Shown here: one piece after another, positions 1 through 64,000 of the stretch
How positions within the stretch are numbered: the first letter of the stretch is position 1
How the letters are laid out: each line of letters starts with the position of its first letter
Virus record (IMG/VR): IMGVR_UViG_3300044840_000109
Span: 1 to 64,000 of that record
Reading direction: 5' to 3' (one strand)
Length of the DNA: 64,000 nt
Source: a virus
Lineage: Duplodnaviria; Caudoviricetes
Program-made: the position numbers and the translations under genes
Notes under the pieces: generated by a model
The model's database searches: none
Told to the model about the DNA's origin: nothing
Seen by the model: the letters and a program-made list of their open reading frames with translations, nothing else

Positions 1-30
1 ACGCTCAACAAATCAAGAGAGGAGAATTCT

Positions 31-522
31 GTGCCGCTGCCACATATCGAGATCCGACGCCTGGCGGCCGTCTGCGACGGGGGGCTGACGGACGAGGACG
101 CAGCCGCAATTTTGGCAGGCGAAAAACACGCGTACGTCATCGCCATCGTGTCGCCCGAGGGCATCGACATGGACGTCTCGGACGCGGACGCCTGCTACAT
201 CGCACCGCCCGGCCAGGAAGGCACCTACGAGGATCCGCGCACCATTCCGGACGCCGCGCTGCGTGAGTACGCCGCCGACGTGTGGGCGTGCGAGACCGAC
301 CTCCTCGCGTACTTCGCCACGGTGAAGACCGGGGCCGGCCTGGTCCACGAGGGGCGCACCGTCCTCATCGGCCGACTGGAGTACGAGCCGGCCGGGGATG
401 AGCTTGGAACAGCCACGGGGTACGTCCATGCGGCCCCGAAAATCGGCCCCGGCGATGACGACTACGCCGCGACCGAGCGCTACCACCTGTCCGACCTGAT
501 TCCGATCGAGGAGAAGAACTGA
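31..522 (+). CDS. hypothetical phage protein
   Basis: GTG start after GAGAGGAG RBS; high GC3; stop overlaps next ATG. Confidence 0.8.
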   Translation: MPLPHIEIRRLAAVCDGGLTDEDAAAILAGEKHAYVIAIVSPEGIDMDVSDADACYIAPPGQEGTYEDPRTIPDAALREYAADVWACETDLLAYFATVKTGAGLVHEGRTVLIGRLEYEPAGDELGTATGYVHAAPKIGPGDDDYAATERYHLSDLIPIEEKN

Positions 523-755
523 TGCCCACCATGGGAGAGATGACCGAGCAGGAGCTGATCGATGGCGCGCACAGTGAGCTGCGCGCCCTCCGTGCGCACC
601 TGGGGCTGCCCGAGACGGTCTCGGAGGCGGCGTACAACGCACTCCCGTACGAGGAGAGGGTGACGCGCGCCTACGTGGCGAGCATCGACCTCAAGCTGAC
701 CATGCTCGACATCAACCGCGAGAGGCGCGAGCGCGACGCGGTTGATGTCGAGTAA
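522..755 (+). CDS. hypothetical protein
   Basis: TGATG coupling with upstream gene; helical 77 aa. Confidence 0.75.
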   Translation: MPTMGEMTEQELIDGAHSELRALRAHLGLPETVSEAAYNALPYEERVTRAYVASIDLKLTMLDINRERRERDAVDVE

Positions 756-815
756 CCCTTGTCGTAGCACCATGGGAACATTCATCACAACGTCCAACCC
801 GGAGGAGATCCACCC

Positions 816-1058
816 ATGACCGGCGCTGAGAGCACGGTGGTCGACACGATCACCAACCTGGAACGGCTGAACAACAGCGTCAACGGGAACCCACGATGGC
901 GCGTCCTCCTGGCCAACGCGGGTCCGAAGACCACCGCACCGGATGCACAGGTCGGCCACGTCATCGAGAACAGCGAGTACCGCGAGGGTCAGGTCAGCGT
1001 GACCCTCAACCCCGAGGGCCAGATCATCCGCGTCAAGACCCTGGAGAAGAACGCATGA
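816..1058 (+). CDS. hypothetical protein (small beta/OB-like)
   Basis: GGAGGAG RBS; ATGA overlap with next gene. Confidence 0.8.
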   Translation: MTGAESTVVDTITNLERLNNSVNGNPRWRVLLANAGPKTTAPDAQVGHVIENSEYREGQVSVTLNPEGQIIRVKTLEKNA

Positions 1059-1390
1059 GCGACGACCGTAAGCCGATCGGCGAGTCCGACTGGGGCGCTA
1101 ACAACGGCATCAGCATGGCCACGCACGAAGTTCAGCTGTGACTGGAGAACGAGCAGTCGCTGTTCGAGCGGGCGAAGCAGATCATCGCCCAGGACAAGCG
1201 CGACGGGTCCGTGCTCTTCCCGGACTGGGTGGCGTTCATGCTGTTCGGTACCCCGTACGGCGGCTTCAACCTCAACACGGAGCCCGCGCACGACTACGCG
1301 ACCGTGAGGACCCTCAAGGAGGGGATGGACCGCGACGACTTCCGGCGGATCGACTGGGACTTCGTCCGCGCGTCGATCACGGCAGAGTAG
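1055..1390 (+). pseudogene. phage early protein interrupted by in-frame TGA (1139-1141), or a read-through gene
   Basis: MSDDRK...THEVQL*LENEQSLF...IDWDFVRASITAE; one frame of 112 codons with a single internal TGA where a Trp fits the recurring phage motif (V.LW..N(D/E)...DW). Confidence 0.65.
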
Positions 1391-1397
1391 CCAAGGT

Positions 1398-1443
1398 GGC
1401 CCCGGGTGGTGATGGTGGCCGGTTCGACTCCGGCCGGGGGCGC
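1398..1443 (+). ncRNA. tRNA-like minihelix (T-arm plus acceptor-like stem, no D or anticodon arm)
   Basis: GCCGG-TTCGACT-CCGGC at 1418-1434; GGCCCCG (1398-1404) pairs 6/7 with CGGGGGC (1435-1441); only 13 nt between acceptor 5' strand and T-arm. Confidence 0.4.
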
Positions 1444-1470
1444 TGTAGTACATGGATGAAGGAGATCAAC

Positions 1471-1755
1471 ATGGCGAAATTCAAGGTCGGCGACAAGGTC
1501 GTCAACAAGTCGCACACGGATTCCGGGATTGGTGAAGTGGTCTCCGTCGAGGAGGACGAGTACAGCTTCGATGACCACATCTACGGCGTCGCATGGACTG
1601 AGAAGGGCGGGGAGAACACGCCAGCCATCCCCTTCCGCAATCATCACTACCTGGAGAAGGTCGAGGAGTGCACCCACTACCGCAACATGACCGGGCCGTG
1701 CCCGGCCTGCGGCGTGGAGTTGCCCGTGGTCGCGGACAGCGCACCGCAGCAGTAG
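1471..1755 (+). CDS. SH3/KOW-like domain protein with C-terminal Zn-ribbon
   Basis: MAKFKVGDKV...GEVVSV; CTH...CPACG; GGAGA RBS. Confidence 0.75.
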   Translation: MAKFKVGDKVVNKSHTDSGIGEVVSVEEDEYSFDDHIYGVAWTEKGGENTPAIPFRNHHYLEKVEECTHYRNMTGPCPACGVELPVVADSAPQQ

Positions 1756-1805
1756 TCACCCGCAAGGACGCAAACAAAACTTCGGCGCGTTAAATGGGAG
1801 CAGCT

Positions 1806-2078
1806 ATGAAAATCGGTCAGCCGGAATGGCCCAAGCTCGACGCCCCGATCGTCGTGGAGAAGGACGGCTATTGGGCCACGTGGCACGGCGGCGAGTACAT
1901 CGACGTCTTCACCAGCGAGGAGGGCGCCCGGCTCGACGCCGAGGGCCTGAACACCGGCGACGCGAACGCTGTGGGCCTGCGCAACACGACCGGTGACGAA
2001 GTCGACGCCGAGGACGCGGACGCGCTGGAGCAGTACGTCCGTGACGAGCTGCGCGCGTGGGTCCGCGAGGAGGGCTGA
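1806..2078 (+). CDS. hypothetical protein
   Basis: GGGAG RBS; high GC3; coupled to next gene. Confidence 0.75.
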   Translation: MKIGQPEWPKLDAPIVVEKDGYWATWHGGEYIDVFTSEEGARLDAEGLNTGDANAVGLRNTTGDEVDAEDADALEQYVRDELRAWVREEG

Positions 2079-2338
2079 TGGCTGAGAAACTGAAGCCCGA
2101 GGCGTTCGCCGAGTTCGGCGAGGGCGAGGACCGCGAGGGCGTCCAGGTGGTGGACCAGGCGATGATCCTGGACTACGTCCTGGCCGAGAACGAGCTGCCG
2201 GTCGAGAGTGCGAAGCCGTTCGCCTCATGGCTCTTCGCATACTGGAACGACTTCGGCAGCGACGACGACGAGCCTGTCACCAACAAGGACGTCATCGACG
2301 GCGCGCTCAACCAGTGGTGTGGCGGACGGGAGAAATAG
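2078..2338 (+). CDS. hypothetical acidic protein
   Basis: TGATG overlap, GAGGAGG RBS. Confidence 0.75.
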   Translation: MAEKLKPEAFAEFGEGEDREGVQVVDQAMILDYVLAENELPVESAKPFASWLFAYWNDFGSDDDEPVTNKDVIDGALNQWCGGREK

Positions 2339-2692
2339 GTGGACGCCAAGATCTTCACTTTCACCGCGCTGACGTACGGCGATGTGGACTACGTGGAGAA
2401 GGAGTTCACGATCCGCGCCCCGCTGTACCACGGCGGGGGAAAGAACCTGCGAGGGGACACCATCGTCCCGGGGCGTCGGACGAATGCATGGGGTGACGAG
2501 GGCGACCGTTCCAGGCACGTGTACTTCACCGCGCGCCTGGACGTCGCGGTCGCGTACGCCAAAGCGACCGGCGGCCACGTCTACGAGGTCGAGCCCACCG
2601 GCAAGATCATGTACGACAGTGGTGAGGACTACAAGACCCCGGACCCGCTCACGATCATCCGCAAGCTCGACCCGGCTGAGTGGGCGCAGTAA
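2339..2692 (+). CDS. Arr-like NAD-dependent ADP-ribosyltransferase
   Basis: LYHG..L.GD.I.PG..N, HVYFTA.LD.AV, VYEVEPTG, YKT.DPL.II match Arr-family motifs (FYHGT, HIYF, YIVEPTG, YRT.EPL). Confidence 0.75.
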   Translation: MDAKIFTFTALTYGDVDYVEKEFTIRAPLYHGGGKNLRGDTIVPGRRTNAWGDEGDRSRHVYFTARLDVAVAYAKATGGHVYEVEPTGKIMYDSGEDYKTPDPLTIIRKLDPAEWAQ

Positions 2693-2707
2693 CCGAGAAA
2701 TACACAC

Positions 2708-2738
2708 GCGGCTCATCCATTCGGGTGGGCCGCTTTTT
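2708..2738 (+). terminator. hairpin with U-tract (also a copy of a repeated early-region motif)
   Basis: GCGGCTCATCC-ATTC-GGGTGGGCCGC-TTTTT. Confidence 0.7.
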
Positions 2739-2759
2739 CGTTCCCGAAGGGAAAAGAAC

Positions 2760-3236
2760 ATGCAGGAGAACAAGCCGCTCGGATACCGCACGGTCGAGGT
2801 CACGTGGTGGGACACCTCAACAAAGCCCGCGATCGACGTCCCGGAGATTCCGGTGACCACGCGGTGCATCCTGTCGCCCCAGATGTACCCGGGCGCGGAG
2901 CAGCCGAACGACTCGTTGGAGGTGCGCGACCAGCTCAAGTGCATGATCGCCATCCGCGACCTCGGCTCCCTGCGGCAGAAGGACGCCGTGATCATCATCT
3001 CCGTCGAGCCGGTGTGCAACTGCGGGCCCGGCGGGTGCAAGTACGACAACGGCGAGCGGTTCTTCATCGAGACCAACAAGATCGCCATGCTCGCCGGCCA
3101 TTGGAACGTCCTGATCGACGCCGGACGGGCGCAGGAGCGTGGGGAGGACTGGTCGGCCCGGCGCATCGCCGAGGGTCGGCCCGACGTTCTGGAGCTGGCG
3201 CTCACGGCGCTGAGGAGGGAGCACAACCACCGGTGA
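2760..3236 (+). CDS. hypothetical protein
   Basis: GAAGGG RBS; high GC3. Confidence 0.75.
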   Translation: MQENKPLGYRTVEVTWWDTSTKPAIDVPEIPVTTRCILSPQMYPGAEQPNDSLEVRDQLKCMIAIRDLGSLRQKDAVIIISVEPVCNCGPGGCKYDNGERFFIETNKIAMLAGHWNVLIDAGRAQERGEDWSARRIAEGRPDVLELALTALRREHNHR

Positions 3237-3376
3237 CCGAGGAGCAATGGCTCGCGGAACAGTTCGAGTTCGAGCCCGCCTGTCCGAGCTGCGGTAAGGG
3301 CGCGGACGCACACACCATCACCTGGGGCCCGGAAGGGCCCCTTCCCATGTGCGCTCCGCGTGAGTCGGAGCGATGA
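3233..3376 (+). CDS. small CxxC protein
   Basis: GTGA overlap; MTEEQW...CPSCG. Confidence 0.6.
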   Translation: MTEEQWLAEQFEFEPACPSCGKGADAHTITWGPEGPLPMCAPRESER

Positions 3377-3386
3377 AAGGAATCGG

Positions 3387-3713
3387 ATGTACAACCGCGA
3401 CGACTGGGAGAGGTTCTACGAAGAACTCGCAGTCGACTACTGGGACGATACGGAACCGATTTCCGCGCCGAAGGCCGTTCTGTTCGATGCCTACGAGAAG
3501 TGGGACACCGACGAGATGCGCGTGCTTGCCGCAATCGACGCGGGCAACGAGCAGTGGCGCGGCGAAGCATGGTCGGCCGACGACATGAAGCGCATCATCG
3601 AGGGGTTCGTGGAGGACACGTACGAGCCCATCGAGCATCGCGACGGCTTCTGGGTGATCAAGAACCCCGTCTCCCACGTCCGCCACATCTTCCGCCAGCT
3701 CCCGGCGGAGTAG
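3387..3713 (+). CDS. hypothetical acidic protein
   Basis: AAAGGA RBS; high GC3. Confidence 0.75.
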   Translation: MYNRDDWERFYEELAVDYWDDTEPISAPKAVLFDAYEKWDTDEMRVLAAIDAGNEQWRGEAWSADDMKRIIEGFVEDTYEPIEHRDGFWVIKNPVSHVRHIFRQLPAE

Positions 3714-3769
3714 CAGCACGCGGACGGCACCACAACTCGCAAGCGGTTCACCGACAGAGAGGCACGCGC

Positions 3770-4057
3770 ATGTCCCGCAAGTACACGAAGAGCGCCCGCA
3801 AGGCGGATGCCGCCCGACTCAGCGCCGCTGCCAAGTTCGTAGCGGAGTGGACGACCACCGGCCTGGCCTCCACGCTCATTGACGACTACAGCTGCACGCT
3901 CAACTGCGGTGAGGCGGACTCCATGGCCGCGCTCTTCCGGGCCTTCGGGTGCCCGAGTACCGCTGACGGGATCCTCAAGGATCACGCCGAGCACGATGAG
4001 TGCGACGACTCGCACCACAAGGGCTGCGATTACTGCAAGGACGAGCTGCCCGCCTGA
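3770..4057 (+). CDS. hypothetical protein with His/Cys-rich C-terminus
   Basis: AGAGAGG RBS; HAEHDECDDSHHKGCDYC tail. Confidence 0.7.
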   Translation: MSRKYTKSARKADAARLSAAAKFVAEWTTTGLASTLIDDYSCTLNCGEADSMAALFRAFGCPSTADGILKDHAEHDECDDSHHKGCDYCKDELPA

Positions 4058-4094
4058 TCCGCCTTTCACGCCCCCCCGCCTAGAAGGAGACACC

Positions 4095-4313
4095 GTGGTC
4101 CACGATGACTGCGACGGAACCGAATTCACCGTCGAAACCCGCCTCACCGCCACCGTGACCGTGCACGAGGACGGAACGGTGACCACCTCGGACCCGTCGG
4201 TCGCCGACTACAGCGAGAGCCACCTCATCTGCACCGACTGCGGGAAGGAGTTCGACACCAGCAATCTGGACGAGAACCGCGCTGCCCTCGAAGCCGCGCT
4301 CGCCGCTCTCTGA
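4095..4313 (+). CDS. small Zn-ribbon protein
   Basis: GAAGGAG RBS; HDDC...CTDCG. Confidence 0.7.
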   Translation: MVHDDCDGTEFTVETRLTATVTVHEDGTVTTSDPSVADYSESHLICTDCGKEFDTSNLDENRAALEAALAAL

Positions 4314-4343
4314 CAACCGGCCGAACAAACAACCCGTCCCGTA

Positions 4344-4376
4344 AGCGGCTCACCGGAATTGGTGGGCCGCTATTTC
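4344..4376 (+). terminator. hairpin, second copy of GCGGCTCA.C...GGTGGGCCGC motif
   Basis: AGCGGCTCACC-GGAATT-GGTGGGCCGCT-ATTT. Confidence 0.55.
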
Positions 4377-4397
4377 CATGCCAAAAAGGAGAAACCG

Positions 4398-4958
4398 ATG
4401 GACCAGCAGAGCACCCCGACCTACATCTCTTCCACGCTGTTCTACCTGACCGAGGGAACGAATCCCGACAGGCACCCCTACCACGACGTCACCCGCCAGA
4501 GCTTCGACGGGACGACCACGGACACGCTCGTGATCGCCACCATCGAGTACGACCCGCACCGCGAGCAGTACAGCGCGATGACCGGCGCCGGCCGCACCCG
4601 CTACGTCTCGGACCCCCGCATCGCCTTCGATGACGCCGTGAACCGCTGGATCGTCGGCAACAGCAACCCCGCGGTCGAGGCCACGTACAAGGCCGCAGCA
4701 ACGGCGTGGAAGTCGCTCGCGGCCGAGGAGGAGAGGGAGAAGGCGCGCAACGAGGAGCGGAAGGCGGACGGCGGCGATACCTTCCCCGGCACCAGGCGCG
4801 GGCTGATCCGCGCGCAGTTCAGCTGGTTCACGGCGCAGTGGATCCTCGCCAAGGTGCTGGAGTCCATCGGGGAGGACGTCGAAGGCTACAAGGGCCCCTC
4901 CGGTGACCGGGCCACGCGGTTCCTCATGAAGTGGATGGAGAACAACCCGAACGGCTGA
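4398..4958 (+). CDS. hypothetical protein
   Basis: AAGGAG RBS; high GC3. Confidence 0.8.
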   Translation: MDQQSTPTYISSTLFYLTEGTNPDRHPYHDVTRQSFDGTTTDTLVIATIEYDPHREQYSAMTGAGRTRYVSDPRIAFDDAVNRWIVGNSNPAVEATYKAAATAWKSLAAEEEREKARNEERKADGGDTFPGTRRGLIRAQFSWFTAQWILAKVLESIGEDVEGYKGPSGDRATRFLMKWMENNPNG

Positions 4959-5006
4959 CACACCCGCCGCGCCGGCTCGGGCAGGGTGGCACCAGCACGT
5001 CCACTG

Positions 5007-5040
5007 AGGGGCGCCCCCATTCCGCGGGGCGCCCCTCTTT
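5007..5040 (+). terminator. GC hairpin with short U-tract
   Basis: AGGGGCGCCCC...GGGGCGCCCCT-CTTT. Confidence 0.6.
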
Positions 5041-5054
5041 CAACGGAGGACAGC

Positions 5055-5267
5055 ATGCAGAAGCCCGAAATCGCACAGATCGCAGTCGACGCCTACGCCG
5101 AGCGCGTGGGTGGCGAGTCCGGTGAGCCCCTGGAGACGCAGGTCGCCGACCTGATGGCCGACCTCATGCACCTGCTCGCCGACAACGGCCATGACCCCGA
5201 GTCGGTCGTTTCGACGGCCACCATGCATTTCCACGGTGAAGTCACGAAGGACGCGTTCGCCGCATGA
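5055..5267 (+). CDS. hypothetical small helical protein
   Basis: GGAGGA RBS; ADLMADLMHL motif recurrent in phage small proteins. Confidence 0.75.
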   Translation: MQKPEIAQIAVDAYAERVGGESGEPLETQVADLMADLMHLLADNGHDPESVVSTATMHFHGEVTKDAFAA

Positions 5268-5542
5268 GCGCTACGCGGATCGACGTCGTCCAGATCATCG
5301 ACAACGACGGCAACCCCTCGGTCGTGCTCTTCGTGAACGACGTGGAGGTCACGTTCAACGAACACACCATCGACCCGGGCCGCTCCGGTGGAGGCTGCGC
5401 GTGGTTCGACACCGTCACCGAGGGGCTGCCGCAGATGCCCCCGGTCGTCCGCGCCCGCGTCCTGGCCGAGGCCGAGGCGGCGCACATGGACACCTGCACC
5501 AACACCTGCCGCCTGCTGGGCGAGCCCGAGAAGGAGAACTGA
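5264..5542 (+). CDS. hypothetical protein
   Basis: ATGA overlap; high GC3. Confidence 0.75.
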   Translation: MSATRIDVVQIIDNDGNPSVVLFVNDVEVTFNEHTIDPGRSGGGCAWFDTVTEGLPQMPPVVRARVLAEAEAAHMDTCTNTCRLLGEPEKEN

Positions 5543-5543
5543 C

Positions 5544-5819
5544 ATGGATCAATGCACCGAGCTGATCCCGAGTCCCGACCCCGACCACGGACCCAAGGGC
5601 TACACCGAGATCACCGTCACGGCGTACCTGCGCATGCTGCCTGACGGCACGCTGGAACTGGTGGAGTTCAACCCCGAGGACACCCTCAACGTCGAGCACT
5701 ACGGCAAAGAGGATGGCTACCTGCACGATGTTTACCTGAACCAGGAGGACAACGACAAGCTGGTCAACCTGGTAGGCGACCTTGAGGCCAAGCTGATCGC
5801 CGCGCAGAAGTCGAGCTGA
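5544..5819 (+). CDS. hypothetical protein (possible read-through to 5894)
   Basis: AAGGAG RBS; frame continues coding-like for 24 codons past TGA. Confidence 0.7.
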   Translation: MDQCTELIPSPDPDHGPKGYTEITVTAYLRMLPDGTLELVEFNPEDTLNVEHYGKEDGYLHDVYLNQEDNDKLVNLVGDLEAKLIAAQKSS

Positions 5820-5890
5820 CCGCCGTGGCGCTCCGCGTCTCGTACGTGGGGCTGCCACGGCTGCCAGACCGGCACCGAGGAGGGGGAGAA

Positions 5891-6001
5891 ATGAGCCCCA
5901 CGAATTGCGCTAAATGTAAGCGCCCCCAAGTTGGCTGGCCGCTCGCGCGCCCCAACCTTTGCAGCCCCAAGAGCTGGGCTAACTGCATCAGAAATCCGTG
6001 A
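5891..6001 (+). CDS. 36-aa Cys-rich protein
   Basis: GAGGAGGGG RBS; MSPTNCAKCKRPQVGWPLARPNLCSPKSWANCIRNP. Confidence 0.5.
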   Translation: MSPTNCAKCKRPQVGWPLARPNLCSPKSWANCIRNP

Positions 6002-6012
6002 GGAGGAGAACG

Positions 6013-6399
6013 ATGAGTTGGTACGAAGTCGAAGGCGGCATATTCGATGACGCGGGAGACCAGGGCGGTGACGTCCAGGTGGGGCGCTCGTTCTCCAAGC
6101 GCTTCCACAATACCAAGATCCCCGGCGTGCACGTCGATGCCGTCGCCTATCCGGTCGCCGGGGACGGCAACAGTGAGCCCGACCTGACCGACGTGGGCGT
6201 GCAGCTGTGCGTCGAGTTCATGATCTGCACCGACCTGAAAGACCCCGGCGGCACCGAGAAGTGGTGCGACTACCGGTACAGCAACAAAGCCGACCCGCTG
6301 CGCTACGGCTCCGTCAAGCTGGCCGAGGCCGCTGCGCGCAAGGTGGTGGAGAACTTCACCCTCTTCGACATCGACTGGGACGGGGAGCCGTTCCGCTAG
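6013..6399 (+). CDS. hypothetical protein
   Basis: GAGGAGGAG RBS; high GC3. Confidence 0.8.
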   Translation: MSWYEVEGGIFDDAGDQGGDVQVGRSFSKRFHNTKIPGVHVDAVAYPVAGDGNSEPDLTDVGVQLCVEFMICTDLKDPGGTEKWCDYRYSNKADPLRYGSVKLAEAAARKVVENFTLFDIDWDGEPFR

Positions 6400-6409
6400 G
6401 AGGTATCGA

Positions 6410-6664
6410 GTGACCGCGCTCATCAAGCTGCTCCCGCAGGGCGCCGCACCGTGGGCCATGCCGTTCACGATGCCCGTCAACATCATGCGCGACCCGGACA
6501 ACCACGAGCTGATCGAGGCTTTGGCCAAGGACATAGGCGCCCGACTGCTGGGCGGCGAAATTCTGGGGCACACCATCGGCCGGGTCGGTGTCACCAGCAC
6601 CGGCAACAGCGAGCACGAGGAGCGCTTACTGTGGTCCGCCGAGTTGGAGGCCACCATCCACTAG
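6410..6664 (+). CDS. hypothetical protein
   Basis: AGGAGG RBS, GTG start. Confidence 0.75.
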   Translation: MTALIKLLPQGAAPWAMPFTMPVNIMRDPDNHELIEALAKDIGARLLGGEILGHTIGRVGVTSTGNSEHEERLLWSAELEATIH

Positions 6665-6774
6665 CACAACCATCCCGCCGCACGCGCCCCGAGCTGCACA
6701 TTGGCCCGGGGCGCGGCGCGTTGTCGTACCCCTGCGCCATGCTGTTCTCAAGAGAAAACCACCAGGAGTAGTCA

Positions 6775-7485
6775 ATGACCGAGTACGTCGACCTGAGCCC
6801 CGCGCCGAGCGAGTTTCCGCTCGCCTTTCCGGGTATCGCCCTGCACCTGGGCCTGTACGAGTGCACCGAAAAGAACTGGGGCACCCTGCTGGAGCGTGCC
6901 ATCGCCTTCGACAAGGCCATCGGCGGCATGTTCACCAACCACGTGGCTCCGGACGAGGCGATGGCGCGCAAACACATCGGCAAGCGCCTGGGCGGCGAGA
7001 TCTGGACGAACGAGCAGTTCGCTAAGCACTTGCGCATCCTCGGCGCCCCGAACGGCCTGCTGCTGCGCTACCAGCACGTCCAGCGCACCGAAGCGCTCGG
7101 CGACGCACCGTGCGACGTCTACGTGGAGCTGCGCGAGGGCGTGCACGAGGACATCGAGACCCGGCGTGTCCAGCTCTACTTGGACGGCCGGCAGAACTAC
7201 GGCTACGACGGCTGCGACGGCGAGGCCAACGAGTACGAGGACGGCTACGGCAATGCGCTGACCGTCCTGAACGGTCGGCCGGGCATCAAGGCCGCCGCGA
7301 GCACGGAGGAAGAGTTCGAAAGCATCTGGGCTCTGGCGGACTCCAACACGTGCCCCTGGGTCGTGGAAGTGGACAAGGAGGACGTCCCGCTCCGGTGCGG
7401 TGACCACCGGGGATCCGCCAGCTGGTGCAAGTCGCACACCGCCATCGCGCGGGCCAACTTCCCCCGGCTGTATGGGGACTGCTGA
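6775..7485 (+). CDS. hypothetical protein
   Basis: AGGAG RBS; 236 aa high GC3. Confidence 0.8.
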   Translation: MTEYVDLSPAPSEFPLAFPGIALHLGLYECTEKNWGTLLERAIAFDKAIGGMFTNHVAPDEAMARKHIGKRLGGEIWTNEQFAKHLRILGAPNGLLLRYQHVQRTEALGDAPCDVYVELREGVHEDIETRRVQLYLDGRQNYGYDGCDGEANEYEDGYGNALTVLNGRPGIKAAASTEEEFESIWALADSNTCPWVVEVDKEDVPLRCGDHRGSASWCKSHTAIARANFPRLYGDC

Positions 7486-8015
7486 TGGCCGAGGCCATGC
7501 TCCCAGCACCCGGTGCCACCTGTAGCAACATCTGGTCTTCCGACTGCAGCGGCACCTACATCCTCTACACCGAGGGCGAACTCGTCGGACTGATCGAATG
7601 CAGCCGCTGCGGCCACACCCCCAACGGGGCGGCTTACGCGGACACAGCCGAAACGGAGAAGCACGTGCACGCACACGAAATCGGCGGCCACACCTTCCAC
7701 ACCAACGGGGACTGGTCCGGCAGCGTCCGCTTCACGGCCGCTGATCCGGAAGGGGTTCGCTGGGACGTTGAGCTGCCCTTTTCCGCCCTGGCCCGTGTCG
7801 CGCTGATCGGCGGCGGCGGGGAGCCTGTCCTCCATGTTCCGGCCGAGACCTGTGACGCTGGCGATGAGGTGACCGTCCTCCTCCCCCTGAGCGAGATCCG
7901 CGAACTGGTTGGCCGGCGCGTCGGCGGGGAGCGCATCGCGCAGCTGGAGCAGATGACCGGCGAAGAGCTGTTCGCACTGGGGCGCAGCGACGTCGAGCAG
8001 TGGGCGGCCGAGTGA
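7485..8015 (+). CDS. hypothetical protein with CxxC (possible read-through to 8114)
   Basis: TGATG coupling; CSRCG; coding-like frame continues 32 codons past TGA. Confidence 0.75.
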   Translation: MAEAMLPAPGATCSNIWSSDCSGTYILYTEGELVGLIECSRCGHTPNGAAYADTAETEKHVHAHEIGGHTFHTNGDWSGSVRFTAADPEGVRWDVELPFSALARVALIGGGGEPVLHVPAETCDAGDEVTVLLPLSEIRELVGRRVGGERIAQLEQMTGEELFALGRSDVEQWAAE

Positions 8016-8125
8016 CTGACGGTCTTCCGGTGGCGCATCTCGCCCGAGGCGTCGCTCCCCGTGGACAATCAGCCGGGAGACCGCCCGTCGGATACGGGCC
8101 ATGTCATCCGCTAGAAAGGCAACAA

Positions 8126-8446
8126 GTGCCCAACTACCCCCGCGGCGAGCGGCCCCCGCGCCTGTACTACACAAGCTTCGACGGCACCAAGAAGTCCCTG
8201 CCGGAGGCCGTGTGGCCGCTGCTGCAGGTCGTAGCGGAGATGAGCCACGGCGCGGAACTCCACGAAGGAAACAGCTCCAGGATCAGCCGGCGCACCGTAC
8301 GAAGCGGCGAGGCCGAGGAGCTGTGGACCGCCGAATGGTTCTGGAAGGAGAACCCTGAGGCCGGCCCGTGGAAGATCACCGGCATCACCGAGCACGGCCG
8401 CAAGGTCCTGGCGGAAATCAACGCACGACTTAAAAAGGAGCAGTAA
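8126..8446 (+). CDS. hypothetical protein (possible winged helix)
   Basis: AGAAAGG RBS, GTG start; ITEHGRKVL tail. Confidence 0.7.
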   Translation: MPNYPRGERPPRLYYTSFDGTKKSLPEAVWPLLQVVAEMSHGAELHEGNSSRISRRTVRSGEAEELWTAEWFWKENPEAGPWKITGITEHGRKVLAEINARLKKEQ

Positions 8447-8448
8447 CC

Positions 8449-8886
8449 ATGGAAGGCACGATTTTCACTCGGGTGCACGAGGATCCCCTCTGGGTCGCGG
8501 ACCCGGAGGACGCATACCTGCGCCTCACGTTCGACCTCAAGGACGGCGGGGAGCTGGTCTGCGGCGCTACTGGCGAACACATCCAGATCTGGTTCGGCCT
8601 CCCACACCCTCCGCGTCCCGACAACGACACCCCGATCATCATGCCCGAGGAAGCGGGCGAACCTACACCTGTCTTTGGCGAGATCAGCAACCTCATGCGC
8701 GTCGCCGACAGGGAGACGGGGGACCTGTTCGTGGCGTTCGTCGGGGACCTGGCCGGCGAGCAGAGCATGTGGGCGATGAAGGAGGAAGTGGCCGATGAAC
8801 TCCAGAGAATCATCATCGCGAACAGCGTGATGATGATCCCGGCGAGCGAGTGCCCGCATTGCACGCCGGAACACAACCACGACTGA
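8449..8886 (+). CDS. hypothetical protein with C-terminal CPHC
   Basis: AAGGAG RBS. Confidence 0.75.
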   Translation: MEGTIFTRVHEDPLWVADPEDAYLRLTFDLKDGGELVCGATGEHIQIWFGLPHPPRPDNDTPIIMPEEAGEPTPVFGEISNLMRVADRETGDLFVAFVGDLAGEQSMWAMKEEVADELQRIIIANSVMMIPASECPHCTPEHNHD

Positions 8887-8899
8887 ACCACCCCGCATA

Positions 8900-8923
8900 G
8901 GCCCCGCTACGGCGGGGCTTTTT
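8900..8923 (+). terminator. intrinsic terminator ending the early block
   Basis: GCCCCGC-TACG-GCGGGGC-TTTTT. Confidence 0.85.
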
Positions 8924-8987
8924 GCTGCCCAAAAATAGCTCTTACCTAAACTGGCGGAGATAGGGAGAATCCGCGAGGGAGGGGTCG

Positions 8988-9263
8988 ATGAGCGATTTCA
9001 CCGGTCCTCTCATCGCCCAATACGGGGCGCTGGGGATCATGGTCATAGCGGCCATGGTCCTGGTGAAAGTGCTTTTCGATCGGCTCAGTGCCTCCATCAC
9101 CCGTGAAACCGCTCGGGCCGACCGGCTCGAAGCCGAATTGCGCCAGCTCAACGAGACGGTCCGCACCGAATACGTCAATACCATCACCCGCGCCGCCCAG
9201 GCCATCACCGACGCTGACCGGGCCGTGGCCGATGCTCTCGCGGTCGTCCGTAGGGGGCGATGA
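8988..9263 (+). CDS. holin-like membrane protein (N-terminal TM plus coiled coil)
   Basis: YGALGIMVIAAMVLVKVLF hydrophobic segment; GGAGGGG RBS. Confidence 0.7.
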   Translation: MSDFTGPLIAQYGALGIMVIAAMVLVKVLFDRLSASITRETARADRLEAELRQLNETVRTEYVNTITRAAQAITDADRAVADALAVVRRGR

Positions 9264-9439
9264 TGACCAGCGAGGAATCGATCGCGGAACTCATCGAAGA
9301 ATCCAAGCGGCTGCGAGAGCAGCTCATGGGGACGGCGGCGAAGCTGGAGAGTTTCTCCAGGAAATTGACGCAGCAAGCAGAACGCCTCACGGCGGCAGTA
9401 TCAGCACCACAGGAAGGGCCCGACGATGGCGCGCGATGA
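9260..9439 (+). CDS. 59-aa coiled-coil protein
   Basis: ATGA overlap; MMTSEESIAELIEESKRLREQL. Confidence 0.65.
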   Translation: MMTSEESIAELIEESKRLREQLMGTAAKLESFSRKLTQQAERLTAAVSAPQEGPDDGAR

Positions 9440-9902
9440 GATCCCCGACGTTCCCGCCATGCTCGGCAACGGTGAACTGGTCATCGCCGCGAACAAGCTC
9501 ACCGACGCCATCAACATACTCGGGTCCGACTCCGGTCACCAGTTCGAAACGCAAGCCCTCACCATCCGGCGCACGCGGCGTATCGCCCGCGCGCTGGTGA
9601 TCGGCTTCGTCGTACAGCTCATCATCCTGGCCGGCTTCGCTTTCAACGACGTCGCCATTGTCCGCAGCGAGCACCGCATCGACGCGCTTACCCAGCGCCT
9701 GAACACCGCCCAGACCGTCACGCGGCAGAAGTCCCTATGCCCGCTCTACCAGCTCATCCTCACCGCGAAGACCCCCGCGGCCCGAGCTGCAGCGCCGAAC
9801 AAAGCGCAGTACGACTTCACCTTCCAGGTGATCCAGCAGGGCTACGACGCGCTCGATTGCGCCGCGTTCACCATCAACGGCGCAGCTAATTCGGCCAAAT
9901 AA
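9426..9902 (+). CDS. single-pass membrane protein with two extracytoplasmic Cys
   Basis: RRIARALVIGFVVQLIILAGFAF TM; LCPLY...LDC. Confidence 0.75.
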   Translation: MARDEIPDVPAMLGNGELVIAANKLTDAINILGSDSGHQFETQALTIRRTRRIARALVIGFVVQLIILAGFAFNDVAIVRSEHRIDALTQRLNTAQTVTRQKSLCPLYQLILTAKTPAARAAAPNKAQYDFTFQVIQQGYDALDCAAFTINGAANSAK

Positions 9903-9923
9903 AGGGCCGACCCAGACTGAGGC

Positions 9924-10382
9924 ATGCCACAGCCCCAGAACAGCGATAACGGCTGGACGCTCCCGACCCTCAAGGAGCACCTCGAAGCCGTTATCGCGGC
10001 CAAGGACACGCGCGACCAGCAACGCTACGACGCCCAGCAGAAGGCGCTCGAAGCCGCGTTGCTGGCCGCGGAGAAGGCCGTGGCGACGGCCATGGCCGCA
10101 GCGGAGAAGGCCGTCGTCAAGGCCGAGATGGCGGCAGAGAAAAGATTCGACGCCGTCAACGAATTCCGCGGCGCCTACCAGGACATCATCTCCCAGCAGA
10201 TGCCCCGGGTAGAGGCCGAGCAGCGACTCTCCGCCCTCACCGAGAAGGTCGATGACCTGAAGAGCGAGGCCTCCAAGCGGGCTGGCCACACCATGGGTCT
10301 GAACGCCGGGTGGGGGATCCTCCTCAGCGCGGTCGTGATGATTGCCACCATCGTCAGTGTCTACGTCGCCCTGCACAAGTAG
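9924..10382 (+). CDS. coiled-coil protein with C-terminal TM
   Basis: AAEKAV repeats; WGILLSAVVMIATIVSVYVAL. Confidence 0.75.
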   Translation: MPQPQNSDNGWTLPTLKEHLEAVIAAKDTRDQQRYDAQQKALEAALLAAEKAVATAMAAAEKAVVKAEMAAEKRFDAVNEFRGAYQDIISQQMPRVEAEQRLSALTEKVDDLKSEASKRAGHTMGLNAGWGILLSAVVMIATIVSVYVALHK

Positions 10383-10417
10383 CTCGATCAGGTCGTACCA
10401 GTCGCATACTGAACCTG

Positions 10418-10451
10418 CAGCCCCGCGAGAGCAGCTATCCTCGCGGGGCTG
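10418..10451 (+). terminator. 12-bp perfect hairpin upstream of lsr2
   Basis: CAGCCCCGCGAG...CTCGCGGGGCTG; no strong U-tract. Confidence 0.5.
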
Positions 10452-10484
10452 TCCCATTTCCCGACACAAAATTGGAGCACAGTC

Positions 10485-11477
10485 ATGGCCCAGGAAATCC
10501 GCGTCACCATCACCGACGACATCAACGGTAAGGAGGGCGCCGAGACGATCGCATTCGCGTTCGATGGACTGGCGTACGAGATCGACCTCGATCCGGAGAA
10601 CGCCTACCAGCTCCGCGAAGCACTCGCCCCCTACGTCGGCGCCGCCCGCAAGCTGTCCCAGGCCAAGTCGGCGTCCAAGCTGGCGCCGGCCAAGGCGTAC
10701 GACACGGCGGACAACGGATCGATCCGCAAGTGGGCGGCCGAGCAGGGCCTGGACGTGCCGGCCCGCGGACGCATCCCCGGCGCCGTCCGGGAAGCATGGG
10801 AGCTGCGTTACACCGTCGCGGGAAAGGAGAACCTGGCCATGCTCAAGGATGACTCCGCCTACGCAACGGGTGCCGCCACGCAGATCAAGGACGCGGACTG
10901 GACGTTCGCCGCGGCGAACAAGAGCGCGGCCAGCACCAAGGCCATCGAGGTCATTCGCTACGCCCGCAACCACGGAGGCGTCTTCCCGGAGCACCGCCCC
11001 ACCTTCAACAGCGACTCCGTCACCACGCTGATCCGGAAGGGGTTCGGGACGCGGGTGGACGATAAGATCGCCCACGTGAACGGCGCCGGCCTGGCCCTCC
11101 TGGAGCAGTGGGAGACCGCGCAGGCGGCGAAGGCGAAGACCGACGTGAAGCCGAGCGCCCCGCACATGAGCGCCCAGCGCACCGACCTCCCGGCCGACAA
11201 GACCGTGCTGCCGCACGGGAAGACCGCCTCGCAGTGGAAGACGCGTCAGGCGGCCGGCCTCGTTCCGGTGGAGGGGAGCACCGACGAGCAGATCTTCGCC
11301 GCGCTCTCCCGCAAGCATGTCGAGATGCTGAAGCGTCTTGTCGAAGGCGTGCCCTGCGACAAGATCAGCAACTACAGCACCAGCGCCGTGACGCTCCGGA
11401 ACCTCGGCGTCGTCGGCTTCGATGACAAGATCACGCCCCGCGGCGTGGACGCGCTGACGTGGTGGGACAAGGCTTGA
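10485..11477 (+). CDS. lsr2: Lsr2 family nucleoid protein with a ~225-aa C-terminal extension
   Basis: DD..G..ETI.FAFDG..YEIDL dimerisation domain; IRKWA..QG..V..RGRIP AT-hook; extension to 330 aa. Confidence 0.9.
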   Translation: MAQEIRVTITDDINGKEGAETIAFAFDGLAYEIDLDPENAYQLREALAPYVGAARKLSQAKSASKLAPAKAYDTADNGSIRKWAAEQGLDVPARGRIPGAVREAWELRYTVAGKENLAMLKDDSAYATGAATQIKDADWTFAAANKSAASTKAIEVIRYARNHGGVFPEHRPTFNSDSVTTLIRKGFGTRVDDKIAHVNGAGLALLEQWETAQAAKAKTDVKPSAPHMSAQRTDLPADKTVLPHGKTASQWKTRQAAGLVPVEGSTDEQIFAALSRKHVEMLKRLVEGVPCDKISNYSTSAVTLRNLGVVGFDDKITPRGVDALTWWDKA

Positions 11478-11654
11478 TACTCGTGCGCAGGTGCAGACCC
11501 AGGGCACAGCACCACTCCTGGGTCGCGCAAAATGCACGATCGTAGCCCGATCGGGTGAATGAAGCGCGTTGTATGCGATCGTTCTGCGATTTTGGCTTAG
11601 TAAATGGCCGCGCAGGGATATTTTGGCTGGCATCCCCGATCCAAGGAGGACGCC

Positions 11655-12110
11655 ATGGCTAGGCCCCGGACCCGAAACAACCATCCCGACCTGTGCACCC
11701 TGGAGTCGGTGGAGGCCTTCCGCGAGGGCATCCCCGACAAGCTGAAGTTCTGCGCTGGTGGAGACCACAACTGGCAACCGCACAAGGTCACCGGGTTCAA
11801 CTCCAACCACAACCCCGTCAAGAACATCGCGAAGGCAGTCATCCTCGATGTCGAGGAGAAGTGCGCGGACTGCCGCTACGTCCGCTACAACACGCTCGAC
11901 CTCCACCGCAGGACGAAGGAAGACTGGCGCTACCGCGACCGCAATCCCGAGCTGATCTCTCCCGCAGGAATCAGTAAGACGGGCGAGAACATCCGTCGCA
12001 GCGTGGGATTCGAACTTACCGTTCGACGCAGTCTCGGACAGCTACCCCACGTTCCTTCCCGTCAAGGACGCACACCGGCACGTGGAACTTCCGTCCGTAG
12101 GGCGGCCTAG
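11655..12110 (+). CDS. Cys/His (Zn-binding) hypothetical protein
   Basis: AAGGAGG RBS; CAGGDHNW...CADCRY. Confidence 0.75.
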   Translation: MARPRTRNNHPDLCTLESVEAFREGIPDKLKFCAGGDHNWQPHKVTGFNSNHNPVKNIAKAVILDVEEKCADCRYVRYNTLDLHRRTKEDWRYRDRNPELISPAGISKTGENIRRSVGFELTVRRSLGQLPHVPSRQGRTPARGTSVRRAA

Positions 12111-13072
12111 TGGCCGAGCAGCTTATAAGGCTCAAGCTCTGCGACATGCACCTCGCAGGTGACGAGCCCGACACCGAAGCCACCGAAGTGCGCAACGTCC
12201 CCAACGGGAAGTTCATCGACCTGTGCATGTGGTGCGCGTTCTACTACGACATCTTCCTCTCGCACCGCGAACAGCTCATGTGGCGCATGACGGATGAGAC
12301 GTGGGAACGGCTTATGCACAGTGCGCGGGAGCCAGAAAACGCGCGCAAGCCAACAAAGGCAGCGCAGGCGGCGTTGGCGGCGTACGCAGAAGAGGAGGAG
12401 ACGCTCGAAATCTCCGCCACCCTGGACGACCGCGCGGAAGAGCTACGGCGGGTAGAGGACGAGATCAAGGAGAAAAAGCAGCAGCTCGAAACGCTGCGCT
12501 CGGATCCGCCGACTGCGCACGAGCAAACCATGCTCCCGCAGGAGCCCGAACCGGCCCCGCCGCCGATCCTAGAGCGTGTCTACACCGACGGGAAAAGGCG
12601 GCTGCGCTGCATGGAGTGTCCCGGGTCGGCCCCCCTGCTGAAGAGCAGCGCGGGCTCGCACGCACGACTCGTGCATGGGCGGGACCTGCAGGACGTGAAG
12701 TTCGAGGGAGTCGGCTTCAAGTACAACCACGCTGCCAAACTCGGGTCGAAGGTCCGCGGAGTTCCATCGGTCATCTGCCGCGAAAAGCACGGAACCGGGA
12801 CCGCTGACCCCTTCTGGGTAGCGGAGAGCAAGCGCTCGGGTCATGCGCGTAGCAGTCACCCCGACAAGGAGCACATCGCCGAGGTCGACTACGAGAACGC
12901 GATGAAAATCGCCTTCGAGGTCCGCTGCAAAGAGCACCCATGGTGCGCCCAGGCGGACGGGGGGCGGGGGTACGGGTTCCTCAACGCCCACGCGCACGCA
13001 ACCCACATGCGCAAAGAGAGCGAGCGCGCGGCGCGGGAAGCGGCAGCGCTCAGGGACAACAACCAGGCATAG
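12110..13072 (+). CDS. multi-Zn-finger protein with coiled coil
   Basis: CDMH...IDLCMWC; CMEC...HARLVH; C..H...HARSSH; CKEH..C...HATH. Confidence 0.7.
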   Translation: MAEQLIRLKLCDMHLAGDEPDTEATEVRNVPNGKFIDLCMWCAFYYDIFLSHREQLMWRMTDETWERLMHSAREPENARKPTKAAQAALAAYAEEEETLEISATLDDRAEELRRVEDEIKEKKQQLETLRSDPPTAHEQTMLPQEPEPAPPPILERVYTDGKRRLRCMECPGSAPLLKSSAGSHARLVHGRDLQDVKFEGVGFKYNHAAKLGSKVRGVPSVICREKHGTGTADPFWVAESKRSGHARSSHPDKEHIAEVDYENAMKIAFEVRCKEHPWCAQADGGRGYGFLNAHAHATHMRKESERAAREAAALRDNNQA

Positions 13073-13076
13073 CGAA

Positions 13077-13101
13077 AGGCCCCCGCACTGAGCGGGGGCC
13101 T
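13077..13101. terminator. hairpin between convergent genes
   Basis: AGGCCCCCGC-ACTGA-GCGGGGGCCT. Confidence 0.75.
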
Positions 13102-13111
13102 TCGTCGTCTC

Positions 13112-13324
13112 CTACGCCGCGAGCGCGTTCGAATAATCGCCCGTGTACTCGAAGATGATTTTCTGCTCGGATGACTCGCCCTCCACGAGCATGTAGCCCT
13201 CCAGGGTCAAGGGGGCCCCGAAGATTTTGAGCGATTTTCCGCGCATCGGGCCGCCGCGGTACTCCTCCACGTGGCTCGGGTACTCCTCGGGCATCTTGAA
13301 CGGGGTGACGCGTCGCCATCTCAC
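13112..13324 (-). CDS. hypothetical protein
   Basis: AGGAGG RBS, GTG start overlapping upstream stop. Confidence 0.6.
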   Translation of the reverse strand: MRWRRVTPFKMPEEYPSHVEEYRGGPMRGKSLKIFGAPLTLEGYMLVEGESSEQKIIFEYTGDYSNALAA

Positions 13325-13791
13325 GCGGTCGCCTCCTGCAGTCCGAGAGCGTCTCCGAGAGCCATACGCGTCCCTACGGGGTCCGCGCGCTCCTCGTCGT
13401 CGGGGCCGCCACGGCGATACCCGCTGAGTCCGAAAGCGGCATCCGGAAAATCGATGAGCGGGGGCAGCCCGTCGAGCCACGCCTCCGGGTCGCCGTGCAT
13501 AGGTTGCGCGAACAACCACCCTACGAAGGGCTCGAAAAGCGGGCACACCCAGACCTGGTGGCGCTCCAGGGCGTCACGTACGACATCGCGATGGCACAGG
13601 AGGGCGCCCTCGCCCGTCTCCAGGTCCATGACCCAGATGTAATCGCGACTCCACGCGCGCAGCCGCAGCAGGGGCGACTGAGACTCGACGTCCACCGCGC
13701 TGCGGTGCTTCCACTCGTCGGTCATCACGCCGACAAGGAACTTCCCCCAGTTCTGCTCGCCGTTTGTGGCTTCGATGATCGCGGTTTTCAT
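13321..13791 (-). CDS. hypothetical protein
   Basis: GGAGGAG RBS; MKTAIIEATNGEQNWGKF...WVCPLFEPF. Confidence 0.75.
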   Translation of the reverse strand: MKTAIIEATNGEQNWGKFLVGVMTDEWKHRSAVDVESQSPLLRLRAWSRDYIWVMDLETGEGALLCHRDVVRDALERHQVWVCPLFEPFVGWLFAQPMHGDPEAWLDGLPPLIDFPDAAFGLSGYRRGGPDDEERADPVGTRMALGDALGLQEATA

Positions 13792-14444
13792 TCGTCTCCT
13801 CCAAGGTTGGCGCCGGCCGCGATGATGACGCCGTTGCGCACGATCGTGCTCGGGTCGGCGACCGGTTCCTTGCCCTTCAGAAATTCGCGCAGCTGCTGCT
13901 GAAGGTCGGGGTCGTTGTAGTGCAGCTCGATCTGCTCGGGGGACAACGCCCCCGGTTCTCCTCCGTACCACTCGGACAGCGCCAGGAGCTTCATCGCCTC
14001 CACGTCGTCCATCAGCTGGTCGTCGGGGACGCATCCATGGGGGCATCGCATCGCGCGAAAAACGCCCCAGAGGCGGCAGATCATCGGCCGTGCGTCGTAG
14101 ATCTGGCATTGCAGTGTGTCGAGGTCCAGCGCGGTGCATACGGTCCCGTGGGAGCGCCCCTCGTCGTCCTCCACGAAATGCCCGGGTTCGATCGCGATCC
14201 CCGCGCGGGTGGTCATGAACTCCTCCCAGGGCGACATGCGGATGGGGCCGCAGGAGTCCCAGCATTTTCCCTGGCACGCGATTTTCGGGACCTGGGCGTA
14301 CAGCGCCCGCATGGCCTCCCCGTCGCGGCGTTGGGCGCGAAGCGGGAGAGGAGGCCTGAAAGCATCGCGGACCGCGGAGCGCGAGATCAGGGAGAGAGCG
14401 AGCGACTCCCGGACGATGGCGGGGAGAGGTTTGGGGTCAGACAT
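13788..14444 (-). CDS. YkgJ family (Zn/Fe-chelating, FliB-like) cysteine-cluster protein
   Basis: C..KC..SCG...C.ALD....C.IY..RP.ICR.W...C..GC pattern; start uncertain. Confidence 0.75.
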   Translation of the reverse strand: MSDPKPLPAIVRESLALSLISRSAVRDAFRPPLPLRAQRRDGEAMRALYAQVPKIACQGKCWDSCGPIRMSPWEEFMTTRAGIAIEPGHFVEDDEGRSHGTVCTALDLDTLQCQIYDARPMICRLWGVFRAMRCPHGCVPDDQLMDDVEAMKLLALSEWYGGEPGALSPEQIELHYNDPDLQQQLREFLKGKEPVADPSTIVRNGVIIAAGANLGGDE

Positions 14445-14794
14445 GCCCAGCACCGTAGCGGTAACAGAGGGTGTGTAGCACGTTTCACTCTGTAGTGGGC
14501 GCGTCGACACGGCGCTCTGCGCTATGGGGGTTGTCTTATTTGCGCCTTGTGTCCCTTTTCTATCGCTATCGATAGCTTGACGGCGTGGACCAACCCTCCG
14601 AGGCCGAACCGCACGCACCTCCCCTGGTAGATCTCATCTGGGTACCGGGCCCCCCGCTGCTCCCCGCTGAAAGACGCCGCTTGCTGGAGCTTCTCTTCGG
14701 GCCCAAGCCCGAGGGCGTAAGGTGTCCCACACATGAGTGACCCCGGCCGCGTCTGGCAACGCAACCGGGGTCTGACAGTCACTGGAGGACTGAC

Positions 14795-16843
14795 ATGCCG
14801 ATTGTGGCACGCCCGCGTCTAGATGTTGCAGCCGCCATCGTCTACGCAAAATACACACGCGTCTCGACGCTCGATCAGCTCGAAGGATTCGGCCTGGAGG
14901 CGCAGGATGACATCTGCGACGGATGGGCCCGCCGCTTCCCCGATGCGCGCTGCCATGACGAATATCGCGAAGAGGCGATCTCCGGGTCGCTGGAATCCCG
15001 ACCCGCGATGGACAGGCTCATCGGCGACGCTCGAACTGGCGCTTTCAACCGCATCCTCGTACCGAAGGTCGACCGCATCGGCCGTACGGGACGCGCGGCG
15101 TACCAGTGGGTCTGGAACATGGCGGACATCGGCATCCACTTCATCTCGGTCCAAGAGGGCATTGACACCAGCACAGAACAAGGCTGGAACGCCTTCATGC
15201 AGTACGTCACGTTCTCGGAGATGGAATGGCGTCGCATCCGCGAAAGGACGTTCGCCGGGCGCGAGTTGAAGATCAGCTTCGGCGGGTGGCCCGGTGGCCC
15301 TGCGCCGTATGGGTATCGGATCGCCGTCGACCCCGACAACGTGGTCAAGAAAAAGCGCTTCTCGGTACTCGTCACCGACGAGCGCGAGTCGATGATCCTC
15401 CACGTCGCCGCTGACCTCATCATCGGCGGCAAGAACATCACCCAGACTGCCATCGAACTCAACGACCGCGGTCTCCTCACACGCAGCAGGGTGCCCTGGA
15501 CCGTCGGGAACCTGCGCAACCGACTGCTTTCGGAAACGATCCACGAGGGTTACGTGGTCTACCGCAAGATCAACCGGGGGAATGGGAAGCGTACGACCAC
15601 GCGCTACGAGGACGGTACCCCTGTCTACGGAGAGCCGGTGAACATCGGCGTGCCTCCCATCTTTACGGAGGAGCGCGCTAAGCAGCTGCGAGCGGCGATG
15701 CGGATGGTCGGCTTCGTGCGTAGCGACGAGGAGGTGTACCCGCTGTCCGGACGGATTTTCGGGTCATGCGGCAACTACTACACCGGGGTCAAATCCGCAG
15801 GTGAGCGGGCTTATCGCTGCAAGGGCGGCTTGGGGTCGGATTCCTGCGGAGAGATGTACTTCCGTGCGGACGAGATCGAAGGAGCCATCTGGTCGGAGCT
15901 GACGAAGCTCTTCCGTGATGAGACGCGCCTCAAAGATATGGCGGCCGAATGGCTGGACAGCCTCCCTGGGGATAAGTCCAAGTACGAGCGCCGCGTGGAG
16001 GAATTTGACGCGAAAATTCGAAAGCAGAGCAAGCTGATCGAGGAGACCGTCCCGCAGTACATGCGCGAGAAAATCGACCCGAAAATCATGGCTGCCGCGG
16101 TGCGCGACTTGCAGGCGGAGATGGAGCGCTTCGTTGAGCAGCGCGACTTGGCCCGCCAGTGGCTGGATGAGTACCGGGAGTACGAGCGCCAGGCGCTCAA
16201 CCTTTCCGCTATCGCCGAGTCGGCCAAGGAGCGTCTGGATAATCTGAGCAGCGTTGAGCAGAAGGAGATCTTCGAGATGTTCAACCTGAAGGTTGTCCCA
16301 GGGGCAACGAACCTGGTCCGACGCAGCGGGGTGCGATGCGCGGTGATGAACTGGCATTACGAGACGGGGACTCTGGTCCCTCCGGATCCGACGGATGAGG
16401 AGTGGGCGAAGGTCGAGGCGTATTTGCTTACAAAATTCTATCGCCAGCATTTCACCGGCCCCTCGGATGTACGGACGCACTTCAATGGCTGCCTCCACCG
16501 GCTTCGTCACGGTATCCCGTGGGCGGATATGCCTGACACGTGGGGCCCGCAGAATCGGCTGAGGGAACGTCAGCTCACCTGGTGGAAGAAGGGCGTGTGG
16601 CCCGAGATGCTCGCCTTGCTTCACGCGGACCGACGCGGGGCGCCAGCGTACCAGCGTCCGTCTCTCCCGCAGCTTACGGTGACCGGGCAGCTCCGGGGCG
16701 GTCTGCTGGCAGAGGTGCGGACGGAGGGCCCCCAGGGGTTCGGGAAGGATCACATAAAGAAGACCGTTGATTCTTCACTTCGTCATACCGGCTTCGAAAG
16801 TCCGATACAAGCAGGAGCAGATTTCACGGTGATCGTAAAATAG
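14795..16843 (+). CDS. int: large serine recombinase (integrase) with C-terminal IS5/DUF4096-like helical domain
   Basis: YTRVST catalytic Ser; SG....RP.M..L; DRIGR; recombinase domain; Zn-ribbon/coiled coil; tail TDEEW...GIPWADMP..WG...W...GVW. Confidence 0.92.
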   Translation: MPIVARPRLDVAAAIVYAKYTRVSTLDQLEGFGLEAQDDICDGWARRFPDARCHDEYREEAISGSLESRPAMDRLIGDARTGAFNRILVPKVDRIGRTGRAAYQWVWNMADIGIHFISVQEGIDTSTEQGWNAFMQYVTFSEMEWRRIRERTFAGRELKISFGGWPGGPAPYGYRIAVDPDNVVKKKRFSVLVTDERESMILHVAADLIIGGKNITQTAIELNDRGLLTRSRVPWTVGNLRNRLLSETIHEGYVVYRKINRGNGKRTTTRYEDGTPVYGEPVNIGVPPIFTEERAKQLRAAMRMVGFVRSDEEVYPLSGRIFGSCGNYYTGVKSAGERAYRCKGGLGSDSCGEMYFRADEIEGAIWSELTKLFRDETRLKDMAAEWLDSLPGDKSKYERRVEEFDAKIRKQSKLIEETVPQYMREKIDPKIMAAAVRDLQAEMERFVEQRDLARQWLDEYREYERQALNLSAIAESAKERLDNLSSVEQKEIFEMFNLKVVPGATNLVRRSGVRCAVMNWHYETGTLVPPDPTDEEWAKVEAYLLTKFYRQHFTGPSDVRTHFNGCLHRLRHGIPWADMPDTWGPQNRLRERQLTWWKKGVWPEMLALLHADRRGAPAYQRPSLPQLTVTGQLRGGLLAEVRTEGPQGFGKDHIKKTVDSSLRHTGFESPIQAGADFTVIVK

Positions 16844-16863
16844 CCATCTGACCTGCGAAGACA

Positions 16864-16898
16864 CGCGGCCCTCGCCTCCAGCACCACGGCGGGGGCCG
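16864..16898 (+). terminator. hairpin downstream of integrase
   Basis: GCGGCCCTCGCC...GGCGGGGGCCGC; no U-tract. Confidence 0.45.
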
Positions 16899-16941
16899 CT
16901 GTCATGCTCGCTCCTGGGCACAGTGAGTCCAGAGGAAGATC

Positions 16942-17163
16942 ATGGAAAACGAGCGCCGCTTCGAAATTCGAGGCAAGCAGGCGGTCACAGTTGACGACCG
17001 GTACGCGTATCTCTGGGGCGGTGACACGCCCCTCGCGGTGGGTGACCGGGTTGTCCTCGGGGGAAGCGCGTTCAGCTCCGACTGGGTGGGTACCGTGACC
17101 GCCCTGGGAAGCACCTACGACGGGCACCACAGCTACATCCTCGACCGCCTGGAAAAGCCGTGA
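16942..17163 (+). CDS. small SH3-like protein
   Basis: AGAGGA RBS; L.VGDRV.L...W.GTV. Confidence 0.7.
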   Translation: MENERRFEIRGKQAVTVDDRYAYLWGGDTPLAVGDRVVLGGSAFSSDWVGTVTALGSTYDGHHSYILDRLEKP

Positions 17164-17393
17164 TCGATCCCAACGACTCCGCGCGTCAGCTCGTCCTGGA
17201 CGTCCTGGAGAAAACCAACATGCGCCAGGTCGAGGTAGCGCGGCGCATGGGGCTGACACCGAAGCACGTCAACCAGGTCCTGCGGGGCCGCGTGAATATG
17301 ACCCTCGCAGTGCTCGACGGGATGCTCCATGTCTGTGGGTACCGACTCGTGCTGAAAGCCGTTGAGCGCCCCGTGCGGAAAATCGACCTTTAA
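17160..17393 (+). CDS. XRE-family HTH regulator
   Basis: MRQVEVARRMGLTPKHVNQVLRGRVNMT. Confidence 0.85.
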   Translation: MIDPNDSARQLVLDVLEKTNMRQVEVARRMGLTPKHVNQVLRGRVNMTLAVLDGMLHVCGYRLVLKAVERPVRKIDL

Positions 17394-17402
17394 GGAGCGA
17401 AA

Positions 17403-17780
17403 ATGGCTGACCCCGAAATTCTGCCCTCCGAGGCGGAACTCCTGCACGTGACCCGGATGACGATGCTCGGTCTCCAGGGTGCGGTGACCGAGCTGGGAGA
17501 GATGTCAGAAGCGATGACCGTCGGGGAGGCGCTGTTCGTCCTGCGCCAAAAATTGGCTGGAGTCGAACGTGTATTCAACGACCTGCAGAAAAAGGCTCTC
17601 GTGAGTCCCCGACAGGACGCTTTCGATCGGCTCACGCGGAAGATCGAGGCCGACAGCTACGCCGCCTTCTGCGAGGAAGTGGCGAGGATCATCGCGGCCA
17701 ACGACGAGTTCGGCACGATGGACCTCCTGGAGGAACTGCAGCGCCGGCGCGACGCCGCGCGGGAGCTGGCGAACGCCTGA
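17403..17780 (+). CDS. hypothetical helical protein
   Basis: AAGGAG RBS. Confidence 0.75.
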   Translation: MADPEILPSEAELLHVTRMTMLGLQGAVTELGEMSEAMTVGEALFVLRQKLAGVERVFNDLQKKALVSPRQDAFDRLTRKIEADSYAAFCEEVARIIAANDEFGTMDLLEELQRRRDAARELANA

Positions 17781-17793
17781 TCCGCTCTACGCT

Positions 17794-17822
17794 GGCCCCC
17801 GTCCCTCGTGGCGGGGGCCTTT
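17794..17822 (+). terminator. intrinsic terminator
   Basis: GGCCCCCG...CGGGGGCC-TTT. Confidence 0.65.
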
Positions 17823-17891
17823 GCGCGTCTACACCCCTTCTGTCAGACGGTGGCCCTACGATCTGAGCCACCCCGAAAATTGGAGACCCGC

Positions 17892-18140
17892 ATGGATCGG
17901 CTGTACGTCTATGACGCCTACGTGAAACGCATGAGCGATGGTGAGATCAAGACCAAGGAGTTCGCCTCGGCGTCGGCTGCGTTCGACTTCCTCTGGCCGT
18001 CGCTCGAAAAAGTCTGGATCGGTCCCCCGGGGTCGGCCGGCGTGGAAGACGGTGCAGCGTGGCTCGCTCTCGCGGCCGGAGAAGCCATCATCACCGGTGA
18101 CGGCTACGAGTACCGGATTGAGAAGCGGGAGCCGCAGTGA
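17892..18140 (+). CDS. hypothetical protein
   Basis: TGGAG RBS; GTGA overlap with next gene. Confidence 0.7.
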   Translation: MDRLYVYDAYVKRMSDGEIKTKEFASASAAFDFLWPSLEKVWIGPPGSAGVEDGAAWLALAAGEAIITGDGYEYRIEKREPQ

Positions 18141-18523
18141 AGCGCTTTCTCATCCCCGCGGCGTTCGTCCTCGCGGCGCTGGCGGGGTGTAACTCGACCG
18201 GAGCGGGCGGTGGGGCGCCGGCCAACGTGCAGGATTGGGCGTACGGGACGTTGACGGTGACCGGGTGCGCGCAGGACAACGGCCTGTTGGTGATACCGGG
18301 GCCGGACGTAACGATCAAGAACACCAGCTCGAAGGTGGTCAACCTCGCGGTGAACCTGGGGATGGACCCGGGGACGCTCTGGGCGATGTCCGATGGGAAG
18401 GGGTATCCGGATGTGACGCTGCAGCCGGGTGAATCGGAGGACTATACGATCGGCGACGGCAGCGGCTTCACTCCCCCCGATGACCCGTGTGCGCTGCCGA
18501 TCCAGATCCTCACCGACTCGTAA
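18137..18523 (+). CDS. lipoprotein
   Basis: MKR + hydrophobic core + LAGC lipobox. Confidence 0.8.
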   Translation: MKRFLIPAAFVLAALAGCNSTGAGGGAPANVQDWAYGTLTVTGCAQDNGLLVIPGPDVTIKNTSSKVVNLAVNLGMDPGTLWAMSDGKGYPDVTLQPGESEDYTIGDGSGFTPPDDPCALPIQILTDS

Positions 18524-18569
18524 CGGAGTGCCTGCGCTCCTTCGGGCGGCAGCGGCAAATAATGGGCGT

Positions 18570-18809
18570 ATGCCCGATATGTTGCTTTCTGTCGCTGCTG
18601 CCGACTACCCCCAGGCGTTGGCGCGCTGGACCGAAACGGTCGCGCGCGTCTTCCCGACGGAGTACGAGATTCTCGACCTGACCGCCCTCGCCGACCTGAG
18701 CGTGGCCTTCAGATGGCTGTGGAGCGCGAGGTTGGGTGGTACCGCGGATGAAGTGGACCACGCGATCGGCGTCTACTCCCGCGCGGCCATCCTGAGCTTG
18801 ATCAACTAG
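18570..18809 (+). CDS. hypothetical protein
   Basis: coding-like frame ending where the convergent STAS gene ends. Confidence 0.55.
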   Translation: MPDMLLSVAAADYPQALARWTETVARVFPTEYEILDLTALADLSVAFRWLWSARLGGTADEVDHAIGVYSRAAILSLIN

Positions 18810-19180
18810 CGGCGGACGGGGAGCGCCTTCAGCATCATTTCCTTGCCGCTGAGGGCATCCTCGACGCTCGCGTAGAGCCGGAAGACCTTGTCCAGCCCGG
18901 TGACCTGAAAAATCTTGTAGATGCGCTCGGTTGGGATGACGAGCACCACGGAGCCTTCCAGCGTCCGCAGGCGCTTGAGTATGGCGACCATCGCCCCGAG
19001 CCCCGTGGCGTCCAGAAATTCGAGCTCGCTGAAGTCGAGCACCAGGTCACGGGCGCCGTCATCGATGATGGCGGAGATACTGCTGCGCCATATGGGCGCC
19101 ACGTACAGGTCGATTTCGCCCTCGGTGGCGATGAGTGTGCGCCCGGCGGGCAGGGGCTTCGAGGTTATTTGTGCGTCCAT
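18806..19180 (-). CDS. STAS-domain anti-sigma factor antagonist, BldG/RsbV-like, Ala at the phosphoacceptor Ser
   Basis: GEID.Y.AP..R; FLDATGLG (canonical FLDSTGLG); ERIYKIFQVTGL.KVF. Confidence 0.92.
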   Translation of the reverse strand: MDAQITSKPLPAGRTLIATEGEIDLYVAPIWRSSISAIIDDGARDLVLDFSELEFLDATGLGAMVAILKRLRTLEGSVVLVIPTERIYKIFQVTGLDKVFRLYASVEDALSGKEMMLKALPVRR

Positions 19181-19319
19181 ATGCGCAGCTTGCCAGAAGT
19201 GACCACGCGAACACGCACGGTGTCGAAGATCATTTTGTGGGGCGGCGTTTTGTTACCCCTTCGAGTCTTCCGTTGGTCACTCAGGGCCTACGGTGGGTCC
19301 ACGCAAAGAGAGGGATGTG

Positions 19320-19742
19320 ATGGGGCAAGAGAGAGATCCGGCGGTGGAGATCGCTACCGCTGTGCGCCTGGTGGGGGAGGTCACGCTGTTGGCCAAGGCG
19401 TTCGATGCCGACGTGCGTGGCACGGTGCGCGCGCTGGACGTCCTGCCGGCGAAGGAGCTGCTGCGGCTCACCGAGAAGTACGCGGAGATGCAGCAGTTGG
19501 AGCATCGCGCGCTGGAGGCCGCCAACAGCGTGGTGAAGGATTTCGGGCACCGGGCTGCCGCAGGTGGGCTGCTGGGGAAGTACGCGGTCTTGGAGGAGGC
19601 GTGCCTGCGGGCGCATCGGGCCTGGGGGCCGTATATGGCTCGGGCGGTCATAACTTCCGCCGGGGAGCACCCGCAGGCGTTCTCGGCGTTGGTACTGGAA
19701 ACGCGGAGCCCTGTCCCCGTGCAGGGGCCGGCGGCGGAGTAA
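19320..19742 (+). CDS. hypothetical helical protein
   Basis: GAGAGGG RBS; isolated + strand gene. Confidence 0.65.
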   Translation: MGQERDPAVEIATAVRLVGEVTLLAKAFDADVRGTVRALDVLPAKELLRLTEKYAEMQQLEHRALEAANSVVKDFGHRAAAGGLLGKYAVLEEACLRAHRAWGPYMARAVITSAGEHPQAFSALVLETRSPVPVQGPAAE

Positions 19743-19747
19743 CTCGG

Positions 19748-21229
19748 TCATTCCACGATTTCGGCGTCGAGGATCCCCATCTGATCCAGCGCCTCTTGGG
19801 CTGACACTGCTCCGGCGGGTGAGAGGGCCGGTACCCCCCCGGCCTTTTCTCCGAACAGTCGTGACATGAGTCCGATCTGCCCGTCGCCCTTCTGCTGCAC
19901 CTTCATGCTGAAGGTGAATCCGGCCTCTTCGATGTCGGACTTGATCTTGATGTAGCGCGTGAGGCGGTCCATTTCCTTGGAGAGGTTCTGGTCGGCGTAG
20001 CCGCCATCGGCCTCTTCCGCCAGGCGCATGAAGAACACCCGGGCGCCCTGCATGGCGATGAGCGAGTCGAGCAGCGAGAGGTACTGCTCCTTGGTCTTGA
20101 CCCGGATGGGGATTTCGTAGGCGCAGTTGGCCCCGGGCTGGAAGTCGGGGCATTTGTTGGCCAAAAAACATCCGGTGCACTGGCGGATGTTGAGGTCCAC
20201 CACGTTGATGCGGTGCTCTGTGCGGGATTTCCTCTCCCCGGAGTCCGGGTCCGTGTAGCGGTGGGTGAATGCCTCGGACTCGATTCCGGGGAGCAGTTTT
20301 GTCACCCGTTTGGCGGGGGGTTCAGTTACTACCTCGGCACTGTCCTGCGGGAGCGTCGCCGTAGGTACCCCCAGGGCGGTTTCCTCGGTTTCGCTGTGAG
20401 CCGAATCTGGCGTGGGAGTTACTGCGTCGCCGTGGCGCCGAGAGATGTAGTCGACCTGGTGCTGCCAGGACCACAGCGAGAGTTTGAGGACCTCGGTGGG
20501 GTTGTCCGCTTCGATGAGGTCGGCGTCGAGGCCGATGTCGGTGAATAGGACGCGGTGCCTCTTCCGCGACTGTTCCTTGTAGCGGGCGGGGTAGCGGCGC
20601 AGTTCCTTGCCCGTCCACACGAACGTCTCGCCGAAGGACATGCTGCTCAGCCAGGTGGTAGAGCTGACGGAGTCCCAGTCGGCGGCGAGCATGAGTGGGG
20701 GGCTGGAGAAGCCGAAACCGTGCAGTCGATTGCTTCGAGCAAGCGAACGTAGTACTGGCACGATGTCCCGGTCACCGCAGGTTCCCTGACCCACCGCAAT
20801 ACGGTTGTAGCGGTCCGCGAGACGTCGAAGCTCCTCCACTCCCCATTCCTCGTGCCAGACGACGATGGCTTTGTCGGGGTCGAGTCGTTCGCGTCGATTT
20901 TCGATCCACTCCTTGCCCATGGCGAGGGCGTCGAACTCGATATAGGCGTCGGCGCGCTGGAGGTTCTGTGCCACGAAATTGTCGTAGCTGGTGGCGATGT
21001 TGGCGATTTCCTCGGGAGTGACGGTGACGCCCTCGCGGTTGAGGGTGTGGCATCCGGAGTCGATGAGGACGCCCTGTTCTTCGCCGAATTTCTCGGTGAG
21101 GAGCCAGGGTTTGGTGAACTTGTTGCGGCGGCGCAGTCCCATGAAGGACAGGGAGACGTGCGGGATTTCCTGCTCGGCAAGCAGCTTCCTGTGCCCGTGG
21201 ACCTCCGCGCCGCCGTAGTAGAAGCGCAT
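19748..21229 (-). CDS. TGT/DpdA-like TIM-barrel protein with C-terminal Cys4 domain
   Basis: LIDSG, EFD, HGFG, DSVSSTTW..G motifs; CTGC...CP.F..G..C. Confidence 0.65.
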   Translation of the reverse strand: MRFYYGGAEVHGHRKLLAEQEIPHVSLSFMGLRRRNKFTKPWLLTEKFGEEQGVLIDSGCHTLNREGVTVTPEEIANIATSYDNFVAQNLQRADAYIEFDALAMGKEWIENRRERLDPDKAIVVWHEEWGVEELRRLADRYNRIAVGQGTCGDRDIVPVLRSLARSNRLHGFGFSSPPLMLAADWDSVSSTTWLSSMSFGETFVWTGKELRRYPARYKEQSRKRHRVLFTDIGLDADLIEADNPTEVLKLSLWSWQHQVDYISRRHGDAVTPTPDSAHSETEETALGVPTATLPQDSAEVVTEPPAKRVTKLLPGIESEAFTHRYTDPDSGERKSRTEHRINVVDLNIRQCTGCFLANKCPDFQPGANCAYEIPIRVKTKEQYLSLLDSLIAMQGARVFFMRLAEEADGGYADQNLSKEMDRLTRYIKIKSDIEEAGFTFSMKVQQKGDGQIGLMSRLFGEKAGGVPALSPAGAVSAQEALDQMGILDAEIVE

Positions 21230-21663
21230 TACTTGCCCTGGTGATCACGGAAGTCGAACCGGGTTAGTCCGTCGTGGTCGTGGATGGCGAGGGCGTCGTC
21301 CAGGGACTTCCAGTAGACGGTGCTGGCGTGTTCGCCCAGCCAGTGGACGGATACGGTGTCGTCGATCCACTGGACGCCGTCCGCGACGTGGTTGACGACG
21401 TCGCTGTCCTTGGCGCGGCGGGTGATGCGGAAGGTGTGGGTGTAGGCGTCGGTGTCGTCCGCGAAGTGCACCTTCGTGGCGCCCTGGTGGCCGTGGATGG
21501 TCTCGACGTCCTCGATGCTGTTGTAGAAGCTGCTGGACGCGGTGTAGGTGAGCCAGCGCATGGAGACGGTGCCGTCGTCCCAGATGACGCCAGCCGCGAC
21601 GGTGCCGGTGCCGGAGATGCCGGTGACGTCGGTGTCGCGGATGAGGTGGAAGGGGCGGGTCAT
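21226..21663 (-). CDS. protein with a tandemly duplicated small phage domain
   Basis: two copies of F...R...VA.GV.W.D.TVS..WL....S...S..D...IH.H.G.T. Confidence 0.75.
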
Positions 21664-21671
21664 GGGGGCTC

Positions 21672-22151
21672 CTAGTAGAGGTCGGTGAAGTCGGTCCGGG
21701 AATCGGCGGCGCGCAGGGCGCGCTGGTGGTCGATGGCGTCGGTCAGCTCGTCCCAGGGGCGCGGGGTGCCGATGTAGTCGGGGCGCCATTCGGGGAGGCT
21801 GTAGGCCGCGTGGGTGTGCAGGAGCGTGTGCCAGCCGGCGGCGAGTTCTGCGGCGGCGCAGGCGGGGTCCGGTTCGATGACCAGGGAGATGCGCCAGGTG
21901 CGGACCTGCTGCAGGGCGTCGATGCGTGCGGCCGGCGTTCCGCCGAGGGGGGTGTAGAGGTACCCGAGGTGACCGGTGAGGTTGCGCTGGCGCAGCCAGG
22001 TCGCGGACTCTTCCTCGGTCCAGATGGCGGACATGAGGTAGAGGCGGGAGTTCCTCGCGAGGGCCTGGTAGAGGGCCCATCCGGTTTCGAACTGACCTTC
22101 GGTGCCGGGGGCGCGGAGGACGCCTTCGATCACCATGACGATTGTGAGCAC
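21672..22151 (-). CDS. degenerate HAD-fold protein
   Basis: VMVIEGVL in place of DxDGVL; LVIEPDP in place of the DD motif. Confidence 0.55.
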   Translation of the reverse strand: MLTIVMVIEGVLRAPGTEGQFETGWALYQALARNSRLYLMSAIWTEEESATWLRQRNLTGHLGYLYTPLGGTPAARIDALQQVRTWRISLVIEPDPACAAAELAAGWHTLLHTHAAYSLPEWRPDYIGTPRPWDELTDAIDHQRALRAADSRTDFTDLY

Positions 22152-22376
22152 GAATAGTCTCCAAGCACCGCGAACAGTGCCAAGAGGCTACGAATCACCC
22201 TTTTCTGGGAGGTAATGACTCCGACTTGAACGCGCCGTGATCACTCCGCTACTGTCTGGGACGCGGGTCGGAAGACGGACTCGGGCGGAGGCCACGTTTC
22301 CCCAACTGGCGGTTCATCCTTCCCGAGTCACCGCACGTGAGACCCCCTGAGGGATGCCAGTCAGGGGGTCTCCAAA

Positions 22377-22415
22377 ACGAAGGCCCTCGGCGAGCAGGAC
22401 GTCGGGGGCCTTCGT
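22377..22415 (-). terminator. intrinsic terminator
   Basis: minus strand ACGAAGGCCCCCGACG...CGCCGAGGGCCTTCGT-TTT. Confidence 0.75.
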
Positions 22416-22419
22416 GTTG

Positions 22420-22689
22420 CTACGGGACGAGGAGCTTGCGCTTGAGCTGCTCGTCGGCTGCGGCGCGCTGCATGCCCTGTGCCATCTGCAGCTGGTGCTG
22501 CACGGTGAGGGACGCGGTGATGTTGGCGCCGATTTCGAAGGCGACGTGCTCGGCGCCGCCGCGCATCTCCGCGAGGGAGGCGGTGTGCTCGGCGTCGAAA
22601 TCGGCGTCGGTGTCGGTGAGTGCCTCCCACTTCCCGTCCTGGTGCTGGACGATCAGAAAAGCGGTGCGGTACTGCTGGTAGTCACTCAC
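22420..22689 (-). CDS. hypothetical protein
   Basis: GTGA overlap; GAAGG RBS. Confidence 0.75.
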   Translation of the reverse strand: MSDYQQYRTAFLIVQHQDGKWEALTDTDADFDAEHTASLAEMRGGAEHVAFEIGANITASLTVQHQLQMAQGMQRAAADEQLKRKLLVP

Positions 22690-22910
22690 TTGACCTTCCC
22701 GATGTCGTTGAGTTCCGAAGCGATCAGGCGCGCGGAGGCGCAGTCGTTGATGGCCTGTTCGACCTTCCGGATCAGTTCGTCGGGGCTTCCGTCGGTGTCC
22801 AGGAGGTAGGCGAACGCGTCTTCCAGGGTGTTGGTGACGGGGGCCAAGAACCAGCGCGCGGAGCGCACCGGGAAGGCGCCCTGGTCGATGTGGTAGGTCT
22901 GGGTGCTCAC
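22686..22910 (-). CDS. hypothetical protein
   Basis: GTGA overlaps on both ends. Confidence 0.7.
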   Translation of the reverse strand: MSTQTYHIDQGAFPVRSARWFLAPVTNTLEDAFAYLLDTDGSPDELIRKVEQAINDCASARLIASELNDIGKVK

Positions 22911-23128
22911 TTTTCCGTGTCCTTCTTGGCGAAGAACTCCTGCAGCTTGGTGAGGGCCTCGCGCGCCTCCTTGATGGCGTCGGCGCTGCCGACGGTGAGG
23001 GCGTGCTGGACGCGGCCGAGCAGACCGTGCGCCTGGACCTGCTCCGCGGCGTCGGGGGTGATGTGCGTGGGGGTCTCAGCAGGGGCGTCCTGGGCGGTGG
23101 TGGTCTCGGGCGTGGTGTTGTCGGTCAT
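22907..23128 (-). CDS. hypothetical protein
   Basis: GAGGAG RBS; ATGA overlap. Confidence 0.7.
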   Translation of the reverse strand: MTDNTTPETTTAQDAPAETPTHITPDAAEQVQAHGLLGRVQHALTVGSADAIKEAREALTKLQEFFAKKDTEK

Positions 23129-23628
23129 GCTGTCTCCTCGTATTCCTTCTCGAACTCGGCTTCGGCGCGTGCCTGGGCGCGGCGCTCTTTGTCGCGGGTG
23201 CGTATGCAGGCGATGCATTCGCGCGAGTTATGGTGCCACCGGGTGTTTTCCTCGGTGTATTCGTGCCCGTGGGGGCAGTGTGTCTTGCGCGCGTTTTTCG
23301 CGGCGAATGATTCGCCTCGCATCAGGTTCTCCGAGTGGGGGACAGCTTCCAGGTGTTCGGGGCGGCAGCAGTTGTGGATGCGGCAGAGGTGGTCGATGTG
23401 CCACCCCTCTGGTGCCTTCGTCTCACTGGCCATTTCCCAGGAGATAATGTGGGTGCCCTTGACCGACCCGTCGGGGAGCCTGAATTTCCCGTACCCGTCC
23501 TCGTCCAGGGCGCCGCGCCAGAGCCAGCAGTCATCGAAGTCCTCGCCCTTGTCGACCTTGTCGAAGAATCGGCGCTGCCAGTCCCACGTTTCCAGGCGCC
23601 GCGGGGCCCTGGGCTTGGGGGTGTCCAT
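23125..23628 (-). CDS. HNH endonuclease (HNH_3 type)
   Basis: CWLW.GA.D.DGYG; DHLCR..NCC.PEHL..V...EN; KTHCPHGHEYT.ENT. Confidence 0.9.
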   Translation of the reverse strand: MDTPKPRAPRRLETWDWQRRFFDKVDKGEDFDDCWLWRGALDEDGYGKFRLPDGSVKGTHIISWEMASETKAPEGWHIDHLCRIHNCCRPEHLEAVPHSENLMRGESFAAKNARKTHCPHGHEYTEENTRWHHNSRECIACIRTRDKERRAQARAEAEFEKEYEETA

Positions 23629-24134
23629 CAGTCGTAGAGGCCCTGCTTGGCGCGCATCTCCTGCTCGGCGACGCTGCGCATGGGGCAGTAGTCACACAGG
23701 AATCGTTGGGCGGCGGGGTTGGACTTGTCGTATTTCTTCATCCCCGCTTCCCTGCGCTCGGACTGGGTGGGGGGCGTGAGGATCTTCTTGTCCGAGTGGA
23801 AGTCGGCGCAGCGCTCGGGGCGTCCCCGTCCGCGCCAGCACTTCATGGCGTCGGCGCGCAGGGTGTCGACCGCCTGGTAGACCCAGGGTTCGAGCCCGGT
23901 GTGGCCCATGTCCTGCCACATTTTCTGCAGGATCTTTTCCTTGGCCTCGGGGTGGGACCACACGCCCTCGTCCACGATGAACAGTTTTCCCTTGAGGTGG
24001 CGCGACCTGTCGGGGTACTCGTGCTTCTGCAGGGCGTATTCGAGTTCCACGTCGTCGTCGGGGCGGCCCTGGAAATCGGGGAGGGTCTCCGTGCTCTGGC
24101 AGTCCTTGCAGATGAGGATGCGGATGTTAGGCAT
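23628..24134 (-). CDS. Cys-rich hypothetical protein
   Basis: CKDC...H; C..R.RP..C; CDYCP. Confidence 0.75.
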   Translation of the reverse strand: MPNIRILICKDCQSTETLPDFQGRPDDDVELEYALQKHEYPDRSRHLKGKLFIVDEGVWSHPEAKEKILQKMWQDMGHTGLEPWVYQAVDTLRADAMKCWRGRGRPERCADFHSDKKILTPPTQSERREAGMKKYDKSNPAAQRFLCDYCPMRSVAEQEMRAKQGLYD

Positions 24135-24149
24135 CGTGTTCTGTGTCTC

Positions 24150-24761
24150 CTAATACCATTGGTGGGTCTGCCAGAATTCCCAGGCGCCGCAGGGTGATCC
24201 ATACCGAGCATCCATGTAGGAAATTCCCCATGCGACTTGCGTTGCGCCATTCGTGCGCCAGTCCGCGCCGGCGGAGGACATCTTGGAGCCCGGCAATGCC
24301 TGGGGAATTCCGTAGGCGCCGGACGGATTCTCCGCGGAGGTGGACCATCCGGATTCGCGGGTGAATATCGCGTCGATGCAGGCGTATTGCGTGGGTCCGA
24401 GGCGCTCCAGGGCGTAGGCGCGGGCGCTACTGCCTCCGATGTAGGTGGAGGCGGCGTGGTAGGTGTGGTGGTGGGCGGGCGCCCTGGTGGGTGCGGCGCG
24501 GGGCATGGCGCGGGTGGTGGGGCGCCTGGTGGGTGCCGGGGCCGGTGCAGGGTGGGTCACTGCGGGCTTCGGCGCGGCGGCGTGGGGCACCAGGTGCAGC
24601 TCGACGGCGGGCGCTGGGTGGGCGAGGGCCGGAGCTGGTGGGGCGGCGTAGGCGATGGGCGCACTGCCCGGCTGCGGGAGGAGCAGGACCCCCCCTAGGA
24701 GGGTGGCGGCGCCGAGTGCGTAGAGGATGGCGTTGGTTTTGTGGGCGGTGCGCGAAGGCAT
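24150..24761 (-). CDS. secreted lytic transglycosylase (SLT-like)
   Basis: signal/TM, Pro-Ala linker, RESGW...A.NPSGAYGIPQALPGSKM; YM..RYGSPCGAW. Confidence 0.88.
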   Translation of the reverse strand: MPSRTAHKTNAILYALGAATLLGGVLLLPQPGSAPIAYAAPPAPALAHPAPAVELHLVPHAAAPKPAVTHPAPAPAPTRRPTTRAMPRAAPTRAPAHHHTYHAASTYIGGSSARAYALERLGPTQYACIDAIFTRESGWSTSAENPSGAYGIPQALPGSKMSSAGADWRTNGATQVAWGISYMDARYGSPCGAWEFWQTHQWY

Positions 24762-24869
24762 GGCGGTCCGTTCAACGGGGACGGGACTGCCGGGCTCTCC
24801 CTCGGGTGTTCCTCAGGCGTCCACGACCCTGTTGCATGCCATTTACTGCGCGATAAAACCGTTGATCGT

Positions 24870-25262
24870 TTAGACCTGCTGGACGGGTGCCGGCGCGGGC
24901 GCTGGTGCGGGAGCCGGGGCGCCGGAGGCCAGGGTGGTGGGGCCCACGACGGCGATCACCTGCGTGCGGACGAACATGGCGACCAGGGCGGCGATGAGAG
25001 ACATGATCAGAGCCTGCTGAGTGACGGACCACTGCAGTCCCAGGCCCACGGCCAGGGCGATGGTGGCCTGCGCGAAGCCCAGGATGGCCGCGCCGATGCC
25101 GTCGTGGACGGAGAAGGCGACGACGACGCCCAGCACGGCGGCGGCGGCGGCGTTGATCAGAGACTGCTGGTCGATGCTGACGTGGATGACGAACGCGCAG
25201 ACGACCTTGATGATGATGGCGATGAGTGCGTACCAGAGGGCTGGTTCCCTGCGGAGGATCAT
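24870..25262 (-). CDS. holin
   Basis: RREP followed by several hydrophobic helices; directly downstream of endolysin. Confidence 0.8.
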   Translation of the reverse strand: MILRREPALWYALIAIIIKVVCAFVIHVSIDQQSLINAAAAAVLGVVVAFSVHDGIGAAILGFAQATIALAVGLGLQWSVTQQALIMSLIAALVAMFVRTQVIAVVGPTTLASGAPAPAPAPAPAPVQQV

Positions 25263-25278
25263 GAGTTCGGTTCCGTTT

Positions 25279-26151
25279 CTACTTGGTGCCGTCGAGCGCG
25301 TGGCCGACCTGGGTGAGAGCGGCGGTGGCGCCGGCCTGGGCGGCGGACTGGATCTGGGCGGCGGTGAGACCTCCGGCGGCGCCCACGGTCTTGGCCAGGG
25401 CGGTGACGGTGGCCGTCAGGGCGCCGATCTGGGCGGTGAGGGCCTGGGTCTGTCCGAGCTGTACGAAGTCGCTGTAGCGGAGCACCGCGCCCATCCGGAC
25501 CTGTGTGTCGGTGGCGGCGTTGAGTTCGGTGTGGTCCCACACGGCGGCGGCGATGGCGGCGATGTCTGCGGGTGTCACGATGTCCTCCGGTCGGGGGTAC
25601 TGGCCGTAGTCGGCCATGACGGCGTTGTCGACGTCGGCGACGCCGTGCAGGGTGGTGACTCCGGTCTGGCGCAAGGTGGCGTGGGTGGACCACAGCCCCT
25701 TGGACCAGGCGGAGGTCTGCCAGAGGTAGCGCAGGCCGTGGGCGTAGGCGCCTTCGATGATCTGGTAGCCGCCGTAGACGCCGGTGCGTGCGAGGCCGAT
25801 GACGGAGGCGGCGCCGTCGAAGTAGGCCTGGACGCTGGCCCACGACACGTCGGAGTCCACGGCGAAGTGGTGGATGTGCGTGGCCGGGAGCCCGACGGCG
25901 GCGCGCTTGGCTTCGGCCGACTTGGCATCGGCGACGCCGGCAGCCCGACCCTGGGTGGCGCGTCCTGTGGTGGTCTCCTGAACGGTGACGATGGACAGGC
26001 CGGCAGCCGGATAGGCGATTACCTCGTCGGCGTGCAGGTCCTTGCTGTCATCGCTGCTGAAGTACCGCGCGACAAAGTGGGCGCCCACCCCCACGATTTC
26101 TGCGGGGGTGGGGCGCTCCCAGGCGATATCCACGCCCATGACGTTGACCAT
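25279..26151 (-). CDS. endolysin, DUF1906/Rv2525c-like glycoside hydrolase
   Basis: GVD; FVARY; FAVD.D; GVYG; WQT.AWS.G. Confidence 0.85.
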   Translation of the reverse strand: MVNVMGVDIAWERPTPAEIVGVGAHFVARYFSSDDSKDLHADEVIAYPAAGLSIVTVQETTTGRATQGRAAGVADAKSAEAKRAAVGLPATHIHHFAVDSDVSWASVQAYFDGAASVIGLARTGVYGGYQIIEGAYAHGLRYLWQTSAWSKGLWSTHATLRQTGVTTLHGVADVDNAVMADYGQYPRPEDIVTPADIAAIAAAVWDHTELNAATDTQVRMGAVLRYSDFVQLGQTQALTAQIGALTATVTALAKTVGAAGGLTAAQIQSAAQAGATAALTQVGHALDGTK

Positions 26152-26162
26152 CGCGATGCCGA

Positions 26163-27422
26163 TCAGGTGGTGGTGCCGGTAGCGGCGGTGGAGGCAGCGG
26201 CTGCGCCCTTGGCGTTGCCGGCCACGACGGTGAGCGAGTACGCGACTCCGGTGCCGGAGTAGGTCAGGACCACGGGCGCGGACGCGGGGTAGGCGACGGT
26301 GGCCTTGAGGGTGGCGCCGTCGAACAGCTTGTAGTAGTCCGGCGGCGGGAACGAGGACGAGATGGTGGGCGCGTTGATGACCACCGAGACGGTGTGCCCC
26401 GAGCCGTTGGTGGGGGTGGGGGCCGGGGCGACGCCGGGGATGGAGTTGGCCGGGGCGATGGTGAGGTTCAGCACGGGGGAGAACGCGGAGTACGCGGTGC
26501 CGTTGCTGTCCGTCTTGATGGCCCGAACCTTGAGCCGTACGGGCACCCCGGGGTGCTGGTAGTTGGGGGTGTTGACGGTGACCTGGGTGGCGGGCAGCGC
26601 GGGCTGCGCGACGGCGGCGTTGATTCGCACGTCGCCGATGTTGAAGCCGGGGTTGGCCGGGTCCATGGTCAGGTCGTCGCCGACGGTGTTGTTGTCCCAG
26701 ACCTCGTAGGTGGTGGCGCCCACGACGCGGTTCCACGTCAGTGCCAGGGGGCTGCCAGCGCCGGAGACGATGACGGGGACCGGAGCGGTCAGAGTCAGGC
26801 CGCCGGGCGCTCCGGGCGGGGTGGTGACGTTCTGCGTGGTGGTGGAGGTGGCCGGGGTGGTGACCGACAGGGACGCCGACTTGACGCCCGAGCCGACGCC
26901 GGTGACCGGGTCGCAACTCTCCAGCACGAACGCGTACGTGGTGGAGGGCACGATGGGTACCCACACGGGCGGGGTGGCGGAGGACCAGTAGCCGGTGACC
27001 ACGGTATTCGCGGACGGGGACTTGATGCGCAGCGAGGGGGCCGCGGTGACGCCGCCGACGTAGATGTTGGTCGCGCCCACGCCGATGTTGGCCACGCCCT
27101 TGGAGCCCTTGTTGGTCAGGTCACCGCCGCCGGTGGGCGACAGGGGCGGCATCTTGGAGCCGGCCGGGATGGCGCCCTGCAGGGCCTGCCAGAAGAGGTG
27201 GATGGCGCGCGGGCGTACCGCTCCGCCGGGGATGTTGGTGGCGGTGGAGTCCTGGTACCAGACCGGGGCGGTGAGCGCGGCCTTCTGCGGGTAGCTCGCG
27301 CCGGCGCGGTCCGACAGGCGCCCGGCCACGGTTTCCGGGGGGAGAGTGTCCAGCCCTACGGCGGTGCCGGCCTCTGCGGTGAGGTCGGAGTTTGTCTCAA
27401 TATTCCACTTGGTACCAGTCAT
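26163..27422 (-). CDS. virion-associated protein with Fn3/Ig-like beta domains
   Basis: Thr/Pro-rich; L.WN.V.GA..YEV; YSLTVVAGN.KG. Confidence 0.7.
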   Translation of the reverse strand: MTGTKWNIETNSDLTAEAGTAVGLDTLPPETVAGRLSDRAGASYPQKAALTAPVWYQDSTATNIPGGAVRPRAIHLFWQALQGAIPAGSKMPPLSPTGGGDLTNKGSKGVANIGVGATNIYVGGVTAAPSLRIKSPSANTVVTGYWSSATPPVWVPIVPSTTYAFVLESCDPVTGVGSGVKSASLSVTTPATSTTTQNVTTPPGAPGGLTLTAPVPVIVSGAGSPLALTWNRVVGATTYEVWDNNTVGDDLTMDPANPGFNIGDVRINAAVAQPALPATQVTVNTPNYQHPGVPVRLKVRAIKTDSNGTAYSAFSPVLNLTIAPANSIPGVAPAPTPTNGSGHTVSVVINAPTISSSFPPPDYYKLFDGATLKATVAYPASAPVVLTYSGTGVAYSLTVVAGNAKGAAAASTAATGTTT

Positions 27423-27433
27423 CGCGCTTTTCC

Positions 27434-27679
27434 TTAGCTGCCCGGGTAGGCGACCGGGCCGCCGGTGTGGGTGTTGGGCGTGGTGATCTTCCGGCCGAAC
27501 GCGTCGGTCTTCACCGGCGCCTCGTGAATTCCGTACCAGGTGTCAGCGAAGGCGTCGCGCAGGTCCGGGGTGGTGTGCTCGGGGAATCCGCCACGCTCGC
27601 GGATGCCCTTCTTGAAGGTGCCGTCGGTCTCGCCGGCCTGGAAGTCCAGGGTCAGCGGGCGCTGCTGTGCGTAGCTCAC
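27434..27679 (-). CDS. small hypothetical protein
   Basis: GTGA overlap; GAAGGG RBS. Confidence 0.7.
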   Translation of the reverse strand: MSYAQQRPLTLDFQAGETDGTFKKGIRERGGFPEHTTPDLRDAFADTWYGIHEAPVKTDAFGRKITTPNTHTGGPVAYPGS

Positions 27680-27795
27680 TTCTTCCCCTTCTTCTTGGCT
27701 GGCTTCTTGTGGCCCTTGTTGTCGCTGTCGCGGGCGTCTTCCTGCTTCTTGCTGAAGGGGAAATTCCCGCCCTTGGACTTCTTCTTGTCCGCCAT
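27676..27795 (-). CDS. 39-aa Lys-rich protein
   Basis: MADKKKSKGGNFPFSKKQEDARDSDNKGHKKPAKKKGK. Confidence 0.65.
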   Translation of the reverse strand: MADKKKSKGGNFPFSKKQEDARDSDNKGHKKPAKKKGKK

Positions 27796-27796
27796 A

Positions 27797-28036
27797 TCAA
27801 CCGCCCATCTTGGTGGCCTTGGGCACTGCCCGAGCCGGAGGCTTTGTGACGGGGCCCCTCGCGGAAGCCACGCCGGTCTTGAATTCGCTGGTCATTCCCT
27901 GAGCGCCGGGCGCCTTGGGGCTGAACTTCCCGGCGGTGCGCTGGTCCAGGCCGTTGGACTTCCCGGAGACCTTTCCGGAGACGTTGTCGCCGATTCCGTG
28001 GCCGCGGCGGTCGGTGGCGGAGGTGCGCTTGGGCAT
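27797..28036 (-). CDS. small basic disordered protein
   Basis: K/R/G/S-rich; follows TAA directly. Confidence 0.7.
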   Translation of the reverse strand: MPKRTSATDRRGHGIGDNVSGKVSGKSNGLDQRTAGKFSPKAPGAQGMTSEFKTGVASARGPVTKPPARAVPKATKMGG

Positions 28037-28330
28037 TTACATCGCCCCCAGGGCGGGAGTGGTGGATGCGGAGTAGCCGGACTGGCGCTGGGAGTAGTCC
28101 ACGCGCGACTCCGGGTAGACGTCTTCGAGGCGGGCGATGTCCTGGATTCCGATGACGTGCGCCCGGTATCCGAATCGCGGGGGAGTGCGGCCGATGTTGG
28201 GGATGGGCGGGCCCATGCGCCGGATGGCGTCGGTCGGGAGGTCCACCCATTCCTTGAGGTAATTGGTGACCTGCTGCTCGCGCAGCGTGGACCACGGGCG
28301 CGACTGGTAGACGCTGTTGGCCTGGTACAT
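28037..28330 (-). CDS. hypothetical protein
   Basis: TGATG overlap; MYQANSVYQSRPW. Confidence 0.7.
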   Translation of the reverse strand: MYQANSVYQSRPWSTLREQQVTNYLKEWVDLPTDAIRRMGPPIPNIGRTPPRFGYRAHVIGIQDIARLEDVYPESRVDYSQRQSGYSASTTPALGAM

Positions 28331-28881
28331 CACACCCACCCCGGCTTGAAGCGCATGAGCTGCGCGCGGCGCTGCTCGTCCACGTTCAGGTAGGGCGGGG
28401 AGATTTCCTGCTCGTAGACGCGAGCTGCGGTGGAGAAGCGGGCCTGGGTGGCGACCAGCGTGGTGGACTTACCATCGTTGACCAGCGGCGCGCCGACGCG
28501 GGTGCCCTTCTGAGTCCATTTCTCGCCGCGCATCTGCGCCTGCAGCGCGGCGGCGGGGTTGACCTGCTCGGTCCAGTAGTAGTCCGCCGGGTCGATGCGC
28601 TCGCCCTTGTGCACGCCGCGCTGGTAGGAGCGCTGGGTGGCGCGGTTGCCGATGGAGTTGAGCAGCCTGTCCTCGCGGCGCGTGCCGGCGCCCAGCGTTC
28701 CGAGATACCCGTCCGGGTACTGGGCGCTGGGGATGTGCCCGCTCTCCATGAGCCGGCGCGCGTCGAGGATGTCGCGGGCGCCTGTGAGGGGGTAGGTGCC
28801 GCCGCCCCCGCCGGAGTAGGAGATGCCGCCGCCGCCAGCGGGGACCTGGTAGGGCGGGTTGTAGGTCAGGTTGTTGCTCAC
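28330..28881 (-). CDS. hypothetical protein (probable virion)
   Basis: AAGGGG RBS, GTG start; YPDGYLGT...RREDRL. Confidence 0.7.
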   Translation of the reverse strand: MSNNLTYNPPYQVPAGGGGISYSGGGGGTYPLTGARDILDARRLMESGHIPSAQYPDGYLGTLGAGTRREDRLLNSIGNRATQRSYQRGVHKGERIDPADYYWTEQVNPAAALQAQMRGEKWTQKGTRVGAPLVNDGKSTTLVATQARFSTAARVYEQEISPPYLNVDEQRRAQLMRFKPGWV

Positions 28882-28885
28882 GGGA

Positions 28886-29053
28886 TCACCCCTTGGCGCG
28901 TGCGATGGCGTCGTTGAAGTTCGCGATCTGGCCGGCGCGGTTCTCGTCGTGGCGCACGGTGTCGAGCGCAGCCATGGGGGCCTTGTCGCCGGGCATCTGG
29001 TAGTCGGCGTTGGCCTGCGGGCCCACATGCTGGGCGGCGGCGGGGACGGTCAT
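28886..29053 (-). CDS. 55-aa hypothetical protein
   Basis: GGGAG RBS; MTVPAAAQHVGPQANADY. Confidence 0.6.
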   Translation of the reverse strand: MTVPAAAQHVGPQANADYQMPGDKAPMAALDTVRHDENRAGQIANFNDAIARAKG

Positions 29054-29054
29054 G

Positions 29055-29417
29055 TCAGCTCCCGTCGCCCATGCCCGAGCGGAAGTTGTCCTGGCTTCCG
29101 AAGGCGCTGGAGACCTTGTGCATGGACTTGCCGCTGCCGGTGGGGTCGGCGTAGGCGCGCGAGACGGTGACCACCCCGGCGGGGCCGTAGCGGTCCTTGC
29201 CCAGGGCCACGTTGCTGCGGTGGTTGTGGGGGCCGTCGCTGGGGTTCTGCGACATGGACTTGATCGTGGTGCCGTGCGTGGTGCCGTTGGTGGGGGTGAT
29301 CACGCAGGCGTGCGCGGCCTCGGTGCCCATGCCGGGGAACTGCGCGCTGCTCAGGGGGAGGTGGTGCAGTCCGGTTTCCTTGCCCTTGTTGGGCGGGCTC
29401 CAGTGCTGGTTCTCCAT
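29055..29417 (-). CDS. small disordered protein
   Basis: GAGGAG RBS; G/S/T/H-rich. Confidence 0.7.
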   Translation of the reverse strand: MENQHWSPPNKGKETGLHHLPLSSAQFPGMGTEAAHACVITPTNGTTHGTTIKSMSQNPSDGPHNHRSNVALGKDRYGPAGVVTVSRAYADPTGSGKSMHKVSSAFGSQDNFRSGMGDGS

Positions 29418-29544
29418 CGGGGGACTCCTCTACTCGGCCGGGACTCAGATGAATGGGAAGCCGAGTGGGTACCGAGTGAGGATCCGAATGAATTCGCGAA
29501 CGAGTCCGCTCCGAGTTTACGTGCCGCGCTGATTGCTGTGATAT

Positions 29545-29829
29545 TCAGGCGGTCATGACGCGGATGGCCACGCCCATGAGGTCCGTGTCGCGCTGGCGCG
29601 ATACCCCGTGGAAGAACGTGATCTTCTCCACCAGGTCGACGCCGTAGCTGATGACGAATGACTGCGCGATGGGGATGGCCTTGACCGCCTGGTTCACCGC
29701 GCCGGCGCCCACCGCCTTGAGGACGACCTGGTTGCCGTTGTTGATTGCGTGCGCGATTGCGCTGCCGAGTTCCGGGGGGGACGTGGTTGTCTTCACCCGG
29801 AAGACCGTTTCCTTTACCTGATTCTCCAC
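29545..29829 (-). CDS. spoVS: stage V sporulation protein S (Alba-like) homolog
   Basis: FRV...SP..LG.AIA; KAVGAGAVNQAVKAI.IA..FV...GVDL. Confidence 0.88.
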   Translation of the reverse strand: MENQVKETVFRVKTTTSPPELGSAIAHAINNGNQVVLKAVGAGAVNQAVKAIPIAQSFVISYGVDLVEKITFFHGVSRQRDTDLMGVAIRVMTA

Positions 29830-29884
29830 GAGTACGCTCCTAATTCCATATGGGCGGAGCGTACGGGTGAATAGTTTTTCGCTG

Positions 29885-30103
29885 TTATCCGTGCGGCTGC
29901 GTGCAGGAGCACCAGTCTACGGGGCCCCATGAATAACAGCTGCTGGTCATCCCCTCGGGGTGCTCGCACGGGACGAGCCAGAATCCCGCGGTGCAGCCGC
30001 ACCGTTCCTCGTCGTGCCATGCGGTGGTGGTGACGTTGCAGCGATCGCAGCGCAGGAATGGGTTGGCGAATTCGACGTACACGTGGGTGCGGGTGAAGGT
30101 CAC
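29885..30103 (-). CDS. Cys-rich small protein
   Basis: CDRC, CGC, PCEH, CY, CSC. Confidence 0.65.
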   Translation of the reverse strand: MTFTRTHVYVEFANPFLRCDRCNVTTTAWHDEERCGCTAGFWLVPCEHPEGMTSSCYSWGPVDWCSCTQPHG

Positions 30104-30657
30104 GCCCTCTTCTCCTTCATGATGGCGTCGACCACTTCCTGTTCGTATTTCAGTGCGGTCGCGCGGCTGCCGGTGATGGCGCGGGCGATTTGCATGAGTC
30201 CGTAGGCGTCAGCGAGGTCGTTGCTCTTGTATTCGACGCCCCATTTTTTGTAGACCTGCAGCAGCATGTTGTCCTTCGCCGCGGAGCCGGAGCCGGTGAC
30301 GAATTTCTTGAGAGCGCTGGGAGTGGCGATGTGCAGCCGCTCCATGGGCATGATCTCGGCCAGGACGAGCTTGACGACGCCGCCGAGTTCCCCCATCGTC
30401 TCCCTGTTGAACTTGGAGCTGGGGGCGTAGCCCTCCATGACCACGGCGCCGATCTCGAAGCGGATGCGGGTCTCCGCCAGGTACTGGTGCAGCGACTCGC
30501 GGATGGTCCGTAGGCGCTTGCCTCCGGTGCCGGCCTTCTTGGGGCTGAAGTCGAATACCTCGTCCTCGGTCCACACGTGCGCGTCCTGCTGGAAGTGCTG
30601 CACCATGGCGAAGTGGCTGTAGGAGGGGTCGATGCCGATATGCATGGTGTCGGTCAC
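30100..30657 (-). CDS. ruvC: RuvC-like Holliday junction resolvase
   Basis: IGIDPS; VMEGY; P..LKKFVTG.G.A.KD; DLADAY. Confidence 0.88.
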   Translation of the reverse strand: MTDTMHIGIDPSYSHFAMVQHFQQDAHVWTEDEVFDFSPKKAGTGGKRLRTIRESLHQYLAETRIRFEIGAVVMEGYAPSSKFNRETMGELGGVVKLVLAEIMPMERLHIATPSALKKFVTGSGSAAKDNMLLQVYKKWGVEYKSNDLADAYGLMQIARAITGSRATALKYEQEVVDAIMKEKRA

Positions 30658-30899
30658 TCGTAGACCTCGTTCTCAATGGTGATCCCCTCGACGGCGTGAA
30701 CCAGGTCGAGCCATGCGAGCAGTGAGAGCAACGTGTCGGAGCTGAGGCCGCCGTTGTCCCGACGCAGGTGGGTGAAGATGCGGCTGCTGTGGCATCCCGT
30801 CGCGCGTTGGACCTCGCGCCAGCTGACACCGAGCTGCCGGCGCTTGTAGTCCAGGAGGCAATACAGGGCCGGACCGTCCAGGCGATGGCTGGCGGCCAT
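30654..30899 (-). CDS. XRE-like HTH protein
   Basis: LD.KR...GVSWREV...G...FT.LR......L..LL.WL. Confidence 0.7.
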   Translation of the reverse strand: MAASHRLDGPALYCLLDYKRRQLGVSWREVQRATGCHSSRIFTHLRRDNGGLSSDTLLSLLAWLDLVHAVEGITIENEVYE

Positions 30900-31357
30900 C
30901 AGGTGCCCCACTTCGAGGCGCGCTGATCGGTGTCGCGCGAGGCGATGCGGCGGGAGAGTTCGCGCGAGAGGAACTGGGTGCGCATGCGGGCGTTCTCGTG
31001 CACCATCTCCAGGGCGTCGACCATCCCCTGTTCCTGGTCGTGGGTGCGCTGGGCGTCCAGGACGTCGGGGTCGATCTGGGCGGTGGCTTTCTTCGCCGCG
31101 ACTGTCTTGTCGGTGCTGCGGGCCTGCGCTACGGCGGTGCGGTAGGTGACCTGGTAGGCGGCTTCGCGCAGGGAGTGTCGGGCGACGGTGAGTTCGTGGG
31201 CCGCGTAGCAGGTCCACTGCGTGAAGGTGCCGAACAGACCCATGAGGTCCTTCTCCGACAGGCCGGTCACGTCGTCGGGGAGGTCGTGCATGTTGCCGGC
31301 GGGGCGGTCCTCCATGTCGAAGCCGGACGCTTCGAGGGTTTCCCAGGTCGCGTTCAT
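30899..31357 (-). CDS. helical protein, possibly UvsY-like recombination mediator
   Basis: coiled-coil pattern; position next to Cas4-like and RecA genes. Confidence 0.45.
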   Translation of the reverse strand: MNATWETLEASGFDMEDRPAGNMHDLPDDVTGLSEKDLMGLFGTFTQWTCYAAHELTVARHSLREAAYQVTYRTAVAQARSTDKTVAAKKATAQIDPDVLDAQRTHDQEQGMVDALEMVHENARMRTQFLSRELSRRIASRDTDQRASKWGT

Positions 31358-31521
31358 GCGTTCGTCCCATCGTTGGAGGCGCGCAGAGCTACCTCCGTGA
31401 TGTCGTGGCCCAGGGAAAGAGCGACGTCGGGCTCAATGGTGTAGAGCACGCCGTTCAGGTACAGAGTGACGAATTCGTAGTTGGGGGTGGTTCCGACGCG
31501 GTAGTCATCGTCCCCGATCAT
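31354..31521 (-). CDS. 55-aa hypothetical protein
   Basis: ATGA overlaps on both ends. Confidence 0.6.
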   Translation of the reverse strand: MIGDDDYRVGTTPNYEFVTLYLNGVLYTIEPDVALSLGHDITEVALRASNDGTNA

Positions 31522-32417
31522 GCGGCCATCTCCGAGTAGTAGAGGCAGCTCTTGCAGCCTGCGGAGTGGTTGATGTTGCAGACCGGTGGCGAGCCGAATT
31601 TCAGGGCGTCGGTGATGATCTGCGCGCCCTCGATGAGGGGCTCGGAGAATTCCTCGTTGTAGAGGAGGGTGAAGGCCTTGGCCTGCTGGTCGGCCTTGAA
31701 CTCGTAGATGAACGTGATGCGGTCCACCTCCAGGTCCTCGAAGTGCCGCGCGAGGTAGAGGTAGAGCTGACCCTGGCGCAGGGCGGAAGGCAGGGGCCGG
31801 CGGAAGTCACGCCACATGCGGGCGAGGTCCACGACGAGTCCGCGGCCTTCCATTTCGAGTTCGTATTTCGCCAGGAACTTGGGGTCCTCGTAGCGCAGGG
31901 ATCCCAGGCCGAGCGTCTTGATCTCGATGAGGCAGTTGTCGTCGGGGCAGTAGCCGTCGGTGCTGCCGCCGATGGTGAGGGCGGGGGCGTTGAGTTCCAC
32001 CTCGGCGTATTCCAGGTCCCGGCAGAAACACCGCGGGCATTGTTGCGGCCGGGCGTCGAGCCAGAACTTGTGCTTGCAGGACCGGCAGAGCCAGTCACCC
32101 GCCAGGCGGTCCATCTCGGTGAGCCATCCCTGCCACTTCTTGTGGGTGTTGTGGCCCTCCTGGAAGATGTTCTCCCTGGTGAACGCGGTGGTCTTTGCTT
32201 CGCCGCCGTTGCGCAGGAGCTTGTAGTACGCCGCTCGGTGGCACCATCCGGGCTTGACCATCTCGGATGGGTGCAGGACATCGGTGCGGCGGCCGTCGGG
32301 CTGGTAGGCCTTGGCGACGACGTGCTTCTGAATGTCACCGAAAAGAACCTCGGTGCTCTTGGAGGCTTCCAGGTAAGCGGCAAGTCCGGGGCCGGGCTTT
32401 ACGATGCTTCGAGCCAC
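31518..32417 (-). CDS. Cas4-like PD-(D/E)XK exonuclease
   Basis: HPSE...C; G...H; GSTDG...LIEIKT; Q.QLY; C...CKSC.Y. Confidence 0.85.
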   Translation of the reverse strand: MARSIVKPGPGLAAYLEASKSTEVLFGDIQKHVVAKAYQPDGRRTDVLHPSEMVKPGWCHRAAYYKLLRNGGEAKTTAFTRENIFQEGHNTHKKWQGWLTEMDRLAGDWLCRSCKHKFWLDARPQQCPRCFCRDLEYAEVELNAPALTIGGSTDGYCPDDNCLIEIKTLGLGSLRYEDPKFLAKYELEMEGRGLVVDLARMWRDFRRPLPSALRQGQLYLYLARHFEDLEVDRITFIYEFKADQQAKAFTLLYNEEFSEPLIEGAQIITDALKFGSPPVCNINHSAGCKSCLYYSEMAA

Positions 32418-32752
32418 AGGAGTTCCTCCGTGTCGGGTTGTCCTTCGGCGCGCCAGATCCAGCGCTCGGGCATTCCCGGGTAGCGCAGGCGCAGAGTGAG
32501 GCGGGCAGCGGGTGACATGCCGCCCCATATTCCGTAGTTCTCGCGGTTCTGCATGGCGGTGCGCAGGCATTCGTTTCGGCGCGGGCATATCTCGCCGTCG
32601 CGGCGGCCGTTGCAGAAGTCCATGGCGGCCTGGTCATTCTCAAAGAAAAGGTCGGGTCCGCCGTGGGTGGTGGAGTTTCGGCGGCACTTGGCGGCGCCGC
32701 GATGGTGCGCTTCGGACCAGTCGGGCGCTGGTACCTGGGGACGAATAGCCAT
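32399..32752 (-). CDS. whiB: WhiB family transcription factor
   Basis: four Cys (C...DLFF...C-X8-CP...C), GIWGG. Confidence 0.88.
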   Translation of the reverse strand: MAIRPQVPAPDWSEAHHRGAAKCRRNSTTHGGPDLFFENDQAAMDFCNGRRDGEICPRRNECLRTAMQNRENYGIWGGMSPAARLTLRLRYPGMPERWIWRAEGQPDTEELLWLEAS

Positions 32753-32754
32753 AG

Positions 32755-33069
32755 CTATTCCTCTTTCGTCTGCTTCATGTGTTCGAGGAAGGCTGCGTAG
32801 GAGATCGTCACCCACATGCGCCCTTCGATCTCGGTAATAAAAGCCATCTCGCGGCCGTCGAGAATGGCCTGCCGCTCCGCGAGTTGCAATGCGGCTCCGG
32901 TGAGGCGGAAGCCCTTGGTCGTGGTCGTCTTGCATTCGATGGACCAGGTGTCGTTGCGGACGTCGTTCTTGACGGCCCATCCGTTTCCGCTGCCCGGGGT
33001 GACACGCCCGCCCAGGTCCTTGGCGACGCGCTTCTCCTGGGTGCGGGAGGCGCGGACGCGTGGGTCCAT
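32755..33069 (-). CDS. Hjc-like PD-(D/E)XK resolvase/nuclease
   Basis: QE..VA..LGG...PGSG...K.DV....IECKT. Confidence 0.8.
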   Translation of the reverse strand: MDPRVRASRTQEKRVAKDLGGRVTPGSGNGWAVKNDVRNDTWSIECKTTTTKGFRLTGAALQLAERQAILDGREMAFITEIEGRMWVTISYAAFLEHMKQTKEE

Positions 33070-34124
33070 CAGGCTGCCTTCGTGGCGGCGTGCAGAATCT
33101 CGTCTCGCAGCTTGGCGACGAGTTCGTACTCCTCGCGCAGGGCCGCGATCATCTGCGGCTTGCCGTTCCACTTCTCGTCGCCGTAGCGGAACCACTTCGC
33201 GGCGGGGGTGGTGGGTTCGATGACGCCGTACAGGACGCCGAGGGCGACCACCTCGGCCACGCCGTCGTACTCGCCGGCCCGGAAACCGGAGGGGGTGTTC
33301 GCGAAATAGAAGTTCACCGAGGCGACCTGCTGGGGGGCCGCCGCCTTGTTTTTCAGGGTCTTGAGCTTGATGACCTGCCCGACGCGCTGCTTTCCCGCCC
33401 CGTCGGCGCGGGCCTCGTCCAGCCACTCGGTGCGCTTGACTTCCACGCGGCAGTAATAGGCGTAGTCCTTGGCGTGTCCGCCCGGTGTCACCTGGGGGAC
33501 CATGCCGTGGAACACGGGTGATCCGATCTTGTCCCGGTATTGGTTGATGATCAGACCGAGGAAGGGGCGCTCCTGCGTAATCATGGAGCGTGCGGTAGGG
33601 CCTCCGACTTTGCGGAAGAATTTTCCGGTGAGCCTGGCGCCGACGGATATGGTGGCCTCTCCCATTTCCTTGGCGGCCTCGTCGTCGGGGACCAGCGCGG
33701 GGTAGGAGTCCAGGACCACGCAGTCGACCGCGCGGGAGTCCGCGGCCTTGATCATCGCGGTGTAGGCGTCCTCCATTGCGTTGGTGACGTGCACGATCAC
33801 CCGTGAGGTGTCGACGCCCAGGGTGGTGGCCCACTCCGCGTCGTATCCCTCGGCCGCGACCCACAGCACCGTGTAGTCGGGGTCGCGCTGCTGGTTGGCG
33901 GCGACCGTCTTGTGGACGATGGTGGTTTTTCCGCTGGATTCCGTGCCGACGATCTCGTGCCACTGGTTCCCGGGCCAGCCACCGCCGAGCATGACGTCGA
34001 GCGAGAGGGATCCGGTGGGAAAGCGGGGGACGGTGGGCATATCCGAGGCCATTACGAAGACCCCGTCGCCTGCTTGCTTGTTGAGTTGCGCCATAAGCGC
34101 ACGGGCATCTTCGCGCAGTGCCAT
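33069..34124 (-). CDS. recA: RecA/UvsX-like recombinase
   Basis: TGSLSLD..LGGG; G.ESSGKTT; VLDS..AL; INQ.R.KIG; PGG. Confidence 0.93.
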   Translation of the reverse strand: MALREDARALMAQLNKQAGDGVFVMASDMPTVPRFPTGSLSLDVMLGGGWPGNQWHEIVGTESSGKTTIVHKTVAANQQRDPDYTVLWVAAEGYDAEWATTLGVDTSRVIVHVTNAMEDAYTAMIKAADSRAVDCVVLDSYPALVPDDEAAKEMGEATISVGARLTGKFFRKVGGPTARSMITQERPFLGLIINQYRDKIGSPVFHGMVPQVTPGGHAKDYAYYCRVEVKRTEWLDEARADGAGKQRVGQVIKLKTLKNKAAAPQQVASVNFYFANTPSGFRAGEYDGVAEVVALGVLYGVIEPTTPAAKWFRYGDEKWNGKPQMIAALREEYELVAKLRDEILHAATKAA

Positions 34125-34263
34125 GGAGGTCCCTCTGCCGAGTGCGAGCCGAGGGGTCTTACGTTAGGAACTTCAGAAAATCGCGCATATCAGCCGAACG
34201 GGTGCGCAAATAAAAGAGGCCCCGCTCGCGCATGGGATCACGGGCGGGGACTTGGTGCTTACT

Positions 34264-34707
34264 CTATTCGATTCTCCCGATGATGGTTTTCGGGAAAAAC
34301 CCGCCGCGGAGCTGACCCAGCGCGGCGCGAGCCGGAGCGGAGGCGGAGTCCTGAGTGCGCATGGCCGACATGCCGGCGGTGGAGTGCTGGGCGCGGTCCA
34401 GGCCGTAGTTGCAGTCGAAGCAGCGCAGGGGGGAGTTGGACGTGCCGCGCCCGTAGTTGCCGCTGCCGCACATGGGGCAGGTGTCGTGCAGGTGGGCCGA
34501 GGGTGCCAGGCGCTGGGGGATGGCGGTGGCGGTCAGCGGGTGCACGTCCAGCGGGCCGGGCGGCGCCGGGGTGGGCTGCGTGGCCAGGCCGGCGGTGGCG
34601 TAGGTCGGCTGCTGCCACCAGGGGATGCCGGCGGGGGGTGCTTCGTAGGAGGCGGCCGGGGCGGCGGGTTGCACGCCCGCGAGCTTCCTGGACCAGAAAT
34701 CGCTCAT
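34264..34707 (-). CDS. Zn-ribbon protein
   Basis: W..KL; CPMCGSGNY...CFDCNY. Confidence 0.75.
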   Translation of the reverse strand: MSDFWSRKLAGVQPAAPAASYEAPPAGIPWWQQPTYATAGLATQPTPAPPGPLDVHPLTATAIPQRLAPSAHLHDTCPMCGSGNYGRGTSNSPLRCFDCNYGLDRAQHSTAGMSAMRTQDSASAPARAALGQLRGGFFPKTIIGRIE

Positions 34708-34979
34708 GGCTGGTGTACCTCCCGCAGTGCGTCGGTGACCTCTTCGTCGGTGAAAATGTGGGCGCAGCCGAAGTCGTGGCAGACCCCCACCCACTCACCT
34801 CCGTTGGCGGTGACCCACGCGGCGTCGTCGCCCTCGCCGCAGTGGACGCGCAGCGCACCGTTGTTGCCCCACTGGAGTCGGGCGCCGCCGATGTCCATGA
34901 TGATTTTCGCGTGTGTTTCGGAGTCGGTGGGGTCGTAGCGGTGCAGCTCGTAGTACTGGGGGATGGTGACGAACATCAT
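34704..34979 (-). CDS. hypothetical protein
   Basis: GGAGG RBS; ATGA overlaps. Confidence 0.7.
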   Translation of the reverse strand: MMFVTIPQYYELHRYDPTDSETHAKIIMDIGGARLQWGNNGALRVHCGEGDDAAWVTANGGEWVGVCHDFGCAHIFTDEEVTDALREVHQP

Positions 34980-35116
34980 CGCGCCTCCAGCAGATGCGTT
35001 CCGAATTCCAGGTGCGCGCCCGTGGTCGTGGTCCACACGCGCGATTTCCAGCTGCAGCAGCAGCTGCTCCAGCAGCCGAAGCGGCGCGTCCAGTAGAGGG
35101 TCAGGTGGTGCTTCAC
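34976..35116 (-). CDS. 46-aa Cys/Trp-rich protein
   Basis: GTGA and ATGA overlaps; MKHHLTLYWTRRFGCWSSCCCSW. Confidence 0.55.
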   Translation of the reverse strand: MKHHLTLYWTRRFGCWSSCCCSWKSRVWTTTTGAHLEFGTHLLEAR

Positions 35117-35472
35117 GGAGTGACCTTCAGCTTTCCGATGTCTACGAGGTGGGCCACGGAGGCGTGGACGGCGGCGGAGGCGATGGCCTGGTAGAGGCCG
35201 AGGTCCTCGGTGCCGTCGTTGTTCCCCGCCATGAAGAGATTGTGTACGACGTTTCCGGCGATGGCTGCCGTCTCGGCGATGTCGGTGGCGATTTCACCGA
35301 CGGCATTGATGCGCCCGTGCGATTCCAGGTGCTCGCGCTCGTCCACGTCGGGTGACGAGGGAGTCAGGTCGAGCGTATGACACCACTCGGGGAATTGAGG
35401 ACACGCCACCAGGTCACGCACCATGCCGCGGTACGTGATGAGGCGTCGGTACTCCTGCACGTGCGGCTCCAT
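35113..35472 (-). CDS. hypothetical protein
   Basis: TAGGA RBS; high GC3. Confidence 0.7.
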   Translation of the reverse strand: MEPHVQEYRRLITYRGMVRDLVACPQFPEWCHTLDLTPSSPDVDEREHLESHGRINAVGEIATDIAETAAIAGNVVHNLFMAGNNDGTEDLGLYQAIASAAVHASVAHLVDIGKLKVTP

Positions 35473-35502
35473 AGTCCTAATGTAAGCGGGTTGATTTACC
35501 TA

Positions 35503-37401
35503 TTATTTGGCCTCCGACCAGCGGTCGCAGATCTTGACGTCCGTGGTGAGGGGGACGGAGAGCAGTTGCATGTCGGTTCCCGCCATTGCCTCGTGCAAAA
35601 GGACCGCTCCCTCCTTGGCGATGTCCTCGGGGCACAGGGCGGCGAGTTCATCGTGCACCGTGAGGATTAGCCGCATACCCGGCAATAGGGTTTTGTGCAT
35701 GCGCGTCATCGCCAGCTTGGTGATGTCGGCGTTCGATCCCTGGATATGTGAGTTGACGACCTGACGTTCCGCTTCGGCGCGCATGCGCGGGACGTGGGAG
35801 AGGAGGTTGGGCAGACGTCGCTTGCGGCCGAGCAGGGTGCGCAGGTAGGGCTCGGGCCGGCGGGCGCGTACGGTGCGCAGGATCTCCGCCTTGTACCGGT
35901 AGATCTCGGGGAAGTTCTTCTTGTGGGTGGCCAGGATCTGCTTGGCCTGACGCACGGAAATCCCCGCCATCTGGGCCACGGTGTCGGGGCCGGCGTCATA
36001 GTTGATCGCGAAGGCGATCGCCTTGGCGATGGTGCGGGCATCCTTGGTGACGTCCTCCGGAGCGATCCCGAAGACGGCGGCGGCGGTGGCCGTGTGGGCG
36101 TCGATGCCGTCCCAGAACCCCTGCCATAGCGCGCCGCGGCCGGCGAAGTGCGCGAGGATGCGCTGCTCGATCTGGGCGTAGTCCGCGACCAGCAGCTTGA
36201 ATCCGGCGGGGGGGACGATGAGGTTGCGGATGCGCTGCCCGTAGAACGTGTCGGCGCGCGGCCAGTTCTGCACGTTCGGGTCAGCGCAGCTGAACCGGCC
36301 GGTGACGGTGCCGTACTGCTTGAAGCTCGGGTAGATGTGCCCGTTGAAGATTTTTGTCGGCTTGTCCTCGGTGCCGAGGTAGCCATCGACGTAGGTGCCC
36401 AGGATCTTCGAGTGCTCCTGGTAGTCCAGGATCTCGTCCACGACGTGGTTGCCCTTGTGCGACGCCAGCGCCTTCGCGTCGGTGCTGGGGGCGCCCTTGT
36501 CGGTGAAGCGCGTTGGACGCAGGCCCTGGCCGCCTTCGTCCCTGGGGCCGTAGAGGATCTTCACCTTCTGTGGCACGGAGCCGAGGTTGAACGTAGTCCC
36601 CGCAGCCTGGTAGACGCGGCCCTCGGTGAGGACCAGGTGGGCGCGCAGGTCATCGCGCAGGGCCTCCAGCGCGGCGCGGTCGATGGGGGCGCCGCGTTGC
36701 TGCATGTGCAGCAGGCAGTGCAGGACGTCCATCTCCAGGTCCCACACGGAGTCCAGGCCCTGGGCGGTGAGCTGGGGGCGCCAGCGCTTCCAGTGCAGCC
36801 AGGTGGTGCGCCCGTCGAGGTAGGCATAGGTGTGGACCTTGCCGAACTCGTGGGCCTCGACCTTGCGACCGACGTTCTCGTGGTCGTAGTCGAGCTGGTA
36901 GGTGGCCTTGTCGAGCGCCTTGAGGCCGATCAAGCGGTTCTCGTTCGCCAGCCACGCGGCGACGATCGTGTCCCCGTAGGGCGGGGGAGGAAATTCTCCG
37001 CCGAAATACTTCGCCACGCTCAGGAGGTCGAAGGGTGCGTTGTGCGCGATTTTCCTACGGTCGGAAAAGAACAGCGGTCGCAGCGCGGAGAAAACCTGGG
37101 ACGGGCGTAGCTGCGGAGGTGGCTCGGTGAACAGTGCGTGGACGGTCTCCCGCTCCCCGGTGGTCTTGTTTTTCCGCCAGGTCGCCTTGCGCAGGCACTC
37201 GTACCCGTTGGGGTGGCCCATGGGGATGACGGTGGTGGCACCCTCGGTGGCCAGGGAGATCCAGGTGACGGTGTTGACCGCGGGGATGCCCCGGTGCTCG
37301 CCCACGGTCTCTACGTCGAAGGCGAACTCGTCGTGCTGCGAGAAAAACGCGATGGTCTCTTCGAGTGAATCCAGGTCCGTGACGAGCTGTGGAGGGTGCA
37401 T
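35503..37401 (-). CDS. polA: DNA polymerase family A with 3'-5' exonuclease
   Basis: FDVET, HNA.FD (Exo I/II); TGRFS..PN.QN; DYAQIEQR; AK...FA..Y; VHDE. Confidence 0.95.
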   Translation of the reverse strand: MHPPQLVTDLDSLEETIAFFSQHDEFAFDVETVGEHRGIPAVNTVTWISLATEGATTVIPMGHPNGYECLRKATWRKNKTTGERETVHALFTEPPPQLRPSQVFSALRPLFFSDRRKIAHNAPFDLLSVAKYFGGEFPPPPYGDTIVAAWLANENRLIGLKALDKATYQLDYDHENVGRKVEAHEFGKVHTYAYLDGRTTWLHWKRWRPQLTAQGLDSVWDLEMDVLHCLLHMQQRGAPIDRAALEALRDDLRAHLVLTEGRVYQAAGTTFNLGSVPQKVKILYGPRDEGGQGLRPTRFTDKGAPSTDAKALASHKGNHVVDEILDYQEHSKILGTYVDGYLGTEDKPTKIFNGHIYPSFKQYGTVTGRFSCADPNVQNWPRADTFYGQRIRNLIVPPAGFKLLVADYAQIEQRILAHFAGRGALWQGFWDGIDAHTATAAAVFGIAPEDVTKDARTIAKAIAFAINYDAGPDTVAQMAGISVRQAKQILATHKKNFPEIYRYKAEILRTVRARRPEPYLRTLLGRKRRLPNLLSHVPRMRAEAERQVVNSHIQGSNADITKLAMTRMHKTLLPGMRLILTVHDELAALCPEDIAKEGAVLLHEAMAGTDMQLLSVPLTTDVKICDRWSEAK

Positions 37402-37529
37402 CGCGGCCTTCATGGCTGGTAGAAATAGTCCACGTCGGCACGGGGCGTCACAAATCCCGCCGATGTACAGCACCCCTCGGCGTTGTCCGATGTGCCCACG
37501 TTGTGGCGTCGGGGGGTGCGCCCAATTTC

Positions 37530-38216
37530 TTAGTCGTCCAGCAGGATCTTCACGATGTCGCCCATGTCGGCGGCGTCGAGGGTGTCCTTGACGGGCTCCT
37601 TATAGGCGTCGACCTGGAAGCCGAGGATGACCTCCTCGCTCAGGGGCGGCATTGCGTACTCCTCTTCGAGGTCACGGGCGCGGATGCGCTCCAGTACGTA
37701 CTCCACCGACTTGTTTTTCTGCACCTTCTTGACGCTGAAGTACAGGTCGGCCCGGTTGAGCGGCCCCTTCTTCTCGTCCAGCGCGATTTCCTTGAGGAGT
37801 CGGGCGATTTTCACACCGGCCTCCCAGACCCGCAGGACCGGGAGCTTGGGGTCGGCGAGGGAGACGACGTTGAAGCAGGCCGCGAACTTCTTGGGCTTGT
37901 CGCCGATGCTGCACAGGGGGCAGTCGGCATTCGCCCAGCAGCGGATGGACTTGCTCCCGTCCTCCACCTCGTCCACCCAGTGCGAGACATAGTTGTCGAA
38001 GGGCTCGGAGTCCAGGATCTTGATGACGGTGTCCTTTTCCTCGACCTTCAGGTAGAGGTCTCCGCCGACGCCCGCGGCGGCCTTGTCCATGCCGCCCCAT
38101 CCGCTGGTGTCGGTGACCGCGGGAGCGACGGCGCTTCCCTCGGAGGCGCCCTTCTTGAACTCGGCCTCCTTGGTGTCCGGGAGGGAGCGGCGGCGGCCGA
38201 ACTGCTTCTCAGGCAT
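37530..38216 (-). CDS. gp32-like single-stranded DNA-binding protein
   Basis: HWV, CP.C, NVV, acidic C-terminus; next to polymerase. Confidence 0.75.
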   Translation of the reverse strand: MPEKQFGRRRSLPDTKEAEFKKGASEGSAVAPAVTDTSGWGGMDKAAAGVGGDLYLKVEEKDTVIKILDSEPFDNYVSHWVDEVEDGSKSIRCWANADCPLCSIGDKPKKFAACFNVVSLADPKLPVLRVWEAGVKIARLLKEIALDEKKGPLNRADLYFSVKKVQKNKSVEYVLERIRARDLEEEYAMPPLSEEVILGFQVDAYKEPVKDTLDAADMGDIVKILLDD

Positions 38217-38673
38217 TTTCGTTCCATTCGTGGATGGGCGGGGGCATGATTCCCTTGGTGGTGCGGAAGAGTTCCGTGCACCTGGAGGGGAAAAGGGTTT
38301 CTCCGAGGTACCTTTTGGTGCCGTGGAGAAGTCCCTCGTCAGTGGCGATACGGACCACGCCGTCGATCTGCTGGCGGGTGTAGAGGCGTCGCTGCCCGTG
38401 ACGGGAGGCGCCGTTGTAGACGAAGGTGGGGCGCGGGAAAAGCCCGGCCTGCTCCCACTTGTAGATGGTTTTCGGGGAACGCTGGAGCGCGTGGCCGAGG
38501 TGGGATATCCCGAAGAACTCGCGCATGTATCCGTCCACGCGCTTGTAGATGGGGTCTTCGTCCCATCCCGAGAATCCGCGCGAGTAGAGGGATGTGTGCG
38601 TGGGCGGTCCCAGGGGCTGGGTGGTGCCCGGGTACACGTCCAGGGGCCGGCGCGGCTGCGGGGGGATGCTCAC
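38209..38673 (-). CDS. MerR-like HTH DNA-binding protein
   Basis: IS.L..AL.RSPKTIYKWE.AG.FP.P...R.YT. Confidence 0.75.
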   Translation of the reverse strand: MSIPPQPRRPLDVYPGTTQPLGPPTHTSLYSRGFSGWDEDPIYKRVDGYMREFFGISHLGHALQRSPKTIYKWEQAGLFPRPTFVYNGASRHGQRRLYTRQQIDGVVRIATDEGLLHGTKRYLGETLFPSRCTELFRTTKGIMPPPIHEWNENA

Positions 38674-39023
38674 GACGTGGAGTCCATCTCCCGCAGCAGG
38701 CGCACCCGGGCCGCGTCCAGCTCGTCCAGCTCGGCGCGCAACTCCTTGGCTCGGCGTTCTTTGGGCGTCAGCTTTCGGCTGATGACGCCGCTGCCGGACA
38801 GGTCCAGGAGGTGGGCGATGGCGCACAGGGTGAGCCCGTCGGGCAGGGACTTGCCGGCGAGCCAGGTGCTCACGGTCCAGGGGCTGAAGGCGCCGCCCTT
38901 GCGGCCGAGCAGGGAGCCGAGCAGGTCCCCGAGGTCCGCGGTGGTCAGGTGCAGATCGTTCATGCGCTCCGTGATGGCCTCGGCGTTGAGGCCGAAGGTG
39001 ATTTCGCTGCCGTATTCGTTCAT
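38670..39023 (-). CDS. XRE-family HTH protein
   Basis: TVSTWLAGKSLPD...L.AIA.LLD. Confidence 0.75.
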   Translation of the reverse strand: MNEYGSEITFGLNAEAITERMNDLHLTTADLGDLLGSLLGRKGGAFSPWTVSTWLAGKSLPDGLTLCAIAHLLDLSGSGVISRKLTPKERRAKELRAELDELDAARVRLLREMDSTS

Positions 39024-39487
39024 GTGGCGAGCCCCTTGAATGCGTAGCTCTCGTGCTGGACGAAGATGGCGTCCATGTCGGATTCGGTGAGCACTCCCTC
39101 CTGCAGGAGCACGTACAGCTCGTCGGGGTCGAACACGGGGCGCATCGGGAATGCGCGGCGAAGGAATTCCTCGCCCTTGGAGCCGATAATCTCCTCGGCG
39201 CGGTCGACGTCGGGGGAGATGCTGACGCGGCGTTCGCGCTTGATGCGCTGGTACTTGTAGCCGCCCACTTCGAGTTCGAAGGGGAGGTCGATGTACTGCG
39301 AGCCCTTGTGGTCGCGGTAGCCGCGCTCCTCGACTGCCTTGACGACGCGGTCTCGCAGCTTGTCCCGGACGCGCATGCTGATCTCGATCTCCGCTTTGAG
39401 CATCGCCCACTGGCGGAATACCGGGATAATCGGGTCCACGGGGACCGGAGTTTCTTCTTCGTGTACGTCCGAAAATGGCTCGGGCAT
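39020..39487 (-). CDS. hypothetical coiled-coil protein (possibly Gam/gp157-like)
   Basis: helical N-terminus, beta middle, D...L..L C-terminus. Confidence 0.55.
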   Translation of the reverse strand: MPEPFSDVHEEETPVPVDPIIPVFRQWAMLKAEIEISMRVRDKLRDRVVKAVEERGYRDHKGSQYIDLPFELEVGGYKYQRIKRERRVSISPDVDRAEEIIGSKGEEFLRRAFPMRPVFDPDELYVLLQEGVLTESDMDAIFVQHESYAFKGLAT

Positions 39488-39594
39488 ACGGGTGACCTAC
39501 TTCCTGTGGGAGTGGTACCGGGAGCTACTGCAACATCCGGTGCGCTCAGCCTATGAGCGGGAAAAAATGACGAACAGGAGCCGAACGGGTGGCG

Positions 39595-41190
39595 TTATCT
39601 CTTCGCCACATGCTCGGTCAACGAGGCCACGTCGTTGACCAGGATTCCTTCTCCGCGGCCATCGACAATGGCGCTGGAAAGCTTCCCGCGCAGCGCCAGG
39701 GTGGCCTGCTGACGCTCCTCCACGCTGTTCTCCGTGACCAGGTTCACCACGTACACCCGGGAGAACTCCGAGGACGCGCGCACGTGCCGCGTGTTCCGCT
39801 GGTCAAGCACCCCCTTGGAATCGGGCAGGTCGTAGTTGACCAGGTACTGCGCCTCGGGGAGGTCGAGCCCGTAGCCCCCCGCGTTGGTGGACAGGAAAAT
39901 CCTGCAGTCAGGGTCCTGCTGGAACTTCGCCACGGACCCTGCCTTGTCCACCGCGTTGAGCTGCCCGTGGAACAGCACCATGTCCGCGTGCTTGTCCAGA
40001 CGCGCGGCCATGTAGGGGAGCATGCGGCGATAACTGGTGAAAATCGCGACCTTCGTCCCCTCCTCGGAGAGCATGTCGCCAACCACGCGGTCCAACTCGT
40101 CCAGCTTCGGCGTGCGCTTCAGCAGCTGGCCGATCTCGGAGATCTGGTCAACGAACTCGGCGATGTACTGCGAGCCCTCGCCGCGGCCCTCGTGGAAGGC
40201 CTCGGCGCTGTCCATCAGCAGCTCGGGATGGTCCAGCAGCATCCGCGCGGCGAGCAACCTCGCCATGACCTTGCCCTGGGCGCTGGTGCCGCTCTCGGAG
40301 GTGGCGCCGTTGTAGTAGGCGGCGAGGTCGAAATCCTGGCCGCTCTCGGCCAGCTCGTCCAACGCGGTCGCCAGGTCGTCCAGAATGAAGTTGTAGTGCC
40401 GCCGCGTCAGGAGGTCCAGGCTGATCGGGCGCGTGGTCTCCGCGACCTCGGGCAGGTACTTGGCGACCTCGGGGTCCAGGCGCGACTTGCGGATCATCGA
40501 CGTCTGCAGGCGCTCGTGCAGCAGCCCCAAGTTCTTGTAGCTGCGGACCGCGCCCCAGTGGTTGCGCACGATGAAACTCTTGTCGAACAGGTCCCAGCGC
40601 CCCAGGCAGTTGCGGTCCACCCACTCCATGATCGAGAACACCTCCTCGGGACGGTTTTCCACGGGGGTTCCGGACAGGGCGACGCGCGTGTCCGTGGTGA
40701 TGCCCTTGATGCGCTTGCTGGTCTCGGCCGCGAAGTTCTTAATGACCGTGGCCTCGTCCAGGACCACCGCATCGGGGGCGGTGGCACACATCTCCTCCCA
40801 GTCGTTCAGCACCGCGCTGTAGGAGGCGATGATGTAGTCCGGCTTCTGCTCCCGGGCGGCGGCCCACTGCTCGGCGCGCTTTTTCGCGGTGCCGTTGATG
40901 ACCGCGCACCACTCCTGGTAGGGGACGACGATCTCGTTGCCGCGCATCAGCAGGGCCTGCGTGTCCATGTCGGTGAACTTGGCGAGGGCGCGGGCCCACT
41001 GCCATTTCAGGGACGCCGGCACCAGGACCAGCACGGTGCGGATCTCACCGCGGGCGAGAAGTTCCTCCAGCGCGGCGATGGTGAGCACCGTTTTTCCGGT
41101 GCCCATGCTGTAGGCGACGAGGAGTTTTCTGCGGTCCAGGATCTGCTCGACCGCTTCCACCTGGTAGGGGTACAGCTGACCTGTGAACAT
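39595..41190 (-). CDS. SNF2-family helicase
   Basis: LYPYQ; MGTGKT; LDEA; SGTP.EN; G.GLDL; QR..R..R. Confidence 0.92.
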   Translation of the reverse strand: MFTGQLYPYQVEAVEQILDRRKLLVAYSMGTGKTVLTIAALEELLARGEIRTVLVLVPASLKWQWARALAKFTDMDTQALLMRGNEIVVPYQEWCAVINGTAKKRAEQWAAAREQKPDYIIASYSAVLNDWEEMCATAPDAVVLDEATVIKNFAAETSKRIKGITTDTRVALSGTPVENRPEEVFSIMEWVDRNCLGRWDLFDKSFIVRNHWGAVRSYKNLGLLHERLQTSMIRKSRLDPEVAKYLPEVAETTRPISLDLLTRRHYNFILDDLATALDELAESGQDFDLAAYYNGATSESGTSAQGKVMARLLAARMLLDHPELLMDSAEAFHEGRGEGSQYIAEFVDQISEIGQLLKRTPKLDELDRVVGDMLSEEGTKVAIFTSYRRMLPYMAARLDKHADMVLFHGQLNAVDKAGSVAKFQQDPDCRIFLSTNAGGYGLDLPEAQYLVNYDLPDSKGVLDQRNTRHVRASSEFSRVYVVNLVTENSVEERQQATLALRGKLSSAIVDGRGEGILVNDVASLTEHVAKR

Positions 41191-41196
41191 CAGCCC

Positions 41197-42180
41197 TCAT
41201 TTCTTTCGTGCGTACGCCGCGCGGGCACCTTCCACGGCGGCGTGGATCTGGGCGTCGGTCATGTCGCCGACGTCCTTGGCCTCGGTGCCCGTGTAGTTGA
41301 GGAATTTCATGCGCAGTCCGCGTGGCCGCCAGCGCGCGTAGACCTGCGCGGCGGCGGCCAGGCCGGCGGTGTCGTTGTCCAGGGCGAGGACCACCCGGTC
41401 CACACGGCGGCGCAGCAGCCGCATCTGCGTGTCGGAGACGTAGGCGCCGTAGGAGGCCACGCCGCCGGGGATTCCGACGGAGGCCAGGCGCACCGCGTCC
41501 AGCGGGGACTCCAGGAGGATCGCGGTGTCGCCGTCCACCAGCTGGTGGTAGCCGAACACCGCGCTGGATTTCGGGACGCCGTCCGGGCGGTTGCAGAAGA
41601 ACTTCCGGCCTTTCTCCTGCCAGCCCAGCAGGGCCCCGGTCAGGGGCTCGCGGATGGGCAGGATCCAGTGGTCGGTGGCCGTGTCCCAGAGCACGCCGTA
41701 GCGCTCGCAGGCGCCCGCCGTCAGCTTCCGCGACTCCAGCGCCTTGGCTGGCGGGGGGACGTACAGCGCGATGGCGGCCTCCGTGATGGCGCCCTCCTGC
41801 GAGAGCGCCTTCGGAGTTACGTCGTCTGTACTTCTGAGGCGGTAAATCCCCTGGGCGGCGATCCACCGCACCGCCCCCGCCCGGTCGATGTCCAGCGCGT
41901 CGACCACCAGTTGCACGAACGGGCCGGAGTAGTGGCAGGAGAAGCAGATGAACGCGCCGTGGCCGCCGTTGACCCAGAACGAGGGCCGGCGGTCCTCCCT
42001 GCCGGTCAGCGCTTTGTGCATGGGGCAGTGGGCCAGGACCTCCTCCACGCCGTCGTGCTCGACGGTGCGCACCGCTGTGATGCCCAGCTCGTGCAGGGCG
42101 CGGGGCAGGTCGGCCGGGACCGGGTTGGAGTAGCCGGCGAGCAGGTCCCAGCCCGTGGAGGCGGAGACCTTACGCCTCAC
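41197..42180 (-). CDS. DNA primase (Zn finger plus Toprim)
   Basis: CP.H...D..PSF...CFSC; ES.LD; LALDND.AG; KDVGD. Confidence 0.9.
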   Translation of the reverse strand: MRRKVSASTGWDLLAGYSNPVPADLPRALHELGITAVRTVEHDGVEEVLAHCPMHKALTGREDRRPSFWVNGGHGAFICFSCHYSGPFVQLVVDALDIDRAGAVRWIAAQGIYRLRSTDDVTPKALSQEGAITEAAIALYVPPPAKALESRKLTAGACERYGVLWDTATDHWILPIREPLTGALLGWQEKGRKFFCNRPDGVPKSSAVFGYHQLVDGDTAILLESPLDAVRLASVGIPGGVASYGAYVSDTQMRLLRRRVDRVVLALDNDTAGLAAAAQVYARWRPRGLRMKFLNYTGTEAKDVGDMTDAQIHAAVEGARAAYARKK

Positions 42181-42538
42181 GGGATTCCTGCTTGGCGAGC
42201 GCCCTGGCCAGGCGGGCGTTGCGGTTCTTGAGGGCGACGCGCTCGCGGTTGCGCGCGTAGTAGTCGCGGCTGTACTTCAGCGACCGGGCGCGGTTGTTGC
42301 GGCGCCAGATCACCTGGTACTCCTTGTTGGCGGCGCGGAACTTCGTCTCCCAGTTGGGGTCCTCGGCGAGCAGACGCGCCCGGCGCTTTTCGTTGTATTC
42401 CTTGATGCAGGCCTTGCACTTGCGCTGCTTCTTGTCGGGCCGCGAGGAGTTCTTGTGGAACTCGGTCAGGAGCTTGTACTCCTCGCAGGAGGCGCACTGC
42501 TTGACGTCGGCTGGCTGGATTTCAGTAGGGGTATTCAT
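42170..42538 (-). CDS. Zn-binding CxxC/CxxC protein resembling an HNH/EndoVII N-terminus without nuclease domain
   Basis: K.C..C...K.L.EF......D.....CK.C followed by basic helix only. Confidence 0.7.
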   Translation of the reverse strand: MNTPTEIQPADVKQCASCEEYKLLTEFHKNSSRPDKKQRKCKACIKEYNEKRRARLLAEDPNWETKFRAANKEYQVIWRRNNRARSLKYSRDYYARNRERVALKNRNARLARALAKQESREA

Positions 42539-43757
42539 TTGCTTCCTCCAGGGGTGCTTCCTCGAATCGGGGGGGATCCCAATGGATGGAGATGAGGTGG
42601 TCCTGCGGGATGGCGTTGCGCGAGAGCAGGACTTTCATGCGGTATTCGTGGTCCTCGTCGGTGGGCTCCATGCCGACGACGAGGTCTGCGTCCTGGACCC
42701 ACGCGGACGTGTAGCCAAGCGAATTGGCGGTCAGGCCCTTGGCGCCGACCTTGTGGGACAGGGACTGGGTGGTGACCACGATGGGGATGTGTGACAGGGC
42801 CAGGCGGCGCAGGCCGCGGCTGATGTTGGTGAGTGCGAGAGGGGTCTGTACTTCCCCGGTGATTTCGTCGCGCAGGAAATAGGCGCCGTCTACGAAGAGG
42901 ACGTCGGGGGAGACCTTCTCGATTTTCGCCTGGATACCTGACAGGGTGGTGGCGCCCGCGCGGTCCTCGGTGAAGATGAGGGACTTGTCTTTCTCTACCG
43001 TGAGCAGCTCGCGCTCAAGGCGGCGCCAGTCCCGGTCCGCCAGGTTGCCCTTGAGGAGTTCGGAGGGGTTCACGCCGTAGCGGAATCCGTCCATGCGCCG
43101 GGCGATTTCCGCGTACGGCATCTCGAAGCTCAGGATCAGGGGCTTGACGCCGTAGTCGTAGGCGGTGCGCGCCATGCCGAGCATGACCGTGGTCTTGCAG
43201 GACTTCGCGAGGCCGGTCAGGACGATGAACTGCTGCGGCTGGATGCCGTTGGTGACCTTGTCGAGGAAGACGAACCCGGTCGGTATCCCGAGCATTTCCC
43301 CGGGGTTTTCGCGGGCCTTGCGGTAGGTCTCCAGGCGGGCGGAGCCGGTCTGGGCGTAGTCGATTTCCTGGCTCTCCGCCGACGCCAGGGCGACCTGTGT
43401 CTGCATGACCCGCAGCACGGCGAGCGCCGCTTCCGGCCCGTCCTTGTCCATGGCGTCGCCGGCGGCGCCCATGCCGAGTTCGACCAGCGTTTCGATGCGG
43501 GCCTTGTGCAATTGCTTGAGCAGGTAGGTGATCGGGCCCGAGGACTCGGCGACGAACTCGAAGTTCGGGTGGTCGCGCAGGATGGCCTCGGCGGTCGGGG
43601 CCTCGGCGTAGTCCTGCTGGAACGCGATGATGTCCGCGAAGACGCGGCGGTTGTCGGGGTCCAGGAAGTGGTCCAGGCCGATGCCGGCGCCCGTGACGGT
43701 GAGGAGGTCGCCTTCCAGGGCGATGTAGGAGATGACCTCCTCCTCGACGCGGCTCAC
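42522..43757 (-). CDS. dnaB: DnaB-like replicative helicase
   Basis: GIPTGF..LD..T.G; G....CKTT; S.EM; FVDG; QDAD.V. Confidence 0.92.
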   Translation of the reverse strand: MSRVEEEVISYIALEGDLLTVTGAGIGLDHFLDPDNRRVFADIIAFQQDYAEAPTAEAILRDHPNFEFVAESSGPITYLLKQLHKARIETLVELGMGAAGDAMDKDGPEAALAVLRVMQTQVALASAESQEIDYAQTGSARLETYRKARENPGEMLGIPTGFVFLDKVTNGIQPQQFIVLTGLAKSCKTTVMLGMARTAYDYGVKPLILSFEMPYAEIARRMDGFRYGVNPSELLKGNLADRDWRRLERELLTVEKDKSLIFTEDRAGATTLSGIQAKIEKVSPDVLFVDGAYFLRDEITGEVQTPLALTNISRGLRRLALSHIPIVVTTQSLSHKVGAKGLTANSLGYTSAWVQDADLVVGMEPTDEDHEYRMKVLLSRNAIPQDHLISIHWDPPRFEEAPLEEANEYPY

Positions 43758-44023
43758 TCGATCTCCAGCAGCTGCCACCCGGTCTCGTGCTCCAGGTCGC
43801 TCTGGGTGATCAGGCCGTAGTCGGGCTCGTCCACGATCGGCTCGACCGCGATCCGCGGCAGTTCGTGCGGGTCGGTCGCCAGGTGCATGACGGACGCGAA
43901 GCCGTTGATCTCCAGGCGCAGCGAGCCGTGCTCGGTTTCGAAGACCGCGATCTTGTCGGTGTTGTCGGGGAAGATCTGCAGCACCGAGCGGTCCAGGTAC
44001 AGCGGGTCCAGGGGGCCGCTCAT
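43754..44023 (-). CDS. hypothetical protein
   Basis: GAGG RBS; overlaps at both ends. Confidence 0.7.
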   Translation of the reverse strand: MSGPLDPLYLDRSVLQIFPDNTDKIAVFETEHGSLRLEINGFASVMHLATDPHELPRIAVEPIVDEPDYGLITQSDLEHETGWQLLEIE

Positions 44024-44274
44024 CGCCGTGCCTCGCGGTAGTCGTAGGCGTCGGCCATGTTGCGCAGGAGCGTCCACGGGTCCGGCGGGGTGGTGTCGTC
44101 CACTGGCGTGCCCGCGGGCAGCGCGAAGACGCGGAAATTGGGCGTACCCAGTTCCCCGGTCCAGCGGCCCCCGCACTCGCATACGTGCTCGTCGTGAGGC
44201 GGGTTCGTGAGGATGGCGCACTGGCACTGCGCGGCCATGGCGGTGCAGCGCGAGTCGGCGTTGGTGTGGTTCAC
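44020..44274 (-). CDS. small Cys-rich protein
   Basis: GTGA overlap; C...CQC...H.H.CECGG.W. Confidence 0.6.
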   Translation of the reverse strand: MNHTNADSRCTAMAAQCQCAILTNPPHDEHVCECGGRWTGELGTPNFRVFALPAGTPVDDTTPPDPWTLLRNMADAYDYREARR

Positions 44275-44723
44275 AGCATCCGTCCGATCAGCTGGGCGTT
44301 GTGGGGCTCCAGGTAGCGGCCCTTGGGTCCGTAGGTGAGCTGGCGCAGCGGCTCGGCGTCGACCAGGTACAGGCAGGCGGGGTCCAGGGCGACGGTGTGG
44401 GACATCTCGCGGGCGCTGGTGGCGATGAGCCGGGTGTGGGGGACGGATTCGCGCTGCAGGCGGGCGGCCAGGGCGTCGAGGAACTTGGTGTGCAGGTAGG
44501 TGACGATGGCGACGGGTTGCCCGGTGCCCCACAGTTCCCAGATCTGGTTCACGGCCAGGGAGTTGGTGGTGTAGAGGTTCAGCGCCTTGTCGGGGTGCAG
44601 GTAGCGGGCGCGGCGGGCGAATTTCTTCGCCGTGTAGTTCTCGCTGGGGACGGCGAGCATGCCCTCCCACACCACGTAGATGAGGCGGTTCTCGACGTCG
44701 TTGGAGATCTCGCCCTTAATCAT
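44271..44723 (-). CDS. degenerate HAD-fold-like protein
   Basis: IYVVWEGML where DxDG is expected; alpha/beta Rossmann-like pattern. Confidence 0.45.
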   Translation of the reverse strand: MIKGEISNDVENRLIYVVWEGMLAVPSENYTAKKFARRARYLHPDKALNLYTTNSLAVNQIWELWGTGQPVAIVTYLHTKFLDALAARLQRESVPHTRLIATSAREMSHTVALDPACLYLVDAEPLRQLTYGPKGRYLEPHNAQLIGRML

Positions 44724-45387
44724 TTCGGCCTCGCAGGTCGGGTCCGGCGACGGCGACGGTGACCGTGGCTTCCGCCATGAAGGAGCGCAGGGCGGGGGAG
44801 TAGCGGTTGGACCAGTCGGTGCCGGAGAGGTTGGTGGTGATGCCGGTGGGGCGACCCGCGCTGAACCGGGTGCGGAGCAGTTGCTCCAGGCGGTCCTCGG
44901 CGTAGCGGGTGTCGGTGGTGCGTTCGTGGCCTACGTCGTCCAGGACCACGAAGTACGCGGTCAGGGCGCGGTCCACGATGCGCGAGGCGCGGAAGGTGGT
45001 GATCTCGTCGCCCTCGTGTGAGTGCATGAGGAAGCGGGCGGCGTCCACGTAGTCGGGCCAGCGGGTGAAGAACACCGAGTGTTTGCTGCGGCGCACTTCG
45101 CAGGCGACCGCGCAGGCCAGGGTGGTCTTCCCGGTGCCGGGAGGGCCGGCCAGGAGGAGTCCGCGGCCGAAGTCGCGGGGGTGCCGGGGCAGGCCGAGGG
45201 GGTCCAGGCGCTGCTGCTCGGGGAGGCCTTGGAGCCAGCGATGCACCGTGTCGCGCTCATCGATGATCCAGTCGGCGGGGTGGTCGCCGATTTCTCCCAG
45301 GCGCAGGTTGCGGTAGCGGGCGGGGATGCCGGTGTCGATCCACAGCGCCTTCTCCGGGTCCATGTCCTCGGTGATGCGCAGGCTCAT
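44716..45387 (-). CDS. DnaC/IstB-like helicase loader ATPase
   Basis: GIP.RY; GPPGTGKT; VLDDVG.E; R......ITTNL. Confidence 0.9.
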   Translation of the reverse strand: MSLRITEDMDPEKALWIDTGIPARYRNLRLGEIGDHPADWIIDERDTVHRWLQGLPEQQRLDPLGLPRHPRDFGRGLLLAGPPGTGKTTLACAVACEVRRSKHSVFFTRWPDYVDAARFLMHSHEGDEITTFRASRIVDRALTAYFVVLDDVGHERTTDTRYAEDRLEQLLRTRFSAGRPTGITTNLSGTDWSNRYSPALRSFMAEATVTVAVAGPDLRGRND

Positions 45388-45968
45388 GTGCGCGTCCAGG
45401 AGGCCGTGAACAGGTCGTCGGCTCCCTGGTCGTGGGTGGCCGGGGTGTTCCAGTCGCTGTAGCTCTCGGGGGTCTGGGAGACGCCCGTCTCGGACAGGCG
45501 CTTGAGCAGGGTGTGGCGGCGCCACTTGAAGTCCCAGACGAACGCCTTGTCGGGTACGCGTCCGCCGAGCTGGGTGAAATACAGGTCGACCATGGCGCGG
45601 CAGGTGCCGGGGGTGACGTCGAGTCGCAGCAACTCGGAGAAAATCGCCACGATGGCGCGGAAATTGGAGAACTCCAGTCCCGTGGACCAGCTGCGGCGGG
45701 GGCAGGCGTTGAGGAAGTACGTGGCCAGGCCAGTCGCGGAGTCGGGCTTGGGGGTGCGTCCCCTGGGGCGGCCCTGTGAGGCCTCGGAGCGAGCGGGGCG
45801 CCCTGAGGGACTGACCTCGTCTGCGAGGCCGCGAGAGGTGCCTTGGAGATTTTTCTCGGCCCCCCCGAGGAGCGAGTCCCCCGCGGCTGTCTGGTCCAGG
45901 GCGTCGTCTTCGTCCACGAACTTGCGATTCATCAGGTCTCCTGTGCGGACGGGTAGTTGACTTGTCAT
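45384..45968 (-). CDS. replication initiator C-terminal-like protein
   Basis: sits between HTH initiator and DnaC-like loader; helical C-terminal domain. Confidence 0.55.
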   Translation of the reverse strand: MTSQLPVRTGDLMNRKFVDEDDALDQTAAGDSLLGGAEKNLQGTSRGLADEVSPSGRPARSEASQGRPRGRTPKPDSATGLATYFLNACPRRSWSTGLEFSNFRAIVAIFSELLRLDVTPGTCRAMVDLYFTQLGGRVPDKAFVWDFKWRRHTLLKRLSETGVSQTPESYSDWNTPATHDQGADDLFTASWTRT

Positions 45969-45988
45969 GCGTCCGTCAGGACGCAGAT

Positions 45989-46011
45989 ATAAAGAGACGT
46001 AGTCTCTTTAT
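45989..46011. promoter_or_regulatory. AT-rich perfect inverted repeat (origin element candidate)
   Basis: ATAAAGAGAC-GTA-GTCTCTTTAT. Confidence 0.55.
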
Positions 46012-46020
46012 TAAGGTGCT

Positions 46021-46542
46021 CTAGCTCTCGCTCTTGCTCCCTGCACACACGCACACGTGCATGCACATGCACGCGCTCGACGTGTCAGTTGAGGGGTCAG
46101 TTGCGAGTCCACACGCGGGGTCAGTTGCTCGCTCACGCGCCACGCGGATTTCCGCTTCGAATTCATTCCACTGGCGGATAAGCAGACCGATCGCCAGGTC
46201 GACCTGCATCCCGCGGTGCATTCCGTCGCGCAGGGACTGGACGGGCCCGAACACCGAGTCGACAGAGACGTCGGCGACCCGCACATGCGTCTCAGTACGG
46301 GCCCCGGGCCATGCCAGCACCCGCACCAGCCCGACACCCCGCAGGTCAGCCAGGGCGCGCTTGACCGTGGTGGGGGAGCACTCCATCTCGGTGGCCAGGT
46401 CGTCCTGGCCCATGAGGGCGTAGGACCAGCCCGTGACCTGGTCGAAATTCGTCTCGGTGTGGGTGAGCAGGTAGGTGTAGGCCACCTGGGCACGGAGCGG
46501 TACGCGGTCGAGAATTTCGTCCACGGAAATCGGGGCGGTCAT
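46021..46542 (-). CDS. replication initiator, N-terminal winged HTH
   Basis: Y..LL.H; Q..LA.EM.CS..TVKRAL..L...GL. Confidence 0.8.
   Translation of the reverse strand: MTAPISVDEILDRVPLRAQVAYTYLLTHTETNFDQVTGWSYALMGQDDLATEMECSPTTVKRALADLRGVGLVRVLAWPGARTETHVRVADVSVDSVFGPVQSLRDGMHRGMQVDLAIGLLIRQWNEFEAEIRVARERATDPACGLATDPSTDTSSACMCMHVCVCAGSKSES
46084..46128. repeat. iteron-like direct repeats
   Basis: GGGGTCAGTTGC at 46093 and 46117; GTCAGTTG at 46084. Confidence 0.6.
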
Positions 46543-46627
46543 GGTAATCTCCGAATCGCCTAGGGATGCACTGCGGACTGCGGCCTCGACAGGGCGGCTC
46601 GAACTAACCTGTCGGGGCCGCTGCTAT

Positions 46628-47485
46628 TTATCCGCGCGGTACCAGTCGTGTCTGCACGCCCTTCTTGGGCCGACCGCGTCCCGCGCGCTCCCACTGGCCC
46701 GACTCGGGGTTGAAAATCTCCATGTAGGCCTTGGTCGTCTTTTCCGTCGACGTGGGCTTGGGCGCGAGGATGGCGCGGGCGGCTACGAGCGACTGGGAGA
46801 CCTCGGGGATGCGCTGGTCGAACGTGAGGCGCAGGGTGTCCATGACCTCGTCGGCCTGGCTGAGCGCTGCCTGCACCGCCGCGGCCTCGGCGCGCGTCAG
46901 GACGGTGTCGGGCCCCTCATCCACGACCAGGGCGAGCTGCCCCGAGGACTCCTCCTCGATCACGGGCGGCGCCTCGTAGCCCTCGGGCAGGTCGCGCCAG
47001 TCGAGCTGGAACAGGGCCCGGGTCAGGTCGTAGACGGGGATGTCGTGGGTCAGGCACTGCGCGGCGAGCCACGCGGCGTCCTCGTCCAACGCCCCGTCGG
47101 TCGTCAGCACCAGGAGCATCGGGTTTTCCGCGCCCTGCAGGTAGGCGTACAGCCCTGTGGGGACGCTGGTGACCTGCACCTGGTCGTCGGGCGATTCCAG
47201 GGACTCCCGGATGGTGGTGATGATCTTGCTGTCGCTCCCGTCGCGCAGGAGCTTGAAGGGCAGCTCGCAGCGCATGACCCACTGCCACACGTTCTCGACG
47301 CCCTCGCCCGTTCCCTCACCCGCGGGGATCAGAACGTTGATCTTGTACATCTCGGAGGGGGCGAAGTAGCCCTCCTCGTCGGGCTTGCCGAGGGAAAACT
47401 GGTCGTTCAGGACGTCGCACACCAGGTCGTGTGCGATTTCTCCGGTCCCGATGATTCCGATGGTGACTGGGCGCAGCTCTGCCAT
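46628..47485 (-). CDS. hypothetical protein (Rossmann-like N-terminus)
   Basis: GGAGG RBS; TIGIIGTG; basic C-terminal motif RGRPKK. Confidence 0.75.
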   Translation of the reverse strand: MAELRPVTIGIIGTGEIAHDLVCDVLNDQFSLGKPDEEGYFAPSEMYKINVLIPAGEGTGEGVENVWQWVMRCELPFKLLRDGSDSKIITTIRESLESPDDQVQVTSVPTGLYAYLQGAENPMLLVLTTDGALDEDAAWLAAQCLTHDIPVYDLTRALFQLDWRDLPEGYEAPPVIEEESSGQLALVVDEGPDTVLTRAEAAAVQAALSQADEVMDTLRLTFDQRIPEVSQSLVAARAILAPKPTSTEKTTKAYMEIFNPESGQWERAGRGRPKKGVQTRLVPRG

Positions 47486-47604
47486 TGGTCCTCCGTCTGG
47501 TGGTTCGGCGTGGACTGATAATCACCCCCTGAGGGCGGTCGAAAATCGCACGACGCGAAAATCGGATAGAACTTCATCCGCGTGGCGCAGTTAGCCCGTC
47601 CGTG

Positions 47605-47910
47605 TCATTGGGGCCCTGGCACACGGATTCGTGGGCGTCGCACAAGGGCCGTGGTGGTGTCGCGGGATCGATATTCCTGGAGTGTCGACATGACCGCGTG
47701 CAGGAGCGTCACGCCGCCCGAGATCGCCAGGACGCGGTATGCCTGGGTGTGCGGATGGGTGTAGAACCAGTCCGCGACGCCGACGAGCAACATGCAGGCC
47801 AGCAGGTCGCGCAGGTAGGGGCCGAGGATCTCCCCGGTGGCGTGCATGAGGGGGCGCACCAGGATGGACCAGAGAAAGAAAATCGCGAACGTGACGACGA
47901 CGAGGTTGAT
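47605..47910 (-). CDS. membrane protein (start uncertain; possibly ATC at 47910)
   Basis: three hydrophobic segments; frame open upstream of GTG 47859. Confidence 0.55.
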   Translation of the reverse strand: MNLVVVTFAIFFLWSILVRPLMHATGEILGPYLRDLLACMLLVGVADWFYTHPHTQAYRVLAISGGVTLLHAVMSTLQEYRSRDTTTALVRRPRIRVPGPQ

Positions 47911-47920
47911 GGCGCACCCC

Positions 47921-49999
47921 TTAGGAGGGCGGTGCCGCGTACACGATCTGGTAGCTGGCGCCGACGGGGAGAGAGCGCTTGATGGCTCGGTCGAGACGGT
48001 ATTGATTCACGGTTTTGCCCCGGTAATAGTGCGAGCGCGTCTCCCCGGTGGCGGGGCGCGTGTCGGTCGGGGGCTCCCACATGTAGTCCGAGGATGGCGA
48101 ATTTCCGTCGAAGTAGGGGCGCAGTTCGCTGGTCACTTCGGCGAGGACCTGGTCGAGGTAGAACTCCATTGCTCCGATCGTGGTCCAGGGCCCGTTCTGG
48201 ACCAGCGCGGAGTAGAGGTTCCCGGCCGCGTCGTTGACGGTGTCCGCGGCGGAGTAGGTGGTGGTGGCCGACCAGGTGCCGCGGCTGCCCACACCGGTGG
48301 TGCCGAGGTCCTGCCAGATCTGGGTGTTGGTGCCGGGGGGGACGGCCTGGAAGAGCGTGTTGACGTCGCTCGCGGCGTAGCCGACGTTGACGATGGCCGG
48401 GCCCCCGAAGTCGGCGGTGGTGGTGACGGTGACCGACAGGCGCACGAACCCGGTGGTGCCGGGGGGCTGGATCGGGGAGGAGGTGCCGCGCACCAGGGCG
48501 TGGCCGTCGTGCGCCCAGATGGTGATGGGCAGCGCGGAGCTGAGGTGGCGCACGTAGGCGCTGTAGGTGACCCGGGTGCCAGCTGGAACGAGGTCGATGG
48601 CGACCATGGAGGCCACGGTGGTGTCGGTGCGCGTGCCGATGCCCATCCACGGCGTCGCGCCGGAGCCGATCAGGGAGGCGGTGGGCATCGTGATGACCTT
48701 GAACGCCCCGCATGCGCCGCCGTTGAAGCCGCCCGTGGTGTTGCGGGACCACGTTCCGGCGACGCCGCTGGGCAGCTGGATCACCCAGCCGGCCAGGTCG
48801 TTGTAGAACCCGGGGTTCTGGCACAGGTTGATGCGGTTCGCGGTCGGCTTGATGACGGCGGTCTTCGGAGCCTGCCAGGCCCTGGCGGGGGAGGTGCCCA
48901 CGGCGGACTGGTTGCGGCTGGCGGGCACGAAGAGACGGTGTTCGTCCACGTAGTACGTCATGGTGGTGACGGCGCTGCCGGTGGTCACGCGCGGCACGAC
49001 GGCGGCGTAGACGGCGGTGCTCATGAGGGTGGCGGACATGGTGATGGTCTGCCATTGCAGGGAGCCCAGTGCGGCTGTGGTGGCGGAGTTGGTGGACGCG
49101 ATCTGGGCGCCGTTGACGTCGTACTGCAGCAGCGTGATGCCCACGTTGGAGCCGGCGGCCAGGGTGGCGATGGCGATTTGCGCGACCAGGAACGTGCCGC
49201 CCTGCACCCGGGCGTAGGCCTCGGGGGTGGGGTTGACGGTGAACACGGTCTGTCCGGAGCCGGAGCCCACCGGTGATCCGGGCGGGGGGTTGTACGTCGC
49301 GGAGCTGTAGGTGGCGCGGGCTGTTTTCAGCGCCGTGTAGGAGCCCCACAGTTGCAGGTTGGTGTACGTGTTGGCGGTCAGCGGGGTGGTGTAGGTGTAC
49401 AGGCCGCTGAAGGTGCCGCAGGACGCGAAGGTATTGGTGCGCGCGAAGCTCTCGCCGCCGTCCAGCGCTGCTGCCTGGTAGTACAGGCGCCCTTCGTAGG
49501 AGGCCTGGTCCAGGGAGAGCAGGTTGATGCCGGTGCGGTCGCTGTACTGGTCCTTGCCGTTGCCCGGCGTCTGCTCGAACTGCAGGTAGGTGACGTACTG
49601 CGTGCTGGAGATGGGCATGACGTCGGTGTTGATCGTCAGGCGGGCGTACGCGGCGCGGTTGTAGATCAGCCCGGCCGGCCCCGGGGTGTAGTCGGTGGGC
49701 GCGGAGGCGGTGATGGACACGCGCTGCCAGGCGTTGACGGTGTCCGAGGGGGCCTTGCGGACCGTGATGTCGGTGACGGCGGTGATCTGGGGGTCGGAGT
49801 ACTCCGAGCCGGAGGAGAAAGCGACCAGTGCGAAGTCATCGAATGCGCCGGCGATGGAGTTCTGTGTGATGGTCGCGGTGCCCGAGGACGCGGAGGACCC
49901 GCTCATGGTGACGGGGGTGAGCAGGAGCAGGGCGAAGGAAGCGCTGCCGGAGGAGGCGGAGGATCCGGTCAGGGTGACGGGCGTGAAGGTGGTCGTCAT
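47921..49999 (-). CDS. tail/baseplate protein with CBM4_9-like domains
   Basis: TGATG overlap; NLL/NLCQNPGF; RLSVT; W.ATTTY. Confidence 0.75.
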   Translation of the reverse strand: MTTTFTPVTLTGSSASSGSASFALLLLTPVTMSGSSASSGTATITQNSIAGAFDDFALVAFSSGSEYSDPQITAVTDITVRKAPSDTVNAWQRVSITASAPTDYTPGPAGLIYNRAAYARLTINTDVMPISSTQYVTYLQFEQTPGNGKDQYSDRTGINLLSLDQASYEGRLYYQAAALDGGESFARTNTFASCGTFSGLYTYTTPLTANTYTNLQLWGSYTALKTARATYSSATYNPPPGSPVGSGSGQTVFTVNPTPEAYARVQGGTFLVAQIAIATLAAGSNVGITLLQYDVNGAQIASTNSATTAALGSLQWQTITMSATLMSTAVYAAVVPRVTTGSAVTTMTYYVDEHRLFVPASRNQSAVGTSPARAWQAPKTAVIKPTANRINLCQNPGFYNDLAGWVIQLPSGVAGTWSRNTTGGFNGGACGAFKVITMPTASLIGSGATPWMGIGTRTDTTVASMVAIDLVPAGTRVTYSAYVRHLSSALPITIWAHDGHALVRGTSSPIQPPGTTGFVRLSVTVTTTADFGGPAIVNVGYAASDVNTLFQAVPPGTNTQIWQDLGTTGVGSRGTWSATTTYSAADTVNDAAGNLYSALVQNGPWTTIGAMEFYLDQVLAEVTSELRPYFDGNSPSSDYMWEPPTDTRPATGETRSHYYRGKTVNQYRLDRAIKRSLPVGASYQIVYAAPPS

Positions 50000-52962
50000 C
50001 AGATCCTGATCCGTTCCAGTAGCCCGTAGCCGGTCTGGGCGTTGAAGTTGGTCAGCGCCGAGGTGGCCAGTAGCGTCTCGACGCCCGGCGCGGTGCGCAC
50101 GTAGACGTTGATCAACGTGGCGGAGACGTTGACGCGCATGCGCATGCCGTCGCTGACCGGCGTGGCGTAGGTGGCGACCGTGGTCGACGTCGCGGAGGCC
50201 AGGAACCCGGACGCGTAGGTCAGTGCGGTCCACGTCAGGCGGTCGCGTGAGGCCAGCCAGTACCCGGCCGACCCGCCGCGGAAGTAGATGCCGTGCTCCA
50301 TGGTGTTGCTGACGTCGAACGGCGCGGAGACGAACGTGGCATAGACGGTGTCCAGCGGGGCCGAGGTGCCGAACAGCCATTGGCGGTCGAACCAGAGCAC
50401 ACGGCCGGCCTGCATCTGCTCCAGCATGGTGGTGGTGCCGCCGGGGGTGTTCCAGCCGGAGCCGTGGACGATGTTGTCTATGTTCTCCCACGTCCCGTAG
50501 GTGACCACCCAGGGGATTCCGGTGCCCTGCTGCCAGGCGACCGGAGTGCTCCAGCCGGTCGGCGGCGCAGCGGTGAACGACTGCGGGTAGGTGCTGCCGT
50601 CGGTGTTGAAGTGATCGATGACCTGCTGGGTGCCTGTCCCGCGGACGTCGGCGGTACCCACCAGTGCGCCGAACTGGTCGTACCAGTCGATGCGCGGGCG
50701 CACGAACTGCCCGCTCCCGGTCGCGGTGCGGTAGTGGTAGGCGGAGAACGTGTACTGCCGCCGCGCCGGCCCCAGCCAGCGCCACCAAATATTGTCCGTG
50801 GTGTACCCGGTCGGCGAGGCGCCCTGCGGCACGGCCTTGGCCGCCTGGTAGATGGCGTCGCGCCACTGCACCTCGACGCCCTTGGCGTAGGTGGCGGTCG
50901 CCGACCACGTAGCGGTCTGCTTCAGCGCGATGCCCTGGGTCTGCACCAGCGCCGGCTCGGGCAGGGTGGCGTTCTTCAGCGACGTCAGGCGCCACTTGGC
51001 GGGGCTGGTGGAGGGCGTGTCGCCGACGGTGTAACTGCGGGCGACGTACACCGCACCCGTGGTGGGGGTGTTCCACAGCACGGGCTGCCCGGCGTAGTAC
51101 GCAGTCGTGGACACCCATGTTGCGGCCTGTACCTCGCCGCAGGTGAAGATGGTGTTCCGCCCCACCGTTGCGCCGCTGAACGTGTTGTACATCAGCGCGT
51201 TGCCGGGCCCCGGTGATCCGGTGGACAGCGTGGTCGCGGCCTGCGGGACGATCCCGAAATTGCCGGAGTTGCCGTCGATGAAGAAATTGTCGTTGCGCGG
51301 GTTGACCGCGCCGTCCGCGTACTGGACGTTCCAGATGCCCTGCCCGTCGGTCAGCCAGTTGCGTTCCGCATCCGCGTCGTAGTACGCGGACAGCCCCGTC
51401 TGGGTCCAGGCCGCGGCGCTGCCCGCAACGCCCGTCGGGGCGACGCCGTAGTTCTGTACGGAGCTGGTGGACTGCAGGGTGGCGTGGGCGATGAAAATGT
51501 CGTAGCCGCTGCTGATCGCCTGCTTGCCGGTGACGGTGAAAGTCAGCGTGATGTCCCCACCGGGGGTGAACGTCCCGATGTAGACGGTCTGCGCCATCTG
51601 CCGGCTGGGGGCGTACATGTCTGCGGACCACCCCGCCACGAGGCTGCCGTTCACGGTCGCGCTGATCTGACCGCCGAAGGGGTCCTTGACCAGCGTGACG
51701 AACAAGTTGAACACGGTGCCGGTGATGCCTGCGACCATGGGCACGAACACCGTCGCGGAGGATCCGATGGCCGCGCCCAGCATGCGCATGTAGCCCCGGT
51801 CCACACCCGCCAGCGGGTCGCCCACGCGCACCAGGCCGCCGGGGGGCACAGAGGCACCGCCGGCGATGTTGTAGAAGCTGTACGTCTCCGAACCGCCGTA
51901 CGCGAAATACGTCTGTCCCAGGTAGGTGACCACGTCGCCCAGGTTCGGAGCCTGGTACCCGGCCAGATAATAGGTTGTGGGATCCCACGGTTTGGCGAGC
52001 GTGGAGTCGAACGTCGAGGAGTCCAGCGTCGGCAGTTGGTTGTAGCCGATCCTCGTCGTGGTCTTCCACCCGGTCAGGTCGGTGACCAGCTCGGCGAGCG
52101 CGCTGGCGCTGCCGGCGCGGCGTTGGATCGCGTTGGCGTCGCGCACGAAACTGCGCCGCAGTTCCGGCATCGCCGGCAACCGCGAGTCGATGCCCATCTG
52201 CTGCGCGATCAGACCGAGCTGGCGGTCGCTGCACCGCTCGATGTCGTTCATCCGCAGCAGCGAGTCGTTCTCGGACTTCATGATGTCCAGGCCCCACCCG
52301 AACATCGACACGAAATCGAAGAGGTCGTCGTTGACGGGGATGGAACTGGCGGTGGTCTCCACCGTGGCGACCTTGTAGGGCCGCGGGATCAGGTCGTAGA
52401 GCATGCTGCGGTACCCGGCGTCCGCGAGCGCCAGGCCCACCACACCGGACCCGCAGCGGAACCACGGCGTCGTCACCGGCGTCGTCGCCCAGATCGCGGC
52501 GTTGGTGCCGGGGGTGACGTTCAGGGTGTTGAGGGCGAGGCAGATGTAGTTGACCGAGGAGAACACCGCCAGGTCCCCGGGCTGGTAGGTCTGCGTGGTG
52601 GAGTAGGTGGTGATGCCCGACGCCACGAACAGCCCGTAGTAGTACAGGCGCCCGGGGACCACCGTGTTGTCCAGGAACGTGTTGCTGATCCCGAGCGCGG
52701 GGTCGGTGTTGCCCGATGCCTGGTCCAGGCACACCCACCCGTCGTCCTCGGTGTCCGGCACACCCCAGGAGTTGCGCACCAGGCGCTGGCGCGACCAGGC
52801 GGGGGGCACCGTGCCCGACGTCTGGTAGGGGGTGGTCCAGGTGACCTGCAGCGCTCCGTACTGGTCCTGGGCGCAGCTCATCGGGTCGCAGGAGAAATAG
52901 GCCTGCGACCCGGCGATGCCGTAGAGGGACCGTCCGTAGATGTCCAGGCCGTACGTCGCCAC
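49999..52962 (-). CDS. baseplate/tail protein (P2 gpI-like core plus CBM5/12-like repeats)
   Basis: LYDLIP.PY...D..L..IA..MG; repeated W..TT.Y..GD.V motifs. Confidence 0.75.
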   Translation of the reverse strand: MATYGLDIYGRSLYGIAGSQAYFSCDPMSCAQDQYGALQVTWTTPYQTSGTVPPAWSRQRLVRNSWGVPDTEDDGWVCLDQASGNTDPALGISNTFLDNTVVPGRLYYYGLFVASGITTYSTTQTYQPGDLAVFSSVNYICLALNTLNVTPGTNAAIWATTPVTTPWFRCGSGVVGLALADAGYRSMLYDLIPRPYKVATVETTASSIPVNDDLFDFVSMFGWGLDIMKSENDSLLRMNDIERCSDRQLGLIAQQMGIDSRLPAMPELRRSFVRDANAIQRRAGSASALAELVTDLTGWKTTTRIGYNQLPTLDSSTFDSTLAKPWDPTTYYLAGYQAPNLGDVVTYLGQTYFAYGGSETYSFYNIAGGASVPPGGLVRVGDPLAGVDRGYMRMLGAAIGSSATVFVPMVAGITGTVFNLFVTLVKDPFGGQISATVNGSLVAGWSADMYAPSRQMAQTVYIGTFTPGGDITLTFTVTGKQAISSGYDIFIAHATLQSTSSVQNYGVAPTGVAGSAAAWTQTGLSAYYDADAERNWLTDGQGIWNVQYADGAVNPRNDNFFIDGNSGNFGIVPQAATTLSTGSPGPGNALMYNTFSGATVGRNTIFTCGEVQAATWVSTTAYYAGQPVLWNTPTTGAVYVARSYTVGDTPSTSPAKWRLTSLKNATLPEPALVQTQGIALKQTATWSATATYAKGVEVQWRDAIYQAAKAVPQGASPTGYTTDNIWWRWLGPARRQYTFSAYHYRTATGSGQFVRPRIDWYDQFGALVGTADVRGTGTQQVIDHFNTDGSTYPQSFTAAPPTGWSTPVAWQQGTGIPWVVTYGTWENIDNIVHGSGWNTPGGTTTMLEQMQAGRVLWFDRQWLFGTSAPLDTVYATFVSAPFDVSNTMEHGIYFRGGSAGYWLASRDRLTWTALTYASGFLASATSTTVATYATPVSDGMRMRVNVSATLINVYVRTAPGVETLLATSALTNFNAQTGYGLLERIRI

Positions 52963-52970
52963 AGTCGTCC

Positions 52971-53735
52971 TTAGGAGATGTCGCGCTGGTAGGACAGGGA
53001 GATCGTCGCCCGCGCGTTTACCGGGGCGTTATTGCCGTCGCCCGGGGCGTGGGACAGCTGGGCGGATGCGAGCTGCCCGGCGGACCACGGACCCTCCCAG
53101 GCCAGGTTCATACGGTGCTGGTCGACCACCCCGACCTGAATCTGCGACCCGTCGGTGCCGGCCTCGACACCGTTGACCATCAGACGCACGTTGACGTGGT
53201 GGATACCGGGGATCTGCGCGACGTCGGACCACACCTGCAGCGAGATGCGCCACCACCCGGTCTGCGGGCACGGGATGTCGGTGCCGCCCTGGAACATGCT
53301 GTTCGGGTCATAGTCCGTGCTGCCCCACGGGAAGTTCTGCCAGTTCGCGAACCCCGGCATGAAGGGAAACCCGTTGGCGTGGATGATCGACAACGGCACG
53401 AAGCCATAGGGCGCCGAGGTGGTGACGGTGCGGTTGTTGACCGCTGTCAGCCACGCCACCTGCGCCTGCACCTGGTTGAGCCGGTCCGCGATACTCGCGT
53501 ACGTCACCGGCGACGTCATGCCCGCGTACGGGGCCAGGGGCAGCGCGCTGCTGTGCACGGTGCGCGGCGGGTACCGCAGCGACACCCCGGCCCACGACGC
53601 GGGGTTCAGGCCAACGGCGCGTTCGATGGCCGAGACCTCGTTCTGCAGGTCGTTGACGCCCACCGCATACACGGTGTCGACATTGTCCGTTTTGTTGGTG
53701 AACGTCTTGACGCTGCCCGGATAGACGGCGGTCAT
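52971..53735 (-). CDS. minor tail/fiber protein
   Basis: YPGSV..F; N.LQ.EV.AIE; C-terminal jelly-roll pattern. Confidence 0.7.
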   Translation of the reverse strand: MTAVYPGSVKTFTNKTDNVDTVYAVGVNDLQNEVSAIERAVGLNPASWAGVSLRYPPRTVHSSALPLAPYAGMTSPVTYASIADRLNQVQAQVAWLTAVNNRTVTTSAPYGFVPLSIIHANGFPFMPGFANWQNFPWGSTDYDPNSMFQGGTDIPCPQTGWWRISLQVWSDVAQIPGIHHVNVRLMVNGVEAGTDGSQIQVGVVDQHRMNLAWEGPWSAGQLASAQLSHAPGDGNNAPVNARATISLSYQRDIS

Positions 53736-53744
53736 GGCTACCCC

Positions 53745-55262
53745 TTAAACCCCGCCGCTGGCGGACATGATGAGCGTGCCGTACTCGGGGATCTCCCAGT
53801 CGCGGCACAGGATGTCGGCGACACCGGTCAGCGGCATGTCGTAGCGCGCCATGATCGGGATCTGCACGTAGTCGACTCCGGCGACCTCCTGCATCACCTC
53901 GTACATGCGGCTGAGCGAGACACGTCCGCCGAATGTCGTCTGCGAGGTGGCGAACGCGTTCTGCCACGCCGCCTGCACGGCCGCCTGCACGTTGGCGCGC
54001 CGGTAGCGCGGCTTGACCCCGAGAATGACCGGCGACGTCGAGGATCCCAGGTTGATGTAGACCTGGGTGCCGTTGAAGCACGTTACCGTCGCCCCGGACA
54101 GCGCCAGCGGCTGCACGTACGCCACCACCGAGTCGAGCTGCGCCTGGCTCAACGTGTTGTTGTTCGGGCCGATGACGTAGATGGCGATGGAGGCGTTGGA
54201 GGTGCCCACCGCCTTGGCGTCGGCCACGCCGGGCACGGTGAGCGCCAGGTTCGCGAAGTCGGCCAGGGCGACCGCGCGGCCCTGCGCGGAGAACTGGCGC
54301 GGGGCGTTCGCGCGGATGGAGTCGAGGGATTCCTGGTCTGCTCCGCCCGACATCTGGGTGGACCCGTTGATGGGTTCGATCTGCACGCCGGGGACGGCGG
54401 TGGCCAGGTCTACGATGGCGCCCGCAGGCTGGTTTCCGTAACTGCCGCCGCCGGTACGGTAGTTGGCTGTGATGAGCATGTTGGTCGGCGGGATCGCACC
54501 GTTGACGCCGTCGCCGAACGTCACATGCGTGACACCGGTGTCGTCGGTGGAGGCGGTGAAAATCTGGGCCGTGGCTGGCTGCAGCAGGAAATCCGGCTGC
54601 GCGATCCACTCGGTGCCGCCGCTCCCGTCATCGATGATCACGCGGACCGTGGACAGCAGCACCGGCGATTGCGCCAGCGCCAGCATCTGCGTCGCGGTTC
54701 CATCCGAGACGCCCAGGTCCTCCACCAGGACCGGCAGTCCGGTCGCGTACAGCGTCACCGCCCGCGAGCCCTGTGTGCGCCCCTCCAGGACCGACGCCGG
54801 CACCGAGATGTCCGAGCCGGTCCACGCGGGCACCGTCACCGCGACCGTCGTCTCGAACACCACCGGCGCGTCGAGCGCCGGCTGGAACGCCGTCACCACC
54901 TGCGTCCCGGCCGGGAGCACGAACGGAGAAGTGAGCGCCACGGTGGGAGCGAACGACACCACCCCGCCGGCCGGTGTCGCGGGATAGGGGGTGTACCCGA
55001 GCTGCTGGGCTATGGCCGTCACGCTGGAGCGCTGGGTAGCGGTCGCCAGAAACCCCTCGTCTATGATTCGGTCCTGGTAAAAGGAGATGATGTCCCCGAA
55101 ATAGGCGAACAGCTCCACCAGCATCACGCCGAAATCCGACGGGGACCGCGACGTCCAGGTCGGCAGCACCTGCGTGGCGTAGTCCAGCAGCGATTCCCGG
55201 TAGCCCACATAGTCGCGCGACGTGTAGTCAATCGCGGCGACAAGCCCTGGATCGGCGGCCAT
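53745..55262 (-). CDS. baseplate J-like protein
   Basis: IDYTSRDY; D.G..LVELFAY; GDG..G..P; GG.D.ES...IR; RAV...D. Confidence 0.9.
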   Translation of the reverse strand: MAADPGLVAAIDYTSRDYVGYRESLLDYATQVLPTWTSRSPSDFGVMLVELFAYFGDIISFYQDRIIDEGFLATATQRSSVTAIAQQLGYTPYPATPAGGVVSFAPTVALTSPFVLPAGTQVVTAFQPALDAPVVFETTVAVTVPAWTGSDISVPASVLEGRTQGSRAVTLYATGLPVLVEDLGVSDGTATQMLALAQSPVLLSTVRVIIDDGSGGTEWIAQPDFLLQPATAQIFTASTDDTGVTHVTFGDGVNGAIPPTNMLITANYRTGGGSYGNQPAGAIVDLATAVPGVQIEPINGSTQMSGGADQESLDSIRANAPRQFSAQGRAVALADFANLALTVPGVADAKAVGTSNASIAIYVIGPNNNTLSQAQLDSVVAYVQPLALSGATVTCFNGTQVYINLGSSTSPVILGVKPRYRRANVQAAVQAAWQNAFATSQTTFGGRVSLSRMYEVMQEVAGVDYVQIPIMARYDMPLTGVADILCRDWEIPEYGTLIMSASGGV

Positions 55263-55358
55263 GCGGGCACCCTTTCGATTCCCCAGCCGAACCGAATAAG
55301 TGACGAGTGCTGGCCTATTTACCTGCGAGTCTACGAACCGCGCGCAATTACACGGTAA

Positions 55359-55787
55359 TCACACCCCCAGCGGGCTCACCGTTCCTCCAGCGGAAATCCC
55401 CACCACCCGCGTGGTCCCCGACTCCGCACCCGGAGTATCCGACCGCGCCACCTGCACGTCGATGTTCACCAGCCCCAGGGAGTCGTTGGTGGAACTGGTG
55501 ATGCCCGTGATCACCGCACTGGGCTCCCACGTCGCGGTGGCGTCCTTGACCGCGAGCTGCAGCTGCACGTTGGCGATGTCCGGTGGCATGAACAGGGATG
55601 CGGCGCTGTTGACGCCGTAGGTGGTGCGCATGACGCGCTCACCGGGCACCGTGGCCACCAGCGCCTGCACCCGGTCCAGCAGCTGCAGCCCGCCGTCCGT
55701 GGTGGTCGACAGGGAGCCGCCCGGGTCGATCGCGAAGGGAAGGCGCACGGTGACGGAATCCGACACCGCCTGCACGGGAGTGGACAT
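55359..55787 (-). CDS. gp25/GPW-like baseplate wedge protein
   Basis: T.PGERVMR..YG; WEP. Confidence 0.85.
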   Translation of the reverse strand: MSTPVQAVSDSVTVRLPFAIDPGGSLSTTTDGGLQLLDRVQALVATVPGERVMRTTYGVNSAASLFMPPDIANVQLQLAVKDATATWEPSAVITGITSSTNDSLGLVNIDVQVARSDTPGAESGTTRVVGISAGGTVSPLGV

Positions 55788-55796
55788 GTCGTCTCC

Positions 55797-56450
55797 TTAC
55801 ACCAGGGGGAATTTTCCGTAGAGATGGAAACAGTCGTTCTGCGCGGCCGTCACGATGACTAGCTCCAGCGTCCCGGCCGTCAAAATCCCGAAGATCACCG
55901 TCGCCTTGAACGCGAACGCGCTGGTCACATGCACACCGGTGACGCGCCACCGCCGAGCTGGGCGAAAGGCCACCGGCAGGGCGGTGGTGATCGGGTAGGT
56001 GCCGGCCGCGGCGCCGGATGACAGTGTCAGGCGCATGGTGCACGCGATCTCCACGCTCCCGGTGCCGTCCAGGCGGTACTGCAGCGGCGCGAACGTCCCC
56101 CCGACGTCGCCGCCCGCCCAGTTCGTGGCATACCCCGGCGTCGACCAGGGCCCCGGTGCCGGGGTGGCGCCCACGATGGGGGCCGTGATCTGCACGTCAC
56201 CCTGGATCCCGTTGACGGACGACACCAGGGGGCGGGAGGGCCAGTACACGGGGTAGTTCTGGTCGCTGCCCGCATACGTCATCTCCACCTGGTCGCCGGC
56301 CTGAGGGAGTCCTGGCACCACGGGCGCCGCCCACCCGGTCACCGCTTCCCCGTGCACCTGCGGCACGTACAGCCTGACCCGGCCCGCGCCCGTGGGGTCG
56401 TTGGCGTCGACCACGACCGCGCTATAGGTCCCACTGAAGGTGTCCATCAC
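55797..56450 (-). CDS. baseplate spike (gp5/gpV OB-fold)
   Basis: Y.A.V....DP...GRV...VP; WA.P; P..GD.V...Y..D..YPVY. Confidence 0.85.
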   Translation of the reverse strand: MMDTFSGTYSAVVVDANDPTGAGRVRLYVPQVHGEAVTGWAAPVVPGLPQAGDQVEMTYAGSDQNYPVYWPSRPLVSSVNGIQGDVQITAPIVGATPAPGPWSTPGYATNWAGGDVGGTFAPLQYRLDGTGSVEIACTMRLTLSSGAAAGTYPITTALPVAFRPARRWRVTGVHVTSAFAFKATVIFGILTAGTLELVIVTAAQNDCFHLYGKFPLV

Positions 56451-57646
56451 GCCGCCTTCAAATACTGCGAGCGCCAGCGCCCGGCCACCAGCGTGGTCGG
56501 TGGCATCGTCGGTACCGCCTGCTGCACCGGAAGGGCCAGCGAACGCGCGTCGTCACGCCCCAGCACCAACGTGCAGGTGTATTCGGTTTTCGCGGCCGAG
56601 GCGTGGTTGATCGCCAGCGTGTGCGTGGCCGCACGCACCATCCACAGCCCCGTGTTCTCGCTGCCCACCCCCGACCCCTCGATGTCGATCAAGGACCCGG
56701 GCTTGAGGCGCGAGTCTCCATTGGTCACCGCCCGCGCCTCCACCCACAGATACGGGGTGTCCCCGTCCAGCAGCGTCGCCGCTTCCGTGTAGGACCCGGC
56801 CGGATGCCCGGAATACTGCTGAGTGACCAGCGGGGCCACCGCGTTGCCCTGCACGCCGGTGCGCGTCTGGGTGAACACCGCCTGCGAACGCACCCCGCTG
56901 ACCGCGTTGAGCGCGGACGTCTGGAACTGCGCACGAATCCCACCGGCCGGGTCGGTGTCACCCACGATCGAGGTGAACTCCCGCAGCGAATTCACGACGC
57001 CGGGCGTCTTGTCCTGCCGCATCACCGGCACCGAACCATCCCTGGCGGGCATCACCGTCCTACGGTTCACGAACCACAACACCGTGCCGTCCAGGAACAG
57101 GCGGTACCCCACCCGCGATGTCAGGTCCGCCAGGAAGCCCCAGTCCGACTGGGTCTGCATCCGCGAGGTGTACCGCACCGTGGAAACGTCCACCTGCGGC
57201 TGAAAATTGTGCGAAGTCGCGATCGACGTCGCCAGGTACGAGGGCGACACGTCGGACCACGACCGGTTCACCCGCGACTGCATCGGCATACTCGCCCCCA
57301 CCAGCGTGTACACCACCGGCACCACCACCGCGTACCCGAACCGGTCATCGCGCTCGGAGGCCTGCACCCGCGACGAGGCCACGTACCCGTAGAAGTCACC
57401 GTTGTCGTCCGACCACCACCCGTACTGCAGGTGCACGGGGCTTCCCTCCGCCCACACCGCAGTGCCCGCCGGAGAGACCTGCTCCTGCGAGGGGATGGAG
57501 GTATTGAGCACGTGCGCCACCGTCAGCTCCACCACCTGGTGGGACTGCTCGGCCAGCCAGCACGTCATATCCCGCACCCAGTAGGTCGAGGGCAGGTCGG
57601 GAAGCACGACGTTCACATGCGGGGAATAGACATTACGCCAGGCCAC
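56447..57646 (-). CDS. baseplate hub (gpD/gp27-like)
   Basis: Q.QSDW.FL..L; G...L.PG..I.I.G.G....G.W.V....H. Confidence 0.85.
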   Translation of the reverse strand: MAWRNVYSPHVNVVLPDLPSTYWVRDMTCWLAEQSHQVVELTVAHVLNTSIPSQEQVSPAGTAVWAEGSPVHLQYGWWSDDNGDFYGYVASSRVQASERDDRFGYAVVVPVVYTLVGASMPMQSRVNRSWSDVSPSYLATSIATSHNFQPQVDVSTVRYTSRMQTQSDWGFLADLTSRVGYRLFLDGTVLWFVNRRTVMPARDGSVPVMRQDKTPGVVNSLREFTSIVGDTDPAGGIRAQFQTSALNAVSGVRSQAVFTQTRTGVQGNAVAPLVTQQYSGHPAGSYTEAATLLDGDTPYLWVEARAVTNGDSRLKPGSLIDIEGSGVGSENTGLWMVRAATHTLAINHASAAKTEYTCTLVLGRDDARSLALPVQQAVPTMPPTTLVAGRWRSQYLKAA

Positions 57647-57917
57647 GGGGCACCATCACCGCCGTCCCAGCCGCCGGCGCCGTCCAATCCAGCACCGACG
57701 GATTCGCCCGCGCCAGCACCCACCACGCATCCTCCGCCCGGTAGTGCGCCGCCCCCAGCAGGTCCACCCGCGACCGCCCTGTCCACAGCGTGTCCCGCAC
57801 CCGCAACGACACCGCCGACGGCGTCTGGTGCACGATCGCCAGCTGCGCTGACCCGTCGCGGCCGGCGAACAGCGCGGTCTGGTTGGTCTGGTAGCGCGAG
57901 GTGCGCGAAATAGCCAC
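57633..57917 (-). CDS. tail X / LysM-like protein
   Basis: SRY; R.DL....Y.....WW.LA.ANP...G..V.VP. Confidence 0.8.
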   Translation of the reverse strand: MAISRTSRYQTNQTALFAGRDGSAQLAIVHQTPSAVSLRVRDTLWTGRSRVDLLGAAHYRAEDAWWVLARANPSVLDWTAPAAGTAVMVPRGLA

Positions 57918-57928
57918 GGAAAATCCCC

Positions 57929-58744
57929 TCACTGCCAGCCGGCGGACGACATGAGCTGCATGGTGAGGTTGACACCGCACCGAAAGGGAATCATCCGCTG
58001 ATTGAAATGCGTGAAGCTAATAGACATCGACGTGACATACCCGAAATACCGCATCAGCGAGATGTCCGGCATCATCATCGCCGGCGTCGTGGACTGTTGG
58101 GTCTGCCCGTAGTTGCCGCCCAGGATCAGCGGGAAAACCGCCCAGATCGGCAGCATCTGCATCGTTCCGTACACCGAATTGGACGAGATCGTTCCCTTCG
58201 CCCCCTTGCCCGCCACCGACACCAGTGCGTTGGCCTGGTCCGCGGCGCTCAGCGGCATCGTGATCCCGGTCAATCCCTTCAACACGTGCATGTCCACCAG
58301 GACCCCGAGGTCGTGAGCGAACCCGCTCTTCCCGTAATTCACCTCGTAGGTCCGGTCGAAAAGCAGCGAGAAATTCAGTGTGCCGCCCGTGCCCACGATC
58401 GCGGTGCCGGTATCCGCCGAGGAGCGCAGGAACGCCGGCGTCACACCGTTGTTGGTGTCCAGCGAGTACGACTCGTCAATCTCCGAAGGGTTGTAGAGGA
58501 ACAGCAGGGTGTAGAAAGCAGTCGCCGTGGTCGACGCCGACGGAACATCGGTACCACCACCGATCGGAATGCTCGCCATGGTGATGCCGGGGGAGGCCGT
58601 CTGCATGTAGCCCTTGGTCAGATTCCCGTGCGGCAGCGTCGGGTCCTTCACCACCGCCGTGGGCGGAAACGCGGTGATCCGCGAATCGAACGCCGGATTG
58701 ATCGTCGGGCCCAAGGCCTTCGGAGTCGTAGAGGCAGCCATCAC
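57929..58744 (-). CDS. tube-initiator-like baseplate protein
   Basis: F.YNP.EI; L.F.LLFD; GYV.S.SI.FT.F....P. Confidence 0.75.
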   Translation of the reverse strand: MMAASTTPKALGPTINPAFDSRITAFPPTAVVKDPTLPHGNLTKGYMQTASPGITMASIPIGGGTDVPSASTTATAFYTLLFLYNPSEIDESYSLDTNNGVTPAFLRSSADTGTAIVGTGGTLNFSLLFDRTYEVNYGKSGFAHDLGVLVDMHVLKGLTGITMPLSAADQANALVSVAGKGAKGTISSNSVYGTMQMLPIWAVFPLILGGNYGQTQQSTTPAMMMPDISLMRYFGYVTSMSISFTHFNQRMIPFRCGVNLTMQLMSSAGWQ

Positions 58745-61569
58745 CAGCCACCCATCAACGTCTTGATCCGGTCGTCAGCGGCAACGAAATCAACGAACGA
58801 CTTCGCCGCGGTCTTCGCACCGTCCGAAGTGGCCGACGGCATCTGCACCACCACCGCACCCGCGCTGAAATTGATCGACACTGCACCACCGGCCCCGCCG
58901 CGCACACCCTGCGCCGCAGAACGCCGCGCGTCACGGGCCTGGTTGGCGTTGAGCACCATCTCGCCGCCATGCAGGTGCGCCAGCTGGTCGCCCACCACCT
59001 CGCTGATCCCCGAGGAATACCAGTTGTTGGACTGCTCATGGGCCCACGCACCAGCCGGGTCGCCATAGCGACCCCTGATGTAGTTCAGACCCCACGAAAT
59101 CTGCGACTTGGCATCGCCCAGGTTGAACGGGTGACCATGCCCGAGCGCCTGCGGAATCCCATAGGCTCCCGATCCCTTGTTCACCGAATTGGCGTCCCAG
59201 GTCGACTCCTGATTCCACAGTTTGAAAAGGTCAACGAACTGCGTGCCCGTCCACCCGGCCGCTGCCGCCATCTGCTGACCCAGCGCCACGTTCGCCTTCT
59301 CCGCCGCGGTGTAACCGCCCGTGTTGACGCCGCTGGGCAGCGAACCGCCGCCGGTCGCACTGGCACCGGCCGTAGCACCCTGCGTCGGCGCCGTGTCCGC
59401 ACCCGACCCCGACCCCGAGGGCCCCCCCGAGGAGCCCCCGGAGAACCCACCGCCGTTCAGCACCGCCTCCAGCGCCGCGACCTCCGAACCACCCAACGCA
59501 GCAGCGCCAGCCGAACCTGACCCGATGCCCCCCTGCGTCGCCGACGCAGCGCCCGGCGTACCGCCGCCCAGGGTCGACGTCACCGAACCGATGCCACCGG
59601 CAACCCGCTTGGCGAATTTCCAGTTCGGGTCCTGACTGATTTTCTCGAACTTCACGACATCGCCGGTGTGCGGCGCCTCCAGCACCGTGTCAGCGCCGGT
59701 CACCAATCCGACATGCGAAGCCGTTCCCGGAGTCCCGTAGAAGACCAGGTCACCTGGACGCGCTTCCGACACCGGCACCGTGACGCCGGGCGTACCCGAC
59801 CCCGACTGCGCCTGCGACGTGCGCGGCAGCGAAATACCACCCGCCCGCCACGCTCCCTGCGTGAACGAGGAGCAGTCCCACACATGCGGACCCTCCCCGC
59901 CATATACGTAAGGATCGCCCAGGTGCTTCTCACCCCATGCCAGCGCAGCAGAGAAATTACCGGTAGGAGCACCACCTCCAGCACCAGAAGCCACAGCATT
60001 CTGAGAACCCCCTGCCGCACTAGAAGCGTTGCCGCCGAGGCCGCTGGGCGACTTCGCCGTGACCTTGGCCGGCGTCTTCGGACTCGGAGTGGGCCTGCCA
60101 ACGCCGCGCTGGTAGGGAAGAGATGCCGACTTCGGCGCACCCGGGTCACCGCCCATGCCCGTCTCATAGCCCAGCAGGCCGCCGATGCCGCCCGTCTGGT
60201 ACGCCCCGATAACGCCGGTGAACGGTGCCAGCACCTTTTGCAGCAGCGTATTGATATCCGCCAGCGTGTTGGCCGACGCCTTCGCCGCATCCAAATATGT
60301 CGCGCTGGACGCCAGGTAACCGTTGGCCTGCTTCCCCTGCAAAACATTCTGCGCCTCGGAAAGCGTCGACCCAATGGGAAGCTGATACTTCTCCATCGTC
60401 GCGTACGCGCTCCTACCGGCCTTACTGGTGGGGTCGGCCGAGAACGTATTCAGGGTCTTCTGCGCCTGCTCCAGCGTCATCCCCGGCAGGCCCTTCACCG
60501 TCGGCGACGTCAGCTTGTTCTCTGCCTTCAGCTGATTGATGATCGCCTGCTGCTCCTGGCCGCTGAGCCCGATCTGATTCCCATAGGCCGCGACAGAAGA
60601 CGCCAGCGTGCCGCCCGTCGTGATCTCAGCGGCGAACGACTTCTGCGACAGGTTCTGGAAACCGCCGATATTCGCGTTCACGCGGTTGGCGAGAGAATTC
60701 ATCGTCGCCATACCGGAGTCCTGCGTACCACCGAACCCTCGCGCCGGAGTCAGCCCCATCATCTGCGCCGCGTAATATGCGTTGGTCGTGGAGAACTTCC
60801 CCTGCATCGTCGCAGCAGCCTGCGTACCCATCCCCGGGTTCAGCATCGCCATGGTGGAGGCCGCGTTCAGCAGCCCCGGCTGACTCGCCTGGTACGCCTG
60901 CTGATTAATGGTCAGCGACGCCCCGAACATATCCGAGGCGCTATTGCTCCAGAACTGACCGCCGCCCCGCTGCGCCATGTACCCGTAGGACCGCGCCAGC
61001 GTGCCGCCGGTCTGACCCTGGGTCTGGTTGGACAGCATCATCTGCCGCGAGTACGCGTCCAGCGCGGTCGCGTACGTCTTCTCCCCGCCGCCCCACCCGG
61101 ACACCACCGAGCCAACGGCCTCTACGCCGGCACGGGCGACGCGACCACCCAGGTACGCGGCCCGCTGACCCATCGTCGCTTCGCCCTGGGGGCCGCGCCC
61201 GAACAGCGTGGAAGAGAATCCCGACGCCGCCGAACGCGCTCCCTGGGCCAGGGTGCTCTGCGCCGCGACCTGCGCCCGCAGCCGCGCCGGCGCACCCAGC
61301 TGGTTGGCCACCGACGGCGAGGAACCGAACGTCCCGGTGCCCGAACTACCCACCGTGGATCCACGACCCTCGGCGGCAGCCTGGAGACCCTGCGGGGCGC
61401 GGGTGCGCGTCAGCTGGGCACGCAGCTCGGTCACCGCGGTCCGGAACTCGTCCACGCCATGCTGGAACGCCGTAGTGCCCAGCACCGTGCCGTTGGCGAT
61501 GGACCCGGCCGGACTCGACGCAGCCGGCTCCGGCTCCGGGGTCACCCCCCCGGACGGGCTCGCGGTCAC
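58741..61569 (-). CDS. tape measure protein with NlpC/P60 and SLT domains
   Basis: Ala/Gly/Gln helical N-terminus; G.PYVYGG...DCSS...H; ES.W.A......AYGIPQALG; HLH.GE.VL. Confidence 0.88.
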   Translation of the reverse strand: MTASPSGGVTPEPEPAASSPAGSIANGTVLGTTAFQHGVDEFRTAVTELRAQLTRTRAPQGLQAAAEGRGSTVGSSGTGTFGSSPSVANQLGAPARLRAQVAAQSTLAQGARSAASGFSSTLFGRGPQGEATMGQRAAYLGGRVARAGVEAVGSVVSGWGGGEKTYATALDAYSRQMMLSNQTQGQTGGTLARSYGYMAQRGGGQFWSNSASDMFGASLTINQQAYQASQPGLLNAASTMAMLNPGMGTQAAATMQGKFSTTNAYYAAQMMGLTPARGFGGTQDSGMATMNSLANRVNANIGGFQNLSQKSFAAEITTGGTLASSVAAYGNQIGLSGQEQQAIINQLKAENKLTSPTVKGLPGMTLEQAQKTLNTFSADPTSKAGRSAYATMEKYQLPIGSTLSEAQNVLQGKQANGYLASSATYLDAAKASANTLADINTLLQKVLAPFTGVIGAYQTGGIGGLLGYETGMGGDPGAPKSASLPYQRGVGRPTPSPKTPAKVTAKSPSGLGGNASSAAGGSQNAVASGAGGGAPTGNFSAALAWGEKHLGDPYVYGGEGPHVWDCSSFTQGAWRAGGISLPRTSQAQSGSGTPGVTVPVSEARPGDLVFYGTPGTASHVGLVTGADTVLEAPHTGDVVKFEKISQDPNWKFAKRVAGGIGSVTSTLGGGTPGAASATQGGIGSGSAGAAALGGSEVAALEAVLNGGGFSGGSSGGPSGSGSGADTAPTQGATAGASATGGGSLPSGVNTGGYTAAEKANVALGQQMAAAAGWTGTQFVDLFKLWNQESTWDANSVNKGSGAYGIPQALGHGHPFNLGDAKSQISWGLNYIRGRYGDPAGAWAHEQSNNWYSSGISEVVGDQLAHLHGGEMVLNANQARDARRSAAQGVRGGAGGAVSINFSAGAVVVQMPSATSDGAKTAAKSFVDFVAADDRIKTLMGGW

Positions 61570-62516
61570 AGCCGCGCCCGATTCTGCACGGAGTGGTCGA
61601 TCTTAGGAGCCTCCGCCGACTTCTTGAGCCCGTGCCCGATCAGCTTCACCAGGTGGCCGCTTACCTTGGACAGGCGCCCGCGCATCTCCTTCTCGTGCAC
61701 CGCGCGCGTCCGAGCCACCTTGTCCGCAGCGCTGGCATGCTCGCGCGCCGCCTTGGTGTGCTCGCGCTCCAGCGTCTTCACCTGCTGGTGGATGCCCCGC
61801 AGCGCCTTCACGTGCCCGGCCGCGACCTTGGTCTCCTTGCCCATCTGCCGCACGGTCTTGGCATCATGGCTCGTGGCGATCTTCGCCCGCTTGGTCACGT
61901 CTTCATGCCGCTGCGCTTCCTTGTTGCGCACTGCCGTGACGTTGTCGGCCGCGCGCTCCTTGTGCCCCCGCTCCTTCGTCCGCGCATCGCGCAGCGTGGC
62001 CGCCACCACGGGGCCGGCCACCGCCGAGGCATGCACGGCCCGCCCCGTCTTTTTGTAATCCTTGTGGAGCCTCTTGAGGTCAGACTTGGCCCCCTTGTGC
62101 TCGTCGGACGCCTTGCCGTGTTCCTTTTTCGCGGCCTTGATGACGTCGTGCTGCTGCTCGATTTCGACTCGCTTGGCACGGTGCGCGGACAGGTTCTTTC
62201 CATGCACATTCTGTGCGTGCCGCGCTTCGTTCTCCGCGACCTTGCGTGCCTTCGTGGCATCGACAATCCGATGGTCCGACTTGGGCGCCGCCTGCGCCTG
62301 CTTAACCGCCGTGCTGGCGTTCTTCTTGGACTCGGCGACGGCCCCGCTGGCACGCTCACGGGTGTCCGCATGCGTGTCTCGCGCCGCGGCCTGGCGCTTC
62401 TGCTGGTGGGCATAATTCTCCCGCGCGACCTCCAGCATGTGCGAGGTCTCACCCGATTCCAGGTGCTCCCCCCCGCCATGCAGGAAGTGCGGAGTGAGGT
62501 GGTTCTCGCTGCTCAT
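61566..62516 (-). CDS. His/Lys/Ala-rich coiled-coil protein
   Basis: ATGA/GTGA overlaps; GC3-biased; very basic and His-rich. Confidence 0.75.
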   Translation of the reverse strand: MSSENHLTPHFLHGGGEHLESGETSHMLEVARENYAHQQKRQAAARDTHADTRERASGAVAESKKNASTAVKQAQAAPKSDHRIVDATKARKVAENEARHAQNVHGKNLSAHRAKRVEIEQQHDVIKAAKKEHGKASDEHKGAKSDLKRLHKDYKKTGRAVHASAVAGPVVAATLRDARTKERGHKERAADNVTAVRNKEAQRHEDVTKRAKIATSHDAKTVRQMGKETKVAAGHVKALRGIHQQVKTLEREHTKAAREHASAADKVARTRAVHEKEMRGRLSKVSGHLVKLIGHGLKKSAEAPKIDHSVQNRARL

Positions 62517-62779
62517 GTCAGGCTCGCTGCGTTCGAGGGCGCGCTACCGCCCGCAGGAGGCCCCGTACGACCCTTCTTGCCCCCGCCCCCGCCACCGCTG
62601 AACTGCATCGGATTGAGGCTCTTCGCGGCCGTGCCGCTCTCGCCGCCGGCAGCGGCACCAGCTCCGCCTTCGGCTGCTGCGCCGCCTGCTGACGCCGCGC
62701 CTTCGACGGCGCTGCCAGCCAGGACCTCGGCACCGACTTCGGCGCCTACTTCTGCTGCGACGGGGAGGAGGAACGCCAT
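62513..62779 (-). CDS. Ala/Gly-rich low-complexity protein
   Basis: AAGGCGG RBS; AEVG repeats, poly-Gly. Confidence 0.65.
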   Translation of the reverse strand: MAFLLPVAAEVGAEVGAEVLAGSAVEGAASAGGAAAEGGAGAAAGGESGTAAKSLNPMQFSGGGGGGKKGRTGPPAGGSAPSNAASLT

Positions 62780-62826
62780 GGTGCACCGCCTTATTGCTTG
62801 TTACTGGAATTCTATGGACGGCGCTT

Positions 62827-62973
62827 TTATCGCTGGAACTCCCAGAGCGCTCTTTTGATCCAGTGGCGGCGCTCGCGAATGGAGAGCGCCTTGATGGTGT
62901 CCAGGGGCCATCCGCCGTGGTGGCGACTCAGGATCTCGAAATCAGCGAACGCGGATTGGTAATTGGACTCAAC
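62827..62973 (-). CDS. tail assembly chaperone extension (+1 frame, no own start)
   Basis: VESNYQSAFADFEILSRHHGGWPLDTIKALSIRERRHWIKRALWEFQR; W...I..L..RER.W motif. Confidence 0.7.
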   Translation of the reverse strand, partial: VESNYQSAFADFEILSRHHGGWPLDTIKALSIRERRHWIKRALWEFQR

Positions 62974-63823
62974 GAAACAGCATGGCCAGGGTCAGTGGCA
63001 GCGCTACCTCCTGATCGCACACCTCATGGACGAACTTGCAATCGTTGAAGCGCGGGCCGGGCTGCGTGTCGATGAGGAAATTCATCAGGGTGAACCGGTC
63101 GCCCATGGGCAACGTCTTCGGTAGTTCCGCGCTGGCCTTGGAGGTGCTGCCGTCGGCGTGCTCGACCCGCAGGATGCAGCGGCCGAGCATGAGGGAGTTC
63201 TGCACGGCGTCGAGCGTGGTGTTCAGCGACCGGATCGCCATCTGGTCCGCGCCGTTTGGCAGCCGCACGTAGCCCGTCGCGCCGTGGCGCAGCGGTACAG
63301 CGAACTCGGTCTGCTCCGGGTCCTCCAGGTGGCGCACGGGCACCTCGTCCAGGGCGAATTGGACATCGCTGCGTTCCCCGCAGTGCGGGCAGGGGAGGTT
63401 TTCGAAGTCCACCGTCTCGCCGAAGGTGACGCGGCGGATACCGAGGATCAGGGCCTCGCGGTCGCCGATGAGCAGCTGGTCGGCGACCGTCTTGGACATG
63501 GACTGTGTGCCCACGGTGCGGGTGCCCCTGATGACCAGGGTTTCCAGGAGCTTGGCGGAGTCCGCGCCGCAGCGGGCCAGGGCCTCTTCGTCCAGGCCGG
63601 ACAGCTCGCGGACCTCGGCGTCGCGGTGGAACTCGCCGTTGATCTGCAGCCCCTGTTCCAGTTGCAGGTGGGTGTCAGGCGCCGGCTTGATGACGGGCAT
63701 GTCGGTGCCGCGGTCGGAGGTGAGGAGGGCGGCCGTCGCGGCGACCGCCTCCTCCGGGTTCTCCAGCGCGCTGATCGCCGTGCCGACGAAGTTGTCGAAA
63801 TCGGGGAGAGGGGGCATGGCCAT
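62969..63823 (-). CDS. tail assembly chaperone / baseplate hub assembly protein
   Basis: VRELSG.DEE; L..GDR..L.L.IR..T.G; CP.CG; ends LFR at TTT CGT TGA. Confidence 0.8.
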   Translation of the reverse strand: MAMPPLPDFDNFVGTAISALENPEEAVAATAALLTSDRGTDMPVIKPAPDTHLQLEQGLQINGEFHRDAEVRELSGLDEEALARCGADSAKLLETLVIRGTRTVGTQSMSKTVADQLLIGDREALILGIRRVTFGETVDFENLPCPHCGERSDVQFALDEVPVRHLEDPEQTEFAVPLRHGATGYVRLPNGADQMAIRSLNTTLDAVQNSLMLGRCILRVEHADGSTSKASAELPKTLPMGDRFTLMNFLIDTQPGPRFNDCKFVHEVCDQEVALPLTLAMLFR

Positions 63824-63846
63824 ATCTGAGTCCTAGTGCGTTTCGG

Positions 63847-64000
63847 TTACGCCAGGAACGGCGCGACGGTGCCAGCGGGGCCGTAGGTCTTGGCGACCTT
63901 GAAGTCCCATCCTTCGTGTGCGAACGTAATCTGCTGCAGCTCGACGCCGTTTGCCCCGCTGTCGAGGTCGCCAAAGGCAACGCTGGTGGGCCAAGCGTTG
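63847..64000 (-). CDS. tail tube protein (T4 gp19-like), 3' end only
   Basis: NAWPTS..FGDLD.G.NGV....IT.AHEGW. Confidence 0.88.
   Translation of the reverse strand, partial: NAWPTSVAFGDLDSGANGVELQQITFAHEGWDFKVAKTYGPAGTVAPFLA

What the first reader, a model, noticed from the sequence alone, without database searches (positions are those of the whole stretch)
10485..32752. Dispersed phage toolkit of host development/sporulation regulator mimics
Seen: four genes in this phage resemble regulators of bacterial dormancy or development: an Lsr2 fusion (10485), a BldG/RsbV-like anti-sigma antagonist (18806), SpoVS (29545) and WhiB (32399), plus a secreted lytic transglycosylase (24150). Known: BldG, WhiB and Lsr2 control aerial growth, sporulation and silencing of secondary metabolism in Streptomyces, and some Firmicute phages carry sporulation sigma factors. 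Inference: the phage rewires the vegetative-growth versus sporulation decision of a filamentous actinomycete at several levels (partner switching, HrdB co-factor, nucleoid silencing). Co-occurrence of a phospho-dead STAS protein and SpoVS is a combination I do not recognise as described.
Basis: partly seen in the sequence, partly recalled or inferred. Interest (0 to 1): 0.8.

Follow-up and report, generated by a model that had tools for sequence, protein, structure and literature searches.

The report
Actinophage regulator genes: two core, two add-ons
A soil actinomycete phage does carry Lsr2, STAS, SpoVS and WhiB genes, but WhiB and SpoVS are fixed backbone genes of its lineage; the unusual parts are a lone anti-sigma antagonist lacking its phosphorylation site and an Lsr2 fused to two winged-helix modules.

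Summary
All four domain calls are real and pass curated cut-offs. The "lytic transglycosylase" is an aggregation-promoting-factor C-terminal-like, SLT-related domain behind an N-terminal hydrophobic segment.

They are not one toolkit. The window is part of a BRock-related, probably temperate soil phage. Across 33 relatives, 5 cultured Streptomyces phages and 28 viral contigs:
- **WhiB and SpoVS:** present in 32 of 33, always at the same places in the replication-recombination module. SpoVS was found above cut-off in none of 401 sampled Actinomycetes genomes, so it is unlikely to mimic a host regulator.
- **Lsr2 fusion:** shared only with the closest relative. Its tail folds as two MarR/PadR-like winged helices.
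- **STAS:** found in none of the 33, in no PHROG family and in no actinophage record. It is a reverse-oriented single-gene insertion in the accessory arm. Ala replaces the phospho-acceptor Ser that 23 of its 24 closest cellular relatives keep, as in a Ser-to-Ala SpoIIAA variant crystallised with its kinase.

Best reading: a non-phosphorylatable decoy for host RsbW-type anti-sigma kinases. The closest relative instead carries an anti-sigma-like ATPase beside a WhiJ-type regulator, just beyond where this record ends. Other windows of this scan had already noted the STAS, Lsr2 and SpoVS observations.

The parts
10485..11477 (+). Lsr2 fusion, 330 aa: Lsr2 dimerisation domain (aa 1-57), Lsr2 AT-hook DNA-binding domain (aa 73-105, RGR), then two winged-helix-like modules (about aa 136-219 and 262-330)
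   Evidence: Pfam; PHROG 1223; tail has no Pfam match and is nearly an orphan; module 1 matches the G404 C-terminus (37% id, E 3e-8) and module 2 the P0017 C-terminus (40% id, E 2e-13); AF2 with 3 sequences gives pLDDT 65-82 in the modules; MarR/PadR/ArsR winged-helix matches Z 7-8.9
11604..13072 (+). Two genes downstream of the Lsr2 fusion (168 and 320 aa), unknown function, conserved with it in the closest relative
   Evidence: tblastn to L047 (G404): 38% and 23% identity, same order and orientation; no Pfam or PHROG match
14795..16843 (+). Large serine integrase in the accessory arm
   Evidence: phrog_95 E 7e-67; G404 has a 573-aa Resolvase-domain recombinase in the same arm
18806..19180 (-). 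Single-domain STAS anti-sigma-factor antagonist, 124 aa, with Ala58 in place of the phospho-acceptor Ser (codon at 19007-19009); the only minus-strand gene among plus-strand arm genes
   Evidence: family and phospho-site; relatives keep Ser; absent from other phages; orientation
19317..19742 (+). Orphan helical protein (141 aa) transcribed divergently from the STAS gene across a 136-bp intergenic region, convergent with DpdA
   Evidence: GC3 0.86; no Pfam, PHROG or PADLOC match; no homologue; atlas model is a helical bundle
19748..21229 (-). DpdA-like tRNA-ribosyltransferase, last gene of the long leftward conserved block; used as the lineage marker
   Evidence: phrog_887 E 2e-64; 66% identity to G404, 40-44% to 27 other viral contigs
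24150..24761 (-). Probably exported small muralytic-type protein: hydrophobic N-terminal segment, Pro/Ala linker, AggPromo_Cterm (SLT-like) domain
   Evidence: not homologous to BRock gp43, which occupies the same slot; Rv2525c-like glycoside hydrolase nearby at 25279-26151
29545..29829 (-). SpoVS-family (PF04232) protein, 94 aa, a lineage-core gene just downstream of RuvC
   Evidence: Pfam; phrog_35646; PDB 2eh1 E 6e-8; 43% identity to BRock gp51, 70% to G404; 5/5 and 27/28 relatives
30100..30657 (-). RuvC-like resolvase, conserved upstream neighbour of SpoVS
   Evidence: Pfam RuvC; the same RuvC then SpoVS order in BRock and LuckySocke
32399..32752 (-). WhiB-like protein, 117 aa, four Cys with C-X8-C-X5-C spacing, GIWGG turn; a lineage-core gene between an HJ-resolvase homologue (32755-33069) and a Cas4-type exonuclease homologue (31518-32261)
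   Evidence: Pfam; alignment with kin; neighbours homologous to BRock gp69 and gp67; 5/5 and 27/28 relatives; PDB WhiB hits

Best explanation
The window belongs to a roughly 110-kb, probably temperate, BRock-related phage of a mycelial actinomycete, assembled from soil. The four regulator-like genes fall into two unrelated classes.

(1) WhiB and SpoVS are vertically inherited backbone genes inside the replication-recombination module (HJ resolvase-WhiB-Cas4 exonuclease; RuvC-x-SpoVS). Inferred roles: WhiB is an Fe-S co-factor of the host primary sigma factor that serves the phage's own transcription programme, with possible side effects on host WhiB-dependent division. SpoVS is a small protein working in phage DNA or RNA transactions, possibly by binding nucleic acid, not a sporulation signal.

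(2) The Lsr2 fusion and the STAS protein are accessory-arm genes.
- The Lsr2 fusion is shared only with the closest relative. It joins an oligomerising AT-rich-DNA binder to two winged-helix modules. Inferred role: a silencer or counter-silencer anchored at particular sites or partners.
- The STAS gene is a unique, reverse-oriented single-gene insertion. It is an RsbV/SpoIIAA-type anti-sigma antagonist whose phospho-acceptor Ser is Ala. Inferred mechanism: it binds one or more of the host's many RsbW-type anti-sigma kinases but cannot be switched off by phosphorylation. It would therefore hold them away from their SigB-family sigma factors, and from the host's own antagonists, and lock part of the stress and differentiation sigma network in one state.

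Shown: gene identities, synteny, distribution, and the Ser-to-Ala state against relatives. Inferred: all binding partners, timing of expression and phenotypes.
For: - Phage identity and kinship.
- Synteny of Pol..RecA..HJres-WhiB-exonuclease..RuvC-SpoVS..cell-wall genes..DpdA with BRock and LuckySocke.
- Distribution in 5 cultured plus 28 metagenomic relatives: WhiB 5/5 and 27/28; SpoVS 5/5 and 27/28; Lsr2 0/5 and 1/28 above cut-off; STAS 0/5 and 0/28, including 0/12 complete genomes.
- SpoVS above cut-off in 0 of 401 sampled Actinomycetes genomes, while the Bacillus, Thermus, Deinococcus and Thermotoga controls match.
- STAS: TIGR00377 75.3 > 53.45; family-invariant GEIDL, TGLG and TGLD..F motifs retained; Ala58 aligns with RsbV Ser56; PDB chains 1th8_B (DSSGLG) and 1tid_B (DASGLG) are otherwise identical over the aligned region, so Ser-to-Ala is a variant crystallised with the kinase; 23 of the 24 closest cellular relatives keep Ser; no PHROG family; only 8 weak non-actinophage hits in 50,697 phage records; at most 46% identity anywhere.
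- Stand-alone reverse orientation in the arm. The interval holding it has no counterpart in G404.
- Many promiscuous targets in likely hosts: 45 RsbW, 17 RsbV and 44 PP2C homologues in S. coelicolor (PMC8346170).
- Lsr2 fusion relatives and winged-helix fold.
Against: - No binding, expression or phenotype data exist. The source is a metagenome.
- No promoter or terminator consensus was found around the STAS gene, although the scan is tuned to E. coli-type signals.
- Ala at the phospho-site also occurs in a few cellular STAS proteins (Actinomadura, Thermomonospora), so it need not be a viral adaptation.
- About 30 kb of the original 112,096-base contig is not available, and the closest relative has an anti-sigma-like ATPase just beyond where this record ends. 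The STAS protein may therefore have a phage-encoded partner.
- The winged-helix assignment rests on a 3-sequence model with middling Z-scores (7-8.9), a range the search tool says is common for unrelated models.
- A lineage-core position does not exclude an effect of WhiB or SpoVS on host development.
Confidence: 0.55

Rival explanations
1. One reading: the four genes, plus the muralytic protein, form a coordinated phage toolkit that rewires the vegetative-versus-sporulation decision at several levels (partner switching, HrdB co-factor, nucleoid silencing).
For: All four families are present. Streptomyces development limits phage spread, and phage WhiB has been proposed to counter it (PMC10117723). 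The closest relative carries other host-developmental-type genes, a WhiJ-type regulator plus an anti-sigma-like ATPase, so the sub-lineage does recruit such genes.
Against: The genes have different evolutionary histories and sit in different modules. WhiB and SpoVS are fixed in relatives that lack STAS and Lsr2. SpoVS was not found in sampled Actinomycetes. WhiB occurs in about 24% and Lsr2 in about 11% of actinophages whatever the rest of their gene content (PMC10117723, PMC8612146).
Confidence: 0.12
2. The STAS protein works with a phage-encoded partner rather than against host proteins. Candidates are an anti-sigma-like ATPase in the unavailable part of the contig, as in relative G404, or the divergent orphan gene at 19317-19742. 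Together they would form a self-contained viral partner-switch module.
For: G404 has a HATPase_c_2 gene of about 150 aa (41.5 bits) divergent from an HTH_31-DUF5753 regulator. It lies about 1.6-2.2 kb past the point homologous to this record's end. STAS and the orphan gene share a 136-bp divergent intergenic region.
Against: G404 has the ATPase but no STAS, so the two are not an obligate pair. No HATPase_c_2, SpoIIE or sigma-70 region 2 domain occurs in the 81.6 kb held, and no sigma factor in 5 complete relatives. The orphan gene has no detectable relation to any anti-sigma family.
Confidence: 0.13
3. The STAS protein is a counter-defence decoy. It would sequester a CapK-like or other GHKL kinase that normally phosphorylates a STAS-domain repressor or antitoxin to switch on anti-phage immune operons or a VapC-type toxin.
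For: Kinase and STAS pairs of the anti-sigma type control immune operons and a toxin-antitoxin system, acting through phosphorylation of a conserved STAS Ser (PMC13373217). A non-phosphorylatable STAS would be a logical inhibitor. The Ala-type STAS in Actinomadura lies next to an HTH-Peptidase_M78 gene.
Against: CapS has an added winged-helix domain and CapK an HTH-STAS-GHKL architecture, described there next to Bub immune operons in genera such as Enterobacter and Vibrio; that paper never mentions Actinobacteria or Streptomyces. The phage protein scores as a plain anti-sigma antagonist and matches no PADLOC model.
Confidence: 0.1
4. The STAS gene is a functionless passenger: a host gene fragment picked up by illegitimate recombination, with a Ser-to-Ala change that reflects relaxed selection.
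For: It is unique to this one metagenomic genome, so no conservation across phages supports selection. No promoter-like signal was detected.
Against: The ORF is intact and full-length with a strong family score. All other invariant family positions are retained. Its codon-position GC (GC3 0.85) matches the phage despite at most 46% identity to any cellular gene, which implies long residence or purifying selection.
Confidence: 0.1

Closest known systems
RsbV / SpoIIAA / BldG-type anti-sigma-factor antagonists (TIGR00377, PF01740)
   Same: Single STAS domain of about 120 aa, above curated cut-offs. It has the GEID, TGLG and TGLD..F motifs and E-values of 1e-12 to 1e-9 to solved antagonists from Mycobacterium, Bacillus and Thermotoga.
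   Different: It is encoded by a phage. The phospho-acceptor Ser is Ala. No cognate kinase, phosphatase or sigma gene lies beside it or in the 81.6 kb held. It is not demonstrably orthologous to BldG.
Phage-encoded WhiB and Lsr2 regulators of actinobacteriophages (Sharma et al. 2021, PMC8612146), including the known Ku-Lsr2 fusion of cluster J mycobacteriophages
   Same: WhiB and Lsr2 domains in a probably temperate actinophage. The Lsr2 N-terminal part is 39-49% identical to Lsr2 of Streptomyces and Mycobacterium phages.
   Different: Here Lsr2 is complete and is extended at the C-terminus by two winged-helix-like modules. That architecture was seen in only two other sequences, each with one module. 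WhiB has C-X8-C-X5-C spacing.
SpoVS (PF04232; Thermus thermophilus SpoVS-related protein 2EH1) and phage 'sporulation protein' phrog_35646
   Same: Profile and PDB matches. Similar genes are annotated in Bacillus, Lysinibacillus and Streptomyces phages.
   Different: It sits in the DNA recombination module of an actinophage lineage whose likely hosts show no SpoVS gene, so the Bacillus sporulation role cannot simply be transferred.
Borockvirus (Streptomyces phage BRock) and relatives LuckySocke, Alone3, GiJojo, pSt2308
   Same: Colinear replication, recombination, cell-wall and DpdA block at 23-47% protein identity; genomes of similar size.
   Different: About 65% GC here against 53%. The accessory arm is entirely different. 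This phage has an integrase, an Lsr2 fusion and a STAS gene, none of which have a homologue in the BRock or LuckySocke loci compared.
WhiJ-type clusters of complex actinomycetes (WhiJ-like regulator with an anti-sigma-like ATPase; PMC4255298)
   Same: The closest relative, G404, carries a divergent HTH_31-DUF5753 plus HATPase_c_2 pair of this architecture. This shows that the sub-lineage recruits partner-switch-type host regulators.
   Different: It is not seen in this record, because the homologous position lies beyond the record's end. Orthology to WhiJ itself was not tested.

Membership tests
Anti-sigma-factor antagonist (RsbV/SpoIIAA type; TIGR00377, PF01740) | Sequence profile match above the curated cut-off over a single STAS domain of about 110-125 aa | tested here: met
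   PF01740 72.2 vs 22.6 bits; TIGR00377 75.3 vs 53.45; 124 aa
Anti-sigma-factor antagonist (RsbV/SpoIIAA type; TIGR00377, PF01740) | Phosphorylatable Ser in the D-S-(S/T)-G-L-G loop | tested here: not met
   D57-A58-T59-G-L-G. Ala aligns with RsbV Ser56 and the SpoIIAA phospho-Ser. 23 of the 24 closest cellular relatives have Ser
Anti-sigma-factor antagonist (RsbV/SpoIIAA type; TIGR00377, PF01740) | Cognate anti-sigma kinase (HATPase_c_2), PP2C phosphatase or sigma factor encoded nearby | tested here: inconclusive
   None in the 81.6 kb held, but about 30 kb of the contig is unavailable, and relative G404 has a HATPase_c_2 gene just beyond the homologous end
Anti-sigma-factor antagonist (RsbV/SpoIIAA type; TIGR00377, PF01740) | Physical binding to an anti-sigma factor with release of a sigma factor | not testable with these tools
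   Host unknown (soil metagenome)
BldG orthologue (Streptomyces SCO3549) | High identity to BldG and synteny with its neighbouring anti-sigma gene | tested here: inconclusive
   No BldG sequence was compared directly. The best relatives found are Nocardioides, Actinomadura and Acidimicrobiales proteins at 35-46% identity. No adjacent anti-sigma gene. The review states that 20-40% hits are uninformative (PMC4255298)
SpoVS (PF04232) | Profile match above cut-off and similarity to a solved SpoVS-related structure | tested here: met
   57.7 vs 24 bits; 2eh1_A E 6e-8
SpoVS (PF04232) | Acts in a host sporulation pathway that itself uses SpoVS | tested here: not met
   0 of 401 sampled Actinomycetes genomes above cut-off, with positive controls matching (the sample included the unpublished genomes G375 and G038, which gave only sub-threshold hits). 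The gene lies in the DNA recombination module
WhiB-like (Wbl, PF02467) | Profile match; four Cys for a [4Fe-4S] cluster; G[VI]WGG turn | tested here: met
   44.5 vs 23.6 bits. Four Cys and GIWGG are present. The spacing is C-X8-C-X5-C, against the canonical C-X2-C-X5-C as I recall it
Lsr2 nucleoid-associated protein (PF11774 + PF23359) | N-terminal dimerisation domain plus C-terminal RGR AT-hook DNA-binding domain | tested here: met
   74.3 and 43.1 bits; RGR present
Lsr2 nucleoid-associated protein (PF11774 + PF23359) | Two-domain protein of about 110 aa with nothing after the DNA-binding domain | tested here: not met
   330 aa. Residues 110-330 form two winged-helix-like modules. No phage Lsr2 hit extends past aa 108
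SLT lytic transglycosylase (PF01464) | Profile match above the gathering score | tested here: inconclusive
   Whole protein 19.3 < 21.3. The C-terminal 96 aa alone score 21.6 vs 21.3. NF052397 AggPromo_Cterm matches clearly at 119.8 vs 40
Phage moron (independently transcribed accessory insertion) | Insertion absent from close relatives, own orientation, own promoter and terminator | tested here: inconclusive
   Absent from G404 and 32 other relatives and reverse-oriented. No consensus promoter, terminator or inverted repeat was detected

The most novel reading that the evidence does not exclude
This is the first viral anti-anti-sigma factor: a phage-borne, constitutively active (non-phosphorylatable) RsbV-type decoy that hijacks the partner-switching network controlling SigB-family sigma factors in a mycelial actinomycete. 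Its sister phage instead carries the opposing component, an anti-sigma-like ATPase with a WhiJ-type regulator. That would mean this phage sub-lineage repeatedly recruits parts of the host's stress and development switchboard.
Probability: 0.3. Interest if true: 0.7.

Novelty: new variant of a known kind. Interest (0 to 1): 0.5.

Why it matters
Phage-encoded sigma and anti-sigma factors are textbook host-takeover tools, and WhiB and Lsr2 in actinophages are well documented. I found no description of a phage-encoded anti-sigma antagonist: no PHROG family, no actinophage record, and nothing relevant in the literature search. Streptomyces-type hosts have dozens of promiscuous RsbW-like kinases tied to stress and differentiation, and development is known to contain phage spread. 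A decoy that cannot be phosphorylated would therefore be a simple way for a phage or prophage to fix that network in one state.

The finding also corrects an easy over-reading. A "SpoVS" or "WhiB" label in a phage does not by itself mean manipulation of sporulation. Here both are backbone genes of a DNA-metabolism module, and likely hosts lack SpoVS. The Lsr2 with two winged helices adds a new architecture to the xenogeneic-silencer family.

Tried and rejected
- **Megablast** of 23 kb against 50,697 phage records: no match.
- **Pattern scans of 2.9 M viral contigs** with the STAS protein, the STAS alignment, the Lsr2 fusion and DpdA as single proteins: nothing. Only the DpdA alignment found relatives.
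- **First genome contigs attempt** failed for lack of a conserved stretch.
- **Exact-tag search for the continuation of the contig**: nothing, because the window's own records are held back.
- **Metagenome scan for close STAS relatives**: only hits at 40% identity or less; those on long contigs look chromosomal.
- **Complex prediction** of STAS with the divergent orphan protein: no verdict, so it is not used as evidence either way.
- **AF2 of the Lsr2 fusion without an alignment**: pLDDT 40, unusable.
- **BLASTP between the two tail modules**: not significant, so the two-copy repeat rests on fold and a loose motif only.
- **Atlas feature search** on the tail and on the orphan gene: no usable hits.
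- **PADLOC**: no match for STAS, its neighbours, Lsr2, SpoVS or WhiB.
- **Promoter, terminator and inverted-repeat scans** around the STAS gene: nothing.
- **Direct repeats suggesting att sites** in the window: none convincing.
- **tRNA genes** in the window: none.
- **Sequencing runs**: no RNA holder listed; the only full holder is a soil metagenome that may be the source.
- **Neighbours of two cellular STAS relatives**: no anti-sigma kinase beside either.
- **Left-arm genes**: almost all without PHROG or Pfam matches.

Full report
**What the window is**

The assembly is one 81,596-base record. IMG/VR classes it as a provirus cut, 82% complete. The protein database lists its genes on a contig of 112,096 bases, and the DNA is held by a soil metagenome run.

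It encodes a large serine integrase, a DpdA-type tRNA-ribosyltransferase, Pol I, two helicases, RecA, baseplate proteins and a tape-measure-like protein. The nearest annotated genomes by Pol I (46-47% identity) are the Streptomyces phages BRock (Borockvirus), LuckySocke, Alone3, GiJojo and pSt2308, at 112-116 kb.

An alignment-based scan with DpdA found 28 more relatives among viral contigs. One is much closer: G404, with DpdA 66% identical, 50-78% identity across the module, 67.6% GC, and a complete 107,980-base genome with direct terminal repeats.

**Check of the observation**

All four domain calls pass Pfam's curated cut-offs, and the STAS protein also passes NCBIfam's anti-sigma-antagonist model.
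- The WhiB gene is really 32399-32752. The upstream part of the long ORF is junk.
- The "lytic transglycosylase" scores below the SLT cut-off as a whole protein. It is an AggPromo C-terminal-like domain behind a hydrophobic N-terminus and a Pro/Ala linker.
- The STAS loop reads D57-A58-T59-G-L-G. Ala aligns with Ser56 of RsbV (6m36). PDB chains 1th8_B (DSSGLG) and 1tid_B (DASGLG) are otherwise identical over the aligned region, so the phage naturally carries the substitution seen in a SpoIIAA variant crystallised with its kinase.

**Two of the four genes are lineage backbone**

In BRock and LuckySocke the annotated order is Pol, RecA, HJ resolvase, WhiB, Cas4-type exonuclease, SSB, ThyX, RuvC, SpoVS-like, peptidase or glycoside hydrolase, transglycosylase, endolysin, DpdA, then a strand switch. 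The window has the same order on its minus strand, and tblastn shows colinear homologues from DpdA through Pol.
- SpoVS is 43% identical to BRock gp51 and 70% to the G404 copy. It follows RuvC in all of them.
- WhiB shares an unusual C-X8-C-X5-C spacing with LuckySocke gp158.
- Family searches over whole records give WhiB 5/5 and 27/28 and SpoVS 5/5 and 27/28, with 12/12 among complete genomes for both. The one miss is a fragment 75% complete.

So these two genes do co-occur, but as fixed parts of one lineage's DNA-metabolism module. That is shared descent and says nothing about a joint developmental function.

**SpoVS is not a host mimic**

PF04232 was not found above its cut-off in any of 401 genomes drawn evenly from the class Actinomycetes. 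There were only 19 sub-threshold hits, all inside frames of 322-903 aa. The control genomes Bacillus, Thermus, Deinococcus and Thermotoga matched. That sample included two unpublished genomes, G375 and G038, and the "0 of 401" count rests partly on them.

A 180,000-character review of Streptomyces developmental genes never mentions SpoVS. The protein resembles the solved Thermus SpoVS-related protein. Its position next to resolvases suggests a role in phage DNA or RNA transactions, possibly nucleic-acid binding. That role is an inference.

**WhiB and Lsr2 in actinophages are known**

WhiB is the commonest transcription-factor gene in actinophages, at about 24% of genomes. Lsr2 occurs in 354 of 2951 (11%). 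Both are enriched in temperate phages, and a Ku-Lsr2 fusion is described (PMC8612146, PMC10117723). The idea that such phages manipulate Streptomyces development, and the finding that development contains infection, are already published (PMC10117723).

**The Lsr2 fusion**

Here 352 phage records match the Lsr2 part, and none extends past residue 108. The tail (aa 110-330) has no Pfam match, no homologue of similar length among 5.8 billion proteins, and only one real hit among 1.84 billion representatives. That hit is P0017, itself an Lsr2 with one copy of the terminal module.

G404 has a 285-aa Lsr2 fusion at the same relative position and orientation, followed by homologues of the next two genes. 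Because G404 is a complete free-phage genome that also carries a serine recombinase in this arm, the arm is phage DNA and not host sequence left by a loose provirus boundary.

Module 1 here matches G404's C-terminus (37% identity, E 3e-8). Module 2 matches P0017's (40%, E 2e-13). With these three sequences AlphaFold gives pLDDT 65-82 in both modules, each with three helices, a beta-hairpin and a closing helix. The structure search returns almost only MarR, PadR and ArsR winged-helix regulators:
- Z 8.9, rmsd 2.4 Å over 76 residues for module 1.
- Z 7.0-7.4, rmsd 1.5-1.8 Å over 59 residues for module 2.

The Z-scores are middling, so this is a fold assignment and not a family assignment.

**The STAS gene**

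It has no PHROG family and only eight weak hits in 50,697 phage records. None of those is an actinophage, and most lie on short unannotated fragments. It is absent from all 33 relatives, gave no viral-contig hit in the pattern scans, and reaches at most 46% identity to anything.

Its closest relatives are cellular proteins of Nocardioides, Actinomadura, Thermomonospora, Thermoleophilia and Acidimicrobiales. Of the 24 closest, 23 keep Ser at the phospho-site. Only the Actinomadura type has Ala, and that gene lies next to an HTH-Peptidase_M78 gene.

In the window it is the only minus-strand gene among the plus-strand arm genes. It is divergent from an orphan helical gene across 136 bp and convergent with the preceding arm gene. 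The whole interval between g29 and DpdA has no counterpart in G404. No anti-sigma kinase, PP2C or sigma domain occurs in the 81.6 kb held.

Likely hosts offer many promiscuous targets: 45 RsbW-like, 17 RsbV-like and 44 PP2C homologues in S. coelicolor, with BldG phosphorylated by several kinases (PMC8346170). My preferred mechanism is therefore a non-phosphorylatable decoy that titrates host anti-sigma kinases. "BldG-like" cannot be claimed, because hits of 20-40% identity are uninformative for that family (PMC4255298).

**An unexpected lead**

G404 lacks STAS. It does carry a HATPase_c_2 gene of about 150 aa (41.5 bits), divergent from a 300-aa HTH_31-DUF5753 regulator (141.8 bits).

This is the architecture of WhiJ-type clusters. 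Those pair a WhiJ-like DNA-binding gene with anti-sigma-like genes and are reported only from complex actinomycetes (PMC4255298). I tested the architecture, not orthology.

By synteny of the terminase-side genes, this pair lies about 1.6-2.2 kb beyond the point where my record ends. I could not retrieve the continuation. So a phage-encoded partner for the STAS protein cannot be excluded. At the least, the sub-lineage repeatedly recruits partner-switch-type regulators.

**Verdict**

The "dispersed toolkit" breaks down into two lineage-core genes whose names overstate their link to sporulation, one already well-known class (phage Lsr2) in a new fused form, and one novel item: a phage anti-sigma antagonist without its phospho-acceptor. 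Rival readings for the STAS gene are a phage-internal module, a counter-defence decoy of CapK-type kinases (PMC13373217), and a passenger gene. All remain open. None of the functional claims can be tested without the full contig and bench work.

Noticed in passing
L081:8183-9704 (relative G404, coordinates 74182-75703): The closest complete relative carries a divergent pair: an HTH_31-DUF5753 regulator (141.8 bits) and a HATPase_c_2 anti-sigma-like protein of about 150 aa (41.5 bits). This is the WhiJ-type cluster architecture known from complex actinomycetes. A NUDIX gene lies beside it. The pair sits just beyond the position homologous to the end of this record.
   Followed up: partly
window 32399-32752 (-); L002:13789-14142: The WhiB of this phage lineage has its last three Cys spaced C-X8-C-X5-C, instead of the canonical C-X2-C-X5-C (recalled from memory). 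The spacing is conserved in LuckySocke gp158.
   Followed up: partly
window 24150-24761 (-) versus L001:22780-23346 (BRock gp43): The small muralytic gene in the same syntenic slot is not homologous between the phages. This one has an AggPromo C-terminal (SLT-like) domain. BRock gp43 has an Rpf-like CESGGNW..NGYYGGLQF motif. This looks like non-orthologous replacement.
   Followed up: partly
window 14795-16843 (+): The serine integrase has an extra C-terminal segment (aa 533-615) that matches phrog_6657 and a transposase PHROG.
   Followed up: no
L011:3189-5345 (Actinomadura montaniterrae): The only Ala-type STAS among the close cellular relatives lies directly downstream of an HTH_3-Peptidase_M78 (ImmA/IrrE-like) gene. 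This hints that non-phosphorylatable STAS genes may travel on mobile elements.
   Followed up: no
G411, G429, G415, G419, G420 and four other relatives: Nine BRock-group relatives have weak sub-threshold matches to the Lsr2 dimerisation domain in frames of 122-189 aa. These may be highly diverged Lsr2-like genes.
   Followed up: no
whole record versus L001 and L002: This phage and G404 are 65-68% GC, while the cultured BRock-group phages are about 53% GC despite colinear modules. That suggests a deep split and possibly different host groups.
   Followed up: no
window 23125-23628 (-): An HNH_3 endonuclease gene lies within the conserved block. It is 71% identical to the G404 copy but had no tblastn match in the BRock or LuckySocke loci compared.
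   Followed up: no
record ends: window 1 and G000 81596: The IMG/VR 'provirus' boundary at 81,596 falls where the close relative has host-like genes (KTSC, NUDIX, HATPase_c_2, XRE). The full contig (112,096 bases) is about the size of complete relatives (105-116 kb). The 'provirus' trimming may have cut off genuine phage DNA.
   Followed up: partly

What the first reader, a model, noticed from the sequence alone, without database searches (positions are those of the whole stretch)
18806..19180. BldG-like anti-anti-sigma factor with the phosphoacceptor Ser replaced by Ala
Seen: the protein reads FLDATGLG; the Ala codon GCC is at 19007-19009 (- strand), while the rest closely follows BldG/RsbV (GEID.Y.AP, KIF..TGL.KVF). 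Known: the Ser in D-S-T/S-GLG (BldG S57, RsbV S56, SpoIIAA S58) is phosphorylated by the cognate anti-sigma kinase to inactivate the antagonist, and Ser-to-Ala mutants cannot be switched off. No anti-sigma kinase, phosphatase or sigma factor is visible in the window. Inference: a constitutive decoy that traps host anti-sigma kinases and frees SigB/SigH-type sigma factors, or acts dominant-negatively on BldG.
Basis: partly seen in the sequence, partly recalled or inferred. Interest (0 to 1): 0.82.

Follow-up and report, generated by a model that had tools for sequence, protein, structure and literature searches.

The report
Phage anti-sigma antagonist without phosphoserine
An actinomycete phage carries a lone copy of a bacterial switch protein (BldG/SpoIIAA type) in which the one serine used to switch it off is an alanine, so it may act as a permanently active tool for steering the host's stress and development programmes; this rests on a single sequence and is untested.

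Summary
Window 18806-19180 (-) encodes a 124-aa single-domain STAS protein with FLDATGLG. A58 (GCC, 19007-19009) sits exactly where SpoIIAA, RsbV and RsfB carry the phosphorylated Ser.

- **Family:** it passes Pfam STAS and TIGR00377 cut-offs. The predicted fold is canonical (pLDDT 93.5) and best matches SpoIIAA bound to its kinase.
- **Setting:** the gene lies inside a distant BRock-like actinophage, in an accessory block beside a serine integrase. The 81.6-kb record has no anti-sigma kinase, PP2C phosphatase or sigma factor.
- **Nearest relatives:** these are cellular BldG-type genes at only 44-49% identity. All 30 examined carry Ser, and 20 have a kinase gene directly downstream.
- **What changed:** of 14 columns conserved at 90% or more, the phage protein departs only at Ser58 (to Ala) and Leu64 (to Met).

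The main weakness is that no close relative exists in any collection searched. Conservation of the Ala cannot be tested, and GCC is one transversion from the usual TCC.

My best reading (about 0.5) is a kinase-proof antagonist that ties up host RsbW/ApgA/UshX-type anti-sigma kinases. No described viral anti-anti-sigma factor turned up in the searches made here. I rate it a new variant of a known kind, of moderate interest. The scan found nothing similar on other DNA.

The parts
18806..19180 (-). Gene for a 124-aa single-domain STAS protein (P0001), a BldG/SpoIIAA/RsbV-type anti-sigma-factor antagonist
   Evidence: ORF and translation. Pfam STAS E 3.5e-20. TIGR00377 at 75.3 bits, above its cut-off. 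AlphaFold2 pLDDT 93.5 with a canonical beta-alpha STAS fold. Foldseek top hits are SpoIIAA in complex with SpoIIAB, RsbV and RsfB.
19007..19009 (-). GCC codon for Ala58, at the position of the phosphoacceptor Ser and at the N-terminal cap of helix alpha2 (residues 58-73)
   Evidence: Sequence read. Alignments to 6m36, 1th8 and 4qtp. Model secondary structure. The column is Ser in 97% of 109 single-domain homologues. The homologues' Ser codon is mostly TCC, one transversion away.
19181..19319 (.). Intergenic stretch between the STAS gene and the divergently oriented ORFan; presumed to hold the promoter(s), inferred only
   Evidence: Gene layout. No sigma-70 consensus promoter found. No Shine-Dalgarno sequence before the ATG at 19180, so a leaderless or weakly initiated mRNA is possible (inference).
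19320..19742 (+). Context: divergent 140-aa helical ORFan, a possible but unsupported partner
   Evidence: Codon-position GC is coding-like. No Pfam, PHROG, NCBIfam or PADLOC match. No homologue among 5.8 billion clusters. The Atlas model is a helical bundle with no informative neighbours.
14795..16843 (+). Context: large serine integrase with a C-terminal DUF4096 segment, which opens the accessory/lysogeny block holding the STAS gene
   Evidence: Pfam Resolvase, Recombinase, Zn_ribbon_recom and DUF4096. phrog_95 integrase at E 7e-67.
17160..17393 (+). Context: small HTH_3 (Cro/CI/antitoxin-type) regulator in the same block
   Evidence: Pfam HTH_3 E 1.7e-5. Weak HigA-type match.
18137..18523 (+). 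Context: putative lipoprotein (signal peptide ending in a lipobox Cys), converging on the STAS gene
   Evidence: The translation shows MKRFLIPAAFVLAALAGC.... No family match.
19748..21229 (-). Context: DpdA-like tRNA-guanine transglycosylase, backbone gene of the BRock-like phage, flanking the block on the right
   Evidence: phrog_887 at E 2e-64. 40-41% identity to Streptomyces phages BRock, pSt2308, LuckySocke, GiJojo and Alone3. BRock has a similar layout without a STAS gene.

Best explanation
This is a phage-encoded, stand-alone anti-sigma-factor antagonist of the BldG type that cannot be switched off by phosphorylation.

Shown: the gene is intact and codes like its neighbours. The protein is a confident STAS fold. 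It keeps the motifs that in SpoIIAA and RsbV surround the phosphoacceptor (GEID, D-x-TGLG, TGL-KVF) but has Ala where the kinase would phosphorylate Ser. The phage carries no kinase, phosphatase or sigma factor of its own.

Inferred: when expressed, from the prophage or during infection, it docks on host RsbW/ApgA/UshX-type anti-sigma serine kinases. Because it cannot be phosphorylated it is never released, so it holds those kinases captive. SigB-family sigma factors (SigH, SigF and relatives) would then stay free, or host BldG would stay unphosphorylated. Either way the host's stress and development partner-switching network would be locked in one state to the phage's benefit.
For: - **Family and fold:**
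- **A58 at the acceptor position:**
- **Selective retention of conserved residues:** of 14 columns at least 90% conserved among 109 single-domain homologues, only S58 (to A) and L64 (to M) differ, and 28 of 34 columns at least 75% conserved are kept.
- **Where the identity lies:** identity to the BldG-type copy is concentrated in residues 57-62 (5/6, the mismatch being S to A) and 85-100 (12/16). Helix alpha1 is divergent at 3/13.
- **An Ala form can still bind the kinase:** engineered SpoIIAA S58A (1tid/1til) was crystallised in complex with SpoIIAB (PMC13373217 figure legend).
- **What normal relatives look like:** the nearest cellular relatives are Ser-bearing genes, and 20 of the 26 downstream ORFs scanned (30 loci) are HATPase_c_2 kinase genes.
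- **No phage partner:** no such gene lies anywhere in the 81.6-kb record.
- **Long residence in the phage:** the gene is flanked by phage genes on both sides and has the same GC content as its surroundings.
- **Host network is open to such interference:** BldG is pleiotropic and is bound and phosphorylated by several RsbW homologues controlling several SigB-like sigma factors (PMC8346170). Promiscuity of these interactions is noted in PMC4255298.
- **Other host-regulator look-alikes in the same phage:** WhiB, SpoVS and an Lsr2 fusion.
Against: - **Single sequence:** one cluster member on one contig, with no orthologue anywhere, so conservation of the Ala is untestable.
- **A one-base change suffices:** GCC is one transversion from TCC, the commonest Ser codon at this site in homologues. 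A recent private mutation or a base-call error would look the same.
- **Fast evolution:** the phage branch is very long (1.02 substitutions per site against a median of 0.049). This is also what relaxed constraint would give.
- **No expression signals:** no promoter, terminator or ribosome-binding site was recognised.
- **Host and binding untested:** the host and its anti-sigma kinases are unknown, and no binding was or could be tested here.
- **A contrary recollection:** from my own memory (Bignell et al. 2003, not retrievable here), a bldG S57A allele failed to complement a bldG mutant. So 'constitutively active' may be too simple, and the outcome could be a block rather than activation.
Confidence: 0.5

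Rival explanations
1. The Ala has no special meaning. The phage picked up an ordinary BldG-like gene, and the Ser-to-Ala change is a recent private mutation, an assembly error, or part of the decay of a gene under relaxed selection.
For: There is only one sequence and no orthologues. GCC is a single transversion from TCC, used by 28 of 50 homologues at this site. The terminal branch is very long. No partner genes and no recognisable expression signals were found.
Against: The ORF is intact with strong coding-type GC3 of 0.86 and a very confident fold. At about 45% overall identity it still keeps 12 of the 14 most conserved columns, and the hit falls on the third most conserved column. Its GC content matches the phage rather than the 69-76% GC of the nearest high-GC (BldG-type) cellular loci, which suggests long residence under purifying selection.
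Confidence: 0.2
2. It is a STAS protein with a partner other than a sigma-factor kinase. One option is a kinase-proof decoy or antitoxin mimic aimed at STAS-kinase-controlled immune modules (CapK/CapS, VapK/VapS/VapC type). Another is a binder of a phage protein such as the divergent 140-aa ORFan, with regulation independent of phosphorylation, as in redox-controlled RsfA.
For: STAS-kinase pairs do control anti-phage operons and a toxin-antitoxin system, and Ser-to-Ala blocks their switching (PMC13373217). Phosphorylation-independent antagonists exist, such as RsfA with its disulfide control (PMC7693655). The gene lies in a prophage accessory block where defence and counter-defence genes typically sit, and it is paired head-to-head with an ORFan. 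Natural cellular Ala variants exist (P0008 from Actinomadura violacea, and P0010).
Against: The protein is much closer to the BldG-type copy (46-49%) than to any other STAS paralogue (35% or less) in five genomes, and it groups with that clade. It has no wHTH domain as CapS does, and no PADLOC hit. There is no toxin, kinase or effector gene nearby. P0001 contains no Cys at all, so RsfA-style disulfide control is not possible (sequence).
Confidence: 0.2
3. It is still a normal phospho-switch, with the adjacent Thr59 acting as the acceptor in place of Ser58.
For: T59 directly follows A58. From my own knowledge, Thr serves as the acceptor at the equivalent position in some STAS proteins, such as RsbR.
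Against: T or S at position 59 is simply the family norm (T 79%, S 17%), yet the mapped acceptor is the residue at 58. SpoIIAA S58A retains Ser59 and was the variant crystallised with SpoIIAB. That it served as a non-phosphorylatable form is from my own knowledge. No kinase is encoded by the phage.
Confidence: 0.05

Closest known systems
[quoted passage not shown]
   Same: Single STAS domain of about 115-125 aa with the same motifs (GEID.Y.AP, FLD-x-TGLG, KIF..TGL.KVF). It is the closest cellular group at 44-49% identity and groups with that clade in the tree.
   Different: The cellular genes have Ser at the acceptor site and usually a HATPase_c_2 kinase gene directly downstream (20 of 26 downstream ORFs). 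The phage gene has Ala, has no kinase, sits on a branch about 20 times longer, and lies in a viral genome. Identity is too low to claim orthology (see the caution in PMC4255298).
Engineered SpoIIAA S58A (PDB 1TID/1TIL), crystallised in complex with the kinase SpoIIAB
   Same: It is the top structural match (Foldseek E 9e-10, TM 0.82) and carries the same Ala-for-Ser replacement in the same motif (FMDASGLG against FLDATGLG). It shows that the Ala form still docks on the kinase.
   Different: It is a laboratory mutant of a Bacillota sporulation protein at 25% identity, whereas the phage protein is a natural variant.
Phosphorylation-independent antagonists such as mycobacterial RsfA (redox-controlled), acting on UsfX/RsbW
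   Same: STAS-only antagonists that bind an anti-sigma factor without being controlled by Ser phosphorylation (PMC7693655; PMC8256260).
   Different: RsfA is cellular, lies next to an RsbW homologue, and is switched by a disulfide. P0001 has no Cys, no neighbouring partner, and is viral.
Phage-encoded regulators of host transcription and dormancy (T4 AsiA anti-sigma factor; sporulation-type sigma factors of Bacillus phages)
   Same: Viral genes that redirect host sigma-factor use or dormancy programmes (PMC7824862; bioRxiv 10.1101/2021.11.12.468384, listed).
   Different: Those are sigma or anti-sigma factors. This gene acts one level further up, as an anti-anti-sigma factor. I found no described viral example in the literature searches, in PHROGs or in verified phage genomes.
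CapS/VapS STAS proteins with CapK/VapK kinases (immune regulation; PMC13373217), and the kinase-STAS cassettes this scan noted in E. coli P2-like prophages
   Same: STAS proteins on mobile elements whose function is set by Ser phosphorylation. A Ser-to-Ala change locks the state.
   Different: Those always come with their kinase, and with an effector or wHTH domain. Here there is no kinase, no effector and no PADLOC match, and the sequence is BldG-like.

Membership tests
STAS-domain anti-sigma-factor antagonists (Pfam PF01740, NCBIfam TIGR00377; SpoIIAA/RsbV/BldG) | Sequence profile match above the curated cut-offs | tested here: met
   PF01740 at 72.2 bits (cut-off 22.6). TIGR00377 at 75.3 bits (cut-off 53.45).
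STAS-domain anti-sigma-factor antagonists (Pfam PF01740, NCBIfam TIGR00377; SpoIIAA/RsbV/BldG) | Beta-alpha STAS fold with the acceptor site at the N-terminus of helix alpha2 | tested here: met
   AF2 model with pLDDT 93.5 and elements E4-9, E15-23, H28-40, E45-56, H58-73, E77-81, H85-94, E101-103, H106-111. Foldseek TM 0.8 or more to 1tid/1th8/8ih8 (SpoIIAA, RsfB) and 0.72 to RsbV 6m36. This is a prediction, not a solved structure.
Phosphorylation-controlled partner-switching antagonist (canonical SpoIIAA/RsbV/BldG mechanism) | Phosphorylatable Ser (or Thr) in the D-S-[TS]-G-L-G loop | tested here: not met
   Ala58, codon GCC at 19007-19009. Ser occupies this column in 97% of 109 homologues.
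Phosphorylation-controlled partner-switching antagonist (canonical SpoIIAA/RsbV/BldG mechanism) | Cognate anti-sigma serine kinase (HATPase_c_2) encoded alongside | tested here: not met
   0 matches to PF13581 in the 81.6-kb record, against 20 of 26 downstream ORFs at the nearest cellular loci. A host-encoded kinase remains possible.
Phosphorylation-controlled partner-switching antagonist (canonical SpoIIAA/RsbV/BldG mechanism) | PP2C-type phosphatase (SpoIIE/RsbU) and target sigma factor in the same genome | tested here: not met
   0 matches to PF07228 and PF04542 in the record. The record is estimated to be 82% complete.
Phosphorylation-controlled partner-switching antagonist (canonical SpoIIAA/RsbV/BldG mechanism) | Physical binding to an anti-sigma factor and release of sigma | not testable with these tools
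   Requires two-hybrid, pull-down or in vitro transcription tests with host proteins, and the host is unknown.
BldG orthologue group | Groups with BldG-type genes rather than with other STAS paralogues | tested here: inconclusive
   46-49% identity to one copy per genome against 35% or less to paralogues. It lies inside the BldG-type group with 91/87 support, but on a very long branch, and that group also holds a Cys-bearing pair. No synteny.
   Single 124-aa domain, no kinase in the record, and no PADLOC hit for it or its neighbours at a meaningful E-value.

The most novel reading that the evidence does not exclude
This would be the first viral anti-anti-sigma factor: a kinase-proof BldG mimic that a temperate actinophage uses to lock the host's developmental and stress partner-switching network. 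For example, it could stop the developmental response that contains Streptomyces phage plaques, perhaps acting together with the phage's WhiB, SpoVS and Lsr2 look-alikes. A still more novel variant that the evidence does not exclude (about 0.07) is that it serves as a non-phosphorylatable decoy against kinase-STAS-controlled anti-phage systems.
Probability: 0.25. Interest if true: 0.8.

Novelty: new variant of a known kind. Interest (0 to 1): 0.55.

Why it matters
Partner switching (STAS antagonist, anti-sigma kinase, sigma factor) governs sporulation, stress responses and, in Streptomyces, aerial growth and antibiotic production. Development also limits the spread of phage in Streptomyces lawns (PMC10117723, listed). 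Phages are known to carry sigma and anti-sigma factors, but I found no described phage that intervenes at the antagonist level.

A natural version of the S58A 'trap' mutant carried by a phage would be a compact, directly testable example of a virus jamming a host phospho-switch. It could also serve as a ready-made tool for holding BldG-dependent sigma factors in one state. If the Ala is only a private mutation, the remaining finding is smaller but real: a BldG-type gene captured by an actinophage.

Tried and rejected
**Searches for orthologues, all without a close relative**
- tblastn of P0001 against 50,697 phage records gave 8 weak hits, none from an actinophage. The four examined are UNVERIFIED fragments with a kinase gene next to the STAS gene, so they look like ordinary bacterial operons.
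- IMG/VR searched by protein found nothing, and by alignment-derived pattern found nothing.
- A back-translated FxDATGLG DNA pattern gave 32 hits in IMG/VR. None aligned to the STAS protein beyond the motif and a few following residues.
- GTDB species genomes gave 47% identity or less over partial matches. JGI metagenomes gave 40% or less.
- The word-indexed 5.8-billion-cluster search gave 44% or less. The exhaustive 1.84-billion-representative search gave 53% or less over partial matches.

**Searches for kin of the phage itself**
- DpdA and DNA polymerase queries in IMG/VR found nothing.
- Only distant BRock-like Streptomyces phages appeared.

**Tools unavailable**
- Sevcikova et al. 2010 (PMC2953704) is not held. 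The BldG S57A result is therefore quoted from memory only.

**Ideas considered and rejected**
- That the gene is host flank rather than phage: phage genes lie on both sides and there is no GC break.
- That the integrase-STAS block is a discrete inserted element with terminal repeats: no convincing repeats.
- That a neighbour is a hidden anti-sigma factor: no family match, and the ORFan is an uninformative helical bundle.
- That a consensus promoter or terminator is present: none found, and downstream folding has a z-score of -0.6.

Full report
**1. The observation**

Window 18806-19180 on the minus strand is an open frame of 124 codons starting at ATG. It reads ...GEIDLYVAP...LEFLDATGLGAMV...YKIFQVTGLDKVF.... 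Codon-position GC is 0.64/0.40/0.86, the coding pattern of this 65% GC sequence. No in-frame start lies upstream, and the predicted first beta-strand begins at residue 4, so the ATG at 19180 is the likely start. No Shine-Dalgarno sequence precedes it.

**2. What the protein is**

- It matches Pfam STAS (E 3.5e-20) and STAS_2.
- It passes the curated cut-off of NCBIfam TIGR00377 'anti-sigma factor antagonist' (75.3 bits against 53.45).
- Its best matches among solved structures are all anti-sigma antagonists: a mycobacterial protein (4qtp), RsbV (6m36), SpoIIAA (1th8, 1tid) and RsfB (8ih8). In each alignment A58 falls on the phosphoacceptor Ser.
- An AlphaFold2 model built on 110 homologues is very confident (pLDDT 93.5, pTM 0.85). 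It has the canonical STAS order of strands and helices, and A58 caps helix 58-73.
- Foldseek ranks SpoIIAA in complex with its kinase SpoIIAB first (1tid_B, TM 0.82), followed by 4qtp, RsbV/RsbW and UsfX/RsfB.

**3. Where it sits**

The window is the first 64 kb of an 81.6-kb IMG/VR 'provirus' record. The parent contig is 112,096 bases, about the genome size of Streptomyces phage BRock and its kin.

Phage genes lie on both sides of the STAS gene:
- an Lsr2 fusion (10485-11477);
- a large serine integrase (14795-16843);
- a DpdA-like transglycosylase (19748-21229);
- a holin, a RecA/UvsX-like protein, DNA polymerase, helicases, primase and baseplate proteins.

DpdA is 40-41% identical to that of BRock-like Streptomyces phages. 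BRock has a comparable layout (lysis genes, DpdA, then small genes and a strand switch) but no STAS gene.

The STAS gene is a lone minus-strand gene within a small accessory block. The block runs integrase, HTH_3 regulator, unknown ORFs, putative lipoprotein, STAS gene, then a divergent 140-aa ORFan. There is no GC discontinuity and there are no flanking repeats. The gene is therefore phage-borne and compositionally at home.

The whole record has no HATPase_c_2 kinase, no SpoIIE/PP2C phosphatase, no Sigma70_r2 domain and no second STAS domain.

**4. How unusual the Ala is**

- In the best hits of the two protein searches, 183 of 197 STAS domains carry Ser at this column. Two carry Ala: P0008 from Actinomadura violacea and P0010.
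- Among 109 single-domain homologues the column is 97% Ser. Of the 14 columns conserved at 90% or more, the phage protein differs only here and at L64 (to M).
- A search of 301 Actinomycetota genomes found matches in 185, with best identities of 44-48%. Ten of the 301 genomes are unpublished (G002, G019, G049, G083, G089, G121, G149, G175, G227, G240), so the 185/301 tally includes them. None of the loci analysed further comes from them.
- All 30 best loci read FLDSTGLG or FMDSSGLG. Of 26 with a downstream ORF, 20 encode a HATPase_c_2 anti-sigma kinase.
- Five large actinomycete genomes hold 11-26 STAS domains each. In each, exactly one copy is 46-49% identical to the phage protein, and all the others are 35% or less. 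The residue tally is 22 Ser, 2 Cys and 0 Ala.
- A maximum-likelihood tree places the phage protein within the BldG-type group (91/87 support). Its terminal branch is 1.02 substitutions per site against a median of 0.049.
- Identity to the BldG-type copy is concentrated in residues 57-62 (5 of 6, the mismatch being the Ser) and 85-100 (12 of 16). Helix alpha1 has diverged (3 of 13). From my recollection of the SpoIIAA-SpoIIAB structures, these conserved segments form the kinase-facing surface. I did not compute contacts.

**5. The limit of the evidence**

No orthologue of this protein exists in any collection I could search:
- verified phage genomes;
- IMG/VR, searched by protein, profile pattern and DNA pattern;
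- GTDB species genomes;
- JGI metagenomes;
- the large protein sets.

No close kin of the phage itself turned up either.

The homologues mostly use TCC for this Ser (28 of 50), which is one transversion from GCC. A private mutation or a base-call error cannot be excluded from the sequence alone. Against simple decay stand the intact frame, the strong coding signature, the retained motif set and the confident fold.

**6. Mechanism**

The PDB holds wild-type G. stearothermophilus SpoIIAA (FMDSSGLG; 1th8/1thn) and the engineered S58A form (FMDASGLG; 1tid/1til). Both were crystallised bound to SpoIIAB, and the mutation is stated in PMC13373217. An Ala at this site is therefore compatible with docking on the kinase while removing the phosphoacceptor.

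[quoted passage not shown] The network is considered promiscuous (PMC4255298).

The most economical reading is that the phage protein binds host anti-sigma kinases, cannot be phosphorylated, and so stays bound to them. Which way the host phenotype would go is not predictable from sequence. From memory, SpoIIAA S58A over-activates SigF, whereas a bldG S57A allele failed to complement a bldG mutant (Bignell et al. 2003). I could not retrieve either paper.

Its position in an integrase-proximal accessory block suggests it may be expressed from the prophage. That is inference only.

The same phage also encodes a WhiB-family protein, a SpoVS homologue and an Lsr2 fusion. These had been flagged by first-stage notes. 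It is thus rich in look-alikes of host regulators.

**7. Rivals**

- A meaningless private mutation or decay (0.2).
- A different partner, such as a decoy for kinase-STAS immune switches like CapK/CapS or VapK/VapS, or the neighbouring ORFan (0.2). The paper for this rival is PMC13373217. The scan has noted kinase-STAS cassettes in E. coli prophages, always with a kinase. Here there is no kinase, effector or PADLOC hit, and the sequence is BldG-like.
- Thr59 as an alternative acceptor (0.05). T or S at position 59 is the family norm, and S58A SpoIIAA retains Ser59.
- RsfA-style redox control is excluded, because the protein has no cysteine (PMC7693655).

**8. Comparison and novelty**

By sequence and predicted fold this is a member of the STAS antagonist superfamily. 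It fails three defining features of the canonical phosphorylation-controlled module: the acceptor Ser, an adjacent kinase, and a phosphatase or sigma factor in the same genome. I therefore do not file it as a canonical partner-switching antagonist. It most likely works like a locked one.

Ser-less and phosphorylation-independent STAS antagonists are known in cells. Phage-encoded sigma and anti-sigma factors are also known. I found no described phage-encoded anti-anti-sigma factor in the literature searches. No PHROG family matches this protein well (best E 0.004).

My verdict is a new variant of a known kind. Interest is 0.55. The finding is real, directly testable and biologically suggestive, but it rests on one sequence with no evidence of conservation.

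Noticed in passing
window 14795-16843 (+): The large serine integrase (682 aa) carries a C-terminal DUF4096 segment (residues 533-605), the N-terminal domain of IS4/IS5-family transposases. It could be a fusion or the remnant of an IS insertion at the 3' end of the integrase gene.
   Followed up: no
window 10485-11477 (+): Lsr2 (dimerisation and DNA-binding domains, residues 1-105) is fused to about 225 further residues with no family match.
   Followed up: partly
window 32399-32752 (-) and 29545-29829 (-): A WhiB-family protein (Pfam E 2e-11) and a SpoVS homologue (Pfam E 1e-15) lie in the replication/recombination arm of the same phage. Together with the STAS gene and Lsr2, the phage holds several look-alikes of host developmental regulators.
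   Followed up: partly
window 2339-2692 (+): A small Arr-type (rifampin ADP-ribosyltransferase family) domain protein lies among the early genes (Pfam Arr-ms E 1.5e-7).
   Followed up: no
window 18137-18523 (+): A 128-aa ORF has a lipoprotein-type signal peptide (…LAALAGC) and no homologues in the family libraries. It converges on the STAS gene and is a typical candidate for a prophage surface or exclusion protein.
   Followed up: no
window 19320-19742 (+): A 140-aa helical ORFan is transcribed divergently from the STAS gene. It has no homologue in 5.8 billion protein clusters.
   Followed up: partly
window 1-64000: No tRNA genes were detected in the window.
   Followed up: no
L132-L135 (OR845010.1, OR846974.1, MT836626.1, MT837088.1): The four 'phage' database records examined that match the STAS protein are UNVERIFIED fragments. 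In each, a HATPase_c_2 kinase gene directly follows the STAS gene, so they look like bacterial rsbV-rsbW or spoIIAA-spoIIAB operons rather than phage genes.
   Followed up: partly
P0013, P0019, P0020 (database proteins of 280-409 aa): These tandem double-STAS proteins each have one STAS domain with Gly instead of Ser at the acceptor column.
   Followed up: no
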